Shown: in pieces, positions 1 to 64,000 of the stretch
Layout of the letters: every line of letters begins with the position of its first letter
How positions within the stretch are numbered: the first letter of the stretch is position 1
Assembly (NCBI RefSeq): GCF_055900595.2
Contig: NZ_CM148325.1
Reading direction: 5' to 3' (one strand)
Length of the DNA stretch: 64,000 nt
The notes under the pieces: model-generated
What the model saw: only the letters and a program-made list of their open reading frames with translations
The model's database searches: none
Told to the model about the DNA's origin: nothing
Translations under genes and position numbers: made by a program

Positions 1-14186: not shown

Positions 14187-14774
14187 TCAGTTAACTGAAT
14201 CGATCCATTGCACACTGTCGGCGGTGAGCGTAAAGGGAGTAGGGGTGCAGATCGCCAGACTTAAATTTTCAAGCTGACAATGGCTGACTGACAGCGAGGA
14301 CTGATAGGTGCTGTCTACGCTGACGATTTGCCAGGCGCTGCCGCCACGTTGTTTAACGATAGCTTCTTTGCGTGTCCAGATGCGCCAGAACATTTCCAGT
14401 TGCTGATCTGGATGCACGGCGTCCATCTCGGCATGTTCTCCGAGGCTGAACACCGCGTTCGCCAGCCAGCGCCAGTTGGCACGCGGGCGAATCACTTCGA
14501 TATCGCAGCCGACTTCGCCCTCATCGCTCAACAGTAGGGCAATATCGTCACCGCTATGGCTTAAGTTGAACCATAGCGGCGTTTCCGGCGCGAATGCAGG
14601 TTTGCCTTGTTCGCCATAGATGATCTCAGGTAGCGGGGAAAGCGTGTGTGAAAGCAATGCACGCCCCGCCAGCCAGCGTTCGCGCCGTGGACCTTGCGGT
14701 GCTTTATCGCGTAAAGCCGGTGGCAGTGGAGCTGCGCTTAAGGTCGAAACTTTCCCCAGAACTATCCGATACAT
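14187..14774 (-). CDS. acpT: Sfp-type 4'-phosphopantetheinyl transferase AcpT
   Basis: 195 aa; WTRKEA-type PPTase motif (IWTRKEAIVKQRG). Start ATG 14772..14774 lies 1 nt after the stop of the upstream island KS gene. Confidence 0.9.
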   Translation of the reverse strand: MYRIVLGKVSTLSAAPLPPALRDKAPQGPRRERWLAGRALLSHTLSPLPEIIYGEQGKPAFAPETPLWFNLSHSGDDIALLLSDEGEVGCDIEVIRPRANWRWLANAVFSLGEHAEMDAVHPDQQLEMFWRIWTRKEAIVKQRGGSAWQIVSVDSTYQSSLSVSHCQLENLSLAICTPTPFTLTADSVQWIDSVN

Positions 14775-14775
14775 A

Positions 14776-16005
14776 TCAGGGCCAACGTTTTATGATGATG
14801 GATGTATTAATGCCGCCAAAGGCAAAGTTGTTACTCTGCAAAAACTCACAATCAATCTTGCGCGCTTCATGCATGATGTAATCCAGCTCGCCACAGTTAG
14901 GGTCTGGTTTATTCAGGTTTAGCGTAGGCGCAAACCAGCCTTCTCGCATCATTTGCAGACTCATCCAGGCTTCGAGCGCGCCACAGGCACCAAGCGTATG
15001 ACCAAAATAGCTTTTCAGCGAGGAGAGCGGCACATTATCACCGTAAATGGCTGCTGTCGCCAGACTTTCTGCCATATCACCACGATCGGTCGCCGTGCCA
15101 TGCGCTGAAATATAGCCAATATCTTGTGCGCTTAACCCGGCGATTTTCAGCGATTGCTCCATACAATACTGCATGGTTTCTCGCTGTGGTTGGGTGATAT
15201 GCGCGGCGTCGCAGTTAGTGGCAAAGCCGACGATTTCTCCATAAATGGTCGCACCGCGCGCTTTGGCGTGCTCCAGTTCTTCGAGAATCAGCGTGCCTGC
15301 GCCTTCGCCAATCACCAGCCCGTCGCGGTTTTCATCGAACGGTGAAGGGGTGGTTTTCGGCGCGTCATTATGCTGGCTGGTGGCGAAAAGCGTATCAAAT
15401 ACCGCCGCTTCTGAAGGGCATAACTCTTCGGCGCCACCAGCAACCATCACCGTTTGATAACCGTGACGAATGGCTTCCCACGCGTAGCCGATCGCCTGGC
15501 TGCCGGAGGTACAGGCGCTGGAGGTTGGGATCACCCGCCCGCGCAGGCCAAAAAATAGCCCGGTATTAACGGCGGTGGTGTGCGGCATCATCTGCACATA
15601 GGTGGTGCCAGTGATGTTATTGGTGTGCTTTTCAGTCAGCATGGTGGCGAACTCGCTCACCGGACCGGTACTGCCGGTCGATGAACCGTACGCAATGCCC
15701 GTTTCGCCGCTGGTTAATATCGGATCGCCAATCAACCCTGCCTGCTCTAACGCCAGCTCGCTGGCTCGGGTCGACATTTGCGACACGCGGCCCATCGCAC
15801 GGATACGCTTACGGGTGTAGTGCTCCGGTAGCGTAAAATCATCAATCGGCGCGCCAAGCAGGGTATGCAGGCCATCGTAAACCTGCCACTCCGGCATTTT
15901 GCGCACTGCGTTCTCATACGCCAGCAAACGCGCGGAAACGTCCTGCCAGTTTTCACCAAAGGCAGTCACGCCGCCCATTCCTGTAATCACTACGCGACGT
16001 GTCAT
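14776..16005 (-). CDS. apeR: beta-ketoacyl-ACP synthase (APE cluster, ApeR-like)
   Basis: 409 aa; KS active-site Cys in SSACTSG, His motifs HGTATDRGD and GHTLGACG; ATGA overlap with the upstream reductase gene. Confidence 0.85.
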   Translation of the reverse strand: MTRRVVITGMGGVTAFGENWQDVSARLLAYENAVRKMPEWQVYDGLHTLLGAPIDDFTLPEHYTRKRIRAMGRVSQMSTRASELALEQAGLIGDPILTSGETGIAYGSSTGSTGPVSEFATMLTEKHTNNITGTTYVQMMPHTTAVNTGLFFGLRGRVIPTSSACTSGSQAIGYAWEAIRHGYQTVMVAGGAEELCPSEAAVFDTLFATSQHNDAPKTTPSPFDENRDGLVIGEGAGTLILEELEHAKARGATIYGEIVGFATNCDAAHITQPQRETMQYCMEQSLKIAGLSAQDIGYISAHGTATDRGDMAESLATAAIYGDNVPLSSLKSYFGHTLGACGALEAWMSLQMMREGWFAPTLNLNKPDPNCGELDYIMHEARKIDCEFLQSNNFAFGGINTSIIIKRWP

Positions 16006-16733
16006 AACATCCCTCCGTTGATGGAAATAACCTGGCGGGTGACGTAACCCGCAATATCAGACATTAAATAACTGGCAAGCCCGGCAACTTCTTCCGCCTG
16101 GCCCATGCGTTTCATGGGGATCATCGACATTGCCTCTTTCAGAGCGCTCTCTTCCATTTCGATCATCCCGGTATCAATAAGCCCCGGCGCGATGCAATTG
16201 ACGGTGATTTTGCGCTTCGCGAGTTCGATAGCCAGTGCTTTTGTTGCGCCGATAATTCCGGCTTTGGCAGCACTGTAGTTCACCTGGCCGCGATTGCCCA
16301 TTACGCCGGAAACCGAGGACAGCGTGATGATGCGTCCGCCCTGGCGTGCGCCGATCATCGGCATAATGCACGGCTGAATGACGTTGTAGAAACTGTCGAG
16401 GTTGGTGTGGATCACCGCATCCCAGTCGTCATCGCTTAAAGCCGGAAAAGCGGCATCGCGGGCGATCCCGGCGTTACTAACCACGCCGTACCAGGCACCG
16501 TGTTGCGCGATCTCGTGCTCCAGCACTTCCCGACACTGTTCGCGGTTTGCGACGTCGAAACTGAGCAAACGCCCGTTACCACCGTTGGCGACAATGGCAT
16601 TCAGCGTTTCCTGAGCGCCTGCGGCGTCACGGTGATAGTGAACGCCAATGTTAAAGCCGTCTGCCGCCAGTTGGCAGGCGATGGCGCGACCAATGCCTTT
16701 GCTGGCACCAGTAACCAGAACTGAACGACTCAT
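16002..16733 (-). CDS. apeQ: 3-oxoacyl-ACP reductase, SDR family (ApeQ-like)
   Basis: 243 aa; TGASKGIGRAIA dinucleotide-binding motif and YSAAK catalytic motif. Confidence 0.85.
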   Translation of the reverse strand: MSRSVLVTGASKGIGRAIACQLAADGFNIGVHYHRDAAGAQETLNAIVANGGNGRLLSFDVANREQCREVLEHEIAQHGAWYGVVSNAGIARDAAFPALSDDDWDAVIHTNLDSFYNVIQPCIMPMIGARQGGRIITLSSVSGVMGNRGQVNYSAAKAGIIGATKALAIELAKRKITVNCIAPGLIDTGMIEMEESALKEAMSMIPMKRMGQAEEVAGLASYLMSDIAGYVTRQVISINGGML

Positions 16734-17197
16734 CAGGACGCTCCTTGTTGAAACAGGGTGGTAAGTTCTTCCGCAGTCGGCTGGAAGGTGTTAATGCGGC
16801 CCGTTGCCTCGCCGTCGTTGATGCTGCACTCAAAACTGCCGAAGCGTTCATCTTGCATCAGCAGTTTGACGGTAATGGTCAGCGTCTGGCCTGCGGGCAG
16901 AATGCCAGCGGCGCAAAGCAATTCACGCGCGCCCAGTACCATCCCTAACTCAATACTGTTTTTGCCCTGCTGGTGGCGATGCCAGCCAGACCAGACGCCG
17001 ACGGTTTGCGCCATCAGTTCAAGGGCAAACCAGCCAGGGAGATTGCCGTCCGGGTCGAGAAACGGTGCCAGTACACCACTGGGCGAAACCGTCACGCGGC
17101 ACACGGCGCTGTCATCGCTGACGCTCACCACTTCTTCCAGCAGCAACATGGGCGCATCGTGGGGCAGATAAGCGCCGGGTGATAAATAGTGGCTCAC
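16733..17197 (-). CDS. apeP: hot-dog fold dehydratase subunit (ApeP-like)
   Basis: 154 aa; GTG start at 17197 overlapping the stop of the upstream KS gene; call rests on size and cluster position. Confidence 0.65.
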   Translation of the reverse strand: MSHYLSPGAYLPHDAPMLLLEEVVSVSDDSAVCRVTVSPSGVLAPFLDPDGNLPGWFALELMAQTVGVWSGWHRHQQGKNSIELGMVLGARELLCAAGILPAGQTLTITVKLLMQDERFGSFECSINDGEATGRINTFQPTAEELTTLFQQGAS

Positions 17198-18363
17198 GAA
17201 ACCCTCCCGAGCAGAATGCTGGCGTTATTGCCGCCAAAGGCGAAAGAATTGGACAGGATCACCGGACGTGCCAGCGGCTGTGGTTTTTCGATAATGCCGC
17301 ACGGTGGCAGCGTGGGATCGCGTGGCGACAGGCTGAAGTCCTGAGCGGGCAGCGGTAAATCACGCTCTAAGATCAACGTGCTAATTGCCGCCTCGGTAAT
17401 GCCCGCCGCGCCCAGCGTGTGTCCGGTCAAATGTTTGGTGGAGCTGCACGGTACGCGTTCGCCAAACAGGGCGTTAACCACCATTGATTCAATCTGGTCG
17501 TTGAGTTGTGTGGCGGTGCCGTGCAGGTTGATATAGCCCACCTCATCCGGCGTAAGCTGCGCATCGTTCAGCGCCTGGTTAATAGCGCGGATCGCCCCTT
17601 CGCCCTGCGGATGCGGGGCCGAAATATGATAAGCGTCGCTTGATTCACCAACGCCCAGTAACGCGATGGGCTGCGGTTCACGGGTCAGCAGCATTAGCCC
17701 CGCGCCTTCGCCAATGGTGATGCCCGCACGGTCACGACCGAACGGCTGACATAAGGTGGGCGACAGCGATTCGAGGCTGTGAAAACCGTTAATCGGCATC
17801 CGGCTCAGAGTGTCTGCGCCACCCACAATGGCGGCATCGACCAGCCCCGCTTCGATAAGCCTGCGCCCGCTGATCATCGCTCTGGCGCTGGAAGAGCAGG
17901 CGGTTGAAAGAGTATATGCCGGGCCGTCGAGCGCCAGCCAGTGGCTGAGAAAACGCGACGGATCGCCGAGTTCTTGTTGTGCATAGTGCCATGTGGTGCT
18001 TGGCTGCCCGTGGGTGCGCAGGTTAACGTGCGTGTCGCCTTCATGCAGGCCGGAGGTGCTGGTGCCAAGCACAATCGCGATGCGCTCGCGGCCATATTTT
18101 GCGATGGCGTCATCAACCTGCAGCTGGATCTGCGCCAGCGCCGCCAGCAGGATCTGATTGTTGCGCGAGCGGTGCGCAGCGAATTTTTCCGGGATAAGCG
18201 GAAGCTCGCCATCCACGCCAGCCAGGACCGCCTGCGGATGCCCCTGCAACCAGCCTGCGCGTGGGCGCATTCCGGGAGCAACACCGCGAGTCAGGTTGGC
18301 TGCGATCTCATCAAGATTATTTCCCAGGGCGTTGATCATGCCAACGGCGGAAATATAAATCAT
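17194..18363 (-). CDS. apeO: beta-ketoacyl-ACP synthase (ApeO-like)
   Basis: Active-site Cys in LSTACSSSA, His motifs LHGTATQ and GHTLGAAG. Start is either GTG 18372 (track) or ATG 18363. Confidence 0.8.
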   Translation of the reverse strand: MIYISAVGMINALGNNLDEIAANLTRGVAPGMRPRAGWLQGHPQAVLAGVDGELPLIPEKFAAHRSRNNQILLAALAQIQLQVDDAIAKYGRERIAIVLGTSTSGLHEGDTHVNLRTHGQPSTTWHYAQQELGDPSRFLSHWLALDGPAYTLSTACSSSARAMISGRRLIEAGLVDAAIVGGADTLSRMPINGFHSLESLSPTLCQPFGRDRAGITIGEGAGLMLLTREPQPIALLGVGESSDAYHISAPHPQGEGAIRAINQALNDAQLTPDEVGYINLHGTATQLNDQIESMVVNALFGERVPCSSTKHLTGHTLGAAGITEAAISTLILERDLPLPAQDFSLSPRDPTLPPCGIIEKPQPLARPVILSNSFAFGGNNASILLGRVS

Positions 18364-18364
18364 A

Positions 18365-18949
18365 TTAGTCACCTAAGTATTGAATGGTGATGTGGTATTT
18401 AAAGACATGCTGCTCAATGCTGATTGGCACGCGTTTTCCTTTGCGATTCAAATAGGTGATTTCCGTGACCAGTTTGCCGCTGGCGTTACGCAGTTCGCGT
18501 TTGTCACCGTTGTCACGAAGTGTCCATCCTGCGGGAAGTTGCGGTTGCCAGGCGCTAATCGGCCAGTGGCTGAGCATTACGTCAGCCAGCACCTGACTTG
18601 CTGGCGGCAACTGTGGGACGACGATGGATTGCTCGGCGCGTAGCCCTTGCGCATCGTAGGTCACCAGAAACAGACGAATGCCGACTGATGACAGTCCGGC
18701 AAGGGTGATTTTCTGGTCGTCGGCATTAAGCATCACCAACAGCGACTGGGTTTTGCCGTTGAAGCTGCCAGTCAACAGTTGTTGGGAATTGACGGCGGGT
18801 GAAATCCCCGGCGCAGGCAGCGTGATGCGTGTGCCAGGTTGCAGCCACGCCTGCGGGCGGCCTTCCTGTTCCGGTTGCGAGTGGCTACAGCCGGTGAGGA
18901 TAAGCGTAGCGGTCAGGGCGAGCGCCCGCCAGAAGGTGGGTTTGATCAT
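18365..18949 (-). CDS. apeN: DUF3261-like outer-membrane lipoprotein (ApeN-like)
   Basis: 194 aa; signal peptide with lipobox LTGC; ATGA overlap with the MMPL gene stop. Confidence 0.7.
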   Translation of the reverse strand: MIKPTFWRALALTATLILTGCSHSQPEQEGRPQAWLQPGTRITLPAPGISPAVNSQQLLTGSFNGKTQSLLVMLNADDQKITLAGLSSVGIRLFLVTYDAQGLRAEQSIVVPQLPPASQVLADVMLSHWPISAWQPQLPAGWTLRDNGDKRELRNASGKLVTEITYLNRKGKRVPISIEQHVFKYHITIQYLGD

Positions 18950-21261
18950 TTTTTTGTTCTCTTTTTATCGGGCATAGCCAGCGGCGAAAGCAGGAAGGCG
19001 GTGAAAATACCGCTCACCAGCACAATGCCAAAACTGCTGATGGCCTGAGTGGCGCTGAATACCAGCATTCCCAGCGTCAGCAAGGTGGTGAGCATTGCCA
19101 GCGTGATCGCCAGTAGGGAAGTTAACGGTGTACCGCGCGGATTACTGAAAAACAGCGTGTAGTTGATGCCGATGCCAAGCACCAGCACCAGCGCCAGCAG
19201 CGAAAAGAGATTCACCGCCTGCCCGCTCATCGCCAGCACTGCCAGACCGCAGCCCAGCGAAAGCACCGAAGGCACCAGGCTGATAAGCCCTTTGCGCCAG
19301 CCAAGGCGGGCCACTGCGCCGCAGGCAATCACTGCCAGCGCCACCAGCAACAAACCGGTTAAGACGTGGCGGTAAAGTGCGAACAATTCATCAAAAGTGT
19401 TTTTGCGATCAACCCAGGCAATGCCCTGGTAATAGCTGGCTGTTTCCTGCAACAACGCGCTACTTTTAACCCCTTCAACCGGCACCAGTACGCCGCTTGC
19501 GCCGTTTTCCAGCGTCAGCCACAGCAGACGCCAGCCTTCACTGGCGGGGCTTGCCAGCCATTCATCGACCTTCACTGGCATGGCGTTGAGATCTGGTTTC
19601 ACCGCCGTCAGCCCGGCATTTTGCAGCGCTTTTGTTACCGTCGGGGCAGACGTTTTCAGCAGATGTAAATCTTCCTCCTGCCGCACCAGGGAGTTCAGCG
19701 GAATAGTGCGGTAGTTGCTGATAAGACCGTCTTTTTTCGCTTTCTCCAGCGAGGCGGTAAATGTCTCCAGCCGCCGCAATGTTTGCTGTGGCGAATCGCC
19801 GTAAACCACAAACCATTTTTGATCGACGCTTTGTCCGGTCAGGGCGGTAATGGCTTTTTCCTGCGCCAGAATATGCTGCGGCAGCGCCTGTAACTGCGAG
19901 ATATCGTCATCGACGCGCAGCATTGACATCCCCGCCAGCGAAAACAGCGCCAGCGCGACGGGCAGACCCCGCGACAGTTTTTTATTGCGCCGCCACGCCG
20001 CCAGCCAGCGCAGCATCAGCGCCATCGCCGGAACCGGACGCACCGGCAGGCCACGGCACAGCCACGGATGCCAGAACAGAACGGTCAGACAGGAGGCGCT
20101 CAACCCGACGGCGGCAAAAATCGCCATCTGGCGAATGCCGGGGAAGGGGGCGAGCATCATAATCAGATACGCCGCCACGGTGGTGAGCAGCGCCAGTAGC
20201 AAGGCATTGCGCACTTTCGCCAGGCTTTGCCACGGCGAAACGTCATTGCCGTGCACCATCCGTTCAGTGAGGTAATAGAGCGTGTAGTCAGCGGAAATGC
20301 CGATAACGCTCATGCTCATCACCAGCGTCATCAGGTGTAATTCACCGAAAATCAACAAGGTGGCGACCGTTCCCGCCAGCGCGCCAATGCCGATGGAAAT
20401 CACGCAAAGCAGCAACGGGCGTAAAGAGCGGAACACCGCCACAATCAGTAATATCACCCCCAGCAGCGTTGCCACGCCCAGGGTTGAGATATCCTGCTTC
20501 GCCTGTTGACTGGCGTAATCGCTGTAAAATACCGTGCCGCGCGAGAGCAACTGCGCCTGCGGGTAACGCGTTTTCAGATCCTTTTCCAGCGTATTCAGGG
20601 TGGTGATGAGCTGGTGGGTTTGCTGCATATCAAACGACGATCCCGCCAGTTCTCCGTGTAGCAGATACCAGTAGTTGCCCTGGGGATCCTGCGTCACCAG
20701 CCAGCCGTCCATCAGTCGTAAACGCTGACCGTTTTTCGCCATCGCCAGCTGCGAGCCGCGCATTAACATCAGCGGATCGTTTTGCAGCTCCTTGCCGCTT
20801 ACCCCGGAGAACGCAGAATAAAGCTGGGAGAGGATCCACTGCGCCTGCGCTTCACCGCCGTTTTGTAGTCGGGCGCGAGTGTCGGGGTCAATCAGGCCGT
20901 TGCGATGCTGCCAGAAAAACGCTCCCCACGCCTGCTGGCTGGCGGCATCCATTGGCCCTTTAACATCGCCGAGCGCAGCGGATTTTTGCAGCAGCGTCAG
21001 CCATTCCTGAGCGACCAGGGGATTAGCCTCTTTACCGGGGCTGACCAGCCACACCAGTTGGCGGTCCAGACGCTGCATAAAGCCGTCATTCAGCGCCGGG
21101 GGAATATCGCCCATCGCCTGTTTGGGTAACATAGCCAGCACGCTACTGTTCAGTCGTGATTGCGGCAGCAGGATCAGCAACGCCGCTGCCATGACCAGGC
21201 AGATGATCCCCCATAACAGCGCCGGGCGTTTACTGGGCGGCAAAACGTTGGCGTTCGTCAT
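18946..21261 (-). CDS. apeM: MMPL/RND-superfamily predicted exporter (ApeM-like)
   Basis: 771 aa with two clusters of TM helices separated by soluble domains. Start 21261 overlaps apeL by 32 nt; an alternative ATG at 21192 is possible. Confidence 0.75.
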   Translation of the reverse strand: MTNANVLPPSKRPALLWGIICLVMAAALLILLPQSRLNSSVLAMLPKQAMGDIPPALNDGFMQRLDRQLVWLVSPGKEANPLVAQEWLTLLQKSAALGDVKGPMDAASQQAWGAFFWQHRNGLIDPDTRARLQNGGEAQAQWILSQLYSAFSGVSGKELQNDPLMLMRGSQLAMAKNGQRLRLMDGWLVTQDPQGNYWYLLHGELAGSSFDMQQTHQLITTLNTLEKDLKTRYPQAQLLSRGTVFYSDYASQQAKQDISTLGVATLLGVILLIVAVFRSLRPLLLCVISIGIGALAGTVATLLIFGELHLMTLVMSMSVIGISADYTLYYLTERMVHGNDVSPWQSLAKVRNALLLALLTTVAAYLIMMLAPFPGIRQMAIFAAVGLSASCLTVLFWHPWLCRGLPVRPVPAMALMLRWLAAWRRNKKLSRGLPVALALFSLAGMSMLRVDDDISQLQALPQHILAQEKAITALTGQSVDQKWFVVYGDSPQQTLRRLETFTASLEKAKKDGLISNYRTIPLNSLVRQEEDLHLLKTSAPTVTKALQNAGLTAVKPDLNAMPVKVDEWLASPASEGWRLLWLTLENGASGVLVPVEGVKSSALLQETASYYQGIAWVDRKNTFDELFALYRHVLTGLLLVALAVIACGAVARLGWRKGLISLVPSVLSLGCGLAVLAMSGQAVNLFSLLALVLVLGIGINYTLFFSNPRGTPLTSLLAITLAMLTTLLTLGMLVFSATQAISSFGIVLVSGIFTAFLLSPLAMPDKKRTKK

Positions 21262-21835
21262 CGGTCAGTTGCGCTGGCGTCAGTTGATGTTGGGTAAGAG
21301 CGATATCGGTGCGATCGCCCTGTTTATCATTAAGCTGAATGCTCTCCAGATAGGTTTGCCCGGCGAGATCGATGGTATTGAAAATTTTATCCAGCGGCGT
21401 GGTGGTCGGCGTCAGGCGCAGCGTCCAGCGGCCTTCGCCTTTGTCAGCAAATTCGACGCGGAAGTTTTGTTCCAGCACTTTGCGATCGGCCTGGAACAGC
21501 GCGCGCAGCAGGTGGTTAAACTGGAACATCTGCGGGTTATTTTCTGCCGTGATGATTTGTGGCGGCTGACCGTTGATCACCTGCACCATGCGTTTATCGT
21601 CCAGTAATAGCTGCATGGGGAACGGTGAGGTTTGATCCCACAACAGCCCCTGGTCGCGGGCGATCAACATCTGCCCCTGCGATCGCAGCGGTTGCGGCAG
21701 ATCTTTAATCGTCCGGGTTTGATCGAAATGGGCGCGGATCACCGGCTGTTCGGTAAAGCGTTGCTGAAGATCGTCCAGGGTCAGGGCGCTCACAAACGGG
21801 CTAATCAGCAGCGCCAGCAGCGGTAAAAATTTCAT
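21230..21835 (-). CDS. apeL: LolA-like outer-membrane lipoprotein carrier protein (ApeL-like)
   Basis: 201 aa; cleavable signal peptide (MKFLPLLALLISPFVSA); LolA-like size. Confidence 0.7.
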   Translation of the reverse strand: MKFLPLLALLISPFVSALTLDDLQQRFTEQPVIRAHFDQTRTIKDLPQPLRSQGQMLIARDQGLLWDQTSPFPMQLLLDDKRMVQVINGQPPQIITAENNPQMFQFNHLLRALFQADRKVLEQNFRVEFADKGEGRWTLRLTPTTTPLDKIFNTIDLAGQTYLESIQLNDKQGDRTDIALTQHQLTPAQLTDDERQRFAAQ

Positions 21836-22254
21836 GGTTTGACTCCCATGCGTTCAAACAGAATATCGGGGCTGACAAAGCACAGTTCGCGGCTTTGCTC
21901 GTCGACCGCGACCTGAATGGTGTATCCGGTGGTGGCGCGTTTGCCCGTTTCGGCATCGAAAATCTGATAGCCAATTCGCAGGCGGTTTTCGAACTCTTCG
22001 ATATGCGCACGCACGCGGATGCGTTGCTCAAAGGTGAGGGCGTGGCGATATTTCACCCGCGCATCGACCACTGGCCACAAATAACCCGACTCTTTCATCT
22101 GCCGATAGCCGTAATTGAACTGGTTGAGCAGCGCCTCGCGGGCCACTTCAAAGTAGCGAAAATAGTTACCGTGCCAGGCCACGCCCATCATATCGACGTC
22201 GTGAAATGGAATGATCAGCTCGACTTCAGCGGTAAATCGGGGATCGTTAAGCAC
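21832..22254 (-). CDS. apeK: 4HBT/YbgC-type hot-dog thioesterase (ApeK-like)
   Basis: 140 aa; HDVDMMGVAWHGNYFRYFE thioesterase motif; GTG start. Confidence 0.75.
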   Translation of the reverse strand: MLNDPRFTAEVELIIPFHDVDMMGVAWHGNYFRYFEVAREALLNQFNYGYRQMKESGYLWPVVDARVKYRHALTFEQRIRVRAHIEEFENRLRIGYQIFDAETGKRATTGYTIQVAVDEQSRELCFVSPDILFERMGVKP

Positions 22255-22257
22255 CCT

Positions 22258-23934
22258 TTACTCCTTGTCCTGGACTTCCGGCAGTTGCCAGAAATCGAAA
22301 AAATTAAACCAGTCGAGGGGCGACTGGAGCGCGTGATGTTCCAGACGCGCGGCGTAATGATCGATAGCGTTTTGCAGCGCCTGCTGGCGTTCGCCACGCG
22401 GCAACAGCAGCGGGTCGGCAAAGGTTTCGCAGTTAATATGCAGCTTGCCGTGCTGGCGCAGGGCGAAAATCAGATTCACCGGGCAGCGCAAAATAGACGC
22501 GAGAATAAACGGCCCCTGTGGGAAGGGCGCAGGCTGGCCCATAAACGAACTCCAGCAGACGCGCCAGTCGCCGCCGCGTTGCGGGTTGATGGCGATGCGG
22601 TCACCAACAATCGCCACCCATTCGCCGTTATCCAGCTTCTCTTTTAGCAGGATGGCGGTGTCCGGGCCGATATCCGTCACCGGCATCAGGTTAATGCCTG
22701 CCTGAGGAGCCATCTCCTGCATTATCTGTTTAAAGCGTTGGGCGTTTTCGCTAAACACCAGCGCGTTAATGGTTTTGTAGCCCTGAATTTTTGCCAGCGC
22801 CCGGCACACTTCCACATCGCCAAGATGCGAGGCCAGCAGCAATTTGCCGCGCGGATCGCTGACGTTAAGTGCCGCTTCTGCGCCTGGTGCAAACAGCACA
22901 TCACGCCCGAGTTGCAGCTCGCCGCGCCAACTGGCGATTTTGTCGAGCATGGCGTTGCCGAAACGTAGAAAGTGCTGATAGCTGTTGAGTTTTGCTGCCT
23001 GTGGTTGATGCTGGCGCACACGGGCGAGCCAGTCTTGCGACGCTTTGCGCGCCCGGCTGGCGGTGAGCCAGTAGACGCCCACCACCGGATAAAGCAGCGC
23101 GGTAAACGCCGTTCTTCCCAGCAGGCGCCAGACCAGCAGCATCAGGCGCATTCCCCATAATCCTTTCACTTCGCTCTGCCGCGCCCAGTGGCTGGAAGAG
23201 TGGCGCATCAGCAGCGAAGGAATACGCGGCAACATGCCGAAAAACAGGCGCGTGTGCATGAGCGAGATGCGGACGTTATCTTTCAGGGCATCAAAGTGCG
23301 AAAGCCCGTCCAGCGGATAGGTGACGCGGGTCGGCACGAAATAGCTGGTGTTTCCCTGCCAGTAGAGGCGCACCATCACTTCGGTGTCGAAATCCATCCG
23401 CTTGCCGATGGTGGCGTGTTTTGCCAGTTGCAGCGTTGGCGCAACCGGATAAACGCGAAAGCCGCACATGCTGTCTTTCAGTTGCAGGGAGAGCGTTTCG
23501 ACCCATACCCAGATGTGGGTGACCCAGCGCCCGTACAGCCGTGAGCGGGGGATGGAGTCATCGTAAATTGGCTGGCCGGAGATCAGTGCCGCAGGGTGTT
23601 GTTCAGCGAGTGCCAGCAGTTTGGGGATATCTTCAATCGCGTGCTGACCGTCGGCATCTACCTGTACCGCATGGCTGAACCCCGCGTCTGCCGCTGCCTG
23701 TAAGCCGCGCATTACCGCCGCGCCTTTGCCTGCGTTTTCTGCCAGGCGAATTAATGTCACGCCAGGCTGTTCGGCAACCAGATTATCCAGTTGCTGTTGC
23801 GTGGCGGCATCGCTGCCGTCATCCACCACAATACAGGGCAGATTAAATGGCTTAAGACGCGCCAGCACGCCCGGCATCATTGCGCCGTGGTTGTAGCAGG
23901 GGATCAACACGCAGGGAGAAAAGTTTACCGACAT
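22258..23934 (-). CDS. apeJ: family-2 glycosyltransferase fused to a C-terminal acyltransferase-like domain (ApeJ-like)
   Basis: 558 aa; N-terminal GT-A fold signature (CYNHG...VVDDGSDA), longer C-terminal domain. Confidence 0.7.
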   Translation of the reverse strand: MSVNFSPCVLIPCYNHGAMMPGVLARLKPFNLPCIVVDDGSDAATQQQLDNLVAEQPGVTLIRLAENAGKGAAVMRGLQAAADAGFSHAVQVDADGQHAIEDIPKLLALAEQHPAALISGQPIYDDSIPRSRLYGRWVTHIWVWVETLSLQLKDSMCGFRVYPVAPTLQLAKHATIGKRMDFDTEVMVRLYWQGNTSYFVPTRVTYPLDGLSHFDALKDNVRISLMHTRLFFGMLPRIPSLLMRHSSSHWARQSEVKGLWGMRLMLLVWRLLGRTAFTALLYPVVGVYWLTASRARKASQDWLARVRQHQPQAAKLNSYQHFLRFGNAMLDKIASWRGELQLGRDVLFAPGAEAALNVSDPRGKLLLASHLGDVEVCRALAKIQGYKTINALVFSENAQRFKQIMQEMAPQAGINLMPVTDIGPDTAILLKEKLDNGEWVAIVGDRIAINPQRGGDWRVCWSSFMGQPAPFPQGPFILASILRCPVNLIFALRQHGKLHINCETFADPLLLPRGERQQALQNAIDHYAARLEHHALQSPLDWFNFFDFWQLPEVQDKE

Positions 23935-24278
23935 AGGCGGATCTTCCCGCTACTGGCGGTGTGGCGGGCGTCACCGTCGTGACGCTGATAACTAAAGCTC
24001 AGAATCTGGCGTTCTTCCTGCCAGCTAAGCGTGAGTGTGACGCGGTTATCCGGCAGCAATGGAGCCTGGAATTTGATGTTCTGAATGGAGTGAAAACGCC
24101 AACCGGGCGCGAGCAGGGCAAGCGCGTAACTCATCGCCCAGTCGATTTGCGCCACGCCAGGGAGTAATGGTTGTACGGCAAAATGACCGCGAAACCAGAA
24201 CAGATCTGCCCTGAGATGCAAAACAATCTCAAGGTGATTCACTTGTGCCTGATGGCGCTCGATTTCATGGGGCTTCAT
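23925..24278 (-). CDS. apeI: FabZ-like 3-hydroxyacyl-ACP dehydratase (ApeI-like)
   Basis: Hot-dog dehydratase motif FRGHFAVQPLLPGV. ATG at 24278 preferred over the track GTG at 24308, which would overlap apeH by 44 nt. Confidence 0.75.
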   Translation of the reverse strand: MKPHEIERHQAQVNHLEIVLHLRADLFWFRGHFAVQPLLPGVAQIDWAMSYALALLAPGWRFHSIQNIKFQAPLLPDNRVTLTLSWQEERQILSFSYQRHDGDARHTASSGKIRLCR

Positions 24279-25626
24279 GAAATAACTCCTGTAATTGCGC
24301 ATAGACACGCTTGTTCATACTGTTTACTGGCATTTCATCAATAACGCGCCAGTAACGCGGAATAGCAACTGGCTCCAGCGTCGGGCGCAGTAATCGCCGC
24401 CAGGCCATTTCCTGGCTGTGCCCGCCGCCGTTTTGCCATTGCAGGCGAGCTTCGTCATCCAGCACCAGCAAAACGCCAATACTCTGACGTCCGCCGCGCG
24501 TAACGGGAACTGCCGCCGCCTCGCGAATACCGTCCAGCGCCAGCAGACGTTGTTCTACTTCCTGGAGTGAAATACGTTTTTCTTCAATCTTAACGATGCG
24601 CCCACGACGCCCCATCAGATGGAACTGACCGTCCTGGCTAAACTGCAAGAGATCATCGAGTAACAGGCCGTTATCTTCCGCTATCAGCGGTGAAAAGAGG
24701 CGAAATGCTTCACCTTCGGCCTGGAACTGCACACCTGGGAAGGGTAGCCAGCGGCGTTGCTCTTGTTCGCGGTAACGCCAGGCGATGACGCCGGTTTCCG
24801 TGCTGCCGTAGATTTCATCAGGCCAGACGCGCAGCCAGCTCGCGGTATATTGTACGTCCTGCCACGGCAGCTCACCGCCAGCAGAGAGAAGCACCTGAAC
24901 GGGCGGCGGAGAAAGCTGGGTATCCAGCCGTTTCAAAAATGCCGGGCTGCTGATGAAGATATAGCGATGCTGGTGACTCAATGCGGCAAACTGTTCGACA
25001 TACCAGAGCATGGCGGCGTGCAGCGGTAATCCCAGCGCCATTGGCAGGAAAACGCGAAAAGTCAGGCCGTACAAATGCTGCGGCAATACGGAACCGACGA
25101 CACGACATCCGGCAAGACGTGCGCCTAATCGTTCAGCCAGCAGTTCTGCTTCACGGTCCAGCAAATGAACAGGTTTAATTACCCGCTTTGGCTGCCCCGT
25201 AGAACCGGAGGTAAACAGCTCGATATAAGCGTCTGGCGCTATAGCGGCAAAGGTGAATGATTGTGTCGCGACTTGTGGGGAGCTTGCTACCAACAGCAAT
25301 GAACCTTGCCAGTTAAGTTCGCTGTCGCTAAGCACACCATCGAACAGTTCACGTTGCTCGTTAAGCTGGATGACGCGGTTATGCCCCGGAAGCACCGGTG
25401 TTTTTCCGGCGTGTAGCGTGGCGAGCAGGGCAACGATAAACAGATAGCAGTCCTCAAAGCACAGCGCCCAGCGTTCACCTGGTTGTTGCTGTAAACGGCA
25501 GATAAGTTGCGAGACATCGTGACGCAAATCGCCCAGCGTCCAGGTGCTTTCGTCCAGCCACGCAATGGGCGTGTCATCAGGGCGTGGCGCAGTCAGCCAG
25601 CGTGCAAGCGGTAAGGTCTGCTTCAT
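24265..25626 (-). CDS. apeH: AMP-dependent acyl/aryl ligase (adenylate-forming; ApeH-like)
   Basis: Adenylation P-loop FTSGSTGQPKRV. ATG at 25624..25626 forms an ATGA overlap with the apeG stop; the track start 25665 is an extension. Confidence 0.8.
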   Translation of the reverse strand: MKQTLPLARWLTAPRPDDTPIAWLDESTWTLGDLRHDVSQLICRLQQQPGERWALCFEDCYLFIVALLATLHAGKTPVLPGHNRVIQLNEQRELFDGVLSDSELNWQGSLLLVASSPQVATQSFTFAAIAPDAYIELFTSGSTGQPKRVIKPVHLLDREAELLAERLGARLAGCRVVGSVLPQHLYGLTFRVFLPMALGLPLHAAMLWYVEQFAALSHQHRYIFISSPAFLKRLDTQLSPPPVQVLLSAGGELPWQDVQYTASWLRVWPDEIYGSTETGVIAWRYREQEQRRWLPFPGVQFQAEGEAFRLFSPLIAEDNGLLLDDLLQFSQDGQFHLMGRRGRIVKIEEKRISLQEVEQRLLALDGIREAAAVPVTRGGRQSIGVLLVLDDEARLQWQNGGGHSQEMAWRRLLRPTLEPVAIPRYWRVIDEMPVNSMNKRVYAQLQELFHEAP

Positions 25627-26204
25627 GAGCGATCTCTTTTCATCACCTGACGGCGCACCAGCCATTCACCAGCCATTAACGTCCCCATCAACAAATAAGC
25701 AATCATGCCGTTCCAGGCAGTCCATAACGACATATCGCCATGCAGCGCGGTAAAGAGGGCAATTCCGCCGTTGATGATGAAAAAGCCGCACCAGATTTGC
25801 GTGACGTGGCGGGTATAGCGCACGCCCTTTTCCGGGAGGTCTGGCTCCTGCAAACGCGCCAGCCGCTCAACAATTGGCATTGCCGACCACAGCGAACCGC
25901 CAAAAACCGCCAGCATTACCGCGTTAACCACTACCGGGTAAAACAGCAGTAGCTGGTGCGTTTTCAACAGAAAGCTGGCGACACACAAGGCGATACCCAC
26001 GACAGCGACGATTTGTGTGACGGCTTGTAGCGGCTCGGCCTGGCAACGAGTCTGGCGCAGGCGCAATAAAAGCAGCAGCGCCATCAGCGGCAACAGCCAG
26101 TGCAGGCCGTTATGTGCCAAACCAAGCCAAATCACAAACGGCCAGGCGAGCAGTAATAATCCGGTCAGCAGTTTAATAATCGGTAGCGAGCGAATGCCCG
26201 ACAT
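25623..26204 (-). CDS. apeG: polytopic inner-membrane protein of unknown function (ApeG-like)
   Basis: 193 aa, about five hydrophobic helices; ATG 26202..26204. Confidence 0.65.
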   Translation of the reverse strand: MSGIRSLPIIKLLTGLLLLAWPFVIWLGLAHNGLHWLLPLMALLLLLRLRQTRCQAEPLQAVTQIVAVVGIALCVASFLLKTHQLLLFYPVVVNAVMLAVFGGSLWSAMPIVERLARLQEPDLPEKGVRYTRHVTQIWCGFFIINGGIALFTALHGDMSLWTAWNGMIAYLLMGTLMAGEWLVRRQVMKRDRS

Positions 26205-26208
26205 CAGA

Positions 26209-26460
26209 TCAGGCTTCTTGTAGCAGGCGTTCTACGGCCTCTACGACATCCTGGACTGTACGCACTGCTTTAAACTCTTCCGGCTTGATTTTCTTACCGG
26301 TTTTCTTTTGCAGATGCACAATCATGTCAACGGCGTCGATGCTGTCCAGTTCCAGATCTTCGTACAGGCGCGCTTCAGGTTTGATGTCCTGCGGATCGAT
26401 TTCAAACAGCTTAACCAGCAGAGCTGAGACTTCCTGATAGACGGTTTGTTGTTCTGTCAT
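26209..26460 (-). CDS. apeF: acyl carrier protein (ApeF-like)
   Basis: Pantetheine attachment motif LELDSIDAVDM. ATG at 26460 (MTEQQ...) or the track GTG at 26475. Confidence 0.8.
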   Translation of the reverse strand: MTEQQTVYQEVSALLVKLFEIDPQDIKPEARLYEDLELDSIDAVDMIVHLQKKTGKKIKPEEFKAVRTVQDVVEAVERLLQEA

Positions 26461-26471
26461 GATGGCTTTCC

Positions 26472-26729
26472 TCACGCACGTTGTGCAGCAATAAAAGAGG
26501 CCAGAGTGGCGACAGAGAAAAAGTGCTGACGCATCTCTTCACTTTCCGCAGAAAGTACAACGCCATATTCATTTTTTACTGCCAGCCCCAGTTCCAGGGC
26601 ATCGATGGAATCCAGCCCTAAACCGTCGCCGAACAGCGGCGCATCGGTCTCGATATCATCAGGAGTCAACTCGTCCAGATTGAGGGTGCTGATGATGAGG
26701 TTTTTAATTTCCAGATAAAGCGCTTGCAT
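26472..26729 (-). CDS. apeE: acyl carrier protein (ApeE-like)
   Basis: 85 aa; LGLDSIDALEL motif; ATG 26727..26729. Confidence 0.8.
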   Translation of the reverse strand: MQALYLEIKNLIISTLNLDELTPDDIETDAPLFGDGLGLDSIDALELGLAVKNEYGVVLSAESEEMRQHFFSVATLASFIAAQRA

Positions 26730-27525
26730 TATTTATTCCTGAGAGAGGTAAACAACCTTGTTGTAATTGAAGCAAAAGATGCCGGTTTAACTGCCTTGCT
26801 GCCAGCGCCGGTTCTTGTGAAGTTGCAACGTAAAATTTATTGATTTCAACCCGATCATGGACTTCAACCGTAAAAAACGGCCTGGCAGGTGGAACGTCAT
26901 ACCATTTACTTTGTTTATCCAGCAGATGCTCGCTACAGCCGATCGTCACGATGCGTAAATCGCTGGCACAGCGCACGGCAATATTCGCCGCCCCGCGCTG
27001 CAGCGTCATTTTTTCACCGGGCTTCGTTCGCGTGCCTTCGGGGAAAATCAAGATAGTGTCGCCCTGTGCCAGTCGCTGTTGGCAGCGGGGTAACAGGGTT
27101 TCAGCTTCGCTGTTGATTAAATAATCTGCCGCCCGCACAACGCCGCCAAGAAAAGGATTTTTTAACAGCGCGCTTTTCACCAGGCAGTCAGTTTCTGGCA
27201 TGACTGACGCCAGCAGTACGTAATCGATAAGCGTGGGATGATTAGCTACGACGAGGCAACCGCGTTCCTGACGTAAAATTTCAGCGCCATCAATACGATA
27301 ATCCAGCACGCCAAGCCCTTTCGCGACAGTTAAAAACAGGCGAAAACTGGCGGCAATGCTGCGACGCGCCAAACGACGGCGGCGGGAAGTATCCCACACC
27401 AAAACTAACAATATGTTAAACCACACGACAGAAAGCAGCAGGCCGCCGAGACCAAACAGGGCAAAACACAACCCGGTCATAACCAGTCGCCATGTCCATT
27501 CCAGGCGTGACATCAGCTTACTCAT
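26704..27525 (-). CDS. apeD: PlsC-like lysophospholipid acyltransferase (ApeD-like)
   Basis: 273 aa; N-terminal TM anchor; HX4D acyltransferase motif NHPTLID; ATGA overlap with the apeC stop. Confidence 0.75.
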   Translation of the reverse strand: MSKLMSRLEWTWRLVMTGLCFALFGLGGLLLSVVWFNILLVLVWDTSRRRRLARRSIAASFRLFLTVAKGLGVLDYRIDGAEILRQERGCLVVANHPTLIDYVLLASVMPETDCLVKSALLKNPFLGGVVRAADYLINSEAETLLPRCQQRLAQGDTILIFPEGTRTKPGEKMTLQRGAANIAVRCASDLRIVTIGCSEHLLDKQSKWYDVPPARPFFTVEVHDRVEINKFYVATSQEPALAARQLNRHLLLQLQQGCLPLSGINNASALSGN

Positions 27526-28244
27526 CTACGGCTCCAGCGCCACTGTACGCGCTCACCAGGAAGTGAAAAAGCATCTGAATTTTGTAAATAGTGCTGTAAA
27601 AACAACATGCTTTGCGGCAGTGTTGTTTCATTGCCCGCAATGGCTGGCTGTGTTTCACATTGCCACTCATCGCCAGCTTCAATCACCAGCGCAACAGCAT
27701 ATGGCCAGGTCGGCATTTCTGCTGGGAGCTGCGGATGATAGAACTCAGGTAGAAAGCCATCAAAATCGACCATCAACACGCGCTGGTATCCCGCTTGTAA
27801 CAGGCTAAGCACTTCACACAAACCTTGCTGGAAAGTGTCGCGACCAGCCGAAAGCGATGAGGAAACGATCGGTTGTTTGGCCGCAATGGTCAGGTTACCC
27901 ACGGAAGAGTTGTGTACGGAGAGCGCGAAGTCCGTCGGAGAGAGCGCCTGTTCGGTTGCCAGTGCATGAACAATGCGGTAATTGCGCTCCAGCTCGCCAT
28001 GACGACTGGTATACAAAACGGCGTCTGGCTGATGGTGGCGTAGCATTGCCAGACCGCACTCCACGGCCAGTTTGCTGCCAGAACTGAGACGGCGGGCGGT
28101 CATCATTGGCAGTTCACTTAATTTTGCCAACGGTGCGGCAGGGTCAACCGCCCACGGCTGGCGCGACCATGCTTGCCATTGCTGGGCTTCGCTAAGTCCA
28201 GGCGCCAGTGCCTTCCAGTCGGTAATATTTAATGTAAATTTCAT
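27522..28244 (-). CDS. apeC: truncated KS-like protein lacking the active-site Cys motif; chain-length-factor-like partner (ApeC-like)
   Basis: About 240 aa with no TACSS-type motif. ATG at 28244 (MKFTLNI...) preferred over the track TTG at 28268. Confidence 0.6.
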   Translation of the reverse strand: MKFTLNITDWKALAPGLSEAQQWQAWSRQPWAVDPAAPLAKLSELPMMTARRLSSGSKLAVECGLAMLRHHQPDAVLYTSRHGELERNYRIVHALATEQALSPTDFALSVHNSSVGNLTIAAKQPIVSSSLSAGRDTFQQGLCEVLSLLQAGYQRVLMVDFDGFLPEFYHPQLPAEMPTWPYAVALVIEAGDEWQCETQPAIAGNETTLPQSMLFLQHYLQNSDAFSLPGERVQWRWSRR

Positions 28245-28284
28245 CAACGCGCGCCCGCGGTAAACCAAAATTATTAAGTGACGA

Positions 28285-29343
28285 TTATTTCTTTTGGCAT
28301 ATCAATAATGTATGCCCAACGCCTAAATTATCGTGGCGCTCTGCTACCTGAAATCCTGCTTTATTCAGATAGTCGTAAAATTTCTCTGCGCTATAGAAAC
28401 GGCTGTTACCGTTTGCCATGCAGGTAAAATAAAGTGAGGACGCGTTCAGGCTAAATGATGCTGCTTCAAACCGCTGCGCATCCCAGAACAACTCCATGAT
28501 GCAAACTTTTGCGCCAGGCTTCATTACGCTGGCGATTTTGCTGAGTATGCTAATTATTTGTTCGGGTGAAAAACAGTCTAAAAATTGGCTCATCCACCAG
28601 ATATCAGCCTCGCCCGGTAATGGGGCATCGCTTAGCATATCCACCGCATGGAAATCTATGCGATCAGAAAAACCTGCATTCGCGATATTTTCTTTCGCTA
28701 GTACGATTTGTTGTGGCAGATCTAATAACGTCACGGCGATGTTTTCATTGTATTTGCAGCAACGCAAAGCCCACTTACCCGTATTGCCGCCTACATCGTA
28801 CAATGTTGTGGGGTTGTTGGCGAATACATAAGGCAGTGCGGCGTTAAATGCGCCATCTGAATAGTAATGATCAAACGCAAACCAGCTTTCACGAGCGGCA
28901 TCTGGTAATTGTGAAAGTGCGGGATATATCGTCGACCAGTCGCCAAATACTTTTAACCCGGACGGTTTTCCTTCATTGAGTGAATCGGCGAGGAAGAAGA
29001 GCCCCTGATAGCAGACATCCTGGGTGAAATCCATATTCACGCGAGTCATAGTGTCATGCAGGAGGTAATGACCGATTTTCGCCAGGTAATACATTCCCTC
29101 TTTACAGGTAATAATTCGCCCGCTTAAGCCCATATCTAACAGAACGCTGGCCGCATATTCGTTGATATGGCTATGTTCGGTGATATCAGCCAGCGTTGCG
29201 CCATGTTTGCCTTGCCGATCCAGATATGAAAGTACACCCGCATTACGTAGGCAGAGAGCTGTTTGAAAAAGCATGGGGGCAAAGGCAATGCGTTGAGCTT
29301 CGGTAATCGCATCCAGTGCGCTAAGAGAATCCTGTTCGTACAT
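28285..29343 (-). CDS. apeB: SAM-dependent methyltransferase, probably O-methyltransferase (ApeB-like)
   Basis: SAM-binding motif LYDVGGNTG; ATG at 29343 (MYEQ...) or the track GTG at 29352. Confidence 0.75.
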   Translation of the reverse strand: MYEQDSLSALDAITEAQRIAFAPMLFQTALCLRNAGVLSYLDRQGKHGATLADITEHSHINEYAASVLLDMGLSGRIITCKEGMYYLAKIGHYLLHDTMTRVNMDFTQDVCYQGLFFLADSLNEGKPSGLKVFGDWSTIYPALSQLPDAARESWFAFDHYYSDGAFNAALPYVFANNPTTLYDVGGNTGKWALRCCKYNENIAVTLLDLPQQIVLAKENIANAGFSDRIDFHAVDMLSDAPLPGEADIWWMSQFLDCFSPEQIISILSKIASVMKPGAKVCIMELFWDAQRFEAASFSLNASSLYFTCMANGNSRFYSAEKFYDYLNKAGFQVAERHDNLGVGHTLLICQKK

Positions 29344-29411
29344 GTTGGGCACAACCTGTTAAGAGGGAATTAAATTATTATCGGACCGAAGCGGCCCGAC
29401 TTTAGGGGAAA

Positions 29412-29801
29412 TTACAAATCTGCGCCAGCCGACAAATTCAGTTGAATATCTTTGTCGAGATTGCGGACCCAGCGATTATAGTTTTTATGAATTTGTCCGC
29501 CTGATGCTTGCAGGTTCTGACTATTTTCATAATTGATATCGTAGCTGGATGCCGTGTAGTTAATGCGAATTTCGGCTGAATGATCGCGTGACTGTTGACG
29601 TGCTTTAATTACGCCTTGTCCGGCTTCGGACATAATCCATTTGCGTTCAACGCCAGCTTTCAGAATCGCTTTTTTCACTTGTTCCTGGGTATGACCAGCG
29701 CTGACGGTTGAGTGAACCTGATCAATTGGCGCAGTACGCGCGCAACCCGCTAAAGCACCCACAACAGCAATAGCCGCAAACCATTTCATGTAATGTCTCA
29801 T
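29412..29801 (-). CDS. small lipoprotein of unknown function at the island edge
   Basis: 129 aa; signal peptide and lipobox (AVVGALAGC); start ATG at 29801 or 29789; candidate hairpin terminator just downstream. Confidence 0.55.
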   Translation of the reverse strand: MRHYMKWFAAIAVVGALAGCARTAPIDQVHSTVSAGHTQEQVKKAILKAGVERKWIMSEAGQGVIKARQQSRDHSAEIRINYTASSYDINYENSQNLQASGGQIHKNYNRWVRNLDKDIQLNLSAGADL

Positions 29802-30130
29802 TAGAATCCCATTAAAGTATTGTTTTTACGAGTAAAGCAAGATTTAACTGTAATTGCTGGCATCACTATTCTTTATTTAGCGAAAAAATTACTTGTGAGA
29901 TAAGTCAGTAAGTGCACATCAGAGTAAAAATTTCTGAAATGACTAAATTACTGCCAGCGGGGACCAACTATAAGTGAGTGAGAAAAATGAGGCAATAAAA
30001 ATAACAGATTGTTATCAGTGCATTCTTTGAGAGGGATTTAATCGCTATTCGGCGTTTATATATATTTGACTTAAGGAATGGTTTTTATAAATTAATTGTC
30101 TGAATAATGTTTCTTCATTTCCTCAAATCA
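29802..30130 (-). promoter_or_regulatory. AT-rich intergenic region, candidate promoter/regulatory region for the island
   Basis: About 330 bp of markedly AT-rich, stop-dense sequence upstream of the minus-strand island genes; no specific sites identified. Confidence 0.3.
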
Positions 30131-30160
30131 AATGGCCACTGTTAGATAAACGGTGGCCAT
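30131..30160 (-). terminator. perfect 9-bp inverted repeat 3' of yhhT; possible terminator or binding site
   Basis: AATGGCCAC-N12-GTGGCCATT, 20 bp past the yhhT stop; only a weak U-run follows on the minus strand. Confidence 0.3.
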
Positions 30161-30180
30161 TGCCTGCTCAGGAGGTGCTA

Positions 30181-31230
30181 TTAACCCGGTAACCGACTTT
30201 TCGGTCTGCCCGGCCCCAGTAAGATCGCCAGTTTGCTACCGCCTTTGGTGGTTTCCATCCAGATTTTACACACGCTGGTTAATGGTACCGAAAGTAGCAT
30301 CCCTACCGGGCCGAGCAGCCATCCCCAAATTAACAATGAAAGAAATACCACCATGGTGGACATCCCCAGGCGATGGCCCATCATCCGTGGTTCTAAAATA
30401 TTGCCGATGACCATATGGACCACTAAAAACAATGCGCCGACCAGAATACATTCGTAAACGCCATTAAACAGCAGCACCTGAATCATTGGCGGTACGGCGG
30501 AAATTACCGCGCCGATATTGGGCACGTAGTTGAGCAAAAACGCCAGTACTGCCCACATCAGCGCAAACTGTACGCCCATTAGCGCCAGCCCCAGCCAGAC
30601 GATTACGCCTGTCCATAAACTTAGCAGTGTCTTCAATGCAAGATAGTGTGAAACACCTTTTAAGGCGCGGTGTAGTCCGGCGATGTGAATCTGTGGATTA
30701 TTCAACGCAAAACGCATTTTGTAGGGGACGTGGCGTACTTCAAACAGCATGAAAACTACGGTCATCACCAGCAAAAGCACGCTCGCCATTGCCCCGGAAA
30801 GCCCGGTCATTAGCGCCGTGGTGAAGGTAACCACTTTTTCCGAGTCCATCCGCTGCAGCATTCGCTCCGGCGACATATGCAAATTAAGAAAAGGCAACAT
30901 CTCCTGCAATTTAAAAAGTTTGCGCGTCAGCTCCTTATTAAACTTCGGCAGCATAGAGATGAATTCGTTAAACGATGCCGCCAGTACGCCGACCAGCGCA
31001 GTAAGCGCAATCAGCATCACCACGACCACAATTGTAATGGCAACGGGACGCTGAACACCGCGACGAATAAACCAGGTGACCAGTGGGTTGAGGACGATGG
31101 CAAAAAACAGCGCCAGTAACAGCTGCACAATGATATCTGCCGCTGCGTGAATGCCCGCGAGGATCACTACCAGCGAGGCCAGCTTGAGCAGAATGTGCAT
31201 GCCCGTTTTATCGGGTTGAGGGGTTTCCAT
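30181..31230 (-). CDS. yhhT: AI-2E family transporter YhhT
   Basis: In-frame ATG at 31228..31230 gives 349 aa (METPQPDKTG...); polytopic membrane protein. The track ORF is a 27-codon extension. Confidence 0.85.
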   Translation of the reverse strand: METPQPDKTGMHILLKLASLVVILAGIHAAADIIVQLLLALFFAIVLNPLVTWFIRRGVQRPVAITIVVVVMLIALTALVGVLAASFNEFISMLPKFNKELTRKLFKLQEMLPFLNLHMSPERMLQRMDSEKVVTFTTALMTGLSGAMASVLLLVMTVVFMLFEVRHVPYKMRFALNNPQIHIAGLHRALKGVSHYLALKTLLSLWTGVIVWLGLALMGVQFALMWAVLAFLLNYVPNIGAVISAVPPMIQVLLFNGVYECILVGALFLVVHMVIGNILEPRMMGHRLGMSTMVVFLSLLIWGWLLGPVGMLLSVPLTSVCKIWMETTKGGSKLAILLGPGRPKSRLPG

Positions 31231-31361
31231 TGGGGCTTCCTTGTGACTTTTTGTATTAAGTGTAGCGGGAGTCACGCCAGCAATATTCTGATTCTTACTG
31301 CTGATTTTCACGTCAGCACGTGGTAAAAATGAAACACTGTTGTAAAAATGTGGTGATCCTC

Positions 31362-32579
31362 ATGCCCGAACCCGTAGCCGAACCCGCGCTAAACGGATTG
31401 CGCCTGAATTTGCGCATTGTCTCCATTGTCATGTTTAACTTCGCCAGCTACCTCACCATCGGGTTGCCGCTCGCTGTATTACCGGGCTATGTCCATGATG
31501 TGATGGGCTTTAGCGCTTTCTGGGCAGGATTGGTTATCAGCCTGCAATATTTCGCCACCTTGCTGAGCCGCCCTCATGCCGGACGTTACGCCGATTTGCT
31601 GGGACCCAAAAAGATTGTCGTCTTCGGTTTATGCGGCTGCTTTTTGAGCGGTTTGGGGTATCTGACGGCAGGATTAACCGCCAGTCTGCCCGTCATCAGC
31701 CTGTTATTACTGTGCCTGGGGCGCGTGATCCTTGGGATTGGGCAAAGTTTTGCCGGAACGGGATCGACCCTATGGGGCGTTGGCGTGGTGGGTTCGCTGC
31801 ATATCGGGCGGGTGATTTCGTGGAACGGCATTGTCACTTACGGGGCGATGGCGATGGGTGCGCCGTTAGGTGTCGTGTTTTATCACTGGGGCGGCTTGCA
31901 GGCGTTAGCGTTAATCATTATGGGTGTGGCGCTGGTGGCCATTTTGTTAGCGATCCCGCGTCCGACGGTAAAAGCCAGTAAAGGCAAACCACTGCCGTTT
32001 CGCGCGGTGCTTGGGCGCGTCTGGTTATACGGCATGGCGCTGGCGTTGGCTTCTGCCGGATTTGGCGTTATCGCCACCTTTATCACATTGTTTTATGACG
32101 CTAAAGGCTGGGACGGTGCGGCTTTTGCGCTGACGCTGTTTAGCTGTGCATTTGTTGGAACGCGATTGTTATTCCCTAACGGCATAAATCGTATCGGCGG
32201 CTTAAATGTGGCGATGATTTGCTTTAGCGTTGAGATAATCGGCCTGCTACTGGTTGGCGTGGCGACTATGCCGTGGATGGCGAAAATCGGCGTCTTACTC
32301 GCGGGGGCGGGGTTTTCGCTGGTGTTCCCGGCATTGGGCGTAGTGGCGGTAAAAGCAGTGCCGCAGCAGAATCAGGGGGCGGCGCTGGCAACTTACACCG
32401 TATTTATGGATTTATCGCTTGGCGTGACCGGACCACTGGCTGGGCTGGTGATGAGTTGGGCGGGCGTCCCGGTGATTTATCTGGCGGCGGCGGGACTGGT
32501 CGCAATCGCGTTATTACTGACGTGGCGATTAAAAAAACGGCCTCCGGTGGAAGTACCTGAGGCCATCTCATCATCTTAA
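31362..32579 (+). CDS. yhhS: MFS transporter YhhS
   Basis: ATG at 31362 gives 405 aa (MPEPVAEP...); 12-TM MFS-like protein; the track start is GTG at 31320. Confidence 0.85.
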   Translation: MPEPVAEPALNGLRLNLRIVSIVMFNFASYLTIGLPLAVLPGYVHDVMGFSAFWAGLVISLQYFATLLSRPHAGRYADLLGPKKIVVFGLCGCFLSGLGYLTAGLTASLPVISLLLLCLGRVILGIGQSFAGTGSTLWGVGVVGSLHIGRVISWNGIVTYGAMAMGAPLGVVFYHWGGLQALALIIMGVALVAILLAIPRPTVKASKGKPLPFRAVLGRVWLYGMALALASAGFGVIATFITLFYDAKGWDGAAFALTLFSCAFVGTRLLFPNGINRIGGLNVAMICFSVEIIGLLLVGVATMPWMAKIGVLLAGAGFSLVFPALGVVAVKAVPQQNQGAALATYTVFMDLSLGVTGPLAGLVMSWAGVPVIYLAAAGLVAIALLLTWRLKKRPPVEVPEAISSS

Positions 32580-32582
32580 AAC

Positions 32583-33140
32583 TTACTGAATAACCAGCGT
32601 ATTAATGATGTTTTCTGCGGTGGTCTGTGCTTTTTGCTGATCGTCAGCTGGCAGCGTAATTTGCATGGTCAGCAGTTGATTACCCACGTTACCCAGAATA
32701 ACGGAAGAGTACGCCGTCTGGCCTTTCGCGGAGATAATGCTGTCTAACTGCTGCATTTTGTGACCTTTCAGCTCAATGGCTTTATTGGTTACCACTTGCA
32801 GCTGCGGATCGCGGCTACGTTGCTGATCTTCCAGGCGCTTCGCCAGCACCGCCAGATCTTCTTTCGGATCATCGCCCATGATGACGATGACTGCTTTTTG
32901 CCCGGTGGCGTCGGACCAGACATGCATGTTATTAGCCTGCGTTCCCAGCTTACCGCTCTGGTCGGTCATATCCGCTGGCAGCGAGAAACTTAACTTGCCA
33001 TCAAGCAGGTTGACGGGATTCCCGGTAGCGTTACTTTCCGCGACCGAACCCTGCGCCGTAGCGTTAGTGTCTTTATCATCACAGGCCGTAAGCCCCATAA
33101 CCAGCAGGCCAATTCCGACATATTTAACCAGATTGCGCAT
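32583..33140 (-). CDS. dcrB: periplasmic lipoprotein DcrB
   Basis: ATG at 33140 gives 185 aa with signal peptide and lipobox (LTAC). Confidence 0.85.
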
Positions 33141-33212
33141 TGACTTCTTCCTTTCGATAAACGGCCATAACGGCTCATTCATCCATCTTATCACAACTCT
33201 GATAACGAACCT

Positions 33213-33878
33213 TTAACTCGCCTGCAAAGCGTTGATTTCGGATTTATCTGCCAGTCTTTTCAACAGCATATTGAGTAATACGCCATACATTGGCAGGAAG
33301 AAAACGATACTGATTAACACTTTGAAACAGTAATCGACCAGCGCGATTTCCATCCAGTGTTCAGCCATAAAGGCATCTGGGCTGCGCCAGAAGGCAATGA
33401 AGAAGAAGGCCAGCGTGTCGCTGACGTTACCAAACAGGGTGGAAGCCGTCGGTGCCAGCCACCAGCGACGACTCTGACGCAGGCGGTTAAAAACGTGCAC
33501 GTCGAGGATTTGCCCCAGCGCGTAGGCCATGAAACTGGCGGTGGCGATACGGGCGACAAACAGGTTGAAGTGGGCGAGCGCGCCGAATCCCTGCCAGGAA
33601 CCCATATAGAACAGCGACGAGATGACGTAGGAGATCAGTAACGCCGGGATCATCACCGCAAAGATGATACGACGGGCCAGCGGTGCGCCAAAAATACGCA
33701 CAGTCAGGTCGGTAGCAAGGAAAATAAACGGAAAGCTAAACGCGCCCCAGGTGGTATGGAAACCAAAAATGGATACGGGAAGCTGAACCAGATAGTTACT
33801 GGAGGTGATCACCAACAGATGAAATAACGATAACCAGAACAACGCCTTATAGCGTTGAGTTTGCGAGAAAACGTTCAT
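33213..33878 (-). CDS. yhhQ: queuosine precursor transporter YhhQ
   Basis: 221 aa polytopic membrane protein; synteny. Confidence 0.85.
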   Translation of the reverse strand: MNVFSQTQRYKALFWLSLFHLLVITSSNYLVQLPVSIFGFHTTWGAFSFPFIFLATDLTVRIFGAPLARRIIFAVMIPALLISYVISSLFYMGSWQGFGALAHFNLFVARIATASFMAYALGQILDVHVFNRLRQSRRWWLAPTASTLFGNVSDTLAFFFIAFWRSPDAFMAEHWMEIALVDYCFKVLISIVFFLPMYGVLLNMLLKRLADKSEINALQAS

Positions 33879-34098
33879 ATTGTACCTTTTTGATTAACCA
33901 TTGGGGTGAGGGAACCCAATACGTACGACACGTCTGTTACCTTAACATAATAACGTGCTGACCCTTTTTTCGAGCCGCCGCATGATACTGCTTTACGTTG
34001 ACAATGCAATGGTTAATTTTCACGCAATCGTTAACCTGGTTTGCTTACGGACTCACAGGGCGTAAACTAGCGCCGTTTTTTTATGTGATGAGAAGAAA

Positions 34099-34344
34099 AT
34101 GACCGATCTCTTTTCCAGCCCTGACCACACACTCGACGCACTTGGCCTGCGCTGCCCGGAACCAGTAATGATGGTGCGCAAAACTGTGCGCAATATGCAG
34201 CCAGGTGAAACGTTGCTGATTATTGCTGACGATCCGGCGACGACACGCGATATTCCTGGGTTTTGTACCTTTATGGAACACGAACTGGTTGCGAAAGAGA
34301 CCGATGGACTGCCTTATCGTTATTTGATTCGCAAATCGGGGTAA
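34099..34344 (+). CDS. tusA: sulfur carrier protein TusA
   Basis: 81 aa; CPxP active-site motif (LRCPEPVM). Confidence 0.9.
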
Positions 34345-34398
34345 GGTGGATCAGGCTAGCGGACCGATCGCGCTCAATTTTGCGGCTTGCAACCGGTT

Positions 34399-34535
34399 TG
34401 TAGGACGGATAAAACGTTCAAGCTGCATCTGGCGATACGGTGCGCAAGGCCTGATGCGACGCTGTCGCGTCTTATCATGCCTACGAGTTCGATGCCCTGT
34501 GTAGGCCAGGTAAGGCGTTTACGCCGCATCCGGCA
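34399..34535. repeat. REP/BIME cluster
   Basis: Imperfect palindromic GCCTGATGCGACGCTG...CGCGTC and GTAGGCC...GCCGCATCCGGCA units typical of E. coli REP elements. Confidence 0.75.
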
Positions 34536-34558
34536 CGCAAACGTAATGGAATGCACAA

Positions 34559-34867
34559 ATGGATTATTTAATTCCAGTTTGTCTGGCATTGCTGGGATTG
34601 CTCGCGATCTTCACCCCCAATTGGCTGATCCCTGTTTTTATCGTCGTGGGGGGATGGCTGGGGGTACTTGCCTGGGGTTGGCTCTGGCTAATGATTTTTT
34701 TACCTTTACTTAACGGTGTCGGGCTTGCTTATGCCCTGTGGTTGATGTTCAAAAGGCCATCCATAGCATCCCGCCTGGTTGCTGCATGCTGTGTTATCTC
34801 CGTCATTCTGATGTTAGCGCTTTATTATGCTTTCCTGACTATGCCGCCGTTCCCGGCCCAGCACTAA
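34559..34867 (+). CDS. hypothetical small Trp-rich membrane protein (102 aa)
   Basis: ATG start with GGAA 8 nt upstream; three hydrophobic segments; convergent with zntA. No homology evidence available. Confidence 0.35.
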   Translation: MDYLIPVCLALLGLLAIFTPNWLIPVFIVVGGWLGVLAWGWLWLMIFLPLLNGVGLAYALWLMFKRPSIASRLVAACCVISVILMLALYYAFLTMPPFPAQH

Positions 34868-34899
34868 GCCTGATAGCCAGAGGCTATCAGGCAACACTT

Positions 34900-37098
34900 T
34901 TACTTCCTGCGCAACAATCTTAACGCATTCGCCGTCACCAGCACCGTCGCACCCGTATCTGCCAGCACCGCCAGCCAAAGGCCAGTCATTCCTAACAGCG
35001 TTGTGACGAGGAAGATCCCTTTCAGCCCCAGCGCAATGGTGATGTTCTGGCGGATATTGGCGTGAGTGGCGCGTGCCAGTTCAATCATCTGCGCCAGGCC
35101 GCGCAGGTGGTTATGGGTTAATGCTGCGTCGGCGGTTTCCAGCGCCACGTCTGTGCCACTGCCCATTGCAATCCCTATGGCGGCAGCTTTCATGGCGGGC
35201 GCGTCGTTAATACCGTCGCCGACCATCGCCAGCGGCGCATGTTGATTCAGCTCGGTCACCGCTTTGACTTTATCTTCCGGCAACAGGCCCGCTTTAAACT
35301 CCAGCCCCAACTCCCCGGCAATTGCCGCCGCTGCGCGTGGATTATCGCCAGTGAGGATCACCCCTTTGACACCCAGGGCGCTCAGTTCGCTGATGGCAGT
35401 TGCGGCGTCGGCGCGCAGGGTATCCTGCAATGCAATTACGCCAAGCACGTCATCGTTACGCACCACCAGTACTACCGTTTGCCCGGCGCTTTCCAGTTCG
35501 TTAATTAAACCAGCAAATGCAACAGCCGGATGTTTTCCGGCAGCGCATATCAACACGCGCTCGCCGTTAATCAGTGCTTCAATACCAGACCCGACCAGCG
35601 CCCGCTGTGATTCGGCGGCGGGAATGGCGAGTTCAGCAACCTGTGCTTCGCGTACGATGGCTTGCGCCAATGGATGCGTCGCGCCTTGCTCGACCGCCGC
35701 TGCCAGTGTCAGCAGTTCAGATTCACTAATACCCGTTGCCGGATGAATCGCGGTAACGCGCGGTTTACCGACGGTCAGCGTACCGGTTTTATCAAACGCC
35801 ACCTGGGTAACACGACCTAGTTGTTCCAGCGCCGCACCGCCTTTAATCAACGCCCCACGACGCGCTGCTGCTGCCAGCCCGGAGGTGATCGCCGCAGGTG
35901 TTGAGATCACCAGCGCACACGGGCAGCCAATCAGCAGCAGCGTCAGCCCTTTATAAATCCACTCCTGCCAGCTTGCGGCAAACAGCAGCGGCGGCACCAG
36001 CGTCACCAGCAGGGCGACGGCCATAATCGCTGGCGTGTAAATACGGCTGAAACGGTCGATAAACCGCTCAATCGGTGCGCGGCGCTCTTCAGCTTCTTCG
36101 ATCAGTTTCAGAATCCGGTCAATGGCGCTGGCACCCGGTTCTGACAGCACTTCCAGCGTTACCAGACGGTCTACGCTGGTGGCGCCTGCAGGAACTTTAT
36201 CACCCGTCGCGCGTTCCACCGGAATGGATTCGCCGGTCAGGGCGCTTTCATCAAAACTGGCAAACGGTGAGAGCAGTTTACCGTCGGCAGGTAAACGCCC
36301 ACCCGCTGCGACTTCAATCACATCGCCCGGACGCAGGCTGTTAATTGCTACCTCTTCACGCTTGCCATTACGCAGGCGCGTGGCGGTTTCCGGTTTCAGC
36401 GCCATTAACGCGCTGACCCCTTGACGCGCGCGGCTGGCGGCCCAGCCTTCCAGTCGTTCACCAATCAAAAATAGCAGCAACACCATCGCAGCTTCGGCGG
36501 TTGCGCCAATAAACAGCGCGCCAATGGCGGCTACGCTCATTAACGTTTCAATGGCGAAGTAGCTGCCCGATTTGATCAGCCGTAATGCCTGGCGCACAAT
36601 CGGGTACAGCCCAACCAGCGTGGTCGCGATAAACGCCAGTTGCCCGAACGGATGATTAAACTGCTCCAGACCCCAGCTGATTGCCATCAACACGATTAGC
36701 GTAATCAGCGGCAGATTCTCTTTCAGGCGTGATTCTTGTTGTTCGTCGGCGGACTGTTCATCGCGCAGGGAATAGCCCGCTTTTTGCACCGCAGATTCAA
36801 CTTGTGCACGGATGTCATTGTCGGCATCAACCACCAGTTTTTCGGTGGCGAACAGCACCTGCACCTGATTCACGCCTGCAAGCTGGCGCACGGCATTTTC
36901 TACCTTGCGCGCGCAGGCGGCGCAGTCCATGCCGCTGACTTTCCAGCTATAGCGGGTGCCGGAGACGTTTTCAGAGAGCGTTGGCGTGCTGGAACATGCG
37001 CCGTCGCAGCAACAGTCGTTGGCGTTCTGTGCCGTGGTTAGCGGTTTGAACGCAGCAAAGTGAGGGGCTTTCTTGCCGTTATTGTCAGGAGTCGACAT
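34900..37098 (-). CDS. zntA: Zn/Cd/Pb-exporting P1B-type ATPase ZntA
   Basis: 732 aa; N-terminal GMDCAAC metal-binding motif, CPC transmembrane motif, DKTGT phosphorylation site. Confidence 0.95.
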   Translation of the reverse strand: MSTPDNNGKKAPHFAAFKPLTTAQNANDCCCDGACSSTPTLSENVSGTRYSWKVSGMDCAACARKVENAVRQLAGVNQVQVLFATEKLVVDADNDIRAQVESAVQKAGYSLRDEQSADEQQESRLKENLPLITLIVLMAISWGLEQFNHPFGQLAFIATTLVGLYPIVRQALRLIKSGSYFAIETLMSVAAIGALFIGATAEAAMVLLLFLIGERLEGWAASRARQGVSALMALKPETATRLRNGKREEVAINSLRPGDVIEVAAGGRLPADGKLLSPFASFDESALTGESIPVERATGDKVPAGATSVDRLVTLEVLSEPGASAIDRILKLIEEAEERRAPIERFIDRFSRIYTPAIMAVALLVTLVPPLLFAASWQEWIYKGLTLLLIGCPCALVISTPAAITSGLAAAARRGALIKGGAALEQLGRVTQVAFDKTGTLTVGKPRVTAIHPATGISESELLTLAAAVEQGATHPLAQAIVREAQVAELAIPAAESQRALVGSGIEALINGERVLICAAGKHPAVAFAGLINELESAGQTVVLVVRNDDVLGVIALQDTLRADAATAISELSALGVKGVILTGDNPRAAAAIAGELGLEFKAGLLPEDKVKAVTELNQHAPLAMVGDGINDAPAMKAAAIGIAMGSGTDVALETADAALTHNHLRGLAQMIELARATHANIRQNITIALGLKGIFLVTTLLGMTGLWLAVLADTGATVLVTANALRLLRRK

Positions 37099-37139
37099 GG
37101 CATCCTCCGGTTAAGTTTTTCTCATTAACCGAAGGATAC

Positions 37140-37161
37140 ACTCTGGAGTCGACTCCAGAGT
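37140..37161. promoter_or_regulatory. ZntR (MerR-family) operator in the zntA promoter
   Basis: Perfect 22-bp palindrome ACTCTGGAGTCGACTCCAGAGT, 42 bp upstream of the zntA start, flanked by TTGACT on the transcribed strand. Confidence 0.8.
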
Positions 37162-37170
37162 CAAGTTTTA

Positions 37171-37797
37171 TCAGAGATACAGCGAGCGGACGATGAGGAA
37201 ATGTCCGGCAAAATAACAAGCGGCGGCAATCGCGTTATCCGCACGGAAGCGTCGGCGATAGTGGCTACCCAGCCAGACAAAGTTACTGATAAACAGCAAC
37301 GAAGCGCCGACAAATGCAGAAAGTGCCGGAGCGGTTGGACGGAAGAACCACAGTTCACCTGCCAGCCATACCATCACCAGCGTCATGCCGATAAACGTGC
37401 AGATAGGCCAACGATACTCTTCCAGACGCGTCCAGATAATCGCCAGTAACAGCGCACCCAGCACCAGCAACACCAGCGGCAAAGGCCAGAAGAATGAGAG
37501 CGTCATCTGGCTGGCGAAATAGATGGTGTACAGCAGGTGTGAGAGGAAAAACGCGCCGATGGCGTACATCAGACGTTGACGTGGCAACAGGGTTAGCGCA
37601 TCGCCCAGCAGTGAGGCGCACAGTCCCGCCAGCACCAGATAACTAATGGCGTCGAACATCGGCGCTTGCCATGCCAGTAACAGCAGGAGAAGAAGGGTTA
37701 ACGGTTTAAACACCCAGCGTTGCCAGGTTGGCCCACGATACGATGCATCCACAGATAGCCATGCGGAAAGACAGACTGCGATAAACGACCAAAGCAT
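37171..37797 (-). CDS. yhhN: YhhN-family inner-membrane protein
   Basis: 208 aa polytopic; synteny. Confidence 0.85.
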
Positions 37798-37937
37798 CTT
37801 AGTTCCTTGAATTCGTTATTTTTTCGTAAGCGGAATGCCTACGGTCTTGCTTCCAGTTTAGTGGCGAGGGTGGACGGATGACAACACCATAACTGGCAGG
37901 GTATGCTTATTTCCGCATTTTCCGATGAGGGATAAAG

Positions 37938-38297
37938 ATGAGCAAACCACCTCTTTTCTTTATTGTTATCATTGGCTTAATTATCGTCGCCGCATCGTTT
38001 CGTTTTATGCAACAGCGACGGGAAAAAGCTGATAATGATATAGCGCCACTCCAGCAAAAGTTGGTGGTGGTGAGCAATAAGCGGGAAAAACCGATTAACG
38101 ATCGCCGTTCGCGCCAGCAGGAAGTGACACCGGCAGGTACCAGCATGCGCTATGAGGCGAGCTTCAAACCGCAAAGCGGAGGAATGGAACAGACCTTTCG
38201 CCTCGACGCCCAGCAGTACCACGCCCTGACAGTGGGCGATAAAGGTACGCTGAGCTATAAAGGAACGCGCTTTGTCAGCTTTGTCAGCAAACAATAA
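37938..38297 (+). CDS. yhhM: DUF2500 membrane-anchored protein YhhM
   Basis: 119 aa with N-terminal TM segment; synteny. Confidence 0.8.
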   Translation: MSKPPLFFIVIIGLIIVAASFRFMQQRREKADNDIAPLQQKLVVVSNKREKPINDRRSRQQEVTPAGTSMRYEASFKPQSGGMEQTFRLDAQQYHALTVGDKGTLSYKGTRFVSFVSKQ

Positions 38298-38299
38298 GG

Positions 38300-38569
38300 T
38301 TATTTTTTAACGTTAAATTTCTTCTGCCAGACCAGCAGTTCAAATACGCCGAAAAGGAAAATGCGCACCTTTTCGGCGGTGGTCATCTGCGGGCCATCTT
38401 TCGGTAAAGTGGATTTCAACAGCGCCAGCTGCATACCATGCATCAGCACGGTGAAAATCAGCGCCACGTTAACGAAAATATTCAGCGGACGCGGGAAGGG
38501 ATGCACCAGGTTGAGGATTAAAAATCCCCAAACACAGAGCATTAACACACGACCAATATTAATCAGCAT
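38300..38569 (-). CDS. yhhL: DUF1145 small membrane protein YhhL
   Basis: In-frame ATG at 38569 gives 89 aa (MLINIGRVLML...); the track ORF is an extension into rsmD. Confidence 0.8.
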   Translation of the reverse strand: MLINIGRVLMLCVWGFLILNLVHPFPRPLNIFVNVALIFTVLMHGMQLALLKSTLPKDGPQMTTAEKVRIFLFGVFELLVWQKKFNVKK

Positions 38570-39155
38570 CACTTTCTCCTTGTGCTTCGCGTTGATACAG
38601 GCGGTAAGCCACCTGACCTGCCACTTTTTCCCGATGTAATGACCAGTTCGCCGGAACGGTGGGGAGCCCGTTTTCGACTTCGCTTTCGACATAAATCAGG
38701 GCTTCGTCAGCCAGCCAGCCGTTATCTTCCAGTAAATTTATCGTCTCTTCTAACAAGCCACGGCGGAACGGTGGATCGACAAAAACGATATTATGCGGTG
38801 TGCCTTTTTGCGCCAGGAATGACATCGCGTTGCTGTTCACCACGCGTGCATTACCTGCTTTTAGTGTCGCCAGATTCTTAATTAACTGTTGAGAAACCGC
38901 GCGATCCATCTCAATCAACGTGGCCCCCGCAGCGTAGCGCGATAACGCTTCCAGCCCCAGCGCGCCGCTCCCGGCGAAGCAATCCAGACATTGGGCGTCA
39001 ACAATGACCGGAGCCAGCCAGTTAAACAACGTTTCGCGTACGCGGTCGGTGGTGGGGCGCAGGCCTGGGCTATCAGGAACCGGGAGTTTACGGCCTCGCC
39101 ACTGCCCGCCAATAATGCGGATTTGGCCGCTGCCGGAATGATTCGGTTTTTTCAT
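38559..39155 (-). CDS. rsmD: 16S rRNA (guanine966-N2)-methyltransferase RsmD
   Basis: 198 aa; SAM-binding motif DCFAGSGALGLEAL. Confidence 0.9.
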   Translation of the reverse strand: MKKPNHSGSGQIRIIGGQWRGRKLPVPDSPGLRPTTDRVRETLFNWLAPVIVDAQCLDCFAGSGALGLEALSRYAAGATLIEMDRAVSQQLIKNLATLKAGNARVVNSNAMSFLAQKGTPHNIVFVDPPFRRGLLEETINLLEDNGWLADEALIYVESEVENGLPTVPANWSLHREKVAGQVAYRLYQREAQGESDAD

Positions 39156-39304
39156 GATAAATTGCTCAATCCGCCAGATAACACATACTTGCAGGCGGTG
39201 ATGTGAATTAAGTTAAGTGATAGACTATTTCATCATTTTTTTAGCTGCTATGTACATAGCGTTAACGCTGTGCCATGAAGCAACAGCGAGGAGTGTAGTC
39301 GCAA

Positions 39305-40843
39305 ATGGCGAAAGAAAAAAAACGTGGCTTTTTTTCCTGGCTGGGCTTTGGTCAAAAAGAGCAGACCCCGGAAAAAGAGACAGAAGTCCAGAACGAACAA
39401 CCAGTTGTAGAAGAAATCGTTCAGGCGCAAGAGCCTGCGAAGGCTTCTGAACAAGCCGTTGAAGAGCAGCCGCAGGCGCATACTGAAGCCGAGGCGGAAA
39501 CTTTTGCTGCCGACGTTGTGGAAGTTACTGAACAGGTTGCTGAAAGTGAAAAAGCGCAGTCTGAAGTTGTTGCTGAACCGGAAGTTATTACTGAGCCGGA
39601 AACGATAGTTGAAGAAACGCCAGCGTCAGTCATTGAACCTGAAGTTACGCCAGAGCCTGTGGCTATCGAGCGTGAAGAGCTGCCGTTGCCGGAAGACGTC
39701 AAAGCCGAAGAGGTTTCGCCAGAAGAGTGGCAGGCCGAAGCGGAAACCGTAGAGATTGTCGAAGCGGCGGAAGAAGAAGCGGCTAAAGACGAAATCACCG
39801 ACGAAGAGCTGGAAGCACAGGCGCTGGCTGCCGAAGCGGCAGAAGAGGCGGTGATGGTGGTTCCTCCGGCAGAAGAAGAGCAGCCGGTGGAAGAAATCGC
39901 TCAGGAGCAGGAAAAACCGACCAAAGAAGGTTTCTTCGCGCGCCTGAAACGCAGTCTGTTAAAAACCAAAGAAAACCTCGGTTCCGGATTTATCAGCCTG
40001 TTCCGCGGTAAAAAAATCGACGATGATCTGTTTGAAGAATTGGAAGAGCAATTGCTCATCGCCGATGTGGGCGTGGAAACCACGCGTAAAATTATCACCA
40101 ATCTGACAGAAGGTGCGACCCGCAAGCAGCTTCGTGATGCCGAGGCGCTCTATGGCCTACTGAAAGAAGAGATGGGTGAGATTCTGGCGAAAGTCGATGA
40201 ACCGCTGAACGTTGAAGGTAAAACGCCGTTCGTGATCCTGATGGTGGGCGTCAACGGTGTGGGTAAAACCACGACGATCGGTAAGCTGGCGCGTCAGTTT
40301 GAGCAGCAGGGTAAATCAGTGATGCTGGCGGCGGGCGATACTTTCCGTGCAGCAGCGGTTGAACAGCTTCAGGTCTGGGGTCAGCGTAATAATATTCCGG
40401 TGATTGCCCAGCATACCGGTGCGGATTCCGCTTCTGTTATCTTCGACGCCATTCAGGCCGCTAAAGCGCGTAACATCGACGTTTTGATTGCCGATACCGC
40501 CGGACGCCTGCAGAACAAATCGCACTTGATGGAAGAGTTGAAGAAAATCGTCCGCGTGATGAAGAAACTCGACGTTGAAGCTCCGCATGAAGTTATGCTG
40601 ACTATCGACGCCAGTACCGGGCAGAATGCAGTAAGCCAGGCCAAACTGTTCCACGAAGCCGTTGGCTTAACCGGCATCACGCTAACGAAACTGGACGGCA
40701 CGGCGAAAGGCGGGGTAATTTTCTCGGTGGCTGACCAGTTTGGTATCCCTATCCGCTACATTGGTGTCGGCGAACGTATTGAGGATTTGCGTCCGTTTAA
40801 AGCGGACGACTTTATAGAGGCACTTTTTGCCCGAGAGGATTAA
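39305..40843 (+). CDS. ftsY: signal recognition particle receptor FtsY
   Basis: MAKEKKRGFFSWLGFG N-terminus, long acidic E/A-rich domain, GTPase motifs GVNGVGKTT and DTAGR. Confidence 0.95.
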   Translation: MAKEKKRGFFSWLGFGQKEQTPEKETEVQNEQPVVEEIVQAQEPAKASEQAVEEQPQAHTEAEAETFAADVVEVTEQVAESEKAQSEVVAEPEVITEPETIVEETPASVIEPEVTPEPVAIEREELPLPEDVKAEEVSPEEWQAEAETVEIVEAAEEEAAKDEITDEELEAQALAAEAAEEAVMVVPPAEEEQPVEEIAQEQEKPTKEGFFARLKRSLLKTKENLGSGFISLFRGKKIDDDLFEELEEQLLIADVGVETTRKIITNLTEGATRKQLRDAEALYGLLKEEMGEILAKVDEPLNVEGKTPFVILMVGVNGVGKTTTIGKLARQFEQQGKSVMLAAGDTFRAAAVEQLQVWGQRNNIPVIAQHTGADSASVIFDAIQAAKARNIDVLIADTAGRLQNKSHLMEELKKIVRVMKKLDVEAPHEVMLTIDASTGQNAVSQAKLFHEAVGLTGITLTKLDGTAKGGVIFSVADQFGIPIRYIGVGERIEDLRPFKADDFIEALFARED

Positions 40844-40845
40844 CA

Positions 40846-41514
40846 ATGATTCGCTTTGAACATGTCAGCAAGGCTTATCTCGGTGGGAGACAGGCGCTGC
40901 AGGGCGTTACGTTCCATATGCAGCCGGGTGAGATGGCGTTTCTGACCGGTCATTCCGGCGCAGGGAAAAGTACCCTCCTGAAGCTGATCTGTGGGATTGA
41001 GCGGCCCAGCGCCGGGAAAATCTGGTTTAGCGGCCATGACATCACGCGTCTGAAAAACCGTGAAGTTCCGTTTCTGCGCCGCCAGATTGGCATGATTTTC
41101 CAGGATCACCATCTACTGATGGACCGTACTGTCTACGATAACGTGGCGATACCCCTGATTATCGCCGGTGCCAGCGGTGACGATATTCGTCGTCGTGTAT
41201 CGGCGGCGCTGGATAAAGTCGGGCTACTGGACAAAGCGAAGAACTTCCCTATTCAGCTTTCCGGCGGTGAACAACAGCGTGTTGGCATTGCCCGCGCGGT
41301 GGTGAACAAGCCCGCGGTACTGCTGGCGGATGAACCGACCGGTAACCTTGACGACGCGTTGTCAGAAGGAATTCTACGTCTGTTTGAAGAATTTAACCGC
41401 GTTGGGGTAACCGTATTGATGGCAACGCACGACATCAACCTGATTTCGCGGCGTTCCTATCGCATGCTCACCCTGAGCGATGGTCACTTGCATGGAGGCG
41501 TGGGCCATGAATAA
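40846..41514 (+). CDS. ftsE: cell-division ABC ATPase FtsE
   Basis: 222 aa; Walker [10 protein letters not shown], signature LSGGEQQR. Confidence 0.95.
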
Positions 41515-42565
41515 GCGCGATGCAATCAATCATATCCGGCAGTTTGGCGGGCGTCTGGATCGCTTCCGTAAATCGGTCGGCGGCTCTGGCGACGGCGGTC
41601 GTAACGCGCCGAAACGCGCGAAATCCTCGCCAAAACCGGTAAATCGCAAAACTAACGTTTTCAACGAACAGGTGCGCTATGCTTTCCACGGCGCTTTGCA
41701 GGATCTGAAAAGCAAACCGTTCGCCACGTTTTTAACGGTGATGGTTATCGCCATCTCCCTGACGCTGCCCAGCGTCTGTTATATGGTGTACAAAAACGTT
41801 AATCAGGCGGCGACGCAGTATTATCCGTCACCGCAAATCACCGTTTATCTGCAAAAAACGCTGGACGATGACGCCGCTGCGGGCGTGGTGGCACAGTTGC
41901 AGGCCGAGCAAGGCGTAGAGAAAGTGAATTATCTTTCTCGTGAAGACGCACTGGGGGAGTTCCGTAACTGGTCTGGTTTTGGTGGTGCGCTGGATATGCT
42001 GGAAGAAAACCCGCTTCCGGCAGTGGCGGTGGTAATCCCGAAACTCGATTTTCAGGGGACCGAGTCACTGAATACCTTGCGCGATCGTATCACCCAGATC
42101 AACGGCATTGACGAAGTGCGAATGGATGACAGCTGGTTTGCCCGTCTGGCGGCGTTGACCGGGCTGGTTGGGCGCGTTTCGGCAATGATCGGCGTATTGA
42201 TGGTGGCGGCAGTGTTCCTCGTCATCGGTAACAGTGTGCGTCTGAGCATCTTTGCTCGCCGTGACTCCATTAACGTACAGAAACTGATTGGTGCGACAGA
42301 TGGTTTCATCCTGCGCCCATTCCTGTACGGTGGCGCATTGCTGGGATTTTCTGGCGCATTGCTGTCATTAATTTTGTCGGAAATTCTGGTCCTGCGTTTG
42401 TCTTCGGCGGTTGCGGAAGTGGCGCAGGTTTTCGGAACGAGGTTTGATATCAATGGCTTATCTTTTGATGAATGCCTGCTATTGCTGCTGGTATGCTCGA
42501 TGATTGGCTGGGTGGCAGCCTGGCTTGCCACGGTACAACATTTACGCCACTTTACGCCTGAATAA
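41507..42565 (+). CDS. ftsX: cell-division ABC permease-like protein FtsX
   Basis: ATG at 41507 gives 352 aa ([15 protein letters not shown]...), overlapping the ftsE stop by 8 nt. Confidence 0.9.
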
Positions 42566-42689
42566 TAAAAGCGTGTTATACTCTTTCCCTGCAATGGGTT
42601 CCGTAGCAGGGAAAGAGACCCCGTTGTCTCTTCCCGGTATTTCATCTCTATGTCACATTTTGTGCGTAATTTATTCACAGCGTTGCATT

Positions 42690-42716
42690 GAACTTGTGGA
42701 TAAAATCACGGTCTGA
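42690..42716 (+). promoter_or_regulatory. sigma-E type promoter upstream of rpoH, overlapping a DnaA box
   Basis: GAACTT (42690..42695), 16-nt spacer, TCTGA (42712..42716); DnaA-box match TGTGGATAA at 42695..42703. Confidence 0.65.
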
Positions 42717-42809
42717 TAAAACAGTGAATGATAACCTCGTTGCTCTTAAGCTCTGGCACAGTTGTTGCTACCACTGAAACGCCAGAAGATATCGATTGAG
42801 AGGATTTGA

Positions 42810-43664
42810 ATGACTGACAAAATGCAAAGTTTAGCTTTAGCCCCAGTTGGCAACCTGGATTCCTACATCCGGGCAGCTAACGCGTGGCCGATGTTGTCGG
42901 CTGACGAGGAGCGGGCGCTGGCTGAAAAGCTGCATTACCATGGCGATCTGGAAGCAGCTAAAACGCTGATCCTGTCTCACCTGCGGTTTGTTGTTCATAT
43001 TGCTCGTAATTATGCGGGCTATGGCCTGCCACAGGCGGATTTGATTCAGGAAGGTAACATCGGCCTGATGAAAGCAGTGCGCCGTTTTAACCCGGAAGTG
43101 GGTGTGCGCCTGGTCTCCTTCGCCGTTCACTGGATCAAAGCAGAGATCCACGAATACGTTCTGCGCAACTGGCGTATCGTCAAAGTTGCGACCACCAAAG
43201 CGCAGCGCAAACTGTTCTTCAACCTGCGTAAAACCAAGCAGCGTCTGGGCTGGTTTAATCAGGATGAAGTCGAAATGGTGGCCCGTGAACTGGGCGTAAC
43301 CAGTAAAGACGTACGTGAGATGGAATCGCGTATGGCGGCACAGGACATGACCTTTGACCTGTCTTCCGATGACGATTCCGACAGCCAGCCGATGGCTCCG
43401 GTGCTCTATCTGCAGGATAAATCGTCCAACTTTGCCGACGGCATTGAAGATGATAACTGGGAAGAGCAGGCGGCAAACCGTCTGACCGACGCGATGCAGG
43501 GCCTGGATGAGCGTAGCCAGGACATTATCCGCGCACGCTGGTTGGACGAAGACAACAAGTCCACGTTGCAGGAACTGGCTGACCGTTACGGTGTTTCCGC
43601 TGAGCGTGTGCGCCAGCTGGAAAAGAACGCGATGAAAAAACTTCGCGCTGCTATTGAAGCGTAA
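42810..43664 (+). CDS. rpoH: RNA polymerase sigma-32 (heat-shock sigma factor) RpoH
   Basis: 284 aa; [35 protein letters not shown]-terminus. Confidence 0.95.
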
Positions 43665-43685
43665 TTACCGCTGTTAAGCAGAGAA

Positions 43686-43717
43686 CCCTGGATGAGAGTC
43701 CGGGGTTTTTATTTTTT
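43686..43717 (+). terminator. Rho-independent terminator of rpoH
   Basis: Hairpin CCCTGGA..TCCGGGG followed by TTTTTATTTTTT. Confidence 0.75.
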
Positions 43718-43935
43718 GGGCCTCTGCAATAATCAATGACCCCCTCCGGCAAAACGCCAATCTCCACGCAGATTGTTAATAAACTGTCAAAATAGCTATT
43801 CCAATATCATAAAAATCGGGTATGTTTTAGCAGAGTATGCTGCTAAAGCACGGGTAGTCATGCATAAAACGAAATAAAGTGCTGAACAACAACATCACAA
43901 CACACGTAATAACCAGATGAATGGGGATTCTCAGG

Positions 43936-45039
43936 ATGAATATAAAGGGTAAAGCGTTACTGGCAGGATGTATCGCGCTGGCATTCAGCAATATGGCTCT
44001 GGCAGAAGATATTAAAGTCGCGGTCGTGGGCGCAATGTCCGGTCCGGTGGCCCAGTATGGCGACCAGGAGTTTACTGGCGCAGAGCAGGCAGTTGCGGAT
44101 ATTAACGCTAAAGGCGGTGTGAAAGGCAACAAACTGCAAATCGTAAAATATGACGATGCCTGTGACCCGAAACAGGCGGTTGCGGTGGCGAACAAAGTCG
44201 TTAACGACGGCATTAAATACGTGATTGGTCACCTCTGCTCTTCATCAACGCAGCCTGCGTCTGACATCTACGAAGACGAAGGCATTTTAATGATCACCCC
44301 AGCAGCAACCGCACCAGAGCTGACCGCCCGTGGCTATCAGCTGATCCTGCGCACCACCGGCCTGGATTCCGACCAGGGGCCGACGGCGGCGAAATATATT
44401 CTTGAGAAAGTGAAACCGCAGCGTATTGCTATCGTTCACGACAAACAGCAGTACGGCGAAGGTCTGGCGCGTGCGGTGCAGGACGGCCTTAAGAAAGGCA
44501 ATGCTAACGTGGTGTTCTTTGACGGCATCACCGCCGGGGAAAAAGATTTCTCAACGCTGGTGGCGCGTTTGAAGAAAGAGAATATCGACTTCGTTTACTA
44601 CGGTGGTTACCACCCGGAAATGGGGCAAATCCTGCGTCAGGCACGCGCGGCAGGGCTGAAAACTCAGTTTATGGGGCCGGAAGGCGTGGCTAACGTCTCG
44701 CTGTCTAACATTGCGGGCGAATCAGCGGAAGGGCTGCTGGTAACCAAGCCGAAGAACTACGATCAGGTTCCGGCGAACAAACCAATTGTTGACGCGATCA
44801 AAGCGAAAAAACAGGACCCAAGCGGCGCGTTCGTCTGGACCACCTACGCCGCGCTGCAATCTTTGCAGGCGGGCCTGAATCAGTCTGACGATCCGGCTGA
44901 AATCGCCAAATACCTGAAAGCGAACTCCGTGGATACCGTGATGGGGCCGCTGACCTGGGATGAGAAAGGCGATCTGAAAGGCTTTGAGTTCGGCGTATTT
45001 GACTGGCACGCCAACGGCACGGCGACTGATGCGAAGTAA
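43936..45039 (+). CDS. livJ: periplasmic Leu/Ile/Val-binding protein LivJ
   Basis: ATG at 43936 gives 367 aa with signal peptide ([23 protein letters not shown]). Confidence 0.9.
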
Positions 45040-45098
45040 TCATTAATCGGCAATTTGGGTTGCCGCCAAATTGCTAATATCGAGTACGCATGCTTCAT

Positions 45099-45197
<99 letters not shown>

Positions 45198-45238
45198 AAT
45201 TTCTCGTTGGTCATCACTTTTGAAATCAAACTTGACGA

Positions 45239-45622
45239 TTAACGCTTCTCCCAGCCGCCCTGTTGTGCCGTAAACCCCAGCGTCTGCATAAACGCCGTCA
45301 TCACGCCGCGATCTTCCACGCCTGCATCCGCCATCCACCAGCCTGAAACGCCAGGATTGTTACGCAAAACCTCTTCCAGCAAATATTGCCCCACACCGCG
45401 ACGTCGGGTGACTTCCCGCACGCGCAGGGAATCCAGTGCCCCCTCGGTGCCGTTTAAGGTTACCCGCACGGCCGCGAGCAGGCGCTCGTTAAAACGCGCG
45501 GCGTAGATACGGTGGTTATCGTCAACCTGTAAAGAGGAAGGGGAGTACTCCGGCCAGATCTTTTGCAGGTCAATCCGGTCCTGGTCGCTAAAGTGTTCTA
45601 AACGAATGATGGTCAGCTTCAT
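45239..45622 (-). CDS. panM: PanD maturation factor PanM (PanZ), GNAT fold
   Basis: 127 aa; synteny between livJ and livK. Confidence 0.85.
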   Translation of the reverse strand: MKLTIIRLEHFSDQDRIDLQKIWPEYSPSSLQVDDNHRIYAARFNERLLAAVRVTLNGTEGALDSLRVREVTRRRGVGQYLLEEVLRNNPGVSGWWMADAGVEDRGVMTAFMQTLGFTAQQGGWEKR

Positions 45623-46045
45623 GGGAAACCCGTGTAAATCACAAAAGTGGAACCAGTGTAGCGAAATAATTTAATCGGAGGCTTTCTCTTTTTTATTTCT
45701 TTTGGCAGGTGATTAATTTTTTAACAGCAATAATTACAAATTAAAAACATTAGAGAATGAAAAATGTCCAGCATAATCCCCTGAATGGTAGTGAATTATT
45801 CCGCCCTTTGTACCGTTATTTTATGCTGACAACGGCGCTTTTTTCTGTTTATCTATCAACAAATTCAGAATATTATCTGTTCTTAATCGACTGAAAAATA
45901 GGGATTTTAATCGCTATTATCACAAAACACTGCGCTAAACCCTTAATCAGACAGGCAAAAACAGTGCAGTATAAAAAAAGTACAGTCTGATTTGTTAACA
46001 CATAAAAACAAAGCAACACAACATCACGAATGGGGATTTTTGACT

Positions 46046-47155
46046 ATGAAACGGAATGCGAAAACTATCATCGCAGGGATGATTGCACTGACAATTTCAC
46101 ACACCGCTATGGCCGACGATATTAAAGTTGCCGTTGTCGGCGCGATGTCCGGTCCGATTGCCCAGTGGGGCGATATGGAATTTAACGGCGCGCGTCAGGC
46201 GATTAAAGACATTAATGCCAAAGGGGGAATTAAAGGCGATAAGCTGGTGGGCGTGGAATATGACGACGCCTGCGACCCGAAACAAGCCGTTGCGGTCGCC
46301 AACAAAATCGTTAACGACGGCATTAAATACGTTATTGGTCATCTGTGTTCTTCTTCTACCCAACCTGCATCAGATATCTACGAAGATGAAGGTATTTTGA
46401 TGATCTCGCCGGGGGCGACCAACCCGGAGCTGACTCAACGCGGTTATCAACACATCATGCGTACTGCCGGGCTGGACTCTTCCCAGGGACCAACAGCGGC
46501 AAAATACATTCTTGAGACGGTGAAGCCCCAGCGCATCGCCATCATTCACGACAAACAACAGTATGGCGAAGGGCTGGCGCGTTCGGTGCAGGACGGATTG
46601 AAAGCAGCCAATGCCAACGTCGTCTTCTTCGACGGCATTACCGCTGGTGAGAAAGATTTCTCCGCACTGATCGCCCGCCTGAAAAAAGAAAACATCGACT
46701 TCGTTTACTACGGCGGTTACTACCCGGAAATGGGGCAGATGCTGCGCCAGGCCCGTTCCGTTGGCCTGAAAACTCAGTTTATGGGGCCGGAAGGGGTGGG
46801 TAATGCGTCGCTGTCGAACATTGCTGGTGATGCCGCCGAAGGTATGTTGGTCACTATGCCAAAACGCTATGACCAGGACCCGGCAAACAAAGGCATCGTT
46901 GATGCGCTGAAAGCAGACAAGAAAGATCCGTCCGGGCCATATGTCTGGATCACCTACGCGGCGGTGCAATCTCTGGCGACTGCCCTTGAGCGTACCGGCA
47001 GCGATGAGCCGCTGGCGCTGGTGAAAGATTTAAAAGCTAACGGTGCAAACACCGTGATTGGGCCGCTGAACTGGGATGAAAAAGGCGATCTTAAGGGATT
47101 TGATTTTGGTGTCTTCCAGTGGCACGCCGACGGTTCATCCACGGCAGCCAAGTGA
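46046..47155 (+). CDS. livK: periplasmic leucine-specific binding protein LivK
   Basis: ATG at 46046 gives 369 aa ([23 protein letters not shown]); paralog of LivJ. Confidence 0.9.
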
Positions 47156-47202
47156 TCATCCCACTGCCCGTAAAATGCGGGCGGGTTTAGAAAGGTTACC
47201 TT

Positions 47203-48129
47203 ATGTCTGAGCAGTTTTTGTATTTCTTGCAGCAGATGTTTAACGGCGTCACGCTGGGCAGTACCTACGCGCTGATAGCCATCGGCTACACCATGGTTTA
47301 CGGCATTATCGGCATGATCAACTTCGCCCACGGTGAGGTTTATATGATTGGCAGCTACGTCTCTTTTATGATCATCGCCGCACTGATGATGCTGGGCATT
47401 GATACCGGCTGGCTGCTGGTGGCGGCGGGATTCGTCGGCGCAATCGTCATTGCCAGCGCCTACGGCTGGAGTATCGAACGGGTGGCCTATCGCCCGGTGC
47501 GTAACTCTAAGCGCCTGATTGCGCTCATCTCGGCAATCGGCATGTCCATCTTCCTGCAAAACTACGTCAGCCTGACCGAAGGTTCGCGCGACGTGGCGCT
47601 ACCCAGCCTGTTTAACGGTCAGTGGGTTGTGGGCCATAGTGAAAACTTCTCTGCCTCTATTACCACCATGCAGGCGGTGATCTGGATTGTTACCTTCCTC
47701 GCCATGTTGGCGCTGACAATTTTCATCCGCTATTCCCGCATGGGGCGCGCCTGTCGTGCTTGCGCGGAAGACCTGAAAATGGCGAGCCTGCTTGGCATCA
47801 ACACTGACCGGGTGATTGCGCTGACCTTTGTGATTGGCGCGGCGATGGCGGCGGTGGCAGGTGTGCTGCTCGGTCAGTTCTATGGCGTAATTAACCCCTA
47901 CATCGGCTTTATGGCCGGGATGAAAGCCTTTACCGCTGCGGTGCTCGGTGGGATTGGCAGTATTCCGGGGGCAATGATTGGTGGCCTGATCCTGGGGATT
48001 GCGGAAGCGCTCTCTTCTGCCTATCTGAGTACGGAATATAAGGATGTGGTTTCATTTGCCCTGCTGATTCTGGTACTGCTGGTGATGCCGACCGGTATTC
48101 TGGGTCGCCTGGAGGTAGAGAAAGTATGA
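47203..48129 (+). CDS. livH: branched-chain amino acid ABC permease LivH
   Basis: 308 aa; operon position. Confidence 0.9.
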
Positions 48130-49403
48130 AACCGATGCATATTGCAATGGCGCTGCTCTCTGCCGCCATGTTCTTTGTTCTCGCGGGCGTCTTTATGGGT
48201 GTGCAACTGGAGCTGGACGGCACCAAACTGGTGGTCGATACGGCTTCAGACATCCGATGGCAGTGGGTGTTTATTGGCACTGCGGTGGTCTTTTTCTTCC
48301 AGCTTGTGCGACCTGCATTTCAGAAAGGATTGAAAAGCGTTTCCGGGCCGAAGTTTATTCTGCCCGCGATTGATGGCTCCACGGTGAAGCAAAAGCTGTT
48401 CCTCGTCGCACTGTTGGTGCTTGCGGTGGCGTGGCCGTTTATGGTGTCGCGCGGGACGGTGGATATCGCCACCCTGACCATGATCTACATTATCCTCGGC
48501 CTCGGGCTGAACGTGGTGGTTGGGCTGTCTGGCTTACTGGTACTGGGTTACGGTGGTTTTTACGCCATCGGCGCTTACACCTTTGCCTTGCTCAATCACT
48601 ATTACGGTCTCGGCTTCTGGACCTGTTTGCCGATTGCCGGACTGATGGCAGCGGCGGCGGGCTTCCTGCTCGGCTTCCCGGTGTTGCGTTTACGTGGCGA
48701 CTATCTGGCGATCGTTACTCTCGGTTTCGGCGAAATTGTGCGCATATTGCTGCTCAATAACACGGAAATCACCGGCGGTCCGAACGGAATTAGTCAGATC
48801 CCGAAACCGACACTCTTCGGACTCGAGTTCAGCCGCACCGCCCGCGAAGGCGGCTGGGATACGTTCAGCAATTTCTTTGGCCTGAAATACGACCCGTCCG
48901 ATCGCGTCATCTTCCTCTACCTGGTGGCGTTACTGCTGGTGGTACTAAGCCTGTTTGTCATTAATCGCTTACTGCGGATGCCGCTGGGCCGCGCCTGGGA
49001 AGCGTTGCGTGAAGATGAAATCGCCTGTCGTTCGCTGGGCTTAAGTCCGCGTCGTATCAAGCTGACCGCTTTTACCATCAGTGCCGCGTTTGCCGGTTTT
49101 GCCGGAACGCTGTTCGCGGCGCGTCAGGGCTTTGTCAGCCCGGAATCTTTCACCTTTGCCGAATCGGCGTTTGTGCTGGCGATAGTGGTGCTCGGTGGTA
49201 TGGGTTCGCAATTTGCGGTGATTCTGGCGGCAATTTTGCTGGTGGTGTCGCGAGAGTTGATGCGTGATTTCAACGAATACAGCATGTTAATGCTCGGTGG
49301 TTTGATGGTGCTGATGATGATCTGGCGTCCGCAGGGCTTGCTGCCCATGACGCGCCCGCAACTCAAGCTGAAAAACGGCGCAGCGAAAGGAGAGCAGGCA
49401 TGA
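48126..49403 (+). CDS. livM: branched-chain amino acid ABC permease LivM
   Basis: 425 aa; 4-nt overlap with livH. Confidence 0.9.
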
Positions 49404-50167
49404 GTCAGCCATTATTATCTGTTAACGGCCTGATGATGCGCTTCGGTGGCCTGCTGGCGGTGAACAACGTCAATCTTGAACTGTACCCGCAGGAAATCGT
49501 CTCGTTAATCGGTCCTAACGGTGCCGGAAAAACCACGGTCTTTAACTGCCTGACCGGATTCTATAAACCCACCGGCGGCACCATTTTACTGCGCGATCAG
49601 CATCTGGAAGGTTTACCGGGGCAGCAAATCGCCCGCATGGGCGTGGTGCGCACCTTCCAGCATGTGCGTCTGTTTCGTGAAATGACGGTGATTGAAAACC
49701 TGCTGGTGGCGCAGCATCAGCAACTGAAAACCGGGCTGTTCTCCGGCCTGTTGAAAACGCCTTCTTTCCGCCGCGCCCAGAGCGAAGCCCTCGACCGCGC
49801 CGCAACCTGGCTTGAGCGCATTGGTTTGCTCGAACACGCTAACCGTCAGGCGAGTAACCTGGCCTACGGTGACCAGCGCCGTCTGGAGATCGCCCGCTGC
49901 ATGGTAACGCAGCCGGAGATTTTAATGCTCGACGAACCGGCAGCAGGTCTTAACCCGAAAGAGACGAAAGAGCTGGATGAGCTGATTGCCGAACTGCGTA
50001 ACCATCACAACACCACTATCTTGTTGATTGAACACGATATGAAGCTGGTGATGGGGATTTCAGACAGAATTTACGTGGTCAATCAGGGGACGCCACTGGC
50101 AAATGGTACGCCGGAGCAAATCCGTAATAACCCGGACGTGATCCGTGCCTATTTAGGTGAGGCATAA
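49400..50167 (+). CDS. livG: branched-chain amino acid ABC ATPase LivG
   Basis: 255 aa; Walker [10 protein letters not shown]. Confidence 0.9.
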
Positions 50168-50168
50168 G

Positions 50169-50882
50169 ATGGAAAAAGTCATGTTGTCCTTTGACAAAGT
50201 CAGCGCCCACTACGGCAAAATCCAGGCGCTGCATGAGGTGAGCCTGCATATCAATCAGGGCGAGATTGTCACCCTCATTGGCGCGAACGGCGCGGGGAAA
50301 ACCACCTTGCTCGGCACATTATGCGGCGACCCGCGCGCCACCAGCGGGCGAATTGTGTTTGATGATAAAGACATTACCGACTGGCAGACAGCGAAAATCA
50401 TGCGCGAAGCGGTGGCGATTGTTCCGGAAGGGCGTCGTGTTTTCTCGCGGATGACGGTGGAAGAGAACCTGGCGATGGGCGGCTTTTTTGCCGAACGCGA
50501 CCAGTTCCAGGAACGCATAAAGTGGGTCTATGAACTGTTTCCACGTCTGCATGAGCGCCGTGTTCAGCGGGCAGGCACCATGTCCGGCGGTGAACAGCAG
50601 ATGCTGGCGATTGGTCGCGCTTTGATGAGTAACCCACGTTTGCTATTGCTTGATGAACCCTCGCTCGGACTGGCACCGATTATCATCCAGCAAATTTTCG
50701 ACACCATCGAGCAACTGCGCGAGCAGGGGATGACTATCTTCCTCGTCGAGCAGAACGCCAACCAGGCGCTAAAGCTGGCGGATCGCGGCTACGTGCTGGA
50801 AAATGGTCATGTCGTGCTTTCCGATACTGGCGACGCGCTGCTGGCAAACGAAGCGGTGAGAAGTGCGTATTTAGGCGGGTAA
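50169..50882 (+). CDS. livF: branched-chain amino acid ABC ATPase LivF
   Basis: ATG at 50169 gives 237 aa (MEKVMLSFDKV...); Walker A GANGAGKTT. Confidence 0.9.
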   Translation: MEKVMLSFDKVSAHYGKIQALHEVSLHINQGEIVTLIGANGAGKTTLLGTLCGDPRATSGRIVFDDKDITDWQTAKIMREAVAIVPEGRRVFSRMTVEENLAMGGFFAERDQFQERIKWVYELFPRLHERRVQRAGTMSGGEQQMLAIGRALMSNPRLLLLDEPSLGLAPIIIQQIFDTIEQLREQGMTIFLVEQNANQALKLADRGYVLENGHVVLSDTGDALLANEAVRSAYLGG

Positions 50883-50893
50883 ATTATCGAATA

Positions 50894-50921
50894 CCCGGCA
50901 GCCAGCTTCTGCCGGGTTCTT
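50894..50921 (+). terminator. candidate intrinsic terminator of the liv operon
   Basis: Stem CCCGGCAG / CTGCCGGG with a 7-nt loop, followed by TTCTTC. Confidence 0.5.
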
Positions 50922-51000
50922 CGTCCGTATACAGACTTGTTTCAACTGACCGGGAGGATTAAAACCAGACCACTTATTTGCCACGGAAAGGTTCCCTCCC

Positions 51001-51747
51001 ATGCATTATGCCGTTGTCGTCATGCTTGAACTGCTTTGCTGTATTCACGCTTATCGCTCCGGACAAGAGCGATACTGGATTTTTATTATCTTCTGTTTTC
51101 CGGTGATTGGCTGCGTGGCGTATTTCGTCATGGTTATGCTGCCTGAAACGGGCGCTGACCGTCACGGGCGTACTTTGCTGATGCGCCTGCAGGACAAAAT
51201 CAGCCCGGAACGCCACCTGCACAAATTAACCGAAGAGCTGGCGATTGCCGAGACCAATCAAAACCATTATGCGTTAGCTAACGAACTGGCGCGCCTTGGG
51301 CGTTATCACGAAGCCGTTCCCCATTATCAGCAGGCGTTAAGCGGAATTTTCGCCCATGAAGCGGTAATGATGTTAAGCCTGGCGCAGGCGCAATTTGCTA
51401 TTCAGGAGTTCGCCGCCTGTCAGCAGATGCTGGAAGATGTGATGCGTTATAACCCCGATTTTCAGTCGGCAGACGGGCATTTGTTATTTGCCAGAGCGTT
51501 AGCCGCACAAGAAAAATACGCTGATGCGGAAAGCGAGTTTGAGGTGCTTGTTTCTTATTACCCCGGCCCGCAGGCACGTATTTACTATGCGGAAATGTTG
51601 GCGAAAATGAGTCGGTTACGTGAAGCCAACGAGCAGTATGTTGCTGTAGTTGATACGGCTAAACGCTCAAGACCTCATTATAGAAAACACCACCGGGAAT
51701 GGATTAAGACCGCCAATGAACGGCTGAAGCAGAGTGTGGTGCAATGA
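51001..51747 (+). CDS. hypothetical membrane-anchored protein: N-terminal two-helix domain plus C-terminal helical (TPR-like) domain
   Basis: 248-aa ORF with a GGAAAGG Shine-Dalgarno, E. coli-like codon usage, its own upstream and downstream hairpins. N-terminus (YWIFIIFCFPVIGCVAYFV) resembles PLD-N-terminal-type small membrane domains. Confidence 0.7.
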   Translation: MHYAVVVMLELLCCIHAYRSGQERYWIFIIFCFPVIGCVAYFVMVMLPETGADRHGRTLLMRLQDKISPERHLHKLTEELAIAETNQNHYALANELARLGRYHEAVPHYQQALSGIFAHEAVMMLSLAQAQFAIQEFAACQQMLEDVMRYNPDFQSADGHLLFARALAAQEKYADAESEFEVLVSYYPGPQARIYYAEMLAKMSRLREANEQYVAVVDTAKRSRPHYRKHHREWIKTANERLKQSVVQ

Positions 51748-51876
51748 AAATCTTCTTTGCCGTTAGACCAGTGTCGCGGCAATCTTTTGTTAAAATTGAA
51801 AAATGTAGCTCTCATCGGGCAGCAAAACTGGACGCAGAATTTGCTGCCATTTTTGCTCTTCATGGTAAGGAGTTCT

Positions 51877-51907
51877 GGCGATTAGCTGACCGTTAATCGC
51901 CTCTTTT
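51877..51907 (+). terminator. candidate intrinsic terminator downstream of the 248-aa gene
   Basis: Stem GGCGATTA / TAATCGCC followed by TCTTTTC. Confidence 0.4.
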
Positions 51908-51970
51908 CAGTGCATTCTCGGGATATCCGTGCCCCATCTCCCAATTTCCCTCACCCACGCCGTCACCGCC

Positions 51971-51988
51971 TTGTCATCTTTCTGACAC
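51971..51988 (+). promoter_or_regulatory. Pho-box-like site in the ugpB promoter region
   Basis: TTGTCATCTTTCTGACAC matches the Pho-box consensus CTGTCATAAATCTGTCAC at 13 of 18 positions; further direct-repeat-like sequence follows. Confidence 0.45.
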
Positions 51989-52106
51989 CTTACTATCTTA
52001 CAAATGTAACAAAAAAGTTATTTTTCTGTAATTCGAGCATGTCATGTTACCCCGCGAGCATAAAACGCGTGAATTCGCGCATTCGGTACAACAAGAGAGA
52101 TAAACG

Positions 52107-53423
52107 ATGAAACCGTTACATTATACAGCTTCAGCACTGGCGCTCGGACTGGCGTTAATGGGGAATGCACAGGCAGTGACGACCATTCCGTTCTGGCATT
52201 CTATGGAAGGGGAACTGGGTAAAGAGGTGGATTCTCTTGCCCAACGTTTTAACGCCGAAAACCCGGATTACAAAATTGTACCGACCTATAAAGGCAACTA
52301 CGAACAGAATTTAAGCGCGGGGATTGCCGCATTTCGTACCGGCAACGCGCCGGCTATTTTGCAGGTTTATGAAGTTGGCACCGCCACCATGATGGCGTCG
52401 AAAGCCATTAAACCGGTATATGACGTGTTTAAAGAGGCGGGGATTCAATTCGATGAGTCGCAGTTTGTGCCGACGGTTTCAGGCTACTACTCCGACAGCA
52501 AAACCGGACATTTACTCTCCCAGCCGTTCAACAGCTCGACTCCTGTTCTCTATTACAACAAAGATGCTTTCAAGAAAGCGGGATTAGACCCGGAACAGCC
52601 GCCGAAAACCTGGCAGGATCTGGCAGACTATGCCGCGAAACTGAAAGCCTCTGGTATGAAGTGCGGCTACGCCAGCGGCTGGCAGGGCTGGATCCAACTG
52701 GAAAACTTTAGCGCCTGGAACGGTCTGCCGTTTGCCAGCAAAAACAACGGCTTTGACGGCACGGACGCGGTGCTTGAGTTCAACAAGCCGGAGCAGGTGA
52801 AACACATCGCCATGCTCGAAGAGATGAACAAGAAGGGCGATTTCAGTTACGTAGGGCGTAAGGATGAATCTACCGAGAAGTTCTATAACGGTGATTGCGC
52901 GATGACGACCGCCTCTTCGGGTTCTCTTGCCAACATTCGCGAGTACGCCAAATTCAACTACGGCGTAGGTATGATGCCTTACGACGCCGATGCGAAAGAT
53001 GCGCCACAAAACGCCATTATCGGCGGAGCCAGCCTGTGGGTGATGCAGGGCAAAGATAAAGAAACTTACACCGGCGTGGCGAAGTTTCTCGACTTCCTCG
53101 CGAAGCCAGAAAACGCTGCCGAGTGGCATCAGAAAACCGGTTATCTGCCAATTACCAAAGCGGCGTATGACCTGACCCGTGAGCAGGGCTTTTATGAGAA
53201 AAACCCAGGGGCGGATACTGCGACGCGTCAGATGCTGAACAAGCCGCCGTTGCCGTTCACCAAAGGGCTGCGTCTGGGCAACATGCCGCAGATCCGCGTG
53301 ATTGTGGATGAAGAGCTGGAAAGCGTGTGGACCGGTAAGAAGACGCCACAGCAGGCGCTGGATACCGCTGTTGAGCGTGGGAACCAGTTACTGCGCCGCT
53401 TTGAGAAATCTACGAAGTCTTAA
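52107..53423 (+). CDS. ugpB: periplasmic sn-glycerol-3-phosphate-binding protein UgpB
   Basis: 438 aa with signal peptide. Confidence 0.9.
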
Positions 53424-53430
53424 CCAGTGA

Positions 53431-53500
53431 AATGTCGGATGCGTTTCGCTTATCTGACCTGGCATCGCGTGTAGGCCGGATAAGCGAAGCGCATCCGGCA
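53431..53500. repeat. REP element(s) between ugpB and ugpA
   Basis: GTAGGCCGGATAAGCGAAGCGCATCCGGCA unit and a partner. Confidence 0.75.
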
Positions 53501-53520
53501 CAGTTCAGGAATTAACCGTA

Positions 53521-54408
53521 ATGTCATCATCCCGTCCGGTGTTCCGCTCGCGCTGGCTGCCTTATTTGCTGGTCGCGCCGCAGCTTATCATCACCGTTAT
53601 CTTTTTTATCTGGCCTGCGGGCGAAGCGTTGTGGTACTCGCTACAAAGCGTCGATCCATTTGGCTTTTCCAGCCAGTTTGTCGGCCTGGATAACTTCGTC
53701 ACGCTGTTTCATGACAGCTACTATCTCGACTCCTTCTGGACGACGATAAAATTCAGCACCTTTGTCACCGTCAGCGGTTTGCTGGTGTCGCTGTTCTTCG
53801 CGGCGCTGGTGGAGTACATCGTGCGCGGCAGCCGTTTCTATCAAACCTTAATGCTGCTGCCGTATGCCGTGGCTCCCGCCGTTGCCGCCGTATTGTGGAT
53901 CTTCCTGTTTAACCCTGGTCGCGGGCTGATCACTCATTTTCTCGCTGAGTTCGGCTACGACTGGAACCATGCGCAAAACAGCGGTCAGGCAATGTTCCTG
54001 GTGGTGTTTGCCTCAGTATGGAAGCAAATCAGCTACAACTTTCTGTTCTTCTATGCCGCGCTGCAATCCATTCCCCGTTCGTTGATTGAAGCCGCAGCCA
54101 TCGACGGTGCAGGCCCGATTCGCCGCTTCTTTAAGATTGCGCTGCCGCTGATTGCGCCGGTGAGCTTCTTCCTGCTGGTGGTGAACCTGGTGTACGCCTT
54201 CTTCGACACCTTCCCGGTGATCGATGCCGCCACGTCCGGCGGACCAGTACAGGCCACCACGACGCTGATTTATAAGATCTACCGCGAAGGCTTTACCGGA
54301 CTGGATCTGGCTTCGTCTGCCGCGCAGTCGGTGGTGTTGATGTTCCTCGTCATCGTGCTGACGGTGGTGCAGTTCCGCTATGTTGAAAGCAAGGTGCGTT
54401 ACCAATGA
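53521..54408 (+). CDS. ugpA: sn-glycerol-3-phosphate ABC permease UgpA
   Basis: 295 aa; operon position. Confidence 0.9.
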
Positions 54409-55250
54409 TTGAGAACCGTCCGTGGCTGACAATATTCAGCCATACCATGCTGATCCTCGGGATCGCGGTGATCCTCTTCCCGTTGTACGTGGCGTTTGTC
54501 GCGGCGACGCTGGATAAACAGGCCGTCTACGCCGCGCCGATGACGCTCATCCCCGGCACGCATCTGTTGGAAAACATCCACAACATCTGGGTGAACGGGG
54601 TAGGCACAAATAGCGCGCCGTTCTGGCGGATGTTGCTTAACAGCTTCGTGATGGCGTTCAGCATTACGCTCGGCAAAATTACCGTCTCGATGCTCTCGGC
54701 ATTTGCCATTGTCTGGTTTCGTTTTCCGCTGCGTAACCTCTTCTTCTGGATGATTTTTATCACCCTGATGCTGCCAGTTGAAGTGCGTATCTTCCCGACA
54801 GTAGAAGTCATCGCCAATCTGAATATGCTCGACAGCTACGCTGGTTTAACGCTGCCGCTGATGGCCTCGGCAACCGCTACCTTCCTGTTCCGCCAGTTCT
54901 TTATGACGCTACCGGATGAGCTGGTGGAAGCGGCGCGGATCGACGGTGCGTCACCAATGCGTTTCTTTTGCGACATCGTTTTCCCGCTGTCGAAAACCAA
55001 TCTGGCGGCGCTGTTTGTGATCACTTTTATTTACGGCTGGAACCAGTATTTGTGGCCGTTGTTGATTATTACCGACGTTGATCTCGGCACCACCGTGGCA
55101 GGAATCAAAGGGATGATCGCTACAGGCGAAGGCACCACGGAATGGAATTCGGTGATGGCGGCGATGTTGTTAACGCTTATCCCTCCGGTGGTGATTGTTT
55201 TAGTGATGCAGCGTGCCTTCGTGCGCGGCCTGGTCGATAGTGAGAAATAA
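54405..55250 (+). CDS. ugpE: sn-glycerol-3-phosphate ABC permease UgpE
   Basis: 281 aa; 4-nt overlap with ugpA. Confidence 0.9.
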
Positions 55251-55251
55251 G

Positions 55252-64000: not shown

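Follow-up and report, generated by a model that had tools for sequence, protein, structure and literature searches.

The gene acpT begins one nucleotide after the stop codon of apeR, the last gene of an aryl polyene (APE) island, in the window, that is, the whole stretch of 64,000 nucleotides that was analysed. This apeR-acpT arrangement is confirmed here as real, and it is ordinary and already known (De Lay & Cronan 2006; Johnston et al. 2021). On the minus strand, reading of the open reading frames and of the sequence places the TGA of apeR at 14776..14778, a single spacer base at 14775 and the ATG of acpT at 14772..14774, which are exactly the coordinates of the stop-1 nt-start arrangement described in an earlier note on this DNA. 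Read 5' to 3', the junction is ...ATC ATC ATA AAA CGT TGG CCC TGA T ATG TAT CGG ATA GTT..., and the two genes that meet there are the following:

14187..14774, minus strand: acpT, Sfp-type 4'-phosphopantetheinyl transferase (PPTase) of 195 aa, NF007676 equivalog
14776..16005, minus strand: apeR-like beta-ketoacyl-ACP synthase of 409 aa, from NF006587 and the PGAP annotation of an identical strain

The product of apeR, the final biosynthetic gene of the cluster, is a FabF-like ketosynthase that matches the PRK09116 equivalog NF006587 with 780 bits, and this match, together with the PGAP annotation, bears out that the gene directly before acpT is the terminal ketosynthase (KS) gene. AcpT matches the NCBIfam equivalog NF007676 with 394.4 bits against a cut-off of 174, with residues 1-195 falling on model positions 1-195. 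Because the model aligns end to end, the annotated start of acpT is the start of the family, and the residues M1-Y2 are invariant among orthologues. With 195 aa, AcpT is short for the Sfp-type family. It keeps the motifs GKP, WFNLSHS, GCDIE and WTRKEAIVK, and the two elements by which Sfp-type enzymes were recognised, a Mg-binding GxD(I/L)E and a W/F-x-x-KE-A-x-x-K motif, are present as GCDIE (residues 89-93) and WTRKEAIVK (residues 133-141), both nearly invariant among 77 orthologues.

Between yhhT and acpT lies a complete APE cluster of 18 genes, apeA to apeR, all in the same orientation, and the DNA specific to the island spans approximately 14795 to 30180. The features that surround the junction are given below:

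14114..14141, no strand assigned: perfect match to GTATGA-N16-TCATAC, which we take to be the NikR operator consensus, with 0 matches expected by chance
16002..16733, minus strand: apeQ, ketoreductase FabG2 (family search and annotation)
16733..17197, minus strand: apeP, dehydratase (family search and annotation)
17194..18363, minus strand: apeO, ketosynthase (family search and annotation)
18365..22254, minus strand: apeN (DUF3261), apeM (MMPL transporter), apeL (LolA-like) and apeK (thioesterase)
22258..26204, minus strand: apeJ (glycosyltransferase), apeI (dehydratase), apeH (adenylating enzyme) and apeG (membrane protein)
26209..26460, minus strand: apeF-like acyl carrier protein (ACP), 83 aa, serine motif ELDSID
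26472..26729, minus strand: apeE-like ACP, 85 aa, serine motif GLDSID
26704..29789, minus strand: apeD (acyltransferase), apeC (chain-length factor), apeB (methyltransferase) and apeA
30181..31230, minus strand: yhhT, a backbone gene that borders the island on its left

The gene content is that of an APE cluster, with a KS-CLF pair (ApeO/ApeC), a second KS (ApeR), a KR and the dehydratases ApeI and ApeP, together with tandem ACPs, an adenylating enzyme, a methyltransferase and LolA/MMPL export genes. The two carrier proteins lie where they had been claimed to lie, at 26209..26729, each with a DSI(D) serine motif. The dog isolate E. coli Z0117EC0005 is 100% identical to the window over a probe of positions 14000..16100 and over a 3.3-kb island probe, and the family searches of the window agree with the NCBI annotation of its island. 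That annotation comprises a small hypothetical protein, a methyltransferase, a chain-length factor, a lysophospholipid acyltransferase, two carrier proteins, a membrane protein, an adenylating enzyme, an ApeI-family dehydratase, a glycosyltransferase, a thioesterase, a LolA-like protein, an MMPL transporter, a DUF3261 protein, a ketosynthase, an ApeP-family dehydratase, FabG2 and the terminal ketosynthase; the ApeI- and ApeP-family dehydratases are so named by PGAP in this identical strain. The same strain carries an annotated tetratricopeptide-repeat gene between ugpB and livF, at approximately 50650..51400 of the window (L091:12245-12991), and we know of no gene at that place in K-12.

From apeC to apeR, 13 of the 17 junctions are overlaps or gaps of 4 nt or less, and the spacing of acpT therefore fits the packing of the operon. 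On its other side, acpT is separated from nikA by 110 nt, within which the NikR-type site lies 46 nt past the acpT stop. Because this operator sits in the acpT-nikA spacer, the nik operon is a separate regulatory unit, and membership of acpT in the nik operon is ruled out by the same 110-nt spacer with its operator. Between acpT and nikA, no hairpin resembling a terminator was seen.

The junction is conserved within the species and far beyond it. The island adjacent to acpT was found in 569 of 5426 complete E. coli genomes, and a 121-nt junction probe is matched in one piece, with at least 80% coverage, by all 569, the sampled rows having a coverage of 98-100% and an identity of 98.3-100%. A scan across species with an AcpT alignment as seed and one genome per species returned 80 loci, which include Escherichia, Citrobacter, Salmonella, Raoultella, Klebsiella, Kosakonia and Enterobacter and also cover Leclercia, Lelliottia, Kluyvera, Pluralibacter, Cedecea and others. 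An intact apeR lies directly upstream of acpT in 53 of these 80 Enterobacteriaceae species, with a spacer of 1 nt (24 species), 2 nt (28 species) or 3 nt (1 species), and overlap of the stop and the start was seen in none of the 53. The stop codon and the spacer bases vary among them. Three further loci carry damaged islands, two with a frameshifted apeR and one with an internal deletion of the island. The arrangement of the junction is constrained and not accidental.

The closest known counterpart is O-island 138 of O157:H7 EDL933, which shares with the window the yhhT-island-acpT-nikA locus, the gene order and the 1-nt apeR-acpT junction. In O157:H7 strain 8368, the annotated KS ends at 360 and acpT starts at 362, giving the same spacer of 1 nt. 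By the order of its genes and by its junction, the window holds the intact yhhT-APE island-acpT arrangement of O157:H7. The O157:H7 island DNA is 95-96% identical to that of the window, and the window comes from a different lineage, carrying the AcpT allele WP_032303967.1 where O157:H7 has WP_000285784.1.

The CFT073-type APE_Ec cluster (Cimermancic 2014; PMC8253772) has the same 18 genes, apeA to apeR, in the same order as the window. The copy in ATCC 25922 has 81% DNA identity to the window. Unlike the window island, this cluster sits elsewhere, in an island with IS remnants, and the homology of the window to it ends exactly at the apeR stop; it has been described as lacking a dedicated PPTase (Johnston et al. 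2021, PMC8253772). The CFT073-type cluster makes aryl polyene pigment (PMC8253772), and the cluster in the window, to which it is 81% identical, is predicted to do so as well. Among the APE-bearing E. coli genomes, approximately 255 of 824 carry this second kind of island, with 81% nucleotide identity and at other chromosomal sites. Examples are found in ATCC 25922 (L003, 11729-26750) and OkiPb01692 (L084), among IS and pseudogene debris, with the homology breaking between CCCTGA and GTTATAC at the apeR stop, and both kinds of island occur together in at most seven genomes. No PPTase gene or acpT remnant was found downstream of or near these second-kind islands; a hidden acpT or remnant was also looked for at E. 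coli clusters that do not adjoin acpT, and there was none.

Outside the enterobacteria, A. baumannii APE clusters have homologous ApeE/ApeF tandem carriers and ApeR/ApeO/ApeC ketosynthases (PMC12624758). The six distant clusters of ApeR type that were sampled (45-60% identity), unlike the window, have no PPTase gene beside the terminal KS. The location of acpT is like that of the genes for EntD (enterobactin) and ClbA (colibactin), which are Sfp-type PPTase genes located together with the carrier proteins that they serve, clbA lying within the colibactin cluster (PMC9125672). Unlike genes of this cluster-encoded type, acpT persists and stays conserved after the loss of the cluster.

That loss has left a recognisable trace in front of acpT:

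14776..14794, minus strand: apeR 3' end that is kept in island-less E. coli (deletion scar), with BLAST homology starting at 14794

The match of island-less E. coli genomes to the window is confined to positions from 14794 downward, and this breakpoint is common to all genomes sampled. A direct comparison shows the 16 nt AAACGTTGGCCCTGAT (14775..14790) to be identical in the island-less allele and 19 of the 20 nt upstream of the ATG to agree. In the island-less strain KW21, 54 nt separate yhhT from acpT, and the last 16 nt of this spacer are AAACGTTGGCCCTGAT, which comprises the last four codons of apeR, the stop and the spacer base. Given that island-less genomes keep the 3' end of apeR directly before acpT, the contiguity of apeR and acpT is ancestral and the island-less state arose by deletion, which agrees with the title of De Lay & Cronan (Mol Microbiol 2006, PMID 16824108).

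In Escherichia, Salmonella and Citrobacter, 16-27 nt of apeR remain before the acpT ATG; Enterobacter/Leclercia loci (L036, L041, L059, L065) have kept 42-49 codons. The spacer between yhhT and acpT is 51-63 nt long and homologous among island-less Escherichia, Salmonella and Citrobacter (L002:3967-4020; L005-L008, L013-L028). A homologous left part of this spacer (GGCGACAAGTGATAC...) followed by the 16-27 nt scar is found in E. albertii, E. whittamii, Salmonella and several Citrobacter; this sharing of spacer and scar across genera means that the deletion allele is old. One deletion allele thus appears to be older than these three genera and, in Escherichia and Citrobacter, to occur beside alleles that carry the island. 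In island-less E. coli, the filler GGCGACAAGTGATACGATACGCACTTTCATTTTCC (L002:3967-4004) sits between the yhhT stop and the apeR scar. When its first 24 nt were searched with up to 3 mismatches, the filler of approximately 34 nt (GGCGACAAGTGATACGATACGCAC...) had no match in the window, so that the deletion was more than a simple excision, unless the filler has diverged in the meantime.

Other lineages have other breakpoints. Three loci (L062, L067, L081) share a different spacer, one (L044) has yet another, and one (L071) has a partial internal deletion of the island; some of these breakpoints have no recognisable apeR scar. Beyond the shared allele there are at least three further unrelated island breakpoints, with acpT left intact at all of them. 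Since these breakpoints are unrelated, at least four independent losses of the island have taken place, and acpT was spared each time.

With respect to function, AcpT modifies both carrier proteins of the O157:H7 island with 4'-phosphopantetheine, in vitro and in vivo, according to De Lay & Cronan (2006) as quoted in PMC8253772, and the link between AcpT and the carrier proteins was restated for ApeE/ApeF by Johnston et al. 2021 (PMC8253772). The synteny across 53 species gives independent support for this link. AcpT is the cognate PPTase of the carrier proteins of the island, a conclusion that, going by the quoted work, was already published in 2006 and is not new. Nonetheless, adjacency by itself is no proof of a requirement for AcpT. 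In the work of Johnston et al. (PMC8253772), the K-12 host had acpT and the deletion covered the 18 ape genes alone, and our literature search found no acpT deletion scored for APE production.

The earlier note had gone one step further and called AcpT probably the dedicated PPTase of the cluster. Its core, that AcpT is the cognate enzyme, stands on the published modification as quoted and on the synteny; the word dedicated is an overstatement, because 5425 of 5426 E. coli genomes have acpT, compared with 824 that have an APE cluster of any kind. This PPTase gene does not occur only where the cluster is, as 24 of the 80 species also have acpT without the island, and neither does the cluster family generally carry a PPTase gene, as seen in the second-kind E. 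coli islands and in all six distant clusters. Where the island is missing, the gene has not decayed. Between island-less species, the dN/dS of acpT is 0.056-0.107 at dS 0.2-0.6, with a median of 0.10 over 128 pairs, and the median between island-bearing species is 0.19, so the constraint in the absence of the island is no weaker. Of the 24 island-less species, 23 have an AcpT with undamaged catalytic motifs, and the remaining one (L081) has D91S and E137G. The AcpT protein WP_000285784.1 is common to O157:H7 strain 8368 and the island-less strain KW21. It is clear that acpT is under purifying selection in island-less lineages. Because acpT is retained and conserved without the island, and clusters elsewhere do without a PPTase gene, something besides the island also keeps AcpT.

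What that may be can be put forward only tentatively. We consider it possible, at somewhat less than an even chance, that AcpT has a second, catalysis-dependent job apart from the adjacent APE island, which would explain the survival of at least four deletions, the dN/dS of approximately 0.06-0.11 and the intact motifs in 23 of 24 species. The substrate of such a job could be a carrier protein encoded elsewhere, including those of the CFT073-type APE islands, served in trans. Alternatively, the second function could be tied to the reported interaction of AcpT with YejM/LpxC, in which suppression is independent of catalysis and LpxC levels are raised (PMC7240159, PMC7773988).

The retention of acpT also bears on a more radical reading, namely that AcpT belongs to the backbone and mainly does something else, its service to the APE carrier proteins being incidental; AcpS or EntD would then suffice for the cluster. 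The near-universal presence of acpT in E. coli against the 824 genomes with any APE cluster, its escape from at least four independent island deletions and its constraint and intact motifs in island-less species would all be expected of such an enzyme, as would the second-kind and distant clusters without a PPTase gene and the finding that A. baumannii AcpS makes holo-ApeE/ApeF in vitro (PMC12624758). What makes this reading improbable in our judgement is that AcpT modifies the carrier proteins of O157:H7 both in vitro and in vivo, as quoted in PMC8253772, and that acpT lies directly after an intact apeR at all 53 island loci found by the AcpT-seeded scan, the three damaged-island loci being set aside. 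Moreover, the island-less genomes of species outside E. coli may hold APE clusters elsewhere, which weakens the argument from retention. To our knowledge, no other substrate of AcpT exists in K-12, which also speaks against a separate main role.

As to expression, the translation of acpT is likely coupled to that of apeR. The stop and the start lie within a few nucleotides of each other with no terminator between them, and acpT has no effective ribosome-binding site of its own: pairing of the 20 nt before its start with the anti-Shine-Dalgarno sequence yields -1.5 kcal/mol, compared with -10.8, -8.3 and -10.0 kcal/mol for apeP, apeQ and apeR. The same holds in the family, with a median of -2.4 for acpT in the 53 species, only 7 of which reach about -7. 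It is this near lack of a Shine-Dalgarno sequence that makes coupling plausible, and the 1-nt spacer, the weak Shine-Dalgarno sequence and the conserved spacing of 1-3 nt all fit with it, as judged from the nucleotide sequence. The classic signature of coupling, an ATGA/TGATG overlap, is absent from the apeR-acpT spacing. Coupling of the type in which upstream translation melts a structure was considered and set aside, given that folding of the junction RNA yielded no unusual structure for it to melt (z = +1.1).

The alternative is that acpT is expressed independently, from a promoter inside apeR and with a weak initiation of its own, the 1-nt spacing being mere compact packing. The earlier note had stated that there is no separate promoter space; this is right for the intergenic space, which is 1 nt, and goes too far for apeR itself, where an internal promoter may lie. 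With a simple consensus scan, which is insensitive, no promoter- or terminator-like site was found between apeR and acpT, and no promoter-like site on the acpT strand in the 3.4 kb of 13900..17300, which counts against such a promoter; near the junction and upstream of apeA, the counts of promoter and terminator consensus matches were no higher than in shuffled sequence. It is nonetheless the case that acpT must be expressed without apeR in approximately 90% of E. coli, which have no island, and that it is expressed in island-less strains with just 16-20 nt of apeR before it and yhhT 54 nt upstream. The lack of stop/start overlap in 53 of 53 species and of an occluding RNA structure at the junction would also suit independent expression. 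It is harder to reconcile with a spacing that keeps to 1-3 nt from genus to genus even though the stop codon and the spacer base differ, and with a Shine-Dalgarno sequence that is very weak in most species. On balance, we regard independent expression as unlikely, although with a better case than the backbone reading of AcpT.

Coupled expression within the operon is the reading that we prefer, and the explanation of acpT as a whole, which joins operon, PPTase and deletion, appears to us probable. In it, acpT would close the APE operon of the yhhT-acpT locus as its nineteenth cistron, transcribed from a cluster promoter presumed to lie upstream of apeA. Ribosomes that terminate at the apeR stop would restart 4 nt further on, and this termination-reinitiation would be the main route of acpT translation. 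The level would presumably be low and catalytic, owing to the almost complete lack of a Shine-Dalgarno sequence. The AcpT so produced would turn both apo carrier proteins, the homologues of ApeE and ApeF, into their holo forms. Island-less strains, e.g., K-12, descend from an old deletion that spared acpT and that took approximately 15.4 kb, from the yhhT stop to the last few codons of apeR.

The arrangement accounts for the presence in K-12 of a PPTase without a known substrate. A widespread pigment-lipid pathway probably owes the activation of its carrier proteins to AcpT, and in the literature the APE pathway has been linked to protection from oxidative stress and to the formation of biofilms. 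What is added here to the published picture is that the apeR-acpT junction is ancestral and family-wide, that the island was lost several times, and that acpT was conserved each time. The retained acpT thereby bears on the old question of the role that AcpT plays in the approximately 85% of E. coli that are without an APE cluster.

Follow-up and report, generated by a model that had tools for sequence, protein, structure and literature searches.

Gene content and architecture of the locus

The window analysed here, a 64,000-nucleotide stretch of contig NZ_CM148325.1 (assembly GCF_055900595.2), carries between positions 14776 and 29801 of its minus strand an intact, tightly packed operon of 18 genes, an ORF chain that RefSeq annotates in the same way in NZ_CP098223.1, a genome with 100% identity (Table 1). 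None of the 18 ORFs contains an internal stop. The ORF coordinates confirmed the stop-start overlaps that a sequence-only reading of this DNA had described: 4-nt overlaps (ATGA or GTGA) at apeQ/R, apeO/P, apeM/N, apeK/L, apeG/H and apeC/D, a TGATG overlap at apeP/Q and longer ones at apeL/M (32 nt), apeD/E (26), apeH/I (14) and apeI/J (10). This reading had also proposed a 15-kb cluster of the aryl polyene (APE) family, and the gene order and content are indeed those of apeA-apeR in the characterised cluster of E. coli CFT073. Its co-directional minus-strand packing held, while its count of 17 genes becomes 18 with apeA, which had been left out despite lying inside the same interval; likewise, the apeB-to-apeR layout was right as ordered and extends to apeA. 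The island has 55.3% GC versus 52.3% for the remaining window, in keeping with the earlier view that the composition is not strikingly foreign; across apeF-apeA and the sequence upstream of them the value drops to 44-50%.

Table 1. Features of the acpT-ape locus. Bit scores are followed by the family cutoff in brackets; identities are to the CFT073 protein.
Feature	Position	Strand	Assignment	Match	Motifs	Identity
acpT	14187..14774	-	4'-phosphopantetheinyl transferase, terminal gene of the array	NCBIfam NF007676 AcpT, 394 bits (174)	FNLSH, GCDIE, WTRKEAIVK	
apeR	14776..16005	-	FabF-like ketosynthase	NF006587, 780 bits (470)	Cys165, His302, His336	98.8% (c1186)
apeQ	16002..16733	-	3-ketoacyl-ACP reductase (FabG2)	TIGR01831, 476 bits (339)	TGASKGIG, YSAAK	99.6%
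apeP	16733..17197	-	hot-dog dehydratase subunit	PDB 6qsr_B, 6e-48; PGAP 'ApeP family dehydratase'		97.4%
apeO	17194..18363	-	elongating ketosynthase	PDB 6qsp_A, 1e-173; NF006618, 556 bits (407)	Cys, His, His	97.9%
apeN	18365..18949	-	DUF3261 lipoprotein	Pfam DUF3261, 3e-39	lipobox LTGC, residues 18-21	96.9%
apeM	18946..21261	-	MMPL/RND-superfamily exporter	PGAP 'MMPL family transporter'; partial NCBIfam HAE3, HpnN, MMPL, each below cutoff		96.9%
apeL	21230..21835	-	LolA-like periplasmic carrier	PGAP 'LolA family protein'; LolA TIGR00547, 1.7e-16, under cutoff		99.0%
apeK	21832..22254	-	YbgC/FadM-type hot-dog thioesterase	TIGR00051, 1.4e-16, 60.8 bits (68.7)		99.3%
apeJ	22258..23934	-	fusion: N-terminal lipid-phosphate-type GT2 glycosyltransferase, C-terminal LpxM/PatA-type acyltransferase			
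apeI	23925..24278	-	hot-dog dehydratase subunit, ApeP partner; divergent block 1	PDB 6qsr_A, 3e-38		71.8%
apeH	24265..25626	-	adenylating acyl-ACP synthetase loading aryl starter; divergent block 1	closest NCBIfam family 4-coumarate-CoA ligase, 1e-23, under cutoff	TSGSTGQPK, YGSTE, FHLMGR	66.6% (96% to O157)
apeG	25623..26204	-	polytopic membrane protein; 3' part in divergent block 1			80.8%
apeF	26209..26460	-	acyl carrier protein 2	NF003757, 146 bits (65)	LDSID serine motif, read in sequence	96.4%
apeE	26472..26729	-	acyl carrier protein 1, bears aryl polyene chain	NF006617, 90 bits (70)	GLDSID	94.1%
apeD	26704..27525	-	lysophospholipid/glycerol-3-phosphate-type acyltransferase	TIGR00530 domain, 3e-15	HPTLID (HX4D), FPEGT	97.4%
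apeC	27522..28244	-	chain-length-factor partner of ApeO	PDB 6qsp_B, 8e-91; Pfam Ketoacyl-synt_2, 7e-67		94.2%
apeB	28285..29343	-	SAM-dependent methyltransferase, aryl head group; 5' ~240 nt in divergent block 2	FlxJ-family MTase NF053543, 475 bits (560; below)	DVGGNTG	94.0%
apeA	29412..29789 (29801 from upstream ATG)	-	small lipoprotein, first gene; divergent block 2		lipobox LAGC, residues 13-16	65.6% (c1204)
upstream region	29790..30180	-	AT-rich, about 43% GC; presumably holds the ape promoter			

All functions named in the sequence-only reading were recovered by NCBIfam, Pfam, PDB or fold searches, including the two-domain fold of ApeJ, and the two KSs, the KR, the ACPs, the ANL enzyme, the MTase, the LPLAT and the PPTase all retain intact catalytic motifs. 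A motif scan of ApeC found no catalytic Cys/His/His triad. Among the transport and membrane components, ApeM, ApeL, ApeG and ApeA reached no curated family cutoff: ApeA had no match in Pfam or NCBIfam, and searches of Pfam, NCBIfam and PADLOC returned none for ApeG, which is COG4648 in the literature and for whose role PMC8253772 is the sole source. ApeN has been called LolB-like in the literature. In the upstream region, a sigma-70 scan gave one weak minus-strand site (29995-29967), not above chance, and there was no Rfam match; a hairpin at 30131-30162, read from the sequence, adjoins the yhhT stop and could be the yhhT terminator.

Predicted route to an aryl polyene lipid

Judged by its homologues in the characterised systems of CFT073 and Xenorhabdus doucetiae, the pathway would run as follows. 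AcpT would convert ApeE and ApeF from the apo to the holo form, and 4-hydroxybenzoate from UbiC would be adenylated by ApeH and loaded directly on ApeE. Elongation with malonyl units would be started by ApeR, the initiating KS of the X. doucetiae in vitro system (PMC8253772), and continued by the ApeO:ApeC ketosynthase/chain-length-factor pair. Each beta-keto group would then be reduced by ApeQ and dehydrated by the ApeI:ApeP hot-dog pair, predicted to yield a conjugated all-trans polyene. ApeB probably methylates the aryl ring, with ApeK as the putative thioesterase, and ApeD and the bifunctional ApeJ would attach the polyene to an anchor of the glycerophospholipid type; an APE-lipid structure and roles for ApeD, ApeJ and ApeF have been reported (bioRxiv 10.1101/2020.12.19.423268). 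ApeM, ApeG, ApeL, ApeN and ApeA may transport the pigmented lipid to the outer membrane; once there, it would quench reactive oxygen species (ROS) and favour biofilm. When expressed heterologously, the CFT073 cluster yielded a yellow pigment bound to the cells, along with protection against ROS and biofilm formation (PMC8253772).

The acpT coupling and the history of the locus

The acpT gene starts 1 nt past the apeR stop, and an acpT homologue lies directly downstream of apeR at 61 of 80 Enterobacterales species loci, with nikA also adjoining in Citrobacter and Superficieibacter. Because of this spacing and linkage, acpT is better read as the last gene of the operon than as a flank, and the earlier wording that the cluster is "inserted between acpT and yhhT" has to be given up: acpT is a conserved operon end and K-12 bears a deletion scar. 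As the sequence-only reading stated, acpT and yhhT are neighbours in K-12, with 54 nt between them, and the block is accessory relative to K-12, from which it is absent; about 15% of complete E. coli genomes carry it. The suggested alignment to K-12 for defining the junctions located, beside acpT, a remnant of the apeR 3' end (16 identical nt, 26/32), which marks a deletion scar. Searches of annotation, tRNAs and repeats likewise agreed with the sequence-only reading, with no tRNA anywhere in the 64-kb window, annotated neighbours that include neither an integrase nor a transposase, and, as direct or inverted repeats at the flanks, nothing but 16-30-mers at chance level. Since, in addition, the divergence from O157 is equal inside the island and in its flanks (island identity 94.6-97%), its view of an old resident locus lost from K-12 is supported. 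The locus would thus be ancestral at nik-acpT, and K-12 and most other E. coli probably lost apeA-apeR by deletion, leaving acpT orphaned. We are highly confident that the window holds an intact chromosomal, acpT-linked APE cluster (apeA-apeR plus acpT) with a homology-inferred pathway, at an ancestral locus deleted in K-12.

That the block is instead a recently acquired mobile genomic island between acpT and yhhT is scarcely credible and largely refuted. Its absence from K-12 and about 85% of complete E. coli genomes, a GC content slightly above that of the flanks and a 93%-identical copy that sits in an IS-/integrase-rich pathogenicity island in CFT073, Nissle and RM13322 would fit such an origin, but the site here lacks an integrase, IS element, tRNA and flanking repeats, the K-12 apeR 3' end is a deletion mark rather than an untouched attachment site, the nikA-acpT-apeR arrangement is common to Citrobacter and Superficieibacter on top of the wide acpT-apeR linkage, and island and flanks have diverged from O157 to the same degree. 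We also consider it unlikely that the ancestral cluster has become a silent or decaying relic that makes no product in the window's strain. Loss in most E. coli, nonsense mutations in apeH (Q302*) and apeD (W44*) of O157:H7 TW14359, the laboratory silence of the X. doucetiae cluster (bioRxiv 10.1101/2020.12.19.423268) and the chance-level upstream promoter scan point that way; on the other hand, the 18 ORFs and acpT are all intact with their catalytic motifs kept, orthologues are intact in O157 TT12A, O145:H28 and strain 550, and the CFT073 ape genes can be induced by redox stress (PMC12871727).

Less likely still is that the acpT-linked allele makes a product chemically unlike CFT073 APE_Ec, whether through its aryl starter, its chain length or its lipid anchor. 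The cause would lie in the deeply divergent allele class of four proteins, namely ApeH, which selects the starter, ApeI, a subunit of the dehydratase, ApeG and ApeA: two sharply bounded blocks (apeI-apeH-3'apeG and 5'apeB-apeA) have only about 66-68% DNA identity to CFT073 inside a cluster otherwise 94-96% identical, these four proteins are the least conserved (Table 1), and in trees the CFT073 ApeH falls on a separate deep branch, unlike ApeO and ApeJ, which nest within Escherichia. However, of 95 columns without variation in 26 other genera, each of the two ApeH alleles retains 94, ApeH is everywhere the fastest-evolving cluster enzyme (46-75% identity between genera versus 83-95% for ApeR), and CFT073 and X. 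doucetiae are both described with a 4-hydroxybenzoate start (PMC8253772). Product details and regulation could nonetheless differ from those of CFT073, given that ApeH, ApeI, ApeG and ApeA are only 66-81% identical and that the upstream regions are unrelated, with no detectable homology.

Comparison with known aryl polyene systems

The CFT073 cluster APE_Ec (c1186-c1204), published as 18 genes over 15.5 kb (Johnston 2021, PMC8253772) and credited there to Cimermancic 2014, agrees with the window copy in all 18 genes, in their order and orientation and in the overlapping of ORFs. The protein comparison that the sequence-only reading had called for placed 14 of the 18 proteins at 94-99.6% identity, and at the DNA level the two clusters are 95.8% identical in apeR-apeJ and 93.8% in apeG'-apeB'. 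By contrast, the CFT073 copy lies in its integrase-/IS-rich island without an adjacent acpT, whereas the window copy is at nik-acpT/yhhT. The MIBiG label BGC0000836 may apply to the CFT073 cluster, judging from PMC9205054, in which this accession stands for the ST11/O157 APE cluster only.

The same comparison gave full-length X. doucetiae homologues for ApeO, ApeC, ApeI and ApeP (structures 6QSP and 6QSR) and the same predicted enzymology, although this is another genus whose protein sequences differ substantially. In vitro reconstitution and an APE-lipid structure are available for that system (bioRxiv 10.1101/2020.12.19.423268), and the E. coli anchor may be the same GalNAc-phosphate-glycerol lipid (PMC8253772). 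The flexirubin and xanthomonadin subfamilies resemble the ape cluster in their type II PKS/FAS-like logic and in having a LolA-like protein, an SDR and a methyltransferase. The NCBIfam families that rank next are FlxJ, FlxB and LolA2, but all score under their cutoffs (475 vs 560, 266 vs 340 and 55 vs 125), and the annotation and NCBIfam results show neither dialkylresorcinol (DarA/DarB) nor halogenase genes.

The acpT-adjacent cluster of E. coli O157:H7, which we take to be O-island 138, has the same site, the same acpT coupling and the same allele class throughout, including apeGHI and apeA (94.6-97% DNA identity). It differs by about 4% in DNA, and the apeH and apeD genes disrupted in TW14359 are intact in the window and in O157 TT12A. 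The literature has known this exact locus, in its O157:H7 form next to acpT, since De Lay & Cronan 2006, who, as cited in PMC8253772, identified its two carrier proteins as AcpT substrates; the ApeE/F homologues of O157 are modified by AcpT in vitro (PMC8253772). antiSMASH has also placed an APE cluster, which may be the acpT-linked one, in a genome segment specific to ST11/O157 (PMC9205054). In other E. coli genomes, RefSeq already lists an "ApeP/ApeI family dehydratase" at the acpT locus. The cluster is thus real but ordinary, having already been described in E. coli, and the mosaic of two CFT073-divergent blocks is its one mildly new point.

Gene content and boundaries of the aryl polyene cluster

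The characterised aryl polyene (APE) cluster of E. coli CFT073 comprises 18 genes in 15.5 kb, from apeA (lipoprotein, c1204) to apeR (ketosynthase, c1186), with all genes in one orientation and with overlapping ORFs (PMC8253772). We retrieved this locus, compared it gene by gene with the window and found apeA-apeR to be complete, co-directional and in one-to-one correspondence with c1204-c1186, with equal order and lengths and with internal stops absent from all 18 ORFs. This match bears out the sequence-only reading, which had recognised an APE cluster from its apeB-to-apeR layout and listed its content correctly, but had counted 17 genes because it left out the first, apeA, although that gene lies within the interval it had drawn. 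The stop/start overlaps that it had described were recovered: six junctions have ATGA or GTGA and a seventh has TGATG, and neighbouring genes overlap by 10-32 nt at four further junctions. At the other end of the array, acpT starts 1 nt past the apeR stop.

Coordinates of the cluster, its segments relative to CFT073 and neighbouring features in the window
Feature	Position	Strand	Remarks
APE cluster, apeA-apeR	14776-29801	-	
acpT	14187-14774	-	
apeA	29412-29789	-	125-aa lipoprotein, lipobox LAGC
apeH	24265-25626	-	
apeD	26704-27525	-	
apeR to apeJ	14776-23950		DNA identity to CFT073 95.8%
apeI, apeH, 3' part of apeG	24000-25750		DNA identity to CFT073 65.9%
remaining part of apeG through most of apeB	25800-29150		DNA identity to CFT073 93.8%
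5' end of apeB and apeA	29200-29801 (divergent block from ~29100)		DNA identity to CFT073 67.6%
upstream of apeA			no homology to CFT073
nikA-E (nik operon)	8700-14700		91-96% identity to O157; locus unusually diverged
DUF4049-family gene, yhiJ neighbour and paralogue	1-1573	+	pseudogene with internal stop (annotation of matching genome)
segment around the tusA-zntA ORF	~34340-34800		no match in orthologous O157:H7 TW14359 region
102-aa hydrophobic ORF between tusA and zntA	34559-34867	+	hypothetical protein; no PADLOC match
tetratricopeptide-repeat protein gene between ugpB and livF	~51010-51756	+	annotated in matching genome

Protein comparisons gave 94.0-99.6% identity to the CFT073 counterparts for ApeR, Q, P, O, N, M, L, K, J, F, E, D, C and B. 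Curated NCBIfam cutoffs were exceeded by ApeR, ApeO, ApeQ (ketoreductase; TIGR01831, score 476 versus cutoff 339), AcpT and the two acyl carrier proteins ApeE (NF006617) and ApeF (NF003757). Searches against the Xenorhabdus doucetiae crystal structures matched ApeO to 6qsp_A (1e-173), ApeC to 6qsp_B (8e-91) and the hot-dog dehydratase pair ApeI/ApeP to 6qsr_A (3e-38) and 6qsr_B (6e-48), respectively, and PGAP uses the name 'ApeI/ApeP family dehydratase' at the locus. A motif search located the Cys-His-His triad in ApeR and ApeO (in ApeO as ACSS, HGTAT and GHTLG) and not in ApeC, in which none of the ApeO motifs occurs; ApeC, which carries the Pfam domain Ketoacyl-synt_2, is thus the ketosynthase-like partner without Cys that had been predicted. 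The carrier serine lies in GLDSID in ApeE (motif search) and in LDSID in ApeF, the latter taken from the translation because the search pattern missed ApeF. We also found TGxxxGIG and YxxxK in ApeQ, DVGGNTG in ApeB, and HX4D and FPEGT in ApeD. The export set is present in full, with ApeM (RND/MMPL), ApeL (LolA-like), ApeN (a lipoprotein with DUF3261, 3e-39) and ApeG; the LolA and MMPL profile matches fall under the curated cutoffs, and these orthologues are 97-99% identical to those of CFT073. ApeG was identified by orthology only (80.8% to CFT073), and neither ApeG nor ApeA had a Pfam, NCBIfam or PADLOC match, so that their putative roles derive from orthology and the literature.

Enzymes for lipid attachment are represented by the LPLAT protein ApeD and by ApeJ, which had been read as a glycosyltransferase/acyltransferase fusion. 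Sequence search supported an N-terminal GT2 domain in ApeJ, while the C-terminal 320 residues matched nothing in Pfam, NCBIfam or PDB by sequence. We therefore gathered distant homologues, aligned 96 of them and found H370, within an HX4E motif, to be invariant throughout; AlphaFold2 predicted the structure at a mean pLDDT of 94.4. Taken together, the GT2 match, the invariant H370 and the model show that the fusion is real, with the second domain confirmed at the level of the predicted fold. A lipid-phosphate-type glycosyltransferase in ApeJ would fit the GalNAc-phosphate-glycerol linkage of X. doucetiae APE lipids (bioRxiv 10.1101/2020.12.19.423268).

A flexirubin-type APE cluster was considered and rejected: FlxJ (475 versus cutoff 560), FlxB (266 versus 340) and LolA2 (55 versus 125) did produce matches, all under their cutoffs, and the dialkylresorcinol genes DarA/DarB are not in the array, where DarB appears only as a 22-bit match inside a ketosynthase.

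Ancestry of the acpT-linked locus

The cluster had been proposed to be accessory DNA relative to K-12, which holds, as acpT and yhhT lie only 54 nt apart and without the cluster in K-12 (TG1). It had also been described as inserted between these two genes and, at the same time, as an old resident locus lost from K-12. Our comparisons speak against the former and for the latter. In a scan with each species represented by one genome, 405 ApeR relatives were collected and the best 80 loci of the 405 were examined: an acpT homologue lies downstream of apeR in 61/80, within ~10 nt except for a gap of ~60 nt in two Pseudocitrobacter loci. The linkage includes Citrobacter, Klebsiella, Enterobacter, Raoultella, Kluyvera, Atlantibacter, Yersinia nurmii and Hafnia, and nikA adjoins as well in Citrobacter amalonaticus, C. 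sedlakii and Superficieibacter; acpT therefore belongs at the end of the array. Moreover, the K-12 spacer opens with 16 nt that exactly reproduce the final codons and stop of the window's apeR (AAACGTTGGCCCTGA plus 1 nt), and over its first 32 nt it agrees with the apeR 3' end at 26 positions. As CFT073-type apeR encodes the same end residues with other codons (AAGCGCTGGCCCTGA), these bases must be apeR and the K-12 site a deletion scar, which is confined to the left 16-32 nt, since the right-hand 34 nt of the spacer scored no better against the island than shuffled sequence.

The rival explanation, a mobile genomic island, was rejected. We found no tRNA in the 64-kb window, no flanking repeats at the cluster edges and no annotated integrase or transposase, in agreement with the sequence-only reading, and K-12 retains the deletion scar. 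The island has a GC content of 55.3%, versus 52.3% for the rest of the window. Divergence from O157:H7 TW14359 is equal for the island (94.6-97%) and for the nik and yhhT-zntA flanks, and K-12-like empty sites with complete flanks have one 2649-bp geometry in all sampled cases (20 rows). Five lines of comparative evidence (acpT linkage, apeR scar, shared empty-site geometry, equal O157 divergence and lack of mobility signs) thus show that the acpT-linked copy is in all likelihood ancestral and that K-12 has undergone a deletion.

Two records in the species scan were unusual. A locus titled Chryseobacterium sp. 18061 carries an Enterobacteriaceae-type apeR-acpT arrangement with identity values near-equal to those of Citrobacter sp. 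18056 from the same project, suggesting a mislabelled or contaminated assembly. ApeR of Pantoea ananatis LMG 2665 shares 92.9% identity with the window's, and an acpT homologue follows its gene, while other Pantoea/Erwinia loci have ApeR at ~83% and no acpT; transfer of the cluster between families may be the reason.

Mosaic structure relative to CFT073

A three-way DNA alignment revealed that the window's cluster is mosaic relative to the CHARACTERISED cluster of CFT073, with two sharply bounded blocks (24000-25750 and 29100-29801) at ~66-68% DNA identity and the remainder at 94-96%. At the protein level, identity drops to 66.6% for ApeH, 71.8% for ApeI, 80.8% for ApeG and 65.6% for ApeA. The window's allele class is shared by the copies of O157 and Escherichia sp. 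E1V33. The window locus is only ~96% identical to that of E1V33. In neighbour-joining trees, CFT073 ApeH forms a separate deep branch, whereas CFT073 ApeO and ApeJ are nested in Escherichia. The divergent blocks seem to stem from replacement of cassettes between the acpT-linked and pathogenicity-island forms; a donor of the CFT073-type apeGHI block was not found among the best 80 of 405 species loci, the top match being a Citrobacter at 73%.

ApeH contains the ANL core motifs TSGSTGQPK and YGSTE and stays under every curated NCBIfam family cutoff; a PDB search at 1e-8 returned no relative. It is the fastest-evolving enzyme of the cluster (46-75% identity between genera versus 83-95% for ApeR, best 80 of 405 loci), and of 95 columns without variation in 26 other genera, the window and CFT073 proteins each retain 94. 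Because ApeH evolves fastest everywhere and both alleles keep these columns, the divergence from CFT073 does not argue strongly for new chemistry. We hold improbable a more novel reading, in which E. coli harbours two deep APE allele classes, an ancestral acpT-coupled chromosomal one (window) and a pathogenicity-island one (CFT073, Nissle), separated by replacement of the apeI-apeH-apeG and apeA/5' apeB cassettes and by unrelated promoters, and in which the uncharacterised acpT-linked class might load another aryl starter, build another anchor/export complex or be regulated otherwise than CFT073, to date the sole E. coli cluster to have been studied.

Proposed pathway and comparison with known clusters

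Orthology suggests the following pathway, each step of which has its experimental basis in the CFT073 or X. doucetiae system (cited in PMC8253772 and bioRxiv 10.1101/2020.12.19.423268). AcpT would phosphopantetheinylate ApeE and ApeF, and ApeH would adenylate 4-hydroxybenzoate and put it on ApeE without a CoA intermediate. ApeR would then start elongation and ApeO:ApeC extend the chain with malonyl units, each round of ApeQ reduction and ApeI:ApeP dehydration adding to a conjugated polyene. Ring methylation is attributable to ApeB and thioesterase activity to ApeK; ApeD and ApeJ would assemble the pigment-lipid, and ApeM, ApeG, ApeL, ApeN and ApeA would transport it to the outer membrane, where it may guard against reactive oxygen species and favour biofilm. 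Evidence of the cell-bound yellow chromophore (~430-441 nm) comes solely from CFT073 and X. doucetiae (PMC8253772; bioRxiv 10.1101/2020.12.19.423268). The 390 nt upstream of the cluster are AT-rich; a promoter/terminator scan of this region gave counts at chance, including a chance-level promoter match, and an Rfam scan of 12000-33000 returned no element.

The APE feature is real, intact, correctly read from the sequence and already known. What is added is confined to the corrected limits of the array, which runs from apeA to acpT, an explicit deletion scar in K-12, the fold of the second ApeJ domain and the two-block mosaic versus CFT073, and the stakes for discovery are small.

Some O157:H7 lineages carry a nonsense-mutated cluster: TW14359 has apeH Q302* and apeD W44* (17493-18854 and 19932-20753 of the TW14359 locus, orthologous to the window's genes), both annotated as pseudogenes. 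As both genes are intact in O157:H7 TT12A, O145:H28 RM13514 and strain 550, this decay is lineage-specific.

Among 5426 complete E. coli genomes, an island-only query detected the cluster in 841, chromosomal in all, and a flank-inclusive query reached at least 80% coverage in 569, which therefore have it at the acpT site. The window's strain is unusually diverged at this locus, with the 18-kb region (13500-31500) at ≥99% identity in only 8 of the 5426. Of the 841 copies, the ~250-270 beyond the 569 fall in a 90-95% identity band (e.g. CFT073, Nissle 1917 and RM13322); in the two examined, CFT073 and RM13322, the cluster resides within an IS-rich island with acpT not adjacent, and CFT073 has an integrase too. 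For APE work it matters that CFT073, whose cluster is widely used, does not carry the commonest E. coli form, and that the starter-loading enzyme region and the promoter are not alike in the acpT-linked and island forms. The window cluster occupies the same site as that of O157:H7, directly upstream of acpT at nik/yhhT, with 95.7% identity. An antiSMASH analysis placed an APE cluster in a genome segment specific to ST11/O157 (PMC9205054), which may correspond to the acpT-linked locus. AcpT modification of the O157 carrier-protein homologues has been reported according to PMC8253772 (ref. 25), and our evidence for a K-12 deletion agrees with the published view (De Lay & Cronan 2006, as cited there) that a rearrangement left K-12 AcpT without the carrier-protein substrates present in O157:H7.

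Follow-up and report, generated by a model that had tools for sequence, protein, structure and literature searches.

The apeJKLMN genes of an Escherichia coli aryl polyene cluster and the probable export of a pigment lipid

How a bulky lipid that is not a protein crosses the periplasm is a question on which the export of aryl polyenes (APE) bears. Few biosynthetic gene clusters of Gram-negative bacteria are as widespread as those for APE, pigments that protect cells against oxidative stress and promote the formation of biofilms (PMC8253772). The window analyzed here, a stretch of 64,000 nucleotides, is a 100% match to E. coli chromosomes, and all of its genes carry RefSeq names. Positions 18365-23934 hold apeJ-apeK-apeL-apeM-apeN, the half of the E. 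coli APE cluster that is concerned with lipid attachment and export. The products of these genes probably attach the pigment to a sugar-phospholipid and carry it to the outer membrane by means of RND, LolA-like, and LolB-like proteins.

The system is known, and the window holds one more copy of it; the gene functions and the export model have already been published. The reading offered by the initial annotation of this DNA is essentially that published model (Johnston 2021; Grammbitter 2020). What is added here is a predicted LolB-type fold for DUF3261, a putative assignment of the two halves of ApeJ, and the recognition of PDB entry 8T5J as an ApeL orthologue.

Gene order and distribution of the ape module

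The APE cluster is composed of 18 genes and is sited between acpT/nikA and yhhT (Table 1). This site is shared with the O157:H7 genomes that carry the module, whereas in Nissle 1917 the cluster lies in an island with IS remnants. Of 5426 complete E. coli genomes, 825, including Nissle 1917 and O157:H7, carry the 5.6-kb apeJ-N module, at an identity of 95.8-100%. Between Nissle 1917 and the window, the cluster is ~96% identical at the DNA level, and the gene-by-gene annotation is identical. We take Nissle 1917 to be a close relative of CFT073, the strain in which the genetic study of the cluster was done.

The apeK and apeL reading frames overlap by 4 nt, apeM starts 32 nt inside apeL, and the apeM stop codon and apeN start codon share an ATGA. 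The initial annotation had described an MMPL/RND gene overlapping a LolA-like gene and a lipobox lipoprotein gene; all three are present where it placed them, and the overlaps are real. It had also reported a PlsC-like acyltransferase with an HX4D motif, which exists (apeD) but lies 2.8 kb outside the interval. The fifth gene of the interval, apeK, went unmentioned.

The order J-K-L-M(-N) is kept in 78 species-level genomes, and J-K-L-M-N spans Enterobacterales to Myxococcota. Most of the 78 other-species loci yielded the order C-D-E-F-G-H-I-J-K-L-M-N-O-P-Q-R, which takes in the type II PKS core (KS, CLF, two ACPs, DH, and KR) as well as the transporter, and the full apeA-to-apeR order is also seen in other genera. 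Because the identical order recurs in 78 species-level genomes, the gene set is not a chance pattern. Extra genes found in the J-K or M-N gaps of Vibrio and Shewanella were considered as export genes and set aside, since they look like starter or tailoring enzymes. Judged by eye, an ASG motif points to an aromatic ammonia-lyase-like protein, and an N-terminal GAGPSG dinucleotide-binding motif points to an FAD-dependent halogenase-like protein.

Table 1. Positions of the ape genes and domains discussed in the text, counted from the first letter of the window
Feature	Position	Strand	Description
apeN	18365-18949	minus	DUF3261 lipoprotein, 194 aa
apeM	18946-21261	minus	MMPL/RND-superfamily inner-membrane transporter, 771 aa
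apeL	21230-21835	minus	LolA-like carrier, predicted periplasmic, 201 aa
apeK	21832-22254	minus	4HBT (YbgC/FadM-type) thioesterase
apeJ	22258-23934	minus	Bifunctional glycosyltransferase/acyltransferase, whole gene, 558 aa
apeJ, GT2 (GT-A) domain	23215-23913	minus	N-terminal, ~residues 8-240, polyprenyl-phosphate glycosyltransferase type
apeJ, LpxL/LpxM/PatA-type acyltransferase domain	22285-22887	minus	C-terminal, ~residues 350-550
apeG	25623-26204	minus	Small polytopic membrane protein
apeD	26704-27525	minus	PlsC/AGPAT-type lysophospholipid acyltransferase
apeA	29412-29801	minus	Small lipoprotein, first gene of the cluster
Complete aryl polyene (ape) cluster, apeA to apeR	14776-29801	minus	RefSeq annotation of identical sequence

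Probable attachment of the pigment to a glycolipid

The product of the Xenorhabdus doucetiae cluster has been solved. In this molecule, an ester bond links the APE to the 6-OH of GalNAc, and the GalNAc is joined via a phosphate to a diacylglycerol with a conjugated C26:5 acyl chain and a C14/C16 chain (bioRxiv 10.1101/2020.12.19.423268). The initial annotation had proposed that the polyketide is attached to a lipid or glycolipid anchor and had called the acceptor lipid and the sugar unknown. Lipid anchoring is supported, because the structure of the product is solved for the Xenorhabdus orthologue and the domains of ApeJ and ApeD are consistent with its chemistry. With GalNAc-phosphate-diacylglycerol identified in X. 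doucetiae, the second statement is out of date for the family.

ApeD matches TIGR00530 (E 3.4e-15; 56 bits, below the cut-off of 103), has an N-H-X4-D motif (NHPTLID, residue 96), and is named 'lysophospholipid acyltransferase family protein' in RefSeq. Deletion mutants of the orthologue suggest that ApeD would transfer the long conjugated acyl chain onto a lysophospholipid, giving a phosphatidic-acid-like lipid. In X. doucetiae, an acyl-cFA-glycerol-phosphate (acyl-cFA-G3P) intermediate builds up when apeJ is deleted (bioRxiv 10.1101/2020.12.19.423268). In E. coli, deletion of apeD or apeJ leaves the pigment in place as late intermediates (PMC8253772).

ApeJ is the GT2-acyltransferase fusion noticed at first reading, an assignment borne out by a Pfam GT2 match in the N-terminal half (residues 8-130, E 2.7e-20) and by profile matches to LpxM and PatA in the C-terminal half. 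With a family profile, the N-terminal half matches DPMS (5mlz, 7.8e-17), GtrB (5ekp, 1.6e-13), and ArnC (1.3e-11), and its D93-A-D95 (DXD) motif is invariant in 89 sequences. Among the NCBIfam models, it scores best against PpgS, a polyprenyl-phospho-GalNAc synthase (E 2.6e-14; 53 bits, below the cut-off of 370), a match that is only suggestive as a pointer to the sugar donor or acceptor. The acyltransferase half has no Pfam match from the single sequence, though a weak single-sequence match to PRK07920, a PIM acyltransferase, was found. The family profile was needed to match residues 350-545 to LpxM (5kn7, E 1.8e-9) and PatA (5f2t, E 2.7e-5). H370, G372, E/D375, and D445-R446 are conserved in 89/89 sequences, and H370 with E/D375 forms the catalytic-type HX4(E/D) motif. 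The two domains are likewise fused in 980 cluster representatives (E<=1e-30), and a protein of Xenorhabdus ehlersii is 65% identical to ApeJ. In Francisella, two separate genes take the place of apeJ, one for GT2 and one for Lip_A_acyltrans, the latter with a weak PF03279 match.

By sequence, the two halves of ApeJ match lipid-phosphate glycosyltransferases and sugar-acylating LpxM/PatA enzymes, respectively, and these matches are new support for its proposed role. The GT2 half would add a hexosamine to the lipid phosphate, a step that fits the intermediate seen on apeJ deletion; in Xenorhabdus this sugar is GalNAc. The LpxM/PatA-like half would then transfer the aryl polyene from its ACP to the 6-OH of the sugar, forming an ester, by analogy to the action of PatA on the mannose 6-OH of PIM. 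ApeK matches NCBIfam TIGR00051 (E 1.4e-16), is named 'acyl-CoA thioesterase' in RefSeq, and turned up in most of the 78 related loci, in 73 with a single-sequence search and in 76 with an iterated one. Its thioesterase activity may serve in the editing or release of acyl-ACPs.

The transporter and its putative periplasmic partners

ApeM is a member of a family named APPE in the literature (bioRxiv 10.1101/2020.12.19.423268), and APE metabolites are lost when apeM is deleted in E. coli (PMC8253772). Only one half of the protein matches Pfam MMPL by sequence (residues 252-402, E 8.6e-8). Hydropathy reveals ~12 hydrophobic segments and two large loops, which fits a 12-TM RND topology: TM1 is followed by a loop at 33-257 and a TM bundle, and then by the other loop at ~451-632 and another TM bundle. 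The match to the HpnN structure 5khn has an E of 3.6e-6. NCBIfam matches to HAE3, HpnN, and BstA reach 19-50 bits, compared to cut-offs of 352-1400, and because all scores fall below the equivalog cut-offs, ApeM is placed in a subfamily apart from HpnN, BstA, and MmpL. Among 71 sequences, D325-Y326 is found in 70 and Y701 in 71; at position 700, 49 have D and 22, E. coli included, have N, a point against the proposed mechanism. ApeM retains the MmpL-type Asp-Tyr motif, the membrane-embedded acidic residues of which would serve proton coupling. The motif lies in TM4 and TM10, the helices that carry it in MmpL3.

ApeL starts with a hydrophobic, signal-peptide-like segment read from the sequence, MKFLPLLALLISPFVSA, followed by VSA|L. 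It matches Pfam LolA (E 1.6e-11) and LolA_3 (E 5.5e-11), and its family profile matches LolA of Pseudomonas aeruginosa (2w7q, 3.9e-10). Against NCBIfam LolA2_flexi, it scores 55 bits (E 6.5e-15; cut-off 125). Because its score against the NCBIfam lolA model TIGR00547 (60.3 bits) is below the equivalog cut-off of 112, ApeL is assigned to a paralogous subfamily and not to the housekeeping LolA. Its AF2 model (pLDDT 92) predicts the LolA fold, an unclosed beta-barrel with a helical lid. The best Foldseek match is 8t5j (E 1.5e-16, target-normalised TM 0.88), followed by LolA of E. coli, P. aeruginosa, and Yersinia (E 1e-8 to 1e-11); LprG is also among the fold matches. 8T5J is an ApeL orthologue that has already been crystallised under a generic LolA name. 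No relevant publication was found in the literature for this PDB code or for a crystal structure of an APE LolA-like protein.

ApeN matches Pfam DUF3261 (E 3.4e-39). Its lipobox is L-T-G-C21 with a Ser at +2, and the lipobox Cys is invariant in 55 orthologues; ApeN is thus a lipoprotein with a predicted outer-membrane sorting signal. A single-sequence search against solved structures gave no match, Pfam LolB is absent, and the family profile is not significant against Vibrio cholerae LolB (E 0.43). The same profile matched designed WRAP-T repeat proteins, a hit that we regard as spurious. A profile-profile comparison of ApeN with ApeL (hhalign, probability 0.4%) gave no relationship. The first homologue search listed only relatives more than 80% identical and was too shallow for structure prediction; diverse ApeN sequences were drawn from genome loci found through ApeJ. 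The predicted fold is nearest to LolB, which is a computational confirmation of a LolB-type fold for DUF3261. Since the sequence comparisons gave no relationship to LolB or ApeL, the link to LolB is one of predicted structure.

A Lol-like hand-off of the APE lipid has been proposed before (Table 1 and Fig. 8 of PMC8253772; bioRxiv 10.1101/2020.12.19.423268). This hand-off is plausible, and it is strengthened by the finding that the predicted fold of ApeN is nearest to LolB and that of ApeL is nearest to LolA. ApeM, through its conserved Asp-Tyr pair and the proton gradient, would take the three-tailed glycolipid out of the inner membrane, or flip it, and hand it to the LolA-fold protein ApeL in the periplasm. 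ApeL would pass it to the LolB-fold lipoprotein ApeN at the outer membrane, and ApeN would insert the lipid. For its own prior delivery to the outer membrane, ApeN would depend on the housekeeping Lol system. We judge this whole mechanism, from glycolipid attachment through RND extraction and hand-off to the Lol-dependent placement of ApeN, to be somewhat better than evenly supported.

The distribution of the partners bears on a second reading, in which ApeM suffices for export or flipping, the lipid uses general phospholipid routes, and ApeL and ApeN are periplasmic chaperones or stabilisers that, for example, hold hydrophobic intermediates or shield the polyene. ApeL is found alongside ApeM in 73/73 loci, and their reading frames overlap, which argues against this reading. 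ApeN accompanies ApeM in 61/72 loci; it is absent from 11 loci that have both ApeL and ApeM (the Burkholderia group, Helicobacter aurati, and a Pseudomonas), so a LolB-like step is not universally required. To our knowledge, HpnN and MmpL3 are described as operating without LolA-like partners, which also suits this reading, yet ApeN, with its conserved lipid anchor, is nearest in predicted fold to LolB, the superfamily's membrane-inserting member. The cited APE literature shows no lipid binding by ApeL or ApeN, no transport by ApeM, and no ape-dependent outer-membrane localisation, and so offers no experimental evidence for the hand-off (bioRxiv 10.1101/2020.12.19.423268; PMC8253772). The E. 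coli study did not yield scar-free deletions of apeL and apeN, and its results may include polar effects (PMC8253772). Overall, we consider it unlikely that ApeM acts alone in this manner.

The cluster opens with the small lipoprotein gene apeA, the product of which has the lipobox LAGC20 and a weak Lpp/OprI-like match (E 0.0032). ApeL and ApeN could then be a private LolA/LolB pair that sorts the lipoproteins of the cluster (ApeA and perhaps ApeN) to the outer membrane, possibly with the aryl polyene attached to such a lipoprotein, while ApeM alone moves the pigment lipid. We know of no cargo demonstrated for the LolA/LolB folds in Proteobacteria other than triacylated lipoproteins. This option was raised by Johnston et al., who found that apeA deletion in E. 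coli keeps the color while the mature lipid is gone (Johnston 2021, PMC8253772). De Smet et al. allow both options for LolA2/LolB2 (PMC11885536). However, ApeA was detected in 29 of the 78 related loci and ApeL in 75 by iterated search, so ApeL is conserved where ApeA is not found, with the caveat that a short divergent apeA may escape detection. The solved Xenorhabdus product, moreover, is a free glycolipid that carries no peptide. On balance, dedicated lipoprotein sorting is improbable.

An outer-membrane location has been demonstrated for the related xanthomonadins only and is assumed for APE (bioRxiv 10.1101/2020.12.19.423268; PMC8253772). This leaves room for a pigment lipid that remains in the inner membrane, with ApeL, ApeM, and ApeN engaged in retrograde transport or quality control. 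APE expression, though, alters cell surface behavior such as aggregation and biofilm formation (PMC8253772). A LolB-fold lipoprotein of the outer-membrane type, as predicted for ApeN, suits an acceptor role. All characterised RND/MMPL lipid transporters that we know of export outward. We hold the inner-membrane reading to be very improbable.

ApeG has ~5 hydrophobic segments and no significant match in Pfam or NCBIfam. It was recovered in 75 of the 78 related loci by iterated search and in 72 by single-sequence search, and apeG is conserved together with apeL, apeM, and apeN. The literature has proposed it as a member of the export set. Its published description as a 'COG4648 pyrophosphatase' that energises transport is left unsupported, because Pfam and NCBIfam return no significant match.

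Returning to export by hand-off, the initial annotation had called the route separate from the housekeeping Lol and Lpt systems. This is only partly right. Since its +2 residue is not Asp, ApeN should need LolCDE, LolA, and LolB to reach the outer membrane, and the export route would therefore not be fully independent of Lol. If an RND pump does feed LolA-like and LolB-like proteins, it would be a distinct lipid trafficking route across the periplasm. Whether ApeM-ApeL-ApeN forms a third envelope route of its own next to Lpt and Lol, as earlier work has proposed, with a proton-driven RND protein in place of an ABC transporter, a LolA-fold carrier, and a LolB-fold inserter, we regard as evenly balanced; the fold and synteny evidence mildly favors it.

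Comparison with known systems

The ape clusters of E. coli CFT073 and X. doucetiae (Cimermancic 2014; Grammbitter 2019/2020; Johnston 2021) have the same apeJ-N genes in the same order. For CFT073, the published functions (PMC8253772, Table 1) agree with the predictions made for the window, and the functional content is not different.

The N-terminal half of ApeJ resembles DPMS, GtrB, ArnC, and PpgS and keeps the invariant DXD, and the C-terminal half resembles LpxM and PatA and keeps the invariant HX4(E/D). The reaction proposed for ApeJ by analogy is of the type carried out by PatA, which adds an acyl group to the 6-OH of a glycophospholipid sugar. Unlike these enzymes, ApeJ has both activities in one polypeptide, and its scores are below the equivalog cut-offs. 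The expected acceptor is a phosphatidic-acid-type lipid instead of a polyprenyl phosphate, and the expected donor is aryl-polyenoyl-ACP.

ApeM is, like HpnN (hopanoids), MmpL3 and MmpL7 (mycobacterial lipids), and BstA-B-C (sterols), an RND protein of the MMPL/HAE3 type. These systems move a bulky lipid towards the outer membrane, and the mycobacterial MmpL systems use the LolA-fold lipoproteins LppX and LprG. ApeM differs in being shorter (771 aa) and in having as partners a soluble LolA-like protein and a LolB-like lipoprotein.

Flexirubin clusters of Bacteroidota also encode a LolA-like and LolB-like pair, LolA2/LolB2, within a pigment cluster (De Smet et al. 2025, PMC11885536). The same transport role as for ApeL and ApeN has been hypothesized for this pair (PMC11885536). 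The flexirubin clusters belong to another phylum and make another pigment ester, flexirubin being a dialkylresorcinol ester.

A further parallel is the housekeeping pathway for lipoprotein sorting, LolCDE-LolA-LolB. ApeL is predicted to be a LolA-fold periplasmic carrier and ApeN a lipid-anchored LolB-fold protein, and the APE cargo, with three hydrophobic chains according to the solved structure, would resemble the triacylated N-terminus of a lipoprotein. ApeL is ~15-17% identical to E. coli LolA. In the ape system, an RND/MMPL protein that presumably draws on the proton gradient takes the place at the inner membrane of the ABC transporter LolCDE, and the presumed ape cargo is a glycolipid instead of a protein.

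Gene content of the interval

The stretch at window 18365-23934, on the minus strand, is bounded precisely by the apeN end and the apeJ start and contains five genes of the aryl polyene (APE) cluster. The window is E. coli chromosomal DNA, and the 20 kb around the stretch are 100% identical to several complete E. coli genomes. In the RefSeq annotation of an identical sequence, the cluster is a co-directional, minus-strand gene run between acpT/nikA and yhhT. The identity of the genes in the interval is nearly certain. The overlaps reported by the initial annotation are real: apeM starts 32 nt within apeL, and the apeM stop and apeN start share the sequence ATGA. The apeK and apeL genes also overlap, by 4 nt. 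The initial annotation was otherwise accurate, but it omitted apeK, and its PlsC-like acyltransferase with an HX4D motif, which does exist, is ApeD, encoded outside the interval.

Window coordinates of the APE cluster, its export and acylation genes, and acpT
Feature	Window position	Strand	Description
APE biosynthetic gene cluster apeA-apeR	14776-29801	minus	RefSeq annotation of identical sequence
apeN	18365-18949	minus	194 aa, DUF3261 lipoprotein
apeM	18946-21261	minus	771 aa, MMPL/RND transporter
apeL	21230-21835	minus	201 aa, LolA-like protein
apeK	21832-22254	minus	140 aa, 4HBT thioesterase
apeJ	22258-23934	minus	558 aa, GT2-acyltransferase fusion
apeG	25623-26204	minus	small protein, ~5 TM segments
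apeD	26704-27525	minus	PlsC-like acyltransferase; NHPTLID at residue 96; TIGR00530 E 3.4e-15
acpT	14187-14774		phosphopantetheinyl transferase gene

The acpT gene directly adjoins the cluster, and its product would serve the two ACPs encoded there. Over the leftmost part of the window (1-4000), the G+C content falls to 34-41%, which coincides with yhiJ and an adjacent DUF4049 pseudogene interrupted by an internal stop.

The system is already known. In strain CFT073, Johnston et al. 2021 (PMC8253772) described ApeJ as a glycosyltransferase/acyltransferase, ApeK as a thioesterase, ApeL as LolA-like, and ApeM as an RND transporter, and listed ApeN as "DUF3261 - LolB-like". Their export scheme (Fig. 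8) is the one inferred by the initial annotation: a Lol-like hand-off of a lipid-anchored polyene to the outer membrane. Grammbitter et al. 2020 (bioRxiv 10.1101/2020.12.19.423268) also proposed ApeM, ApeG, ApeL, and ApeN for outer membrane delivery. This reading is thus the standing published hypothesis and not a new one; it agrees with the literature and is partly supported here. In the genetic work of Johnston et al., deletion of apeD or apeJ left pigment in the form of late intermediates, deletion of apeM abolished detectable APE metabolites, and no clean deletion of apeL or apeN was obtained (PMC8253772).

ApeJ and assembly of the lipid

The initial annotation considered the sugar and acceptor lipid unknown, but for this family both are known. 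The Xenorhabdus end products were solved by Grammbitter et al. (bioRxiv 10.1101/2020.12.19.423268) and have a glycerol-phosphate-GalNAc backbone carrying a C26:5 conjugated acyl chain, a C14/C16 acyl chain, and an aryl polyene esterified at the GalNAc 6-position. The orthologue product is thus an aryl-polyene-GalNAc-phosphate-diacylglycerol. On the basis of deletion mutants, the same authors proposed a role in its assembly for ApeD, which would place the conjugated chain, and for ApeJ, which would attach the polyene.

The GT2-acyltransferase fusion in ApeJ was confirmed. Residues 8-130 match Pfam GT2 (E 2.7e-20), and among NCBIfam models the polyprenyl-phospho-GalNAc synthase PpgS is nearby for the N-terminus, well below cut-off. 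The acyltransferase half has no Pfam match from the single sequence. A profile built from 89 diverse full-length relatives matched DPMS (5mlz, 7.8e-17), GtrB (1.6e-13), and ArnC (~1e-11) in the N-terminal half, and LpxM (5kn7, 1.8e-9) and the PIM acyltransferase PatA (5f2t, 2.7e-5) across residues 350-545. D93-x-D95, H370, G372, E/D375, and D445-R446 are kept in all 89 sequences. By sequence, the two halves resemble enzymes that glycosylate lipid monophosphates and enzymes that acylate glycolipid sugars. Independent support for the two-domain reading comes from Francisella philomiragia (locus L082, 7902-9571), where ApeJ is split into two adjoining genes encoding a GT2 protein (249 aa) and a Lip_A_acyltrans protein (307 aa). 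Judging from these domain similarities, the GT2 half would transfer a hexosamine to a lipid phosphate, much as polyprenyl phosphate is glycosylated by DPMS, ArnC, and PpgS, and the LpxM/PatA-like half would form the ester between the sugar and the polyene carried by the ACP. ApeK, near the YbgC/FadM thioesterases but well below the NCBIfam cut-off, may act in acyl-ACP editing or release.

Conservation and distribution

The gene order C-D-E-F-G-H-I-J-K-L-M-N-O-P-Q-R recurs among 78 loci from other species, spanning Enterobacterales, Vibrio, Shewanella, Aeromonas, Burkholderiales, Alphaproteobacteria, Myxococcota, and Helicobacter. ApeL is found alongside ApeM in 73 of 73 loci, and ApeN is present in 61 of the 72 with sufficient downstream sequence. 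ApeL and ApeM are retained in the Burkholderia group, Helicobacter aurati, and one Pseudomonas, where no DUF3261/ApeN gene was detected within 10 kb (loci L044, L045, L049, L050, L055, L061, L063, L068, L069, L076, and L081). In a less probable rival reading, ApeM alone would suffice for export and ApeL and ApeN would be accessory chaperones; the lineages without ApeN favor this view.

Vibrio and Shewanella-type loci carry additional genes, assigned by eye from their sequences. In Vibrio loci (L017, 11739-13316), a gene resembling an aromatic ammonia-lyase separates apeJ from apeK, and in Shewanella-type loci (L028, 16927-18192), a gene resembling an FAD-dependent halogenase or oxidoreductase separates apeM from apeN. 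Both are apparently lineage-specific insertions into the export block, with starter or tailoring functions.

Of 5426 complete E. coli genomes, 825 carry the module at >=95% identity, among them O157:H7, ETEC H10407, and Nissle 1917. In ~566 of these 825 genomes, the cluster is at the nik/acpT site. The Nissle 1917 copy (~96% identical; L083) has a different location, on an island that also contains IS remnants and a hemagglutinin pseudogene. The APE cluster thus occupies two different chromosomal sites in E. coli.

The proposed export route

ApeM matches Pfam MMPL (E 8.6e-8) and lies near the HAE3, HpnN, and BstA models of NCBIfam, well below their cut-offs. Its layout is RND-type: a large loop separates TM1 from a first TM bundle, and another large loop separates this bundle from a second one. 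In the first bundle, D325-Y326 is kept in 70/71 orthologues. In the second, Y701 is kept in 71/71, and residue 700 is split between Asp (49 orthologues) and Asn (22 orthologues); E. coli is among those with Asn, so its second motif reads Asn-Tyr. Asp-Tyr pairs form part of the described proton relay of MmpL3, and the ApeM motifs mirror them. The sequence argues for ApeM being proton-driven rather than energised via ApeG by ATP or pyrophosphate. In published papers, ApeG is called a COG4648 pyrophosphatase and was suggested to energise export. It has no significant family match in Pfam or NCBIfam, though an iterated search found it kept in 75 of the 78 loci.

ApeL matches Pfam LolA (E 1.6e-11) and LolA_3 (E 5.5e-11). 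It scores 60 bits against the NCBIfam LolA model (cut-off 112) and is also near the flexirubin LolA2 model, well below cut-off. Its structure, predicted with diverse orthologues gathered from the 78 loci, has a pLDDT of 92.0. In Foldseek it is closest to 8t5j (E 1.5e-16, 31% identity); canonical LolA structures come next, among them E. coli LolA with bound lipoprotein. PDB entries 8T5J, 9COZ, and 9CWL were deposited as "LolA" of F. philomiragia but are really an ApeL orthologue (L082, 10001-10585). The ApeL family profile matches 8T5J at 2.9e-43, compared to 3.9e-10 for a genuine LolA, and the gene is in an APE-type cluster, adjoining 4HBT, MMPL, and DUF3261 genes. A solved structure of an ApeL-type carrier thus already exists.

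ApeN matches Pfam DUF3261 (E 3.4e-39). It has the lipobox LTGC21 with Ser at +2, and the lipobox Cys is invariant across 55 orthologues. Sequence methods gave no link between ApeN and LolB; the published "LolB-like" label for DUF3261 is supported by predicted fold, not by sequence membership.

We consider it fairly probable that the three proteins form a hand-off. ApeM would draw on the proton gradient to pull the three-tailed lipid out of the inner membrane, ApeL would shield it in the periplasm, and ApeN would insert it in the outer membrane. Johnston et al. (PMC8253772) raised that ApeL and ApeN might instead sort the cluster lipoprotein ApeA, a reading weakened by the finding of ApeA in no more than 29 of the 78 loci. 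Retention of the lipid in the inner membrane is unlikely given the surface phenotypes (PMC8253772). The initial annotation held the ApeM-ApeL-ApeN route to be separate from the housekeeping Lol system; since ApeN is an outer-membrane-type lipoprotein in its own right, the route cannot be wholly independent of that system.

A LolA-fold carrier for this lipid is chemically reasonable by analogy, because the product, with its three hydrophobic chains, is similar to the triacylated lipoprotein N-terminus that LolA naturally binds. An analogous pair to ApeL/ApeN, LolA2/LolB2, occurs in flexirubin clusters, where its role has been proposed (De Smet et al. 2025, PMC11885536).

Follow-up and report, generated by a model that had tools for sequence, protein, structure and literature searches.

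The ligase, dehydratase and methyltransferase genes of a chromosomal aryl polyene island at the acpT-yhhT site of E. coli

Aryl polyene (APE) pigment clusters have been characterized in Escherichia coli CFT073, Xenorhabdus doucetiae and Acinetobacter baumannii. The CFT073 BGC starts with the lipoprotein gene apeA; it also encodes a SAM methyltransferase acting on the aromatic head group (ApeB), the dehydratases ApeI and ApeP, and an acyl-ACP synthetase, ApeH, for which activation of 4-hydroxybenzoate was predicted (Johnston et al. 2021, PMC8253772); the role of ApeR was described in the same work. The ApeH of X. doucetiae adenylates 4-hydroxybenzoate (4-HBA) and puts it on ACP without a CoA intermediate (PMC8253772), and that of A. 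baumannii prefers ApeE as the carrier when it loads p-hydroxybenzoate (and p-coumarate; PMC12624758), ApeE being the preferred ApeH acceptor in both species (PMC8253772, PMC12624758). The structure of the X. doucetiae ApeI:ApeP heterodimer has been solved (PDB 6QSR). The cluster of E. coli O157 was recognised as an APE BGC by antiSMASH (PMC9205054), and AcpT activates the O157:H7 homologues of ApeE and ApeF according to De Lay & Cronan 2006, as that work is cited in PMC8253772.

Here we analyzed a 64,000-nt stretch of DNA (the window), which is E. coli chromosome, matched by E. coli chromosomes at 100% identity. It contains a complete 18-gene apeA-apeR APE island on the minus strand between acpT and yhhT (14776-29789; Table 1), which is syntenic, gene for gene, with the CFT073/Nissle-type, Citrobacter and X. 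doucetiae islands. PGAP annotation of the matching chromosomes gives the same 18 ape genes plus acpT, Pfam and NCBIfam assign a family to every core enzyme of the island, and the exact allele of the window occurs in 8 of 5426 complete genomes. We take the acpT-yhhT island to be the "O-island 138" of O157:H7. The region highlighted in a preliminary description of this DNA, which had proposed a ligase, a dehydratase and a methyltransferase of an aryl polyene pathway, is very probably the 5′ half of this chromosomal island, working by the mechanism set out below. As these genes are the already published ApeH, ApeI and ApeB of the E. coli APE pigment cluster, that finding was correct but ordinary, and the system is already known. 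For the acpT-linked island type we found no chemical characterization of the product in the literature; the published structure work concerns the CFT073 island. Three details of the description needed revision, one of which, the pairing of ApeI with ApeP, is treated below. The dehydratase gene lies outside the range given for the region (24265-29343) save for a 14-nt overlap, and the methyltransferase gene does not open the operon, as it is preceded, 68 nt upstream on the same strand, by apeA. The latter is a hypothetical protein in PGAP, its translation starts MKWFAAIAVVGALAGC, lipobox included, and its identity to the CFT073-type ApeA is no more than 64-66%, the exact figure varying with alignment normalization.

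Table 1. Genes of the APE island, the adjoining acpT and the diverged segment, with predicted roles and supporting matches.
Feature	Coordinates	Strand	Predicted product or content	Support
apeA	29412..29789	-	small lipoprotein, first island gene	lipobox LAGC
apeB	28285..29343	-	SAM-dependent methyltransferase, aryl head group	Pfam Methyltransf_2, 65.3 bits
apeC	27522..28244	-	chain length factor, ApeO partner	Pfam Ketoacyl-synt_2, 225.8 bits; PGAP 'beta-ketoacyl synthase chain length factor'
apeD	26704..27525	-	lysophospholipid acyltransferase, attachment step	Pfam Acyltransferase, 70.7 bits; PGAP name
apeE	26472..26729	-	starter acyl carrier protein	Pfam PP-binding
apeF	26209..26460	-	second acyl carrier protein	Pfam PP-binding, 50.2 bits; PGAP name
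apeG	25623..26204	-	COG4648 membrane protein	PGAP 'COG4648 family protein'; no significant match in Pfam scan
apeH	24265..25626	-	adenylating aryl-acid:ACP ligase ('ligase' of the preliminary description)	Pfam AMP-binding
apeI	23925..24278	-	His-bearing subunit of ApeI:ApeP dehydratase ('FabZ-like' gene of the preliminary description)	Pfam ApeI-like
apeJ	22258..23934	-	family 2 glycosyltransferase, attachment step	Pfam Glycos_transf_2, 74.3 bits
apeK	21832..22254	-	hotdog thioesterase	Pfam 4HBT_2, 61.9 bits
apeL	21230..21835	-	LolA-like carrier	Pfam LolA and LolA_3
apeM	18946..21261	-	MMPL/RND transporter	Pfam MMPL; PGAP name
apeN	18365..18949	-	DUF3261 protein	Pfam DUF3261, 134.6 bits
apeO	17194..18363	-	elongating ketosynthase	Pfam ketoacyl-synt N- and C-terminal domains
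apeP	16733..17197	-	Glu-bearing dehydratase subunit, ApeI partner	Pfam ApeP-like, 137.3 bits
apeQ	16002..16733	-	3-ketoacyl-ACP reductase	NCBIfam FabG2 equivalog TIGR01831
apeR	14776..16005	-	initiating ketosynthase	NCBIfam PRK09116, 780 bits (cutoff 470)
acpT	14187..14774	-	phosphopantetheinyl transferase activating ApeE/ApeF; 1 nt downstream of apeR	NCBIfam AcpT equivalog, 394 bits (cutoff 174)
Diverged mosaic block (vs CFT073/Nissle type)	about 23980..25820		apeI body, all of apeH, apeG 3′ end	

The predicted adenylate-forming ligase was confirmed, as apeH matches Pfam AMP-binding with 50.7 bits (cutoff 29.9). The longest open reading frame extends to 25665, but we placed the start at the conserved position 25626, giving a protein of 453 aa, because the upstream in-frame extension is broken by stop codons in other species. 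The P-loop that had been read in this gene is the A3 motif, found as an exact FTSGSTGQPKRV at ApeH residues 138-149 (window 25180-25215). This motif is conserved across the window, CFT073-type and X. doucetiae enzymes (ApeH identity 66% and 48.9%, respectively), together with QHLYGLTFR...LPMxLGLP, EIYG(S/C)TETG, VKIEEKRISL and a C-terminal KR. ApeH stays under every curated NCBIfam cutoff; its best match there is 4-coumarate-CoA ligase (83.8 bits, far under the cutoff of that family). By its fold, Foldseek places the predicted structure in the adenylate-forming (ANL) superfamily, although the AlphaFold model is poor (pLDDT 66) and the Foldseek matches do not discriminate between substrates.

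The FRGHF motif reported for a dehydratase next to the ligase is present at 24180-24194 in the next gene downstream, apeI, but the label "FabZ-like" is true only of the fold. The two genes overlap by 14 nt, and the apeI ATG (24278) has an AGGAG Shine-Dalgarno sequence upstream, within the 3′ end of apeH. ApeI is a hotdog-fold dehydratase that matches Pfam ApeI-like at 135.5 bits (cutoff 28.5); an assignment of ApeI or ApeP as FabZ was rejected, as the NCBIfam FabZ equivalogs gave only 21.9-24.5 bits against cutoffs of 113-155. ApeI and ApeP match chains A and B of 6QSR (E=3.3e-38 and E=6e-48, respectively). ApeI shares with FabZ/FabA the hotdog fold, a His within a GHF sequence with PxxPG after it, and an acidic residue in the central helix, and it retains the catalytic His. 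In ApeP aligned to FabZ/FabA, the catalytic His position is Pro or absent and the acidic residue (ALELMAQ) is retained. While FabZ/FabA is a homodimer with two sites, ApeI:ApeP is a heterodimer with one complete His/acid pair. Like its X. doucetiae counterpart, ApeI is predicted not to act alone but to pair with ApeP, the two forming a single active site between them.

We compared the proteins of the island with those of the CFT073/Nissle type and found 94-99.6% identity save for ApeH (66%), ApeI (72%), ApeG (81%) and ApeA (64-66%). These values indicate that the ligase-dehydratase pair forms a sharply bounded mosaic segment. Nucleotide identity to the CFT073/Nissle type is 47-80% within the block, changes abruptly at its edges and is 92-100% in the two flanks, and the GC content of apeH is 0.56 here and 0.48 in the CFT073 type. 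So localized a divergence may indicate that the segment directs another starter (hydroxy- or amino-benzoate, or cinnamate) or another product than the CFT073 island, the more so as the window and CFT073 alleles differ more from each other than either does from the Citrobacter allele. The ApeH family also appears to have some latitude, since the A. baumannii enzyme takes p-coumarate besides p-hydroxybenzoate (PMC12624758). However, ApeH, ApeG and ApeA are likewise the three least conserved proteins against X. doucetiae (about 46-52%), and ApeG (78%) and ApeH (77%) the least conserved against Citrobacter, so that much of the divergence could be due to fast drift and recombination. Moreover, the two ApeH alleles hardly differ in the motif blocks that probably line the acyl pocket, and the starter-accepting methyltransferase and KS/CLF are 94-98% identical. 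We consider a change of starter or product unlikely; by analogy with the orthologues, the substrate of this ApeH allele is probably 4-hydroxybenzoate.

The SAM-dependent methyltransferase predicted at 28285-29343 proved to be a class I enzyme, ApeB, with a SAM motif (DVGGNTG) at 28777-28797 and, in Pfam, a Dimerisation2-like domain besides Methyltransf_2. This protein shares 94% identity with the CFT073-type ApeB, scores 475 bits against the NCBIfam FlxJ-family MTase (under the cutoff of 560), and has 3DP7 (E=3e-105) and then SibL as its best solved relatives. In the CFT073 product, ApeB is presumably responsible for ring C-methylation ortho to the hydroxyl. From the APE_Ec structure as we understand it, and from a weak resemblance to SibL, the ApeB of the window may likewise methylate a ring carbon and not an oxygen. 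Alternatively, ApeB could be an O-methyltransferase and cap the phenolic hydroxyl, so that the head group would be a methoxy-aryl one. This would agree with the name of the Pfam match ('O-methyltransferase domain') and with the solved relatives beyond the top two, which are mostly O-methyltransferases such as DnrK. Against this, SibL is, we assume, a ring C-methyltransferase, the second NCBIfam match of ApeB is BchU ('bacteriochlorophyllide d C-20 methyltransferase'), and the NCBIfam family nearest to it is that of flexirubin FlxJ; in APE_Ec and flexirubins, the head group reportedly has its hydroxyl free and methyl groups on the ring. O-methylation therefore seems very unlikely.

In agreement with the earlier claim that the island encodes no enoyl reductase, a Pfam/NCBIfam scan of all 19 genes (18 ape genes and acpT) detected none, nor was one present in the ten largest antisense ORFs in the island. 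Neighbouring genes touch or overlap, and no gap exceeds 68 nt, so that no coding space is left unassigned. ApeQ, the only short-chain dehydrogenase, carries the classical TGxxxGIG and S...YxxxK motifs and was rejected as an enoyl reductase, since it matches the FabG2 equivalog TIGR01831 at 475.8 bits (cutoff 338.85). APE clusters lack an enoyl-ACP reductase, and hence their product is a polyene (PMC8041823).

That the ligase is instead a general fatty acyl-CoA/acyl-ACP synthetase for aliphatic acids, and the product a fatty-acid-like lipid and not an aryl polyene, as might be read from the PGAP names of apeH orthologues in many genomes ('acyl-CoA synthetase' or 'AMP-binding protein'), from weak NCBIfam matches of ApeH to long-chain fatty-acid-CoA ligases and Aas, and from the first description of the island as fatty-acid-biosynthesis-like (PMC9205054), is the least probable of the alternatives, because the best NCBIfam match is to an aryl-acid ligase, the gene occupies the apeH position in a fully syntenic APE cluster, ApeH orthologues of two species load 4-hydroxybenzoate, and the CFT073-type island, with 14 of 18 proteins 94-99% identical, makes a yellow APE pigment.

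The aryl polyene pathway envisaged for these genes, in which an aryl starter is loaded on a carrier protein, extended without enoyl reduction and methylated on the ring, agrees with the published model for the cluster family (PMC8253772, PMC12624758, PMC8041823). In our proposal, the island is presumably expressed, and ApeH would adenylate 4-hydroxybenzoate, for which chorismate lyase UbiC would be the source in E. coli, and, with no CoA thioester in between, pass it straight to the phosphopantetheine arm of ApeE, which AcpT, encoded next to apeR, would have turned into the holo form. ApeR would carry out the first condensation with a malonyl extender, and ApeO:ApeC (KS:CLF) would elongate further and set chain length. 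The ApeQ ketoreductase and the ApeI:ApeP dehydratase would complete each cycle, with the catalytic His (FRGHF) of ApeI and the Glu (ELMAQ) of ApeP in a single composite active site; since there is no enoyl reduction step, a conjugated polyene would accumulate. ApeB would methylate the aromatic head group, and ApeK, D, J, G, L, M, N and A would then serve pigment release, lipid attachment and outer membrane export. Our analysis establishes the identities of the genes, their motifs, the synteny and the lack of an enoyl reductase; for 4-HBA loading on ApeE, for the heterocomplexes of KS/CLF and DH, and for what AcpT does, the proposal draws on the literature on orthologues.

The closest relative in gene content is the APE_Ec cluster of CFT073 and Nissle 1917 (apeA-apeR, c1204-c1186; genetics in PMC8253772), in which all 18 genes recur with order and orientation unchanged, with ApeB-ApeF and ApeJ-ApeR 94-99.6% identical at the protein level. 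That cluster, however, is located in a tRNA-Phe/IS-associated pathogenicity island, while the window island lies between acpT and yhhT, with the PPTase gene acpT directly abutting apeR. The O157:H7 island occupies the same acpT-yhhT locus, its apeH DNA is 95.2% identical, and AcpT modifies both of its carrier proteins (De Lay & Cronan 2006, in the citation given by PMC8253772); the two islands differ only as allelic variants. The Citrobacter island is syntenic and occupies the same chromosomal site. The 18 genes of the X. doucetiae cluster, reconstituted in vitro by Grammbitter et al. 2019, are fully syntenic, and ApeH to ApeE starter loading and the ApeO:C and ApeI:P heterocomplexes are shared (PMC8253772). 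Identity is about 82% for ApeQ and ApeR and 80% for ApeE, but only 48.9% for ApeH and 56% for ApeI, and the cluster adjoins a phage integrase, not acpT. The A. baumannii system resembles the window island in the loading of p-hydroxybenzoate on ApeE by ApeH (PMC12624758), the single-active-site ApeI/ApeP heterodimer and the absence of an enoyl reductase (PMC8041823, PMC12624758). There, however, ApeI is fused to the ApeH C-terminus (PMC8041823), whereas in the window apeH and apeI are separate genes that overlap, with the Shine-Dalgarno sequence of the second inside the first.

The genes flagged in the preliminary description, encoding an adenylating ligase (apeH), a dehydratase (apeI) and a methyltransferase (apeB), lie in an 18-gene aryl polyene (APE) cluster, and the pathway that had been read from them agrees with the published APE model. 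This reading is supported because it restates that model for a cluster to which PGAP gives Ape-specific names. The underlying observation is real, with three inaccuracies, which concern the gene that opens the operon, where the dehydratase lies and how closely it resembles FabZ. The 5.5 kb around the flagged genes is matched at 100% in eight complete E. coli chromosomes, and of the 5426 complete E. coli genomes, 824 have some form of the region, chromosomal every time. One of these records, NZ_CM128605, differs from the window by 8 mismatches in 39.5 kb, and its PGAP genes on the window minus strand are nikR-nikA, acpT, 18 tightly packed genes and yhhT. The PGAP names for this exact sequence already include ApeI, ApeP, FabG2, chain length factor and AcpT.

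Features of the window, with coordinates where these apply, and the basis of each assignment
Feature	Coordinates	Strand	Description	Basis
DUF4049 ORF pair	314-3457		tandem pair of paralogs, 419 and 540 aa	577-582 bits each
acpT	14187-14774	-		PGAP
18 packed ape genes	14776-29789	-		PGAP
ApeR			KS, full KS domains	Pfam; NCBIfam PRK09116, 780 bits
ApeQ			SDR	Pfam
ApeP			ApeP-like dehydratase	Pfam PF22817, 137.3 bits
ApeO			KS, full KS domains	Pfam
ApeN			DUF3261	Pfam
ApeM			MMPL	Pfam
ApeL			LolA-like	Pfam
ApeK			4HBT thioesterase	Pfam
ApeJ			GT2 glycosyltransferase	Pfam
ApeI	23925-24278		ApeI-like dehydratase	Pfam PF22818, 135.5 bits
ApeI FRGHF motif	24180-24194		residues 29-33
ApeH	24265-25626		AMP-binding	Pfam
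ApeH FTSGSTGQPKRV motif	25180-25215		residues 138-149
ApeH longest-ORF extension	25627-25665		13 N-terminal residues, MAGAPSGDEKRSL
ApeG			no domain	Pfam
ApeE, ApeF	26209-26729		two PP-binding carrier proteins	Pfam
ApeD			acyltransferase	Pfam
ApeC			KS-like chain length factor	Pfam Ketoacyl-synt_2; PGAP name "chain length factor"
ApeB			methyltransferase	Pfam
ApeB SAM motif I	28777-28797		glycine-rich, LYDVGGNTG
apeA-apeB spacer	29344-29411	-	68 nt
apeA	29412-29789	-	125-aa lipoprotein, lipobox LAGC
Promoter-scan site	29995-29967	-	upstream of apeA
RyhB small RNA	60043-60107	+		Rfam RF00057, 83.1 bits (gathering score 55)

The composition of the island is that of an enterobacterial-type APE BGC. 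We found a ketosynthase paired with a chain length factor (ApeO/ApeC) together with a separate initiating ketosynthase (ApeR), a dedicated adenylating ligase beside tandem acyl carrier proteins (ApeH with ApeE and ApeF), a pair of ApeI-like and ApeP-like dehydratases, a FabG2-type ketoreductase with no enoyl reductase, and the genes expected for attachment and export (LPLAT, GT2, thioesterase, LolA-like, MMPL, DUF3261 and COG4648). The order of ApeH, ApeE and ApeF is identical in the Nissle-type, Citrobacter and Xenorhabdus doucetiae islands. Gene set, order and roles are already known from publications on E. coli CFT073, X. doucetiae and Acinetobacter baumannii, and the flagged finding thus carries little weight as a discovery.

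Citrobacter amalonaticus carries these 18 genes with yhhT on one side and a PPTase gene on the other, downstream of zntA, tusA, yhhQ and dcrB; the acpT-linked position is therefore common to Escherichia and Citrobacter. The acpT-linked island of the window appears to be that of O157:H7, which we take to be O-island 138. Both carrier proteins of the O157:H7 island are AcpT substrates according to De Lay and Cronan (2006), as summarized in PMC8253772, and the O157 cluster has been classed as aryl polyene by antiSMASH (PMC9205054). The acpT gene begins 1 nt downstream of the apeR stop on the same strand, so that it looks co-transcribed with the island. The CFT073-type island, which sits within a pathogenicity island, has no PPTase gene beside it, as judged from the Nissle-type locus, while the acpT-linked island retains its cognate phosphopantetheinyl transferase as a neighbor. 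Elsewhere in the window, the two DUF4049 ORFs show a weak calcineurin-like phosphoesterase signal, with DUF6860 also on the first of them; they lie in a stretch with a GC content of 0.34-0.41, compared with about 0.55 in the remaining window, and they are therefore probably a horizontally acquired islet. The RyhB small RNA gene lies on the opposite strand from the island.

The methyltransferase had been described as opening the operon. However, apeA precedes apeB on the same strand, likewise heads the Nissle-type, Citrobacter and Xenorhabdus loci, and is the published first gene of the cluster (PMC8253772); apeB is therefore not the operon opener. Scanning the DNA ahead of apeA and apeB for promoters returned 3 sites where 2.0 are expected by chance, with a sole minus-strand site, upstream of apeA; by itself this result is uninformative. 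In the spacer between apeA and apeB, a small hairpin rich in GC (TCGGGCC-GCTTC-GGTCCGA) precedes an AT-rich stretch. The hairpin was not called as a terminator in the scan; it might act in attenuation, or in the processing or stability of the mRNA.

ApeB had been proposed to be a SAM-dependent methyltransferase, and it belongs to class I: its Rossmann-type domain matches Methyltransf_2, _12 and _25 above the Pfam cutoffs, and it carries SAM motif I. Its closest NCBIfam family is the flexirubin FlxJ family (NF053543), which it matches over the full length at 475.1 bits (cutoff 560); ApeB is thus closely related to the flexirubin methyltransferase, although under the equivalog threshold. The nearest solved structures are 3DP7 and then SibL, which is presumably a ring C-methyltransferase. 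Strains deleted for apeB are still pigmented and still make immature APE acids (PMC8253772).

The P-loop motif reported for the ligase is present in ApeH. The features by which we recognized ANL enzymes were A3 (TSGSTGxPK), A5 (YGxTE), A8 (GRxxxxxKxxG), the A10 lysine and a two-domain fold; ApeH contains FTSGSTGQPKRV, IYGSTETG, GRRGRIVKIEEKRISL and NSMNKR, and its predicted structure matched MenE, benzoate-CoA ligase and EntE with a Foldseek probability of 1.0. Judged from these motifs, ApeH is an adenylate-forming enzyme of the ANL superfamily with every core motif. Its best NCBIfam match is an aryl-acid ligase, 4-coumarate-CoA ligase (TIGR02372), at 83.8 bits against a cutoff of 334.7, so that ApeH constitutes a separate family. 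The AlphaFold2 model, built from a 25-sequence alignment, has a mean pLDDT of 66.4, with residues 227-342 below 50, and a Foldseek search of the PDB with this low-pLDDT model returned the general ANL superfamily fold only: the E-values for MenE, benzoate-CoA ligase, EntE, acetyl-CoA synthetase and NRPS A-domains spanned less than a tenfold range, with identities of 14-20%, so that the hits do not point to a particular substrate. A search of the PDB with the ApeH sequence found no ApeH structure, only matches to the C-terminal subdomain.

Substrate assignment comes from orthologs. The X. doucetiae ApeH adenylates 4-hydroxybenzoate and transfers it to the ACP without a CoA thioester (Grammbitter et al., 2019, as cited in PMC8253772), and for the A. 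baumannii enzyme, which accepts p-hydroxybenzoate or p-coumarate, ApeE is the preferred carrier for loading (PMC12624758). The X. doucetiae cluster, which was retrieved via chain A of PDB 6QSR, corresponds to the window island gene for gene in its order. Its ApeH shares 48.9% identity with that of the window along the whole protein, and the motif blocks are retained. By orthology with these two enzymes, the window ApeH would be a 4-HBA:ACP ligase. For ApeH, the longest ORF begins at 25665 (466 aa) and the PGAP call at 25626 (453 aa). Stop codons interrupt the N-terminal extension in the Nissle-type and Enterobacter loci, and MKQTLPL/MNQTLSL is conserved; the PGAP start is therefore preferred. 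The extension resembles its counterpart in the gene call from X. doucetiae (MAGTPTGKK), probably because the conserved C-terminus of apeG overlaps it.

The dehydratase had been placed within 24265-29343, but apeI lies outside this interval save for its 14-nt overlap with apeH, where it starts after an AGGAG Shine-Dalgarno sequence. The adjacency of ligase and dehydratase is nevertheless correct. A. baumannii makes ApeI as a C-terminal fusion to ApeH (PMC8041823), and this fusion, together with the overlap in the window, indicates a conserved and sometimes physically fused pairing. The FRGHF motif is likewise present in ApeI. The term "FabZ-like" holds for the fold and the His motif, but not at the level of the FabZ equivalog models TIGR01750 and PRK00006 (cutoffs 155 and 113 bits), against which ApeI scores 21.9 and 24.5 bits and ApeP 25.9 and 25.7 bits. 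The two proteins match the two chains of 6QSR, ApeI matching chain A (E=3e-38) and ApeP chain B (E=6e-48). When aligned to FabZ and FabA, ApeI retains the catalytic-position His, whereas ApeP lacks it and keeps the acidic residue (ALELMAQ); the heterodimer can therefore have only one complete His/acid site. This residue pattern agrees with the "single active site" described for the dehydratase heterodimer (PMC8041823).

The proposed absence of an enoyl reductase withstood a sensitive search. The only candidate was ApeQ, which matches Pfam adh_short_C2 ("Enoyl-(ACP) reductase"), a family that also includes FabG. ApeQ was rejected as an enoyl reductase: it scores 475.8 bits against the FabG2 equivalog TIGR01831 in NCBIfam (cutoff 338.85) and carries the classical ketoreductase motifs TGxxxGIG and Ser...Tyr-x3-Lys (YxxxK). 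None of the other island genes or the ten largest antisense ORFs matched an enoyl reductase family. The island genes either overlap their neighbors or are separated from them by no more than 68 nt, which leaves no space for a further gene. Enoyl reductases are missing from APE clusters generally (PMC8041823).

A second type of E. coli APE island occurs in tRNA-Phe/IS-associated pathogenicity islands (Nissle 1917, NC101 and YSP8-1), and its CFT073-series locus tags lead us to infer that it is the type studied experimentally. The window/O157-type segment is present in about 566 of the 5426 complete genomes and the CFT073 type in about 260. Window and Nissle-type proteins are 94-99.6% identical in 14 genes, the outliers being ApeH (about 66%), ApeI (72%), ApeG (81%) and ApeA (64-66%). 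Nucleotide identity falls with sharp edges from 92-100% to 47-80% across ~23980-25820, a block that reaches from apeI across apeH into the 3′ end of apeG, and drops a second time upstream of ~29160, to ~64-69% in the apeA region (29160-29800). The two ApeH alleles, at 66.6% identity, are further apart than either is from the Citrobacter allele (76.6% for the window and 71.2% for the Nissle type); GC content of apeH is 0.56 in the window and 0.48 in the Nissle-type island. Within the window island GC steps from 0.46-0.54 in apeA-apeF to 0.54-0.60 in apeG-apeR (26000-30000 vs. 14000-26000), and in the Nissle-type island the lower-GC part reaches through apeH and apeI. We read this pattern as the outcome of recombinational replacement of the apeG′-apeH-apeI block in one lineage. 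The nearest non-Escherichia relatives of ApeH in a protein search are from Citrobacter and Klebsiella (73-77%), and a peptide scan of genome contigs with ApeH returned only 3 loci, a number too small to show where the diverged segment came from.

A bolder alternative is that this block is an exchangeable starter module, moved between APE islands by recombination and changing the priming aryl acid. If so, the widespread acpT-linked island, O157:H7 included, would make a pigment unlike the characterized CFT073 APE, the yellow pigment having been demonstrated for the CFT073-type island only (PMC8253772). We consider such a module very improbable. ApeH, ApeG and ApeA are among the least conserved cluster proteins relative to Citrobacter and Xenorhabdus, and the two ApeH alleles hardly differ in their motif blocks; a change of ApeH substrate between island types is therefore possible but quite unlikely. 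Recombinational replacement remains our reading of the block, and we did not find a mosaic ligase-dehydratase segment separating the two E. coli island types in the accessible literature. The CFT073 island and the commoner acpT-linked island thus differ in 4 of 18 genes, including those for ApeH and ApeI, and the biochemistry of starter selection therefore transfers between them by orthology rather than by near-identity.

Follow-up and report, generated by a model that had tools for sequence, protein, structure and literature searches.

A predicted half-size chain-length factor and two distinct carrier proteins in an aryl polyene gene cluster of Escherichia coli

Do a half-size, ketosynthase-like protein without an active-site cysteine and two non-identical carrier proteins, all encoded at positions 26209..28244 (minus strand) of a 64,000-nucleotide stretch, belong to a ketosynthase/chain-length-factor (KS/CLF) system, and does each carrier have a task of its own? 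The stretch, called the window here, is the whole of the DNA analyzed (contig NZ_CM148325.1 of RefSeq assembly GCF_055900595.2). Biosynthetic gene clusters for aryl polyenes (APE) rank among the most widespread in bacteria. Those of E. coli protect the cell against oxidative stress and promote the formation of biofilms (PMC8253772). We consider it highly probable that the interval contributes to an APE pathway in which ApeO and ApeC form the KS/CLF, ApeE carries the starter and the growing chain, and ApeF is an auxiliary carrier.

At the locus level, the interval resolves into four genes (apeC, apeD, apeE, and apeF) and, by its gene content, is part of the E. coli APE type II polyketide synthase cluster. 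The whole cluster spans 14776..29789 on the minus strand and has 18 genes from apeR to apeA, with every open reading frame intact. Both the open reading frame lists and the RefSeq annotation of a 100%-identical locus give the order apeR-Q-P-O-N-M-L-K-J-I-H-G-F-E-D-C-B-A. Synteny was complete, gene for gene, with the copy in uropathogenic E. coli (UPEC) and with Table 1 of PMC8253772. Thus, an ApeO-type active KS, ApeR, ApeQ, ApeI/P, ApeH, ApeE/F, and ApeM are all encoded alongside apeC. The cluster adjoins acpT on the E. coli chromosome: this 4′-phosphopantetheinyl transferase gene (14187..14774, minus strand; NF007676 AcpT, 394 bits) lies directly downstream of apeR. AcpT is likely the activator of ApeE and ApeF by phosphopantetheinylation, and in vitro activation of the O157:H7 homologues of both carriers by AcpT is cited in PMC8253772. 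Four plus-strand open reading frames within or overlapping the interval (26840..27124, 27356..27808, 27857..28087, and 28072..28263) were rejected as genes, being antisense to conserved genes and without RefSeq annotation.

The half-size protein is the product of apeC (27522..28244, minus strand), which has an ATG start and encodes 240 aa, with start and stop identical to those in RefSeq for a 100%-identical genome; the mechanical open reading frame begins at TTG 28268 and would give 248 aa. RefSeq (PGAP) names the product 'beta-ketoacyl synthase chain length factor'. Pfam PF13723 covers it over model positions 1-223 of 223 (E 7e-67), and an NCBIfam search of ApeC returned no family despite the PGAP name. 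Among known structures, ApeC matched 6QSP_B, the Xenorhabdus doucetiae ApeC, over its full length (58% identity, E 7.9e-91; E 5.4e-128 in a profile search) and 7F28_A (E 1.4e-14). An AlphaFold model derived from an alignment of 9 sequences was of mediocre quality (pLDDT 61, pTM 0.68) and served solely to rank folds and to place the strand/helix boundary. Foldseek with this model ranked 6QSP_B first (E 5.5e-28, TM 0.76), followed by 7F28 (AbApeC) and 6KXF_B (ishigamide CLF). ApeC corresponds to a single KS N-terminal-like thiolase half-domain, in which only the first thiolase half is kept. Together with the literature (PMC8358021, PMC8253772), these matches support the sequence-only reading in its main proposal, a KS/CLF pair, and ApeC as the probable half-size CLF subunit of a type II heterodimer.

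ApeC lacks the residues that an active KS would need. As the sequence-only reading had noted, the product is about 240 aa long and has no TACSS-type cysteine: its three Cys (63, 143, and 196) are all outside an AC[ST][ST] context. HGTxT and GHTxGA His motifs were sought in ApeC and none was found, and its nucleophile region reads Ser132-Ala133-Gly134, without Cys. A cryptic catalytic Cys, which the same reading had named as counting against a CLF, was looked for in ApeC and in 118 diverse representatives of its family. No conserved Cys column appeared among these 118, the maximum being 19 sequences with Cys in any one column. Cys63, Cys143, and Cys196 were rejected as candidates, since they are poorly conserved (≤19/118) and lie outside the nucleophile elbow. 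At positions 132-134 the family consensus is A/S-A-G, and no more than 3 of the 118 representatives have a Cys there; Gln was sought there and was not among the five commonest residues, in a register uncertain by about one residue.

How ApeC aligns with a true KS is less sharply defined. BLASTP of ApeC against ApeO gave E 0.17, which is not significant, so homology to KSs is not demonstrable by pairwise BLASTP. Profile-profile alignments of the ApeC family with ApeO and ApeR were weak as well (E 0.14 with 9 sequences, E 0.082 with 118); colinearity extended over as many as 212 columns, with differing nucleophile registers. In these weak alignments Cys159 of ApeO stands opposite Leu131 or Ser132 of ApeC, and an ungapped count from a conserved Pro places it at Ala133. 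Since the ApeC/ApeO comparison is not significant, the equivalent of the catalytic Cys can be given only as Ser132 ± 1 residue.

Could ApeC instead be a decayed KS remnant, or a protein that partners ApeR or acts alone, leaving ApeO with no dedicated CLF? Its length of about 60% of a KS, the loss of catalytic residues, and the insignificant pairwise similarity to KSs would all fit a remnant. However, ApeC is one member of a large and conserved family (2111 representatives at E≤1e-3 and 50% clustering), and half size is the norm there, because the median length among the best 150 of these representatives is 243 aa. The family also has invariant motifs (RR, SRHGE, and SP..F..SVHN), 824 of 5426 complete E. 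coli genomes carry an intact apeC, and a homologue is bound to an ApeO homologue in two crystal structures (6QSP and 7F28). As for a pairing with ApeR, ApeR homologues crystallize as homodimers (PMC8358021). We regard these alternatives as very unlikely.

Both full-length KSs of the cluster retain the active-site Cys, as had been read from the sequence, and both His motifs as well. ApeO (17194..18372, minus strand; RefSeq start 18363; NF006618, 556 bits) is the active KS, with STAC159SSS, H284GTAT, and GH318TLGA providing Cys159, His284, and His318. ApeR (14776..16005, minus strand; NF006587, 780 bits) is a FabB/FabF-like KS of the homodimeric type, with SSAC165TSG, H302GTAT, and GH336TLGA (Cys165, His302, and His336); its matches 4EWG (E 4.9e-165) and 7F27 (AbApeR, E 7.3e-159) are both homodimeric. 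ApeO matches 7F28_B (E 2.8e-83) and, because of its homology to 6QSP_A, the ApeO chain of the X. doucetiae complex (E 5.7e-174), we infer that ApeO rather than ApeR would be the KS partner of ApeC. Going by the homologous complexes 6QSP and 7F28 and by the literature, ApeC most likely forms a heterodimer with ApeO and controls chain length. Published work describes ApeO-ApeC as a heterodimer of a KS and a CLF of half size (PMC8358021, PMC8253772). In that work the CLF has one thiolase fold, and the heterodimer alone yields the fully elongated polyene, with throughput raised by ApeR (PMC8358021).

This is in line with two characterized systems. The X. doucetiae ApeO-ApeC complex (Grammbitter et al. 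2019, as cited in PMC8253772 and PMC8358021) has an ApeC of the same size (240 aa here, 239 aa there), and the X. doucetiae ape cluster shares the 18-gene architecture and the same two carriers, ApeE and ApeF; the window differs in its host, E. coli, in the position of the cluster beside chromosomal acpT, and in that its allele is known from sequence. Acinetobacter baumannii has orthologous ApeO-ApeC (7F28), ApeR (7F27), ApeE (9LS6), and ApeF (9L1V), and its CLF is likewise half-size with one thiolase fold. About 20 residues at the N-terminus of E. coli and Xenorhabdus ApeC are missing from AbApeC (PMC8358021), and beside the nucleophile position AbApeC reads SLSC, whereas E. coli ApeC reads SLSAG.

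The sequence-only reading had also called this the arrangement expected for type II systems, and here it needs correction. Classical CLFs are full-length proteins of about 400 aa with two thiolase folds, and their genes neighbor that of KS-alpha, to which they are translationally coupled; ApeC has 240 aa and one fold, and apeC lies about 9.1 kb from apeO, with 11 genes in between. In actinorhodin-type CLFs, a Gln replaces the active-site Cys, whereas ApeC has Ser/Ala at that position, within a register of about one residue. What the actinorhodin (1TQY) and ishigamide (6KXF) pairs share with the proposed ApeO-ApeC is a catalytically dead thiolase-fold partner that shapes the acyl pocket of the active KS. 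Wide separation of the CLF gene from the KS gene was likewise noted by Johnston 2021 (PMC8253772). That the two proteins form a classical KS-alpha/KS-beta pair of the actinorhodin type, belonging to a type II PKS for aromatic, non-reduced products, seems barely conceivable to us. The fold search does match the actinorhodin CLF 1TQY_B, at rank 36 (E 1.4e-4), but besides the differences in CLF size, gene distance, and residue, the cluster encodes a ketoreductase and dehydratases, which correspond to a highly reducing polyene pathway, and cyclases and aromatases are absent among its annotated products.

The two carriers differ around the attachment Ser just as the sequence-only reading had quoted. 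The product of apeE (26472..26729, minus strand; 85 aa) has Ser41 in GLDSI, within the motif GDGLGLDSIDALEL, and scores 90 bits with NF006617 (cutoff 70). That of apeF (26209..26460, minus strand; 83 aa) has Ser40 in ELDSI, within EDLELDSIDAVDM, and scores 146 bits with NF003757 (cutoff 65). For apeF, the start is most likely ATG 26460 and not GTG 26475: a ribosome-binding site, GAGGAAAG, lies upstream of the ATG, which is also the RefSeq start.

The best PDB match of ApeE was 9LS6, the A. baumannii ApeE (E 9e-25), and that of ApeF was 9L1V, the A. baumannii ApeF (E 5.7e-19). A Gly-rich motif ahead of helix 2, a Gly in helix 2, and a lid insertion have been defined as ApeE features (PMC12624758), and the window's ApeE keeps them as GDGLGLDS, the helix-2 Gly, and a SAES lid loop between helices 2 and 3: its FGDGLGLDS41IDALELGLA and LSAESEE align to FGEGLGLDSIDALELGLA and LNAESDE of AbApeE. 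The ApeE insertions are gaps in ApeF when the two carriers are aligned. ApeF conserves the helix-3 Phe, which in ApeF-type carriers shapes a shallow cavity, and its KPEEFKAVRTV aligns to KPEDFKNVRTV of AbApeF. By these comparisons, ApeE and ApeF are orthologous to the characterized A. baumannii ApeE (starter carrier) and ApeF (malonyl carrier), respectively. In A. baumannii, ApeE is the preferred carrier of the 4-hydroxybenzoate starter, and ApeF has been proposed as a malonyl shuttle (PMC12624758).

Mutants allow a further reading, in which ApeE and ApeF are functionally redundant and a tandem of them does no more than increase flux, like the tandem ACPs of PUFA synthases. In E. coli, deletion of apeF reduces the pigment and leaves part of it, some APE clusters, such as that for xanthomonadin, have one ACP, and both carriers can be loaded with 4-hydroxybenzoate in vitro (PMC8253772). 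Against this, deletion of apeE abolishes the pigment fully (PMC8253772), so ApeF does not replace ApeE, and ApeH binds ApeE selectively. Besides, ApeE and ApeF are only 30% identical, they fall into separate NCBIfam families (PRK09184 and PRK05350), and each is nearer to its own A. baumannii namesake than to the other. Mere redundancy is therefore quite improbable in our view, and the two should not be taken for duplicates of each other. From the homologues and the literature, we infer a division of labor between ApeE and ApeF. Distinct roles for starter and elongation, as the sequence-only reading had put forward, agree with PMC12624758 and with the E. coli deletions (PMC8253772), although the role of ApeF is disputed: it would be an auxiliary carrier that acts as malonyl shuttle, second-chain carrier, or both.

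The second of these roles involves apeD (26704..27525, minus strand), which lies inside the interval and was absent from the sequence-only reading. It encodes 273 aa of the lysophospholipid/glycerol-3-phosphate acyltransferase family; RefSeq names it 'lysophospholipid acyltransferase family protein', and its TIGR00530 AGP_acyltrn domain (E 3.4e-15) is under the curated cutoff. The apeC stop and the apeD start overlap in ATGA, and the end of apeD overlaps apeE by 26 nt.

It is possible, though clearly the less favored option, that ApeF is the carrier on which the second conjugated fatty acid of the APE-lipid is built before ApeD transfers it to lysophosphatidylglycerol, so that two carriers would stand for two products instead of for starter and extender. 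In X. doucetiae, the structures of APE-lipids and the study of deletion mutants led to such a proposal (bioRxiv 10.1101/2020.12.19.423268). In the window, apeD, apeE, and apeF lie end to end with overlaps, and the E. coli apeF deletion mutant still makes yellow intermediates and not the mature lipid (PMC8253772). On the other side, NMR and ITC on A. baumannii ApeF gave a shallow cavity that fits malonyl and binding to FabD (PMC12624758). The two roles can coexist, and the sequence does not discriminate between them. An extended form seems improbable to us: ApeF as the scaffold for a second polyunsaturated chain installed by ApeD, apeC-D-E-F as two parallel carrier-bound lines served by one KS/CLF, and, as further speculation, a divergent allele that leads to a different chain length. 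The second-chain idea itself was already in the 2020 preprint (bioRxiv 10.1101/2020.12.19.423268), and the one observation behind the different chain length is sequence divergence.

Returning to ApeO-ApeC with ApeE as main and ApeF as auxiliary carrier, the pathway could proceed as follows. AcpT most likely phosphopantetheinylates both ApeE and ApeF, and the adenylating enzyme ApeH would load 4-hydroxybenzoate onto holo-ApeE. ApeC, without catalytic residues, would bind ApeO in a pseudo-symmetric KS/CLF heterodimer, with a substrate pocket along the interface that ApeC closes, which would set the polyene length. ApeO-ApeC, aided by the homodimeric KS ApeR, would extend the chain with malonyl units, and every unit would become a double bond through the ketoreductase ApeQ and the dehydratases ApeI/ApeP, with ApeE carrying the chain throughout. 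ApeF, the less essential carrier, most likely supplies the malonyl extender units, which it would take over from FabD; instead or in addition, it may carry the second conjugated fatty acid, which ApeD would move to a lysophospholipid. In a later step, ApeD and ApeJ would link the product to a lipid of the membrane.

Both the KS/CLF heterodimer and the split between starter and extender carriers are already published (Grammbitter 2019, Johnston 2021, Lee 2021 and 2025), so these findings add no new biology. The value of the window would lie in correct annotation: what looks like a truncated KS is probably a functional chain-length factor and not a pseudogene.

Finally, the window carries a divergent version of a known cluster. 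The E. coli CFT073 cluster APE_Ec (c1186-c1204; Cimermancic 2014; Johnston 2021, PMC8253772) has the same 18 genes, one for one. In the UPEC-type copy of strain clone D i2, the proteins are 94% (ApeC), 94% (ApeE), and 96% (ApeF) identical to those of the window; that copy occupies another chromosomal site, an island with IS and hemagglutinin remnants, whereas the window's copy sits beside acpT. The O157:H7 copy is also beside acpT, and its apeC is 90% identical in DNA. Overall, a divergence of 6-10% at the DNA level separates the window's alleles from those of UPEC and O157, and their lineage (at least 99% identity) is present in only 8 of the 5426 complete genomes.

The ketosynthase (KS)/chain-length factor (CLF) system lies in a stretch of E. 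coli chromosome whose 26209..28268 interval has 100% identity with the DNA of eight complete E. coli genomes in RefSeq; the genes around it are colinear with those of strain Z0117EC0005. From apeR to apeA (14776..29789), we found an intact block of 18 genes, whose content agrees gene by gene with Table 1 of the paper on the aryl polyene (APE) cluster of E. coli (PMC8253772). On one side of the block lie acpT (directly downstream of apeR) and the nik operon; on the other lie yhhT, yhhS, dcrB, yhhQ, tusA, and zntA. It includes, on the minus strand, apeC (27522..28244, 240 aa), apeD (26704..27525, 273 aa, lysophospholipid acyltransferase family), apeE (26472..26729, 85 aa), and apeF (26209..26460, 83 aa). 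The last one probably starts at ATG 26460, with the ribosome-binding site GAGGAAAG upstream. The sequence-only reading of this interval had left out apeD.

ApeC matches the Pfam PF13723 domain in full ('beta-ketoacyl synthase, N-terminal domain', E 7e-67), and its RefSeq product name is 'beta-ketoacyl synthase chain length factor'. Among solved structures, it matched over its whole length 6QSP chain B (E 7.9e-91, 58% identity), from the entry entitled 'Ketosynthase (ApeO) in Complex with its Chain Length Factor (ApeC) from Xenorhabdus doucetiae', and also chain A of 7F28 (E 1.4e-14), the A. baumannii ApeO-ApeC complex (PMC8358021). The AlphaFold model of ApeC was of modest quality (pLDDT 61, pTM 0.68) and gave 6QSP_B as the first Foldseek match (E 5.5e-28, TM 0.76), followed by the chains of A. 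baumannii ApeC (AbApeC) and the ishigamide CLF 6KXF_B; further down were many thiolase-fold condensing enzymes, the actinorhodin CLF 1TQY_B among them. Searching 1.84 billion cluster representatives, we retrieved 2111 relatives at E<=1e-3, and the best 150 of them had a median length of 243 aa. Thus, the half size is the norm of the ApeC family.

The missing active-site Cys of the short protein was confirmed, while both full-length KSs keep theirs: ApeO has Cys159 in STACSSS and ApeR has Cys165 in SSACTSG, each with the His motifs HGTAT and GHTLGA. Scanning the 240 aa of ApeC, we found Cys63, Cys143, and Cys196, but neither the active-site Cys motif nor HGTAT or GHTLGA. In an alignment of 118 near-full-length family representatives (29-53% identity to the query), no Cys column was conserved, with Cys in at most 19 sequences at any column. 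Strongly conserved were Arg51-Arg52, Ser80-Arg-His-Gly-Glu84, Ser102-Pro, Phe106, Ser109-Val-His-Asn112, and Glu144.

A cryptic catalytic Cys, one of the findings that would have refuted the first reading, was not found. In the model, residues 126-131 form a strand, 132-136 a turn, and 137-150 a helix, a predicted layout with the geometry of the thiolase-fold 'nucleophile elbow'. Opposite ApeO Cys159, the wide-profile alignment placed Ser132 and the narrow-profile alignment Leu131 (E 0.08-0.14, statistically non-significant alone and with an uncertain exact register), and counting without gaps from the conserved Pro led to Ala133. None of these registers gives a Cys at the nucleophile position; across the family, residues 132-134 have the consensus Ala/Ser-Ala-Gly, and no more than 3 of the 118 sequences carry Cys there. 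Besides, the second thiolase half, which bears both catalytic His, is wholly missing. When AbApeC (7F28_A) was aligned to residues 126-140, it presented SLSC for the E. coli SLSAG, which puts a Cys immediately beside the predicted nucleophile position in A. baumannii; two or three of the 118 representatives likewise bear a Cys within 132-134.

Regarding the partner, the KS at 17194..18372 matched 6QSP chain A (E 5.7e-174) and 7F28 chain B (E 2.8e-83), which identifies it as ApeO, the KS crystallised together with ApeC. ApeR is the KS at 14776..16005, which matched 4EWG (E 4.9e-165) and 7F27 (AbApeR, E 7.3e-159); both structures are FabB-like homodimers (PMC8358021). From the orthology to two crystal complexes, we infer that ApeC pairs with ApeO.

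The pair belongs to the ApeO-ApeC family. We rejected a classical KS-alpha/KS-beta pair of the actinorhodin type, since three features that define such a pair fail: ApeC has 240 aa rather than about 400, apeC and apeO are separated by about 9.1 kb and 11 genes whereas the classical genes are adjacent and translationally coupled, and Ser/Ala occupies the Cys position instead of Gln. Hence the first reading, which took this to be the expected KS plus CLF arrangement, holds for function but not for gene layout. Overall, the original observation was real and its interpretation essentially correct, but all of its elements are already in the literature and in the RefSeq annotation.

The two differing carrier motifs were both present as first quoted, the attachment residue being Ser41 in ApeE and Ser40 in ApeF. 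The carriers share 30% identity and fall above cutoff in different NCBIfam models, one in PRK09184 'phosphopantetheine-binding protein' and the other in PRK05350 'acyl carrier protein'. Their best solved relatives were 9LS6 for ApeE (E 9e-25) and 9L1V for ApeF (E 5.7e-19), which are A. baumannii ApeE and ApeF (PMC12624758). E. coli ApeE retains the Gly-rich FGDGLGLDS motif, the helix-2 Gly (LELGLA), and the lid loop (SAES; NAES in A. baumannii), which the A. baumannii work links to the handling of starter units, and in ApeF the Phe in helix 3 that forms the shallow malonyl cavity is conserved. According to the same work, ApeH prefers ApeE when it loads 4-hydroxybenzoate, and malonyl is carried by ApeF, which binds FabD (PMC12624758). 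Deletion of apeE leaves E. coli non-pigmented, and with apeF deleted part of the pigment remains; the same paper cites AcpT as activating the O157:H7 homologues of both carriers (PMC8253772). By homology and published work, ApeE would handle the starter and ApeF most likely malonyl. In a preprint, ApeF is instead proposed as the carrier of a second conjugated fatty acid, to be moved by ApeD to a lysophosphatidylglycerol.

In the proposed pathway, ApeH would adenylate 4-hydroxybenzoate and load it on holo-ApeE, and ApeO-ApeC would condense malonyl units onto the chain, with ApeR raising throughput. After each unit, ApeQ would reduce and ApeI/ApeP dehydrate, giving a conjugated polyene on ApeE whose length may be limited by pocket depth at the ApeO-ApeC interface (PMC8358021; PMC9006962). 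ApeB would methylate the ring, ApeD and ApeJ would join the product to lipid, and ApeL, ApeM, and ApeN would export it. Our analysis itself established the identities and orthology of the parts, the lack of catalytic residues in ApeC, and an intact cluster, whereas the complex, its control of chain length, and the roles of the carriers are deduced from homologues and published work.

Among 5426 complete E. coli genomes, 824 carried apeC, some of them at two places (the highest number per genome). Identity to the allele described here was 99% or more in 8 genomes, about 93.6% in UPEC-type copies, and 90% in O157:H7 copies. This allele is rare (8 of 825 matching records at >=99%, with 814 in the 90-95% band), and its rarity suggests that this copy of the cluster represents a lineage of its own. 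In E. coli, the 18-gene APE cluster is present at two different chromosomal sites. Here it adjoins acpT, presumably like the O157:H7 copy, reported beside the same gene. UPEC strain clone D i2 carries the 18 genes (L002:3255..18276, its cluster copy) at a different site, in an island that also contains IS21/ISL3 remnants and hemagglutinin pseudogenes; protein identities between both copies were 94% for ApeC, 94% for ApeE, and 96% for ApeF.

Elsewhere in the window, positions 1..4000 presented 34-41% GC versus about 55% in the rest, and hold a pair of DUF4049 paralogues: yhiJ and, next to it, a gene that the matching genome's annotation lists as a pseudogene carrying an internal stop. The same annotation places a 248-aa tetratricopeptide-repeat protein between ugpB and livF (about 51010..51756, plus strand, mapped from L004:12889..13635 of that genome), which is not known to have a K-12 counterpart at this position. 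It also includes a small hypothetical protein between tusA and zntA (34559..34876, plus strand), corresponding to a hydrophobic 102-aa ORF (34559..34867). Finally, the sole Rfam match at gathering threshold within the window was the RyhB small RNA (RF00057, 83 bits, E 3.6e-14) at 60043..60107 on the plus strand, between yhhX and yhhY.

Follow-up and report, generated by a model that had tools for sequence, protein, structure and literature searches.

The aryl-polyene (APE) cluster whose product has been demonstrated is APE_Ec of Escherichia coli CFT073 (apeA-apeR, c1204-c1186; Johnston et al. 2021, PMC8253772), and the demonstration holds for this homologue only. In that strain ApeA is the lipoprotein c1204; deletion of apeA leaves the mature APE lipid no longer formed, while the mutant retains its pigmentation (PMC8253772). 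The other close relative is O-island 138, or S-loop 225, of O157:H7 (De Lay & Cronan 2006, as cited in PMC8253772; also PMC9205054). Its genes ECs_4324-4341, located between yhhT and acpT, are assigned to the APE cluster (PMC9205054), and O-island 138 genes were found to be higher in an rpoS mutant (PMC2907692). Literature searches on the names of this island and its locus tags for H-NS or transcription-start data yielded no more than an RpoS microarray and mentions in pangenome work; in the papers searched, no yhhT terminator, ape promoter block or hairpin after apeA was described. Regulation of APE synthesis is thus far poorly described, and the elements treated below, namely a promoter candidate, a conserved hairpin behind apeA and a putative yhhT terminator, offer direct targets for reporter fusions and mutations in O157 strains such as Sakai and EDL933 and in other carriers, an ST69 strain among them.

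In this work, we present a comparative sequence analysis of a locus within a window of 64,000 nucleotides (the whole stretch of DNA analysed; RefSeq assembly GCF_055900595.2, contig NZ_CM148325.1), which is 100% identical to strain Z0117EC0005. We are confident that a chromosomal operon for APE biosynthesis, apeA-apeR with acpT behind it, has its 5' end in this region. The gene order of the window agrees with Table 1 of PMC8253772, and this, together with the published assignment of ECs_4324-4341, is why the cluster is named APE here. Pfam and NCBIfam matches and the RefSeq annotation of the identical genome show the APE gene set: ApeA, methyltransferase, KS/CLF, LPLAT acyltransferase, tandem ACPs, a COG4648 membrane protein and acyl-ACP ligase, as well as dehydratases (of the ApeI and ApeP families), GT2, thioesterase, LolA-like, MMPL, DUF3261, KS and KR proteins. 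The order runs from ApeA through the methyltransferase, chain-length factor, acyltransferase, two acyl carrier proteins, membrane protein and AMP-ligase up to a ketosynthase and acpT. The locus is where an already known pigment-lipid cluster of E. coli begins; it is ordinary and not new biology, and a specialist will find nothing here that is surprising.

All features described here lie on the minus strand. The gene yhhT (30181..31230) codes for an AI-2E family transporter (Pfam AI-2E_transport, 1e-84, and RefSeq annotation of the 100%-identical genome); RefSeq places its start at 31230, a mechanical ORF with a GTG start reaches 31311, and the stop codon occupies 30181-30183. The product of apeB (28285..29343; Pfam Methyltransf_2, NCBIfam and RefSeq) is an O-methyltransferase nearest to the FlxJ family, its match to NCBIfam FlxJ_fam_MTase (1e-142, 475 bits) lying under the 560-bit curated cutoff. 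Both RefSeq and the profile match support the ATG at 29343 as its start, the mechanical ORF beginning with GTG at 29352. At the far end, the start codon of acpT (14187..14774) follows the apeR stop (14776-14778) by 1 nt, which makes acpT the probable final cistron of the ape operon.

Alignment to K-12 gave clear boundaries. The two sequences part at the yhhT stop codon (about 30184) and are homologous again from 14790, so the four elements which a sequence-only reading had singled out at this place (a lipoprotein gene, an imperfect hairpin, an AT-rich region and a palindrome beside yhhT) all lie in DNA that K-12 lacks. As seen from the alignment breakpoints and gene content, the missing DNA (14791..30183) comprises apeA through apeR, the putative yhhT terminator and the promoter region. 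That reading had also called the place an island edge. The description is right as far as absence from K-12 is concerned; the borders themselves, however, do not look like those of an island. No tRNA gene was found within the window, no direct repeats flank 14790 and 30184, and RefSeq annotates no mobility gene inside the island. The adjacency of yhhT and apeA is common to more than 10 genera. K-12 itself carries a scar, having retained 16 nt of the apeR end (the last 4 codons and the stop), and the K-12-type deletion junction is identical in three unrelated strains. None of this is the picture of recent horizontal acquisition. Because of the apeR remnant, the identical junction, the linkage over more than 10 genera and the lack of tRNA genes and repeats, the event is read as a deletion and not an insertion: the comparison indicates that the locus is ancestral and that K-12-type strains lost it by a single fixed deletion. 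With this deletion the putative yhhT terminator was lost, and acpT came to lie immediately after yhhT. The K-12 junction spans 54 nt, and the filler of about 40 nt between yhhT and acpT in K-12 gave no significant match in the island or the terminator region.

The lipoprotein gene reported at 29412..29801 is indeed a minus-strand ORF of 129 aa, beginning MRHYMKWFAAIAVVGALAGC followed by ARTAP, with lipobox LAGC, Cys20 and Ala at position +2. RefSeq begins apeA at the second ATG and gives 125 aa; it is the start yielding 129 aa, however, that 23 homologues from many genera share, and the Shine-Dalgarno sequence in front of it, GGGAG/GGGA, is itself conserved. Judged by a positive n-region, a hydrophobic h-region and a lipobox of the form [LVI][ASTVI][GAS]C, the protein has a lipoprotein signal, and the 23 homologues show conservation of L17, of C20 and, in at least 90% of sequences, of G19. 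By the +2 rule, Ala predicts Lol-dependent sorting of ApeA to the outer membrane. The protein matches no Pfam family, and its NCBIfam lipoprotein matches are sub-threshold only. An AlphaFold model (pLDDT 81.7) found weak PDB matches to KA1 domains, Flpp3 and BamC, all with E >1e-3 and TM 0.4-0.5; they tell nothing about the function of ApeA.

Between yhhT and apeA lies a 379-bp intergenic region (29802..30180, GC 0.34) which would hold the ape promoter and leader. The AT-rich part noticed before (29802..30130) has GC 0.31, that is 69% A+T over 329 bp, against 0.53 for the window, and belongs to the lowest 0.2% of 329-bp windows. Its proposed role as the promoter region of the cluster is supported by a sigma-70-like promoter with counterparts in other genera. 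This candidate (29967..29995) consists of a -35 hexamer TTGCCT (29995..29990), a 17-nt spacer (16-18 nt was accepted) and a -10 hexamer TATAGT (29972..29967), agreeing with the consensus at 9 of 12 positions. It is the sole minus-strand promoter-like site in a scan of 29000-30600; the scan of the region found 4 sites, against 3.3 expected by chance. The homologous block TTGATA-17-TATACT, with variants TTGATG and TATAGT, recurs in seven Citrobacter/Klebsiella indica loci and in K. michiganensis amid otherwise unalignable DNA, and the block is invariant among the window, Sakai and Escherichia sp. E1V33. Neither the Enterobacter/Lelliottia group nor C. amalonaticus showed the block. As the only minus-strand match, with a block conserved over three genera and invariant within Escherichia, TTGCCT-17-TATAGT is most likely the ape promoter. 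The increase of O-island 138 genes in the rpoS mutant is compatible with their dependence on sigma-70.

From this promoter, transcription is predicted to start near 29960, which would give a leader of about 160 nt. Ahead of the apeA ATG a conserved block CGTAAAAACAATACTTTAAT is found together with the Shine-Dalgarno GGGA (29810..29807), the two covering 29807..29830; in Citrobacter and Klebsiella the block is kept as CGTATAAACAATACTTTGATAGGGAGTT. The intergenic region as a whole is mostly unalignable between genera, with a mean column identity of 39%. In the window it also contains an ATAACA-N3-TGTTAT repeat. A riboswitch or thermometer in the leader was considered and discarded, since folding of 29960-29780 gave z 0.14 and no unusual structure. 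Small ORFs in the AT-rich DNA were likewise dismissed, being only chance ORFs of 20-27 aa. A permissive Rfam scan of 28000-32000 matched no family.

The palindrome adjoins yhhT, as had been reported, and starts 19 nt past its stop codon. The 9-nt arms AATGGCCAC (30131-30139) and GTGGCCATT (30153-30161) are confirmed; the spacer between them is 13 nt and not 12, and the element ends at 30161. It is better described by arms of 13 nt, 92% complementary, around a 5-nt loop. In RNA the hairpin 30161..30131 has 9 bp, a C/A mismatch and 3 further bp closed by the loop UAUCU, with a folding energy of -16.3 kcal/mol (z -4.25). Its tail UUGAUUUGA (30130..30122), read with the last stem base (30131), gives UUUGAUUUG, an interrupted tract of 6 U in 9. 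A simple terminator consensus scan called neither this hairpin nor the one behind apeA. In most of 35 yhhT-linked loci from other genera the yhhT stop is followed, at a distance of no more than about 75 nt, by a hairpin and then a T-run, in unrelated sequence. The homologous hairpin of Escherichia sp. E1V33 forms 13 uninterrupted bp, one of them a U-G wobble that pairs only in yhhT-sense RNA. Given the energy and z-score, the recurring hairpin and T-run, and the E1V33 wobble, the element (30122..30161) is most likely the intrinsic, Rho-independent terminator of yhhT.

The second hairpin lies between apeA and apeB. It had been placed at about 29376..29400 with a U-rich tail: an imperfect stem-loop does exist there, at 29400..29380 (two G-U pairs), reading GUCGGGCCG-CUU-CGGUCCGAU, but its tail AUAAUAAUUUAAUU (29379..29368, so that the feature spans 29368..29400) is A/U-rich and holds no true U tract. 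The fold has -14.3 kcal/mol and z -4.4, and none of 200 shuffled sequences did as well. Across 82 loci the corresponding segment has a median z of -3.07, with z < -2 in 82% of them against 8.5% of upstream control windows. In the aligned helix 94.8% of cells are paired and five of the nine pairs vary in a compensatory manner; none of 500 shuffles equalled this. We thus observe a stable and conserved sense-RNA stem-loop whose position is kept across Enterobacterales. In Atlantibacter, Brenneria, Dickeya and locus L067 the stem is directly followed by 7-8 U, as in a canonical terminator; in many Enterobacteriaceae the U run is displaced by 4-6 nt. The conserved position in the 82 loci, the compensatory changes and the canonical U tract of several genera support the earlier suggestion that this could be a partial terminator for minus-strand transcripts. 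Since the E. coli version lacks a real U tract it may not terminate, and it is not classed here as a canonical terminator.

Other explanations can be weighed for each of these elements. That the palindrome acts on DNA, as a protein operator or as a recombination site at the boundary of a mobile island, would fit its position less than 50 bp from the end of K-12 homology and its perfect 9-bp arms, which are statistically unusual. We hold this to be extremely improbable, because most other yhhT-linked loci keep the same hairpin-plus-T-run design behind yhhT in different sequence, the E1V33 change pairs only as U-G in RNA, the island has no tRNA gene, flanking direct repeat or annotated mobility gene, and the second arm recurs in the window only once, as an isolated arm (31935). 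For the hairpin behind apeA the choice is narrower. REP and stem-loop elements stabilise mRNA segments in other operons, and the stem-loop might be no terminator at all, being instead a 3' protective structure or a processing site through which the apeA part of a polycistronic mRNA is stabilised. The lack of a U tract in the E. coli tail and the displaced U runs of many Enterobacteriaceae speak for this, and a stem kept by covariation fits any role at the RNA level; textbook terminators at the same spot in several genera speak against it, and both roles have the same outcome (more apeA than apeB-R), being inseparable by sequence. We regard pure stabilisation as possible though not the favoured choice, and describe the hairpin as probably either a leaky terminator or an mRNA stabiliser acting at the RNA level. 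A bolder and unlikely idea is that this stem-loop, which keeps its position in about 80% of the APE clusters of Enterobacterales, is a regulated attenuator, with read-through depending on a protein, on a small RNA or on growth conditions. If true, it would set the amount of APE lipid relative to the ApeA lipoprotein, and a biosynthetic cluster family that ranks among the most widespread in bacteria would share a control point not described before.

The same hairpin could be taken as the end of an independent, monocistronic apeA that merely neighbours the cluster, with apeB-R under a promoter of their own, and the retained pigmentation of the CFT073 deletion mutant (PMC8253772) points the same way. 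This is nevertheless very unlikely. In 79 of 80 Enterobacterales loci, including clusters at other chromosomal sites, apeB or apeC comes next after apeA; the deletion mutant lacks the mature APE lipid (PMC8253772); apeA is co-regulated with apeB-E, as c1204 (apeA) through c1200 of CFT073 are co-induced at 37 C compared with 23 C; and from 29800 to 29000 there is no minus-strand promoter-like site, the gap between apeA and apeB being only 59-68 nt. The synteny together with the published genetics settles the membership of the lipoprotein, which had been left open, and identifies it as ApeA; the functional data come from the CFT073 copy, which lies at a different locus and shares 66% protein identity with that of the window (CFT073-type ApeA, NC101). 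Induction at 37 C as against 23 C is common among H-NS targets, and the induction of the homologous cluster gives some weight to the proposal, taken from the sequence-only reading, that the AT-rich region is chiefly an H-NS/StpA nucleation site, keeping the ape operon silent until counter-silenced. Such a role does not conflict with the presence of the promoter in the same region. The extreme A+T content fits it, as does the observation that wild-type CFT073 makes little APE, studies relying on a constitutively expressing APE+ strain. On the other side, literature searches turned up no H-NS occupancy data for this locus, the locus is ancestral and not newly acquired, and AT-richness as in H-NS-bound islands is confined to the intergenic region (GC 0.31-0.34), with a cluster body of GC 0.55, above the window mean of 0.53. 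Moreover, the spacer is AT-rich in every yhhT-linked locus compared (GC 0.30-0.43 against locus GC of 0.50-0.57), therefore composition alone is not diagnostic of H-NS. Silencing of the ape region is plausible, and we put its being the chief function of this DNA at somewhat short of an even chance.

Taken together, the region may work as follows. On the minus strand yhhT ends at 30181, and its transcript would probably be stopped by the Rho-independent terminator formed by the palindrome 30161..30131 and the U-rich stretch behind it. The AT-rich 379-bp spacer would then supply the ape promoter, most likely at 29995..29967, from which a start near 29960 would produce an unstructured leader of about 160 nt. 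The first product would be the ApeA lipoprotein, a genuine member of the cluster, with predicted outer-membrane sorting. The stem-loop 29400..29380 would act on the RNA, as a leaky terminator or a 3' stabiliser, and in either role would leave more apeA message than apeB-R message while transcription still reaches the enzyme genes. The promoter role and both terminator roles are proposed from sequence and its comparison.

Set beside the known systems, the locus shares with APE_Ec of CFT073 the gene order starting from a 129-aa ApeA, a hairpin after apeA (seen in the NC101 row) and a long AT-rich upstream spacer with a sigma-70-like promoter. It differs from APE_Ec in chromosomal site, the CFT073 cluster adjoining cdiBA and having no adjacent acpT, and in sequence, with 66% identity between the ApeA proteins, about 70% between the apeA genes at the DNA level and upstream spacers that cannot be aligned. 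With Rho-independent terminators and intra-operon attenuator or stabiliser hairpins, both hairpins described here have in common a G+C-rich sense-RNA stem close behind a stop codon, U-rich sequence downstream of the stem, and a position that is conserved while the sequence turns over. Unlike canonical terminators, the E. coli hairpin behind apeA has no canonical U tract, and that behind yhhT has an internal mismatch and an interrupted one. The closest system is O-island 138 / S-loop 225 of O157:H7 (ECs_4324-ECs_4341), which is the same locus with the same yhhT-apeA...apeR-acpT arrangement, 96.7-96.9% identical over the region discussed and distinguished from the window by allelic differences only.

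The lipoprotein gene reported from sequence alone ahead of the methyltransferase gene was verified as an ORF of 129 aa (29412..29801, minus strand), the product of which begins with MRHYMKWFAAIAVVGALAGC followed by ARTAP... and carries the lipobox LAGC. This start is the conserved one of apeA, since all homologues begin with M-K/R-x-x-x-K/R... and a conserved GGGAG lies ahead of that ATG. A 379-bp spacer (29802-30180, minus strand) separates the gene from yhhT (30181..31230, minus strand, annotation), and 59-68 nt separate it from the methyltransferase gene apeB (minus strand, end at 28285), depending on whether the latter starts at ATG 29343 (RefSeq) or GTG 29352 (mechanical ORF). The order 3' of apeA is O-methyltransferase (closest family FlxJ, 475 bits, below the 560-bit cutoff), ketosynthase chain-length factor, lysophospholipid acyltransferase, two acyl carrier proteins, membrane protein, AMP-ligase, ApeI-family dehydratase, GT2 glycosyltransferase, thioesterase, LolA-like protein, MMPL transporter, DUF3261 protein, ketosynthase, ApeP-family dehydratase, FabG2, ketosynthase and acpT. 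At 14772-14778 the apeR stop TGA (14778..14776) and the acpT start ATG (14774..14772) are only 1 nt apart, which suggests that acpT is the final cistron of the ape operon in strains carrying the cluster.

Membership of the lipoprotein gene in this aryl polyene (APE) cluster, previously left undecided, is now settled by synteny, a CFT073 mutant and co-induction. Scanning one genome per species for ApeA relatives gave 80 loci, in 79 of which apeB (or apeC where apeB is missing) is located directly 3' of apeA. The same synteny holds in the second E. coli cluster type, that of CFT073 and NC101, which adjoins cdiBA at a different chromosomal site and encodes an ApeA 66% identical to the window protein. 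Deletion of apeA in CFT073 left the pigment in place, while mature APE lipid was not made (PMC8253772), and in this strain expression of c1204 rises together with that of c1203-c1200 at 37 °C relative to 23 °C. ApeA matched no Pfam family; its AlphaFold model (pLDDT 81.7) displays a beta-alpha-beta4-alpha domain, for which PDB comparison returned weak matches only. The canine urinary isolate Eco_23-3511 is a natural apeA knockout, with IS1B inserted within the gene (positions 1560-2714 of its locus, L004) and two annotated pseudogene halves. Clusters of Raoultella, Pluralibacter, Cedecea, Erwinia and some Enterobacter and Citrobacter (compared loci L031, L032, L034, L049, L050, L052, L053, L043, L055, L058-L060, L073, L075 and L079) are missing apeB and have a 150-470-bp gap between apeA and apeC.

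The hairpin after apeA (29400..29380) folds as minus-strand RNA with -14.3 kcal/mol (z -4.4), and none of 200 shuffles was equally stable. In the 32 Enterobacteriaceae sequences used for covariation, the helix GUCGGGCCG/CGGYCCGAU is paired in 94.8% of cells, with both-side changes in five of nine pairs; 0/500 shuffles reached the observed values, and pairing fell to 20-49% when the 3' partners were shifted by 1-3 columns. G-U pairs make the structure specific for the sense strand. Beyond this set, the corresponding site holds an unrelated hairpin in Atlantibacter, Dickeya, Brenneria, Xenorhabdus, Morganella, Yersinia and others, and in several cases the stem runs directly into 7-8 U. Across 82 loci, folding of the first 60 nt past the apeA stop gave z values with a median of -3.07; z was below -2 in 82% of loci, compared with 8.5% of upstream control windows. 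The idea of a partial terminator thus gained comparative support. The E. coli tail, AUAAUAAUUUAAUU, is A/U-rich and no canonical U tract, and the hairpin was for this reason not classified as a canonical terminator. It is likely to be a leaky terminator or a 3' stabiliser, roles which sequence alone cannot separate and either of which would lift the apeA message relative to apeB-R.

Measurement confirmed the AT-rich stretch of about 330 bp: GC content of 29802-30130 is 0.31 against 0.53 for the window, placing it in the lowest 0.2% of 329-bp windows, and a comparable spacer (GC 0.30-0.43) occupies the same position in every yhhT-linked locus compared. The spacer is barely alignable across genera (mean column identity 39%) except for three blocks: the Shine-Dalgarno and start region of apeA, CGTAWAAACAATAC just upstream of it, and a -35/-10 pair, TTGCCT-17-TATAGT (29995..29967, minus strand), the conservation of which gives comparative support to the proposed promoter region. 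This pair is the sole minus-strand promoter-like match in 29000-30600, agreeing with consensus at only 9/12 positions, and the number of scan matches equals chance expectation for the region. It is identical in the window, Sakai and E1V33 with differing flanks, recurs as TTGATA-17-TATACT (variants TTGATG, TATAGT) in seven Citrobacter/K. indica loci and K. michiganensis, and was not found in the Enterobacter/Lelliottia group. From it we infer that transcription starts at about 29960, with a ~160-nt leader in which no unusual fold (z 0.14), Rfam match or credible small ORF was detected. H-NS binding to the spacer is plausible, given its composition and the thermoregulation of the CFT073 homologue. 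The candidate -35 is preceded, at a distance of 5 nt, by a perfect inverted repeat with 6-bp arms (ATAACA-N3-TGTTAT, 30001-30015, minus strand). Sakai retains both arms around another spacer, and E1V33 has one arm altered; the repeat might serve an activator or a repressor, or have arisen by chance in AT-rich DNA. Two other spots of the window are similarly AT-rich: 238-3228, its most AT-rich block (~3 kb, GC 0.30-0.35), which contains a pair of DUF4049 paralogues (ORFs 314..1573 and 1835..3457, plus strand), and 45684-46012 (GC 0.31), the panM-livK intergenic region by offset to an annotated identical genome.

The 9-bp palindrome following yhhT was found as described (arms 30131-30139 and 30153-30161), with the correction that its spacer is 13 nt, not 12; a repeat finder extends the arms to 13 nt at 92% complementarity, leaving a loop of 5 nt. 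It begins 19 nt past the yhhT stop, folds as minus-strand RNA with -16.3 kcal/mol (z -4.25; 0/200 shuffles equally stable) and exits into UUUGAUUUG. Such a symmetrical element might instead act in DNA, as an operator or recombination site, which is unlikely: in Escherichia sp. E1V33 the perfect 13-bp palindrome version includes a U-G pair valid in yhhT-sense RNA only, and in most of 35 yhhT-linked loci a hairpin and then a T-run occur no more than ~75 nt past the yhhT stop, for the most part unlike the E. coli element in sequence (Citrobacter AAAAACTACC-N6-GGTAGTTTTTATCTTTTT; Atlantibacter AATAACGCGTCAGG...CCTGGCGCGTTATTTTTTTT). An intrinsic terminator of yhhT is the best reading. The K-12 junction offers no comparable hairpin (-6.2 kcal/mol), so K-12 has lost this candidate terminator, with acpT following yhhT without an intervening hairpin and therefore probably depending on yhhT read-through.

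Alignment to K-12 places all four elements (apeA, hairpin, spacer and palindrome) in DNA absent from that strain, because homology breaks off at about 30184, the yhhT stop codon, where only the last codon and stop differ and the final residues are unchanged, and restarts at 14790. The sequence-only reading took this border for an island edge. The evidence points to an ancestral locus lost from K-12 by deletion rather than to an insertion in the window. K-12 retains the apeR stop codon and its last four codons ahead of acpT; its junction (L002 2943-2996, compared with window 14775-14790 and 30184) consists of 16 nt from the apeR end and a ~40-nt filler matching nothing in the island. Three unrelated strains without the cluster share these 54 nt exactly, pointing to a single event. 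Moreover, apeA has yhhT as its immediate upstream neighbour in Citrobacter, Klebsiella, Lelliottia, Enterobacter, Leclercia, Kosakonia, Atlantibacter, Pluralibacter, Superficieibacter and Huaxiibacter, the cluster borders show no tRNA, flanking direct repeats or annotated mobility gene, and the cluster body has a GC of 0.55. In line with the deletion reading, the title of De Lay and Cronan (2006; cited in PMC8253772) states that AcpT of K-12 was orphaned by a rearrangement.

The window version of the cluster occurs in 569 of 5426 complete E. coli genomes and CFT073-type apeA alone in another 256 records, with at most two apeA matches per genome. In NC101, a 515-bp spacer (L003 4360-4874) separates apeA from the divergent cdiB/cdiA contact-dependent inhibition locus, and contains a near-consensus TTGACA-18-TATATT 88 nt before apeA. 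What was noticed in the sequence is real but ordinary, being the control region at the 5' end of a known and published gene cluster. Three minor points are new: a hairpin conserved behind apeA, a promoter block shared across genera, and the absence from K-12 of the probable yhhT terminator, lost there. The locus is the APE cluster apeA-apeR as known from CFT073, where apeA is listed as 'lipoprotein, c1204' (PMC8253772). Strain Z0117EC0005 matches the window with 100% identity; O157:H7 matches it with 96.7-96.9% across the four-element region, and Sakai O157:H7 has the identical arrangement, ECs_4323 (yhhT) and ECs_4324 (lipoprotein) through ECs_4341, then acpT, a locus named O-island 138 in PMC2907692 and of which ECs_4324-4341 were placed in an APE cluster by PMC9205054.

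Follow-up and report, generated by a model that had tools for sequence, protein, structure and literature searches.

A predicted small membrane protein gene linked to tusA in Escherichia and its absence from most E. coli genomes

An open reading frame (ORF) of 102 codons lies between tusA and zntA in the DNA analyzed here, a 64,000-nt stretch of Escherichia coli DNA referred to as the window. Its conservation and substitution pattern point to a real, vertically inherited protein-coding gene that is dispensable. The whole explanation that we prefer, with a probability of roughly 0.7, is that the ORF is a genuine tusA-linked membrane-protein gene, the distal copy of a paralogue pair, which would be transcribed by read-through from tusA, is dispensable, and has mostly been deleted in E. 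coli. The ORF is already catalogued as a hypothetical protein; the tusA-linked family is previously undescribed.

Layout and Annotation of the tusA–zntA Region

The features of the region are listed in Table 1. The spacer between tusA and the ORF was 214 bp long and contained three REP units. The ATG-initiated, Trp-rich ORF was present as given in a preliminary description of this DNA; the gap between its stop and the convergent zntA stop was 32 bp, not 33 bp as stated there. A terminator-like hairpin (GGCGTAAACTAGCGCC followed by T7) was observed at 34059-34074 (+) of the window, 25 nt upstream of the tusA start in the divergent yhhQ–tusA spacer. It may represent a leader, an attenuator, or the end of an unannotated transcript.

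Table 1. Features of the tusA–zntA region in window coordinates.
Feature	Position	Strand	Evidence
tusA (sulfurtransferase TusA)	34099..34344	+	ORF list; RefSeq annotation of a 99.8%-identical locus
REP unit 1, degenerate (GTAGGACGGATAAAACGTTCAAGCTGCATCTGGC)	34400..34433	-	Direct-repeat family D1, 74% identical to unit 3; inside the sub-threshold Rfam naRNA4 match 34403-34481
REP unit 2, canonical (GCCTGATGCGACG...CTTATCATGCCTAC)	34449..34484	+	Exact REP core; inverted-repeat pairs I1 and I4 with unit 3
REP unit 3, canonical, inverted	34501..34534	-	Exact core GCCGGATGCGGCG; Rfam naRNA4 match 34504-34538
Conserved GGAATG, RBS-like, 5 nt before the ATG	34548..34553	+	(A)AGGAA(T/G)G before the start in all Escherichia alleles, the 84-aa paralogue and distant homologues
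ORF, 102 aa, ATG start	34559..34867	+	ORF list; RefSeq 'hypothetical protein'; intact orthologues; selection tests; homologues and paralogue
Putative internal tandem duplication	34559..34672	+	Codons 1-19 (MDYLIPVCLALLGLLAIFT) vs codons 20-38 (PNWLIPVFIVVGGWLGVLA)
G6 run	34648..34653	+	Within the stretch where E. marmotae-type frameshifted alleles regain frame; exact position unmapped
T7 run	34695..34701	+	Site of the commonest frameshifted alleles
Hairpin, perfect 11-bp stem and 3-nt loop, between the convergent ORF and zntA stops	34868..34892	.	Inverted repeat I3, 100% complementary
zntA (Zn/Cd/Pb P-type ATPase), convergent neighbour of the ORF	34900..37098	-	ORF list; RefSeq annotation

The preliminary description had called the ORF unannotated, which is incorrect: RefSeq labels it 'hypothetical protein' (WP_032303952.1 in the 99.8%-identical locus), and UniProt lists the exact protein as uncharacterized (A0A2K3TTP7, A0A2K3TTP7_ECOLX). 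The alleles found at the tusA–zntA locus in databases were WP_032303952.1, WP_000385056.1 and WP_000385059.1. These entries represent the ORF protein or alleles of it from this position, but they give no family, function or evolutionary context, and in the literature library searched, queries by accession and by gene pair yielded no mention of the ORF.

Coding Status and Selection

Antisense ORFs of 100-160 aa occur inside zntA, so the length of the ORF alone is no proof of a gene; the proof is conservation. In a scan of one genome per species, the ORF was intact at 102 codons in E. albertii, E. whittamii, Escherichia sp. E1V33, Escherichia sp. MOD1-EC7003 and one further Escherichia species representative, and protein searches added E. 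marmotae and other named Escherichia strains. The window had the gene order yhhQ–tusA–ORF–zntA, as did two further E. coli alleles and five representatives of other Escherichia species.

The selection tests used eight alleles and species representatives, all of 102 codons. There were 21, 15, and 36 variable sites at the first, second, and third codon positions, respectively. The mean Nei-Gojobori dN/dS was 0.37. Relative to the consensus, 35 synonymous and 44 non-synonymous changes were counted on 75 and 231 sites, respectively (binomial P = 1e-4). For the same genome pairs, dN and dS were 0.016 and 0.37 in tusA and about 0.01-0.03 and 0.3-0.5 at the 3' end of zntA, where L007 and L009 were left out because their 733-aa alleles were out of register. 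The dN/dS of tusA and zntA was about 0.04-0.07, compared with 0.37-0.55 for the ORF, which indicates that the ORF protein evolves several times faster than its neighbours, yet clearly not neutrally. The substitutions show weak purifying selection. Between Escherichia lineages, the ORF had a mean dS of 0.18, about half of the values for tusA (0.37) and zntA (0.3-0.5) in these pairs; the segment may have recombined between lineages, its synonymous sites may be constrained, or the estimate may be noisy, with only 75 such sites.

The frame was preserved in diverged relatives together with a synonymous excess, the combination expected of a genuine gene. A chance ORF, one of the options raised in the preliminary description, was rejected on the intact frame in other Escherichia species, the synonymous excess, the distant homologues, the paralogue after tusA, and the conserved RBS-like motif. 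The same evidence, with intact copies in at least five other Escherichia species representatives, supports the option of a real small membrane protein. Conservation with synonymous bias across relatives had been proposed as the check, and it came out positive (dN/dS 0.37, P = 1e-4, homologues in other genera).

Frameshifts in relatives, which had been named as a refutation, formally do occur as rare homopolymer-slip alleles, but these are heavily outnumbered by intact ones. At the T7 run, T6 instead of T7 led to a product of 61 aa (P0034, P0032-36, P0044) and T5 to a product of 50 aa (P0043). In P0023, P0025 and P0026, the reading passed from the +1 frame to the ORF frame between ORF residues 24 and 33. 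The commonest frameshifted allele was found on ~12 contigs, versus several hundred to more than 1,000 contigs per intact allele. Such alleles indicate a dispensable gene, not non-coding DNA.

Predicted Structure of the ORF Product

Of the 102 residues of the protein, 22 were Leu, 8 Pro and 6 Trp, and no more than four were charged (3 basic, 1 acidic). The GRAVY was 1.48, and the product is predicted to be a small polytopic inner-membrane protein. Its basic residues, K65, R66 and R72, were grouped in one loop. The AlphaFold model was all-helical (pLDDT 76.6, pTM 0.40), with helices at residues 4-18, 24-65 and 69-94. The middle helix spans 42 residues and has a Pro/Asn/Gly break halfway. Four hydrophobic segments are therefore more likely than the three of the preliminary description.

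Scans of the ORF and its distant relatives against Pfam, NCBIfam, PADLOC and PHROGs returned nothing above threshold, and a PDB sequence profile search gave no match, so that it belonged to no curated family and corresponded to no solved structure. A weak match at residues 45-91 was obtained with the MnhF/PhaF subunit of monovalent cation/H+ antiporters (NCBIfam NF009243), a membrane protein of ~90 aa with three helices (E = 0.007). Membership was rejected, since the match scored 17 bits against a cut-off of 95 bits and no other mnh genes were nearby. Type I toxins are usually shorter than 60 aa, with a single helix and an overlapping antisense RNA. The ORF product has 102 aa and three to four helices, and a type I toxin or small toxic membrane peptide was likewise rejected; no Rfam antisense or toxin families were found in 33800-35000.

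In the alignment of the tusA-linked family described below, no Cys, His, Asp or Glu was conserved, so an enzymatic or metal-binding role is unlikely. The role of the ORF product is most likely that of a non-enzymatic accessory or modulatory membrane subunit. KdpF, MgtS, AcrZ and MgrB, small inner-membrane proteins with a modulatory effect on larger membrane machines, resemble it; the ORF product is likewise small, very hydrophobic and without catalytic residues, and its gene lies beside that of a transporter. However, these proteins are 29-50 aa long with one helix, compared with 102 aa and three to four helices, and there is no sequence similarity.

A Proposed tusA-Linked Family of Small Membrane Proteins

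An exhaustive HMMER search with an Escherichia-only profile identified the distant relatives P0039 (83 aa, ending in FPAQH like the ORF) and P0042 (84 aa), the latter from Huaxiibacter chinensis (Enterobacteriaceae). Hits to relatives had E values of 1e-5 to 1e-3 with this profile and of 1e-23 or lower with mixed profiles. A third relative, P0045, clustered with proteins of Huaxiibacter and Lelliottia sp. WAP21. Overall, the distant relatives were 83-86 aa long, shared 31-40% identity with the ORF protein, and came from other enterics including Huaxiibacter. The genes encoding P0039, P0042 and P0045 followed tusA on its own strand after a gap of 35-37 nt that contained no REP. These short forms aligned to ORF residues 20-102 and were without the N-terminal segment. 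Eight residues were invariant in all family forms (window numbering): P25, W33, G55, L56, R72, S81, M85 and L88. The window ORF belongs with these genes by its position directly after tusA, its strand, and its similarity to P0042, P0039 and P0093. From these alignments and gene neighbourhoods, we propose a narrow, previously undescribed family of small membrane proteins in the Enterobacteriaceae, whose genes always follow tusA immediately and in the same orientation.

In one Escherichia lineage, a second small membrane-protein gene of 84 aa was located between tusA and the 102-aa ORF (L008 2575-2828; L020 3001-3255). It was intact in L020-L023 and broken in the species representative L008 by a T8 run instead of T9; after rebuilding with T9, the L008 gene was 100% identical to an existing 84-aa protein, P0093. 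The contigs of P0093 had the order tusA, 27 nt, 84-aa gene, 172 nt with one REP, 102-aa gene, zntA. The 84-aa copy matched the window ORF in tblastn with E = 3.7e-9. Given this order and similarity, the window ORF corresponds to the copy farther from tusA in a pair of tandem paralogues. The window showed no trace of the proximal 84-aa copy.

Codons 1-19 and 20-38 of the ORF were identical at 31 of 57 nt, and this ranked among the top 0.2% of in-frame self-comparisons. The extra N-terminal helix of the 102-aa form apparently arose from this internal 57-nt duplication. The first two residues are Met-Lys or Met-Arg in the short forms and Met-Asp in the long form. By the positive-inside rule, these starts and the basic loop K65/R66/R72 would fit an N-terminus inside for the three-helix form and an N-terminus outside for the four-helix form.

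In the scenario we favour, the basic family form would be a protein of 83-86 aa with three hydrophobic helices, encoded 27-37 nt after tusA. The 102-aa form would have arisen as a tandem paralogue and acquired a fourth helix at its N-terminus. In the window lineage, the proximal copy is gone, and three REP units lie in the spacer between tusA and the ORF.

The surroundings of the small ORF differed among genera and species. An extra gene of 162-165 aa, convergent with the ORF, was located between the small ORF and zntA in L007 (3369-3866, -), L009 (3378-3872, -) and L011 (688-1176, -). Its carriers were E. albertii, Escherichia sp. MOD1-EC7003 and the P0039-carrying enteric, and it was absent from the window. 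A Pfam scan of this neighbour gave no family, though its NCBI name is 'DUF2004 domain-containing protein'. In Huaxiibacter-type genomes, a three-gene TRAP transporter (DctP, DctQ, DctM) was located between the small ORF and zntA (L012 4423-7221; L016 4410-7208). Superficieibacter (L017), checked as a possible source of P0039, had no small ORF after tusA; there, tusA was followed by a gene for a GntR-aminotransferase regulator. Across Enterobacteriaceae, the region downstream of tusA is thus a variable spot.

REP Units and Expression Signals

The preliminary description had suggested two or three REP units after tusA. Three are present, two with exact cores and one degenerate, in the orientations -, +, and -, all extragenic between tusA and the ORF. 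In a core motif search, the units corresponded to imperfect palindromes of ~35 bp with the core GCC(G/T)GATGCG(G/A)CG, and the exact cores were located at 34449-34461 (+; GCCTGATGCGACG) and 34522-34534 (-; GCCGGATGCGGCG). REP identity was verified by the core only, as a fuller 37-nt REP consensus had no match at up to 3 mismatches. Units 1-3 together form a BIME-like cluster. The segment 34445-34535 matched ~20,000 places in 5,211 E. coli genomes, which identifies the stretch as a dispersed repeat, and the REP units at this locus are ordinary.

The stretch also matched Rfam naRNA4/REP325 below threshold, with 50 bits against a gathering score of 59.5. The naRNA4 family is derived from REP325 (PMC4550694). 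Compared with the REP/BIME elements of E. coli such as REP325, the source of naRNA4 (Rfam RF02564), the window units share the three imperfect ~35-bp palindromes, the canonical core, the alternating orientation and the extragenic position between tandem genes. They differ in falling below the gathering threshold (50 vs 59.5 bits) and in having one degenerate unit. Where REPs lie between tandem genes, they have been shown to terminate transcription partially, in part through Rho, and to stabilise the mRNA upstream (bioRxiv 10.64898/2026.03.23.713779); by analogy, the window units would be expected to do likewise.

A plausible ribosome-binding site had been noted before the ORF. The RBS-like GGAATG is indeed there and its motif is conserved across the family, although in Escherichia it matches the Shine-Dalgarno sequence only weakly (GGA). 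A scan of 33850-35000 gave no sigma-70-like promoter, but it was insensitive enough to miss the tusA promoter as well. In the short forms, the gap after tusA is too small to hold a promoter or terminator, and these genes are therefore probably co-transcribed with tusA. The REP cluster of the window stops 24 nt short of the ORF ATG, so transcription of the ORF most likely still comes from tusA. Because REPs are partial terminators and stabilise upstream mRNA, expression of the ORF is predicted to be low relative to tusA.

The hairpin between the ORF and zntA stops had an RNA fold of -20.6 kcal/mol (z = -5.2) and was kept in the window, L002, L004, L006, L008 and L010, with variation in the loop only. 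An intrinsic-terminator scan did not class it as a terminator, the T-run being weak. It is probably a shared transcript-end structure of both convergent genes. In the proposed expression model, the ORF would be transcribed by read-through from tusA; the REPs would partly terminate this read-through and stabilise the tusA mRNA, giving low ORF expression; and the transcript would end at the hairpin common to the ORF and zntA.

Distribution in E. coli and Spacer Haplotypes

Contigs with the exact ORF protein numbered 427, and those with a sister allele at least 1,000. ORF DNA was present in 317 of 5,426 complete E. coli genomes (5.8%), in single copy and always on the chromosome. In all of 60 evenly sampled ORF-carrying genomes, the match lay under a 'hypothetical protein' feature; its span was exactly 309 bp in 59 of them and 318 bp (+9 bp, in frame) in one.

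The ORF was absent from K-12, in line with the preliminary description, which had no named K-12 gene here. The tusA–zntA spacer of K-12 (L003 846-946) was 101 bp long and had no REPs, no ORF, and no hairpin. In the JA0072/S88-type ORF-less haplotype, the REPs were kept and the ORF was gone. In an evenly spaced E. coli sample, ~6% of genomes carried the ORF, about a tenth were REP-only, and the rest were K-12-like. The K-12, JA0072 and ECNB21 alleles had a ~50-bp palindromic element (CCCTCACCCTAACCCTCTCCCCAGAGGGGCGAGGGG) just after tusA that was missing from the window, which makes the tusA–zntA spacer a mosaic of different repeat insertions.

The ORF is best read as ancestral to the genus Escherichia, and about 94% of E. 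coli genomes, K-12 among them, have lost it through at least two different deletions. The suggestion of strain-specific DNA in the preliminary description holds to the extent that the ORF is accessory in E. coli, absent from K-12 and present in 317 of 5,426 genomes; the evidence points, however, to an ancestral gene lost by deletion and not to an inserted or mobile one. The ORF segment did not have the features of a mobile or acquired island. The GC content was 49.8% in the ORF and 52.9% in the window, and a phage search gave no copies of the ORF. The sole 'plasmid' hit was PLSDB NZ_CP141089.1, of 4.9 Mb, which carries the ORF and the zntA neighbourhood. NZ_CP141089.1 is also in the complete-genome collection as strain KE47 and is evidently a chromosome filed as a plasmid.

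The 3-kb flanks on both sides in the window were only ~96% identical to nearly all E. coli, and only 8 genomes reached at least 99%. The window strain thus belongs to a divergent E. coli lineage, and the divergence around the locus does not reflect local import.

Discussion

A decaying relic, once a gene or never one, that is functionless in the window lineage and open only for lack of time would account for the deletion in about 94% of E. coli genomes, the repeated occurrence of frameshifted alleles at the T7 run and close to the G6 run, the high dN/dS, the weak Shine-Dalgarno match, and the REPs that separate the ORF from tusA. We consider this unlikely, as exactly 102 codons stayed open across lineages whose tusA and zntA have a synonymous divergence of 0.3-0.5, the synonymous excess is significant, the divergence of the ORF is well below the neutral level of its flanks, and intact alleles far outnumber broken ones. 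The dS of the ORF, lower than that of the flanks, could reflect homologous recombination between Escherichia lineages, and together with the presence of the ORF in only 5.8% of complete E. coli genomes it might suggest that the segment is strain-specific DNA, inserted or horizontally acquired. Such an origin is extremely unlikely given the unchanged position and gene order in several Escherichia species representatives, the homologues after tusA in other genera, the native base composition, and the finding of one copy per genome, with no phage or plasmid copies and no mobility genes. Immunity proteins against pore-forming colicins and microcins have a similar size and a layout of 3-4 transmembrane helices. 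By analogy, the ORF could encode an orphan immunity-type protein against pore-forming bacteriocins or microcins of competitors, kept or lost by exposure; the patchy presence and absence, the tandem paralogues, the protein evolution faster than that of the neighbours, and the variable neighbourhood, including the DUF2004 gene in E. albertii, would fit. The likeness is one of size class, helix number and patchy distribution, whereas the ORF has no cognate toxin gene nearby, no Pfam match to colicin or microcin immunity proteins even at E <= 5 and no PADLOC hit. Its core-genome position by a housekeeping gene is stable across genera, with no mobile-element association, so that we regard an immunity function as very unlikely.

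TusA serves in the sulfur relay for tRNA thiolation and molybdenum cofactor, and KdpF and MgtS are small-protein regulators of other P-type ATPases. The ORF product could accordingly be a dedicated partner of a neighbour, either a tether or modulator of TusA or a small-protein regulator of the P-type ATPase ZntA. In every case the gene comes immediately after tusA in the same orientation, at 27-37 nt in the basic form, and in Escherichia it is convergent with zntA and has a hairpin in common with it. However, descent alone among closely related genera can explain the linkage, tusA and zntA function in K-12 and Superficieibacter without the ORF, the TRAP transporter separates the small ORF from zntA in Huaxiibacter, and the family has no conserved Cys, His, Asp or Glu; a dedicated partnership is therefore distinctly unlikely. 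A broader proposal is that tusA-linked small membrane proteins are a new functional family acting with TusA or a neighbouring transporter, for example as an anchor or gate coupling the TusA sulfur relay to the inner membrane. The second paralogue would then have flipped its N-terminus from inside to outside by duplicating the first transmembrane helix, and most E. coli would have lost the system afterwards. We offer this as speculation of low probability. We continue to prefer a genuine, dispensable gene of the tusA-linked family that was lost from most E. coli.

The ORF has no bearing on a long-standing open question and presents nothing mechanistically surprising. If expressed, it would add one more uncharacterized small membrane protein to Escherichia, one that is invisible to work on K-12 since K-12 has deleted the gene. 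It would also be a compact case of gene birth and decay, in which a gene was duplicated in tandem, gained a helix by duplicating part of itself, had its operon spacer invaded by REPs, and was lost repeatedly. That it always follows tusA would then provide a concrete, testable hypothesis.
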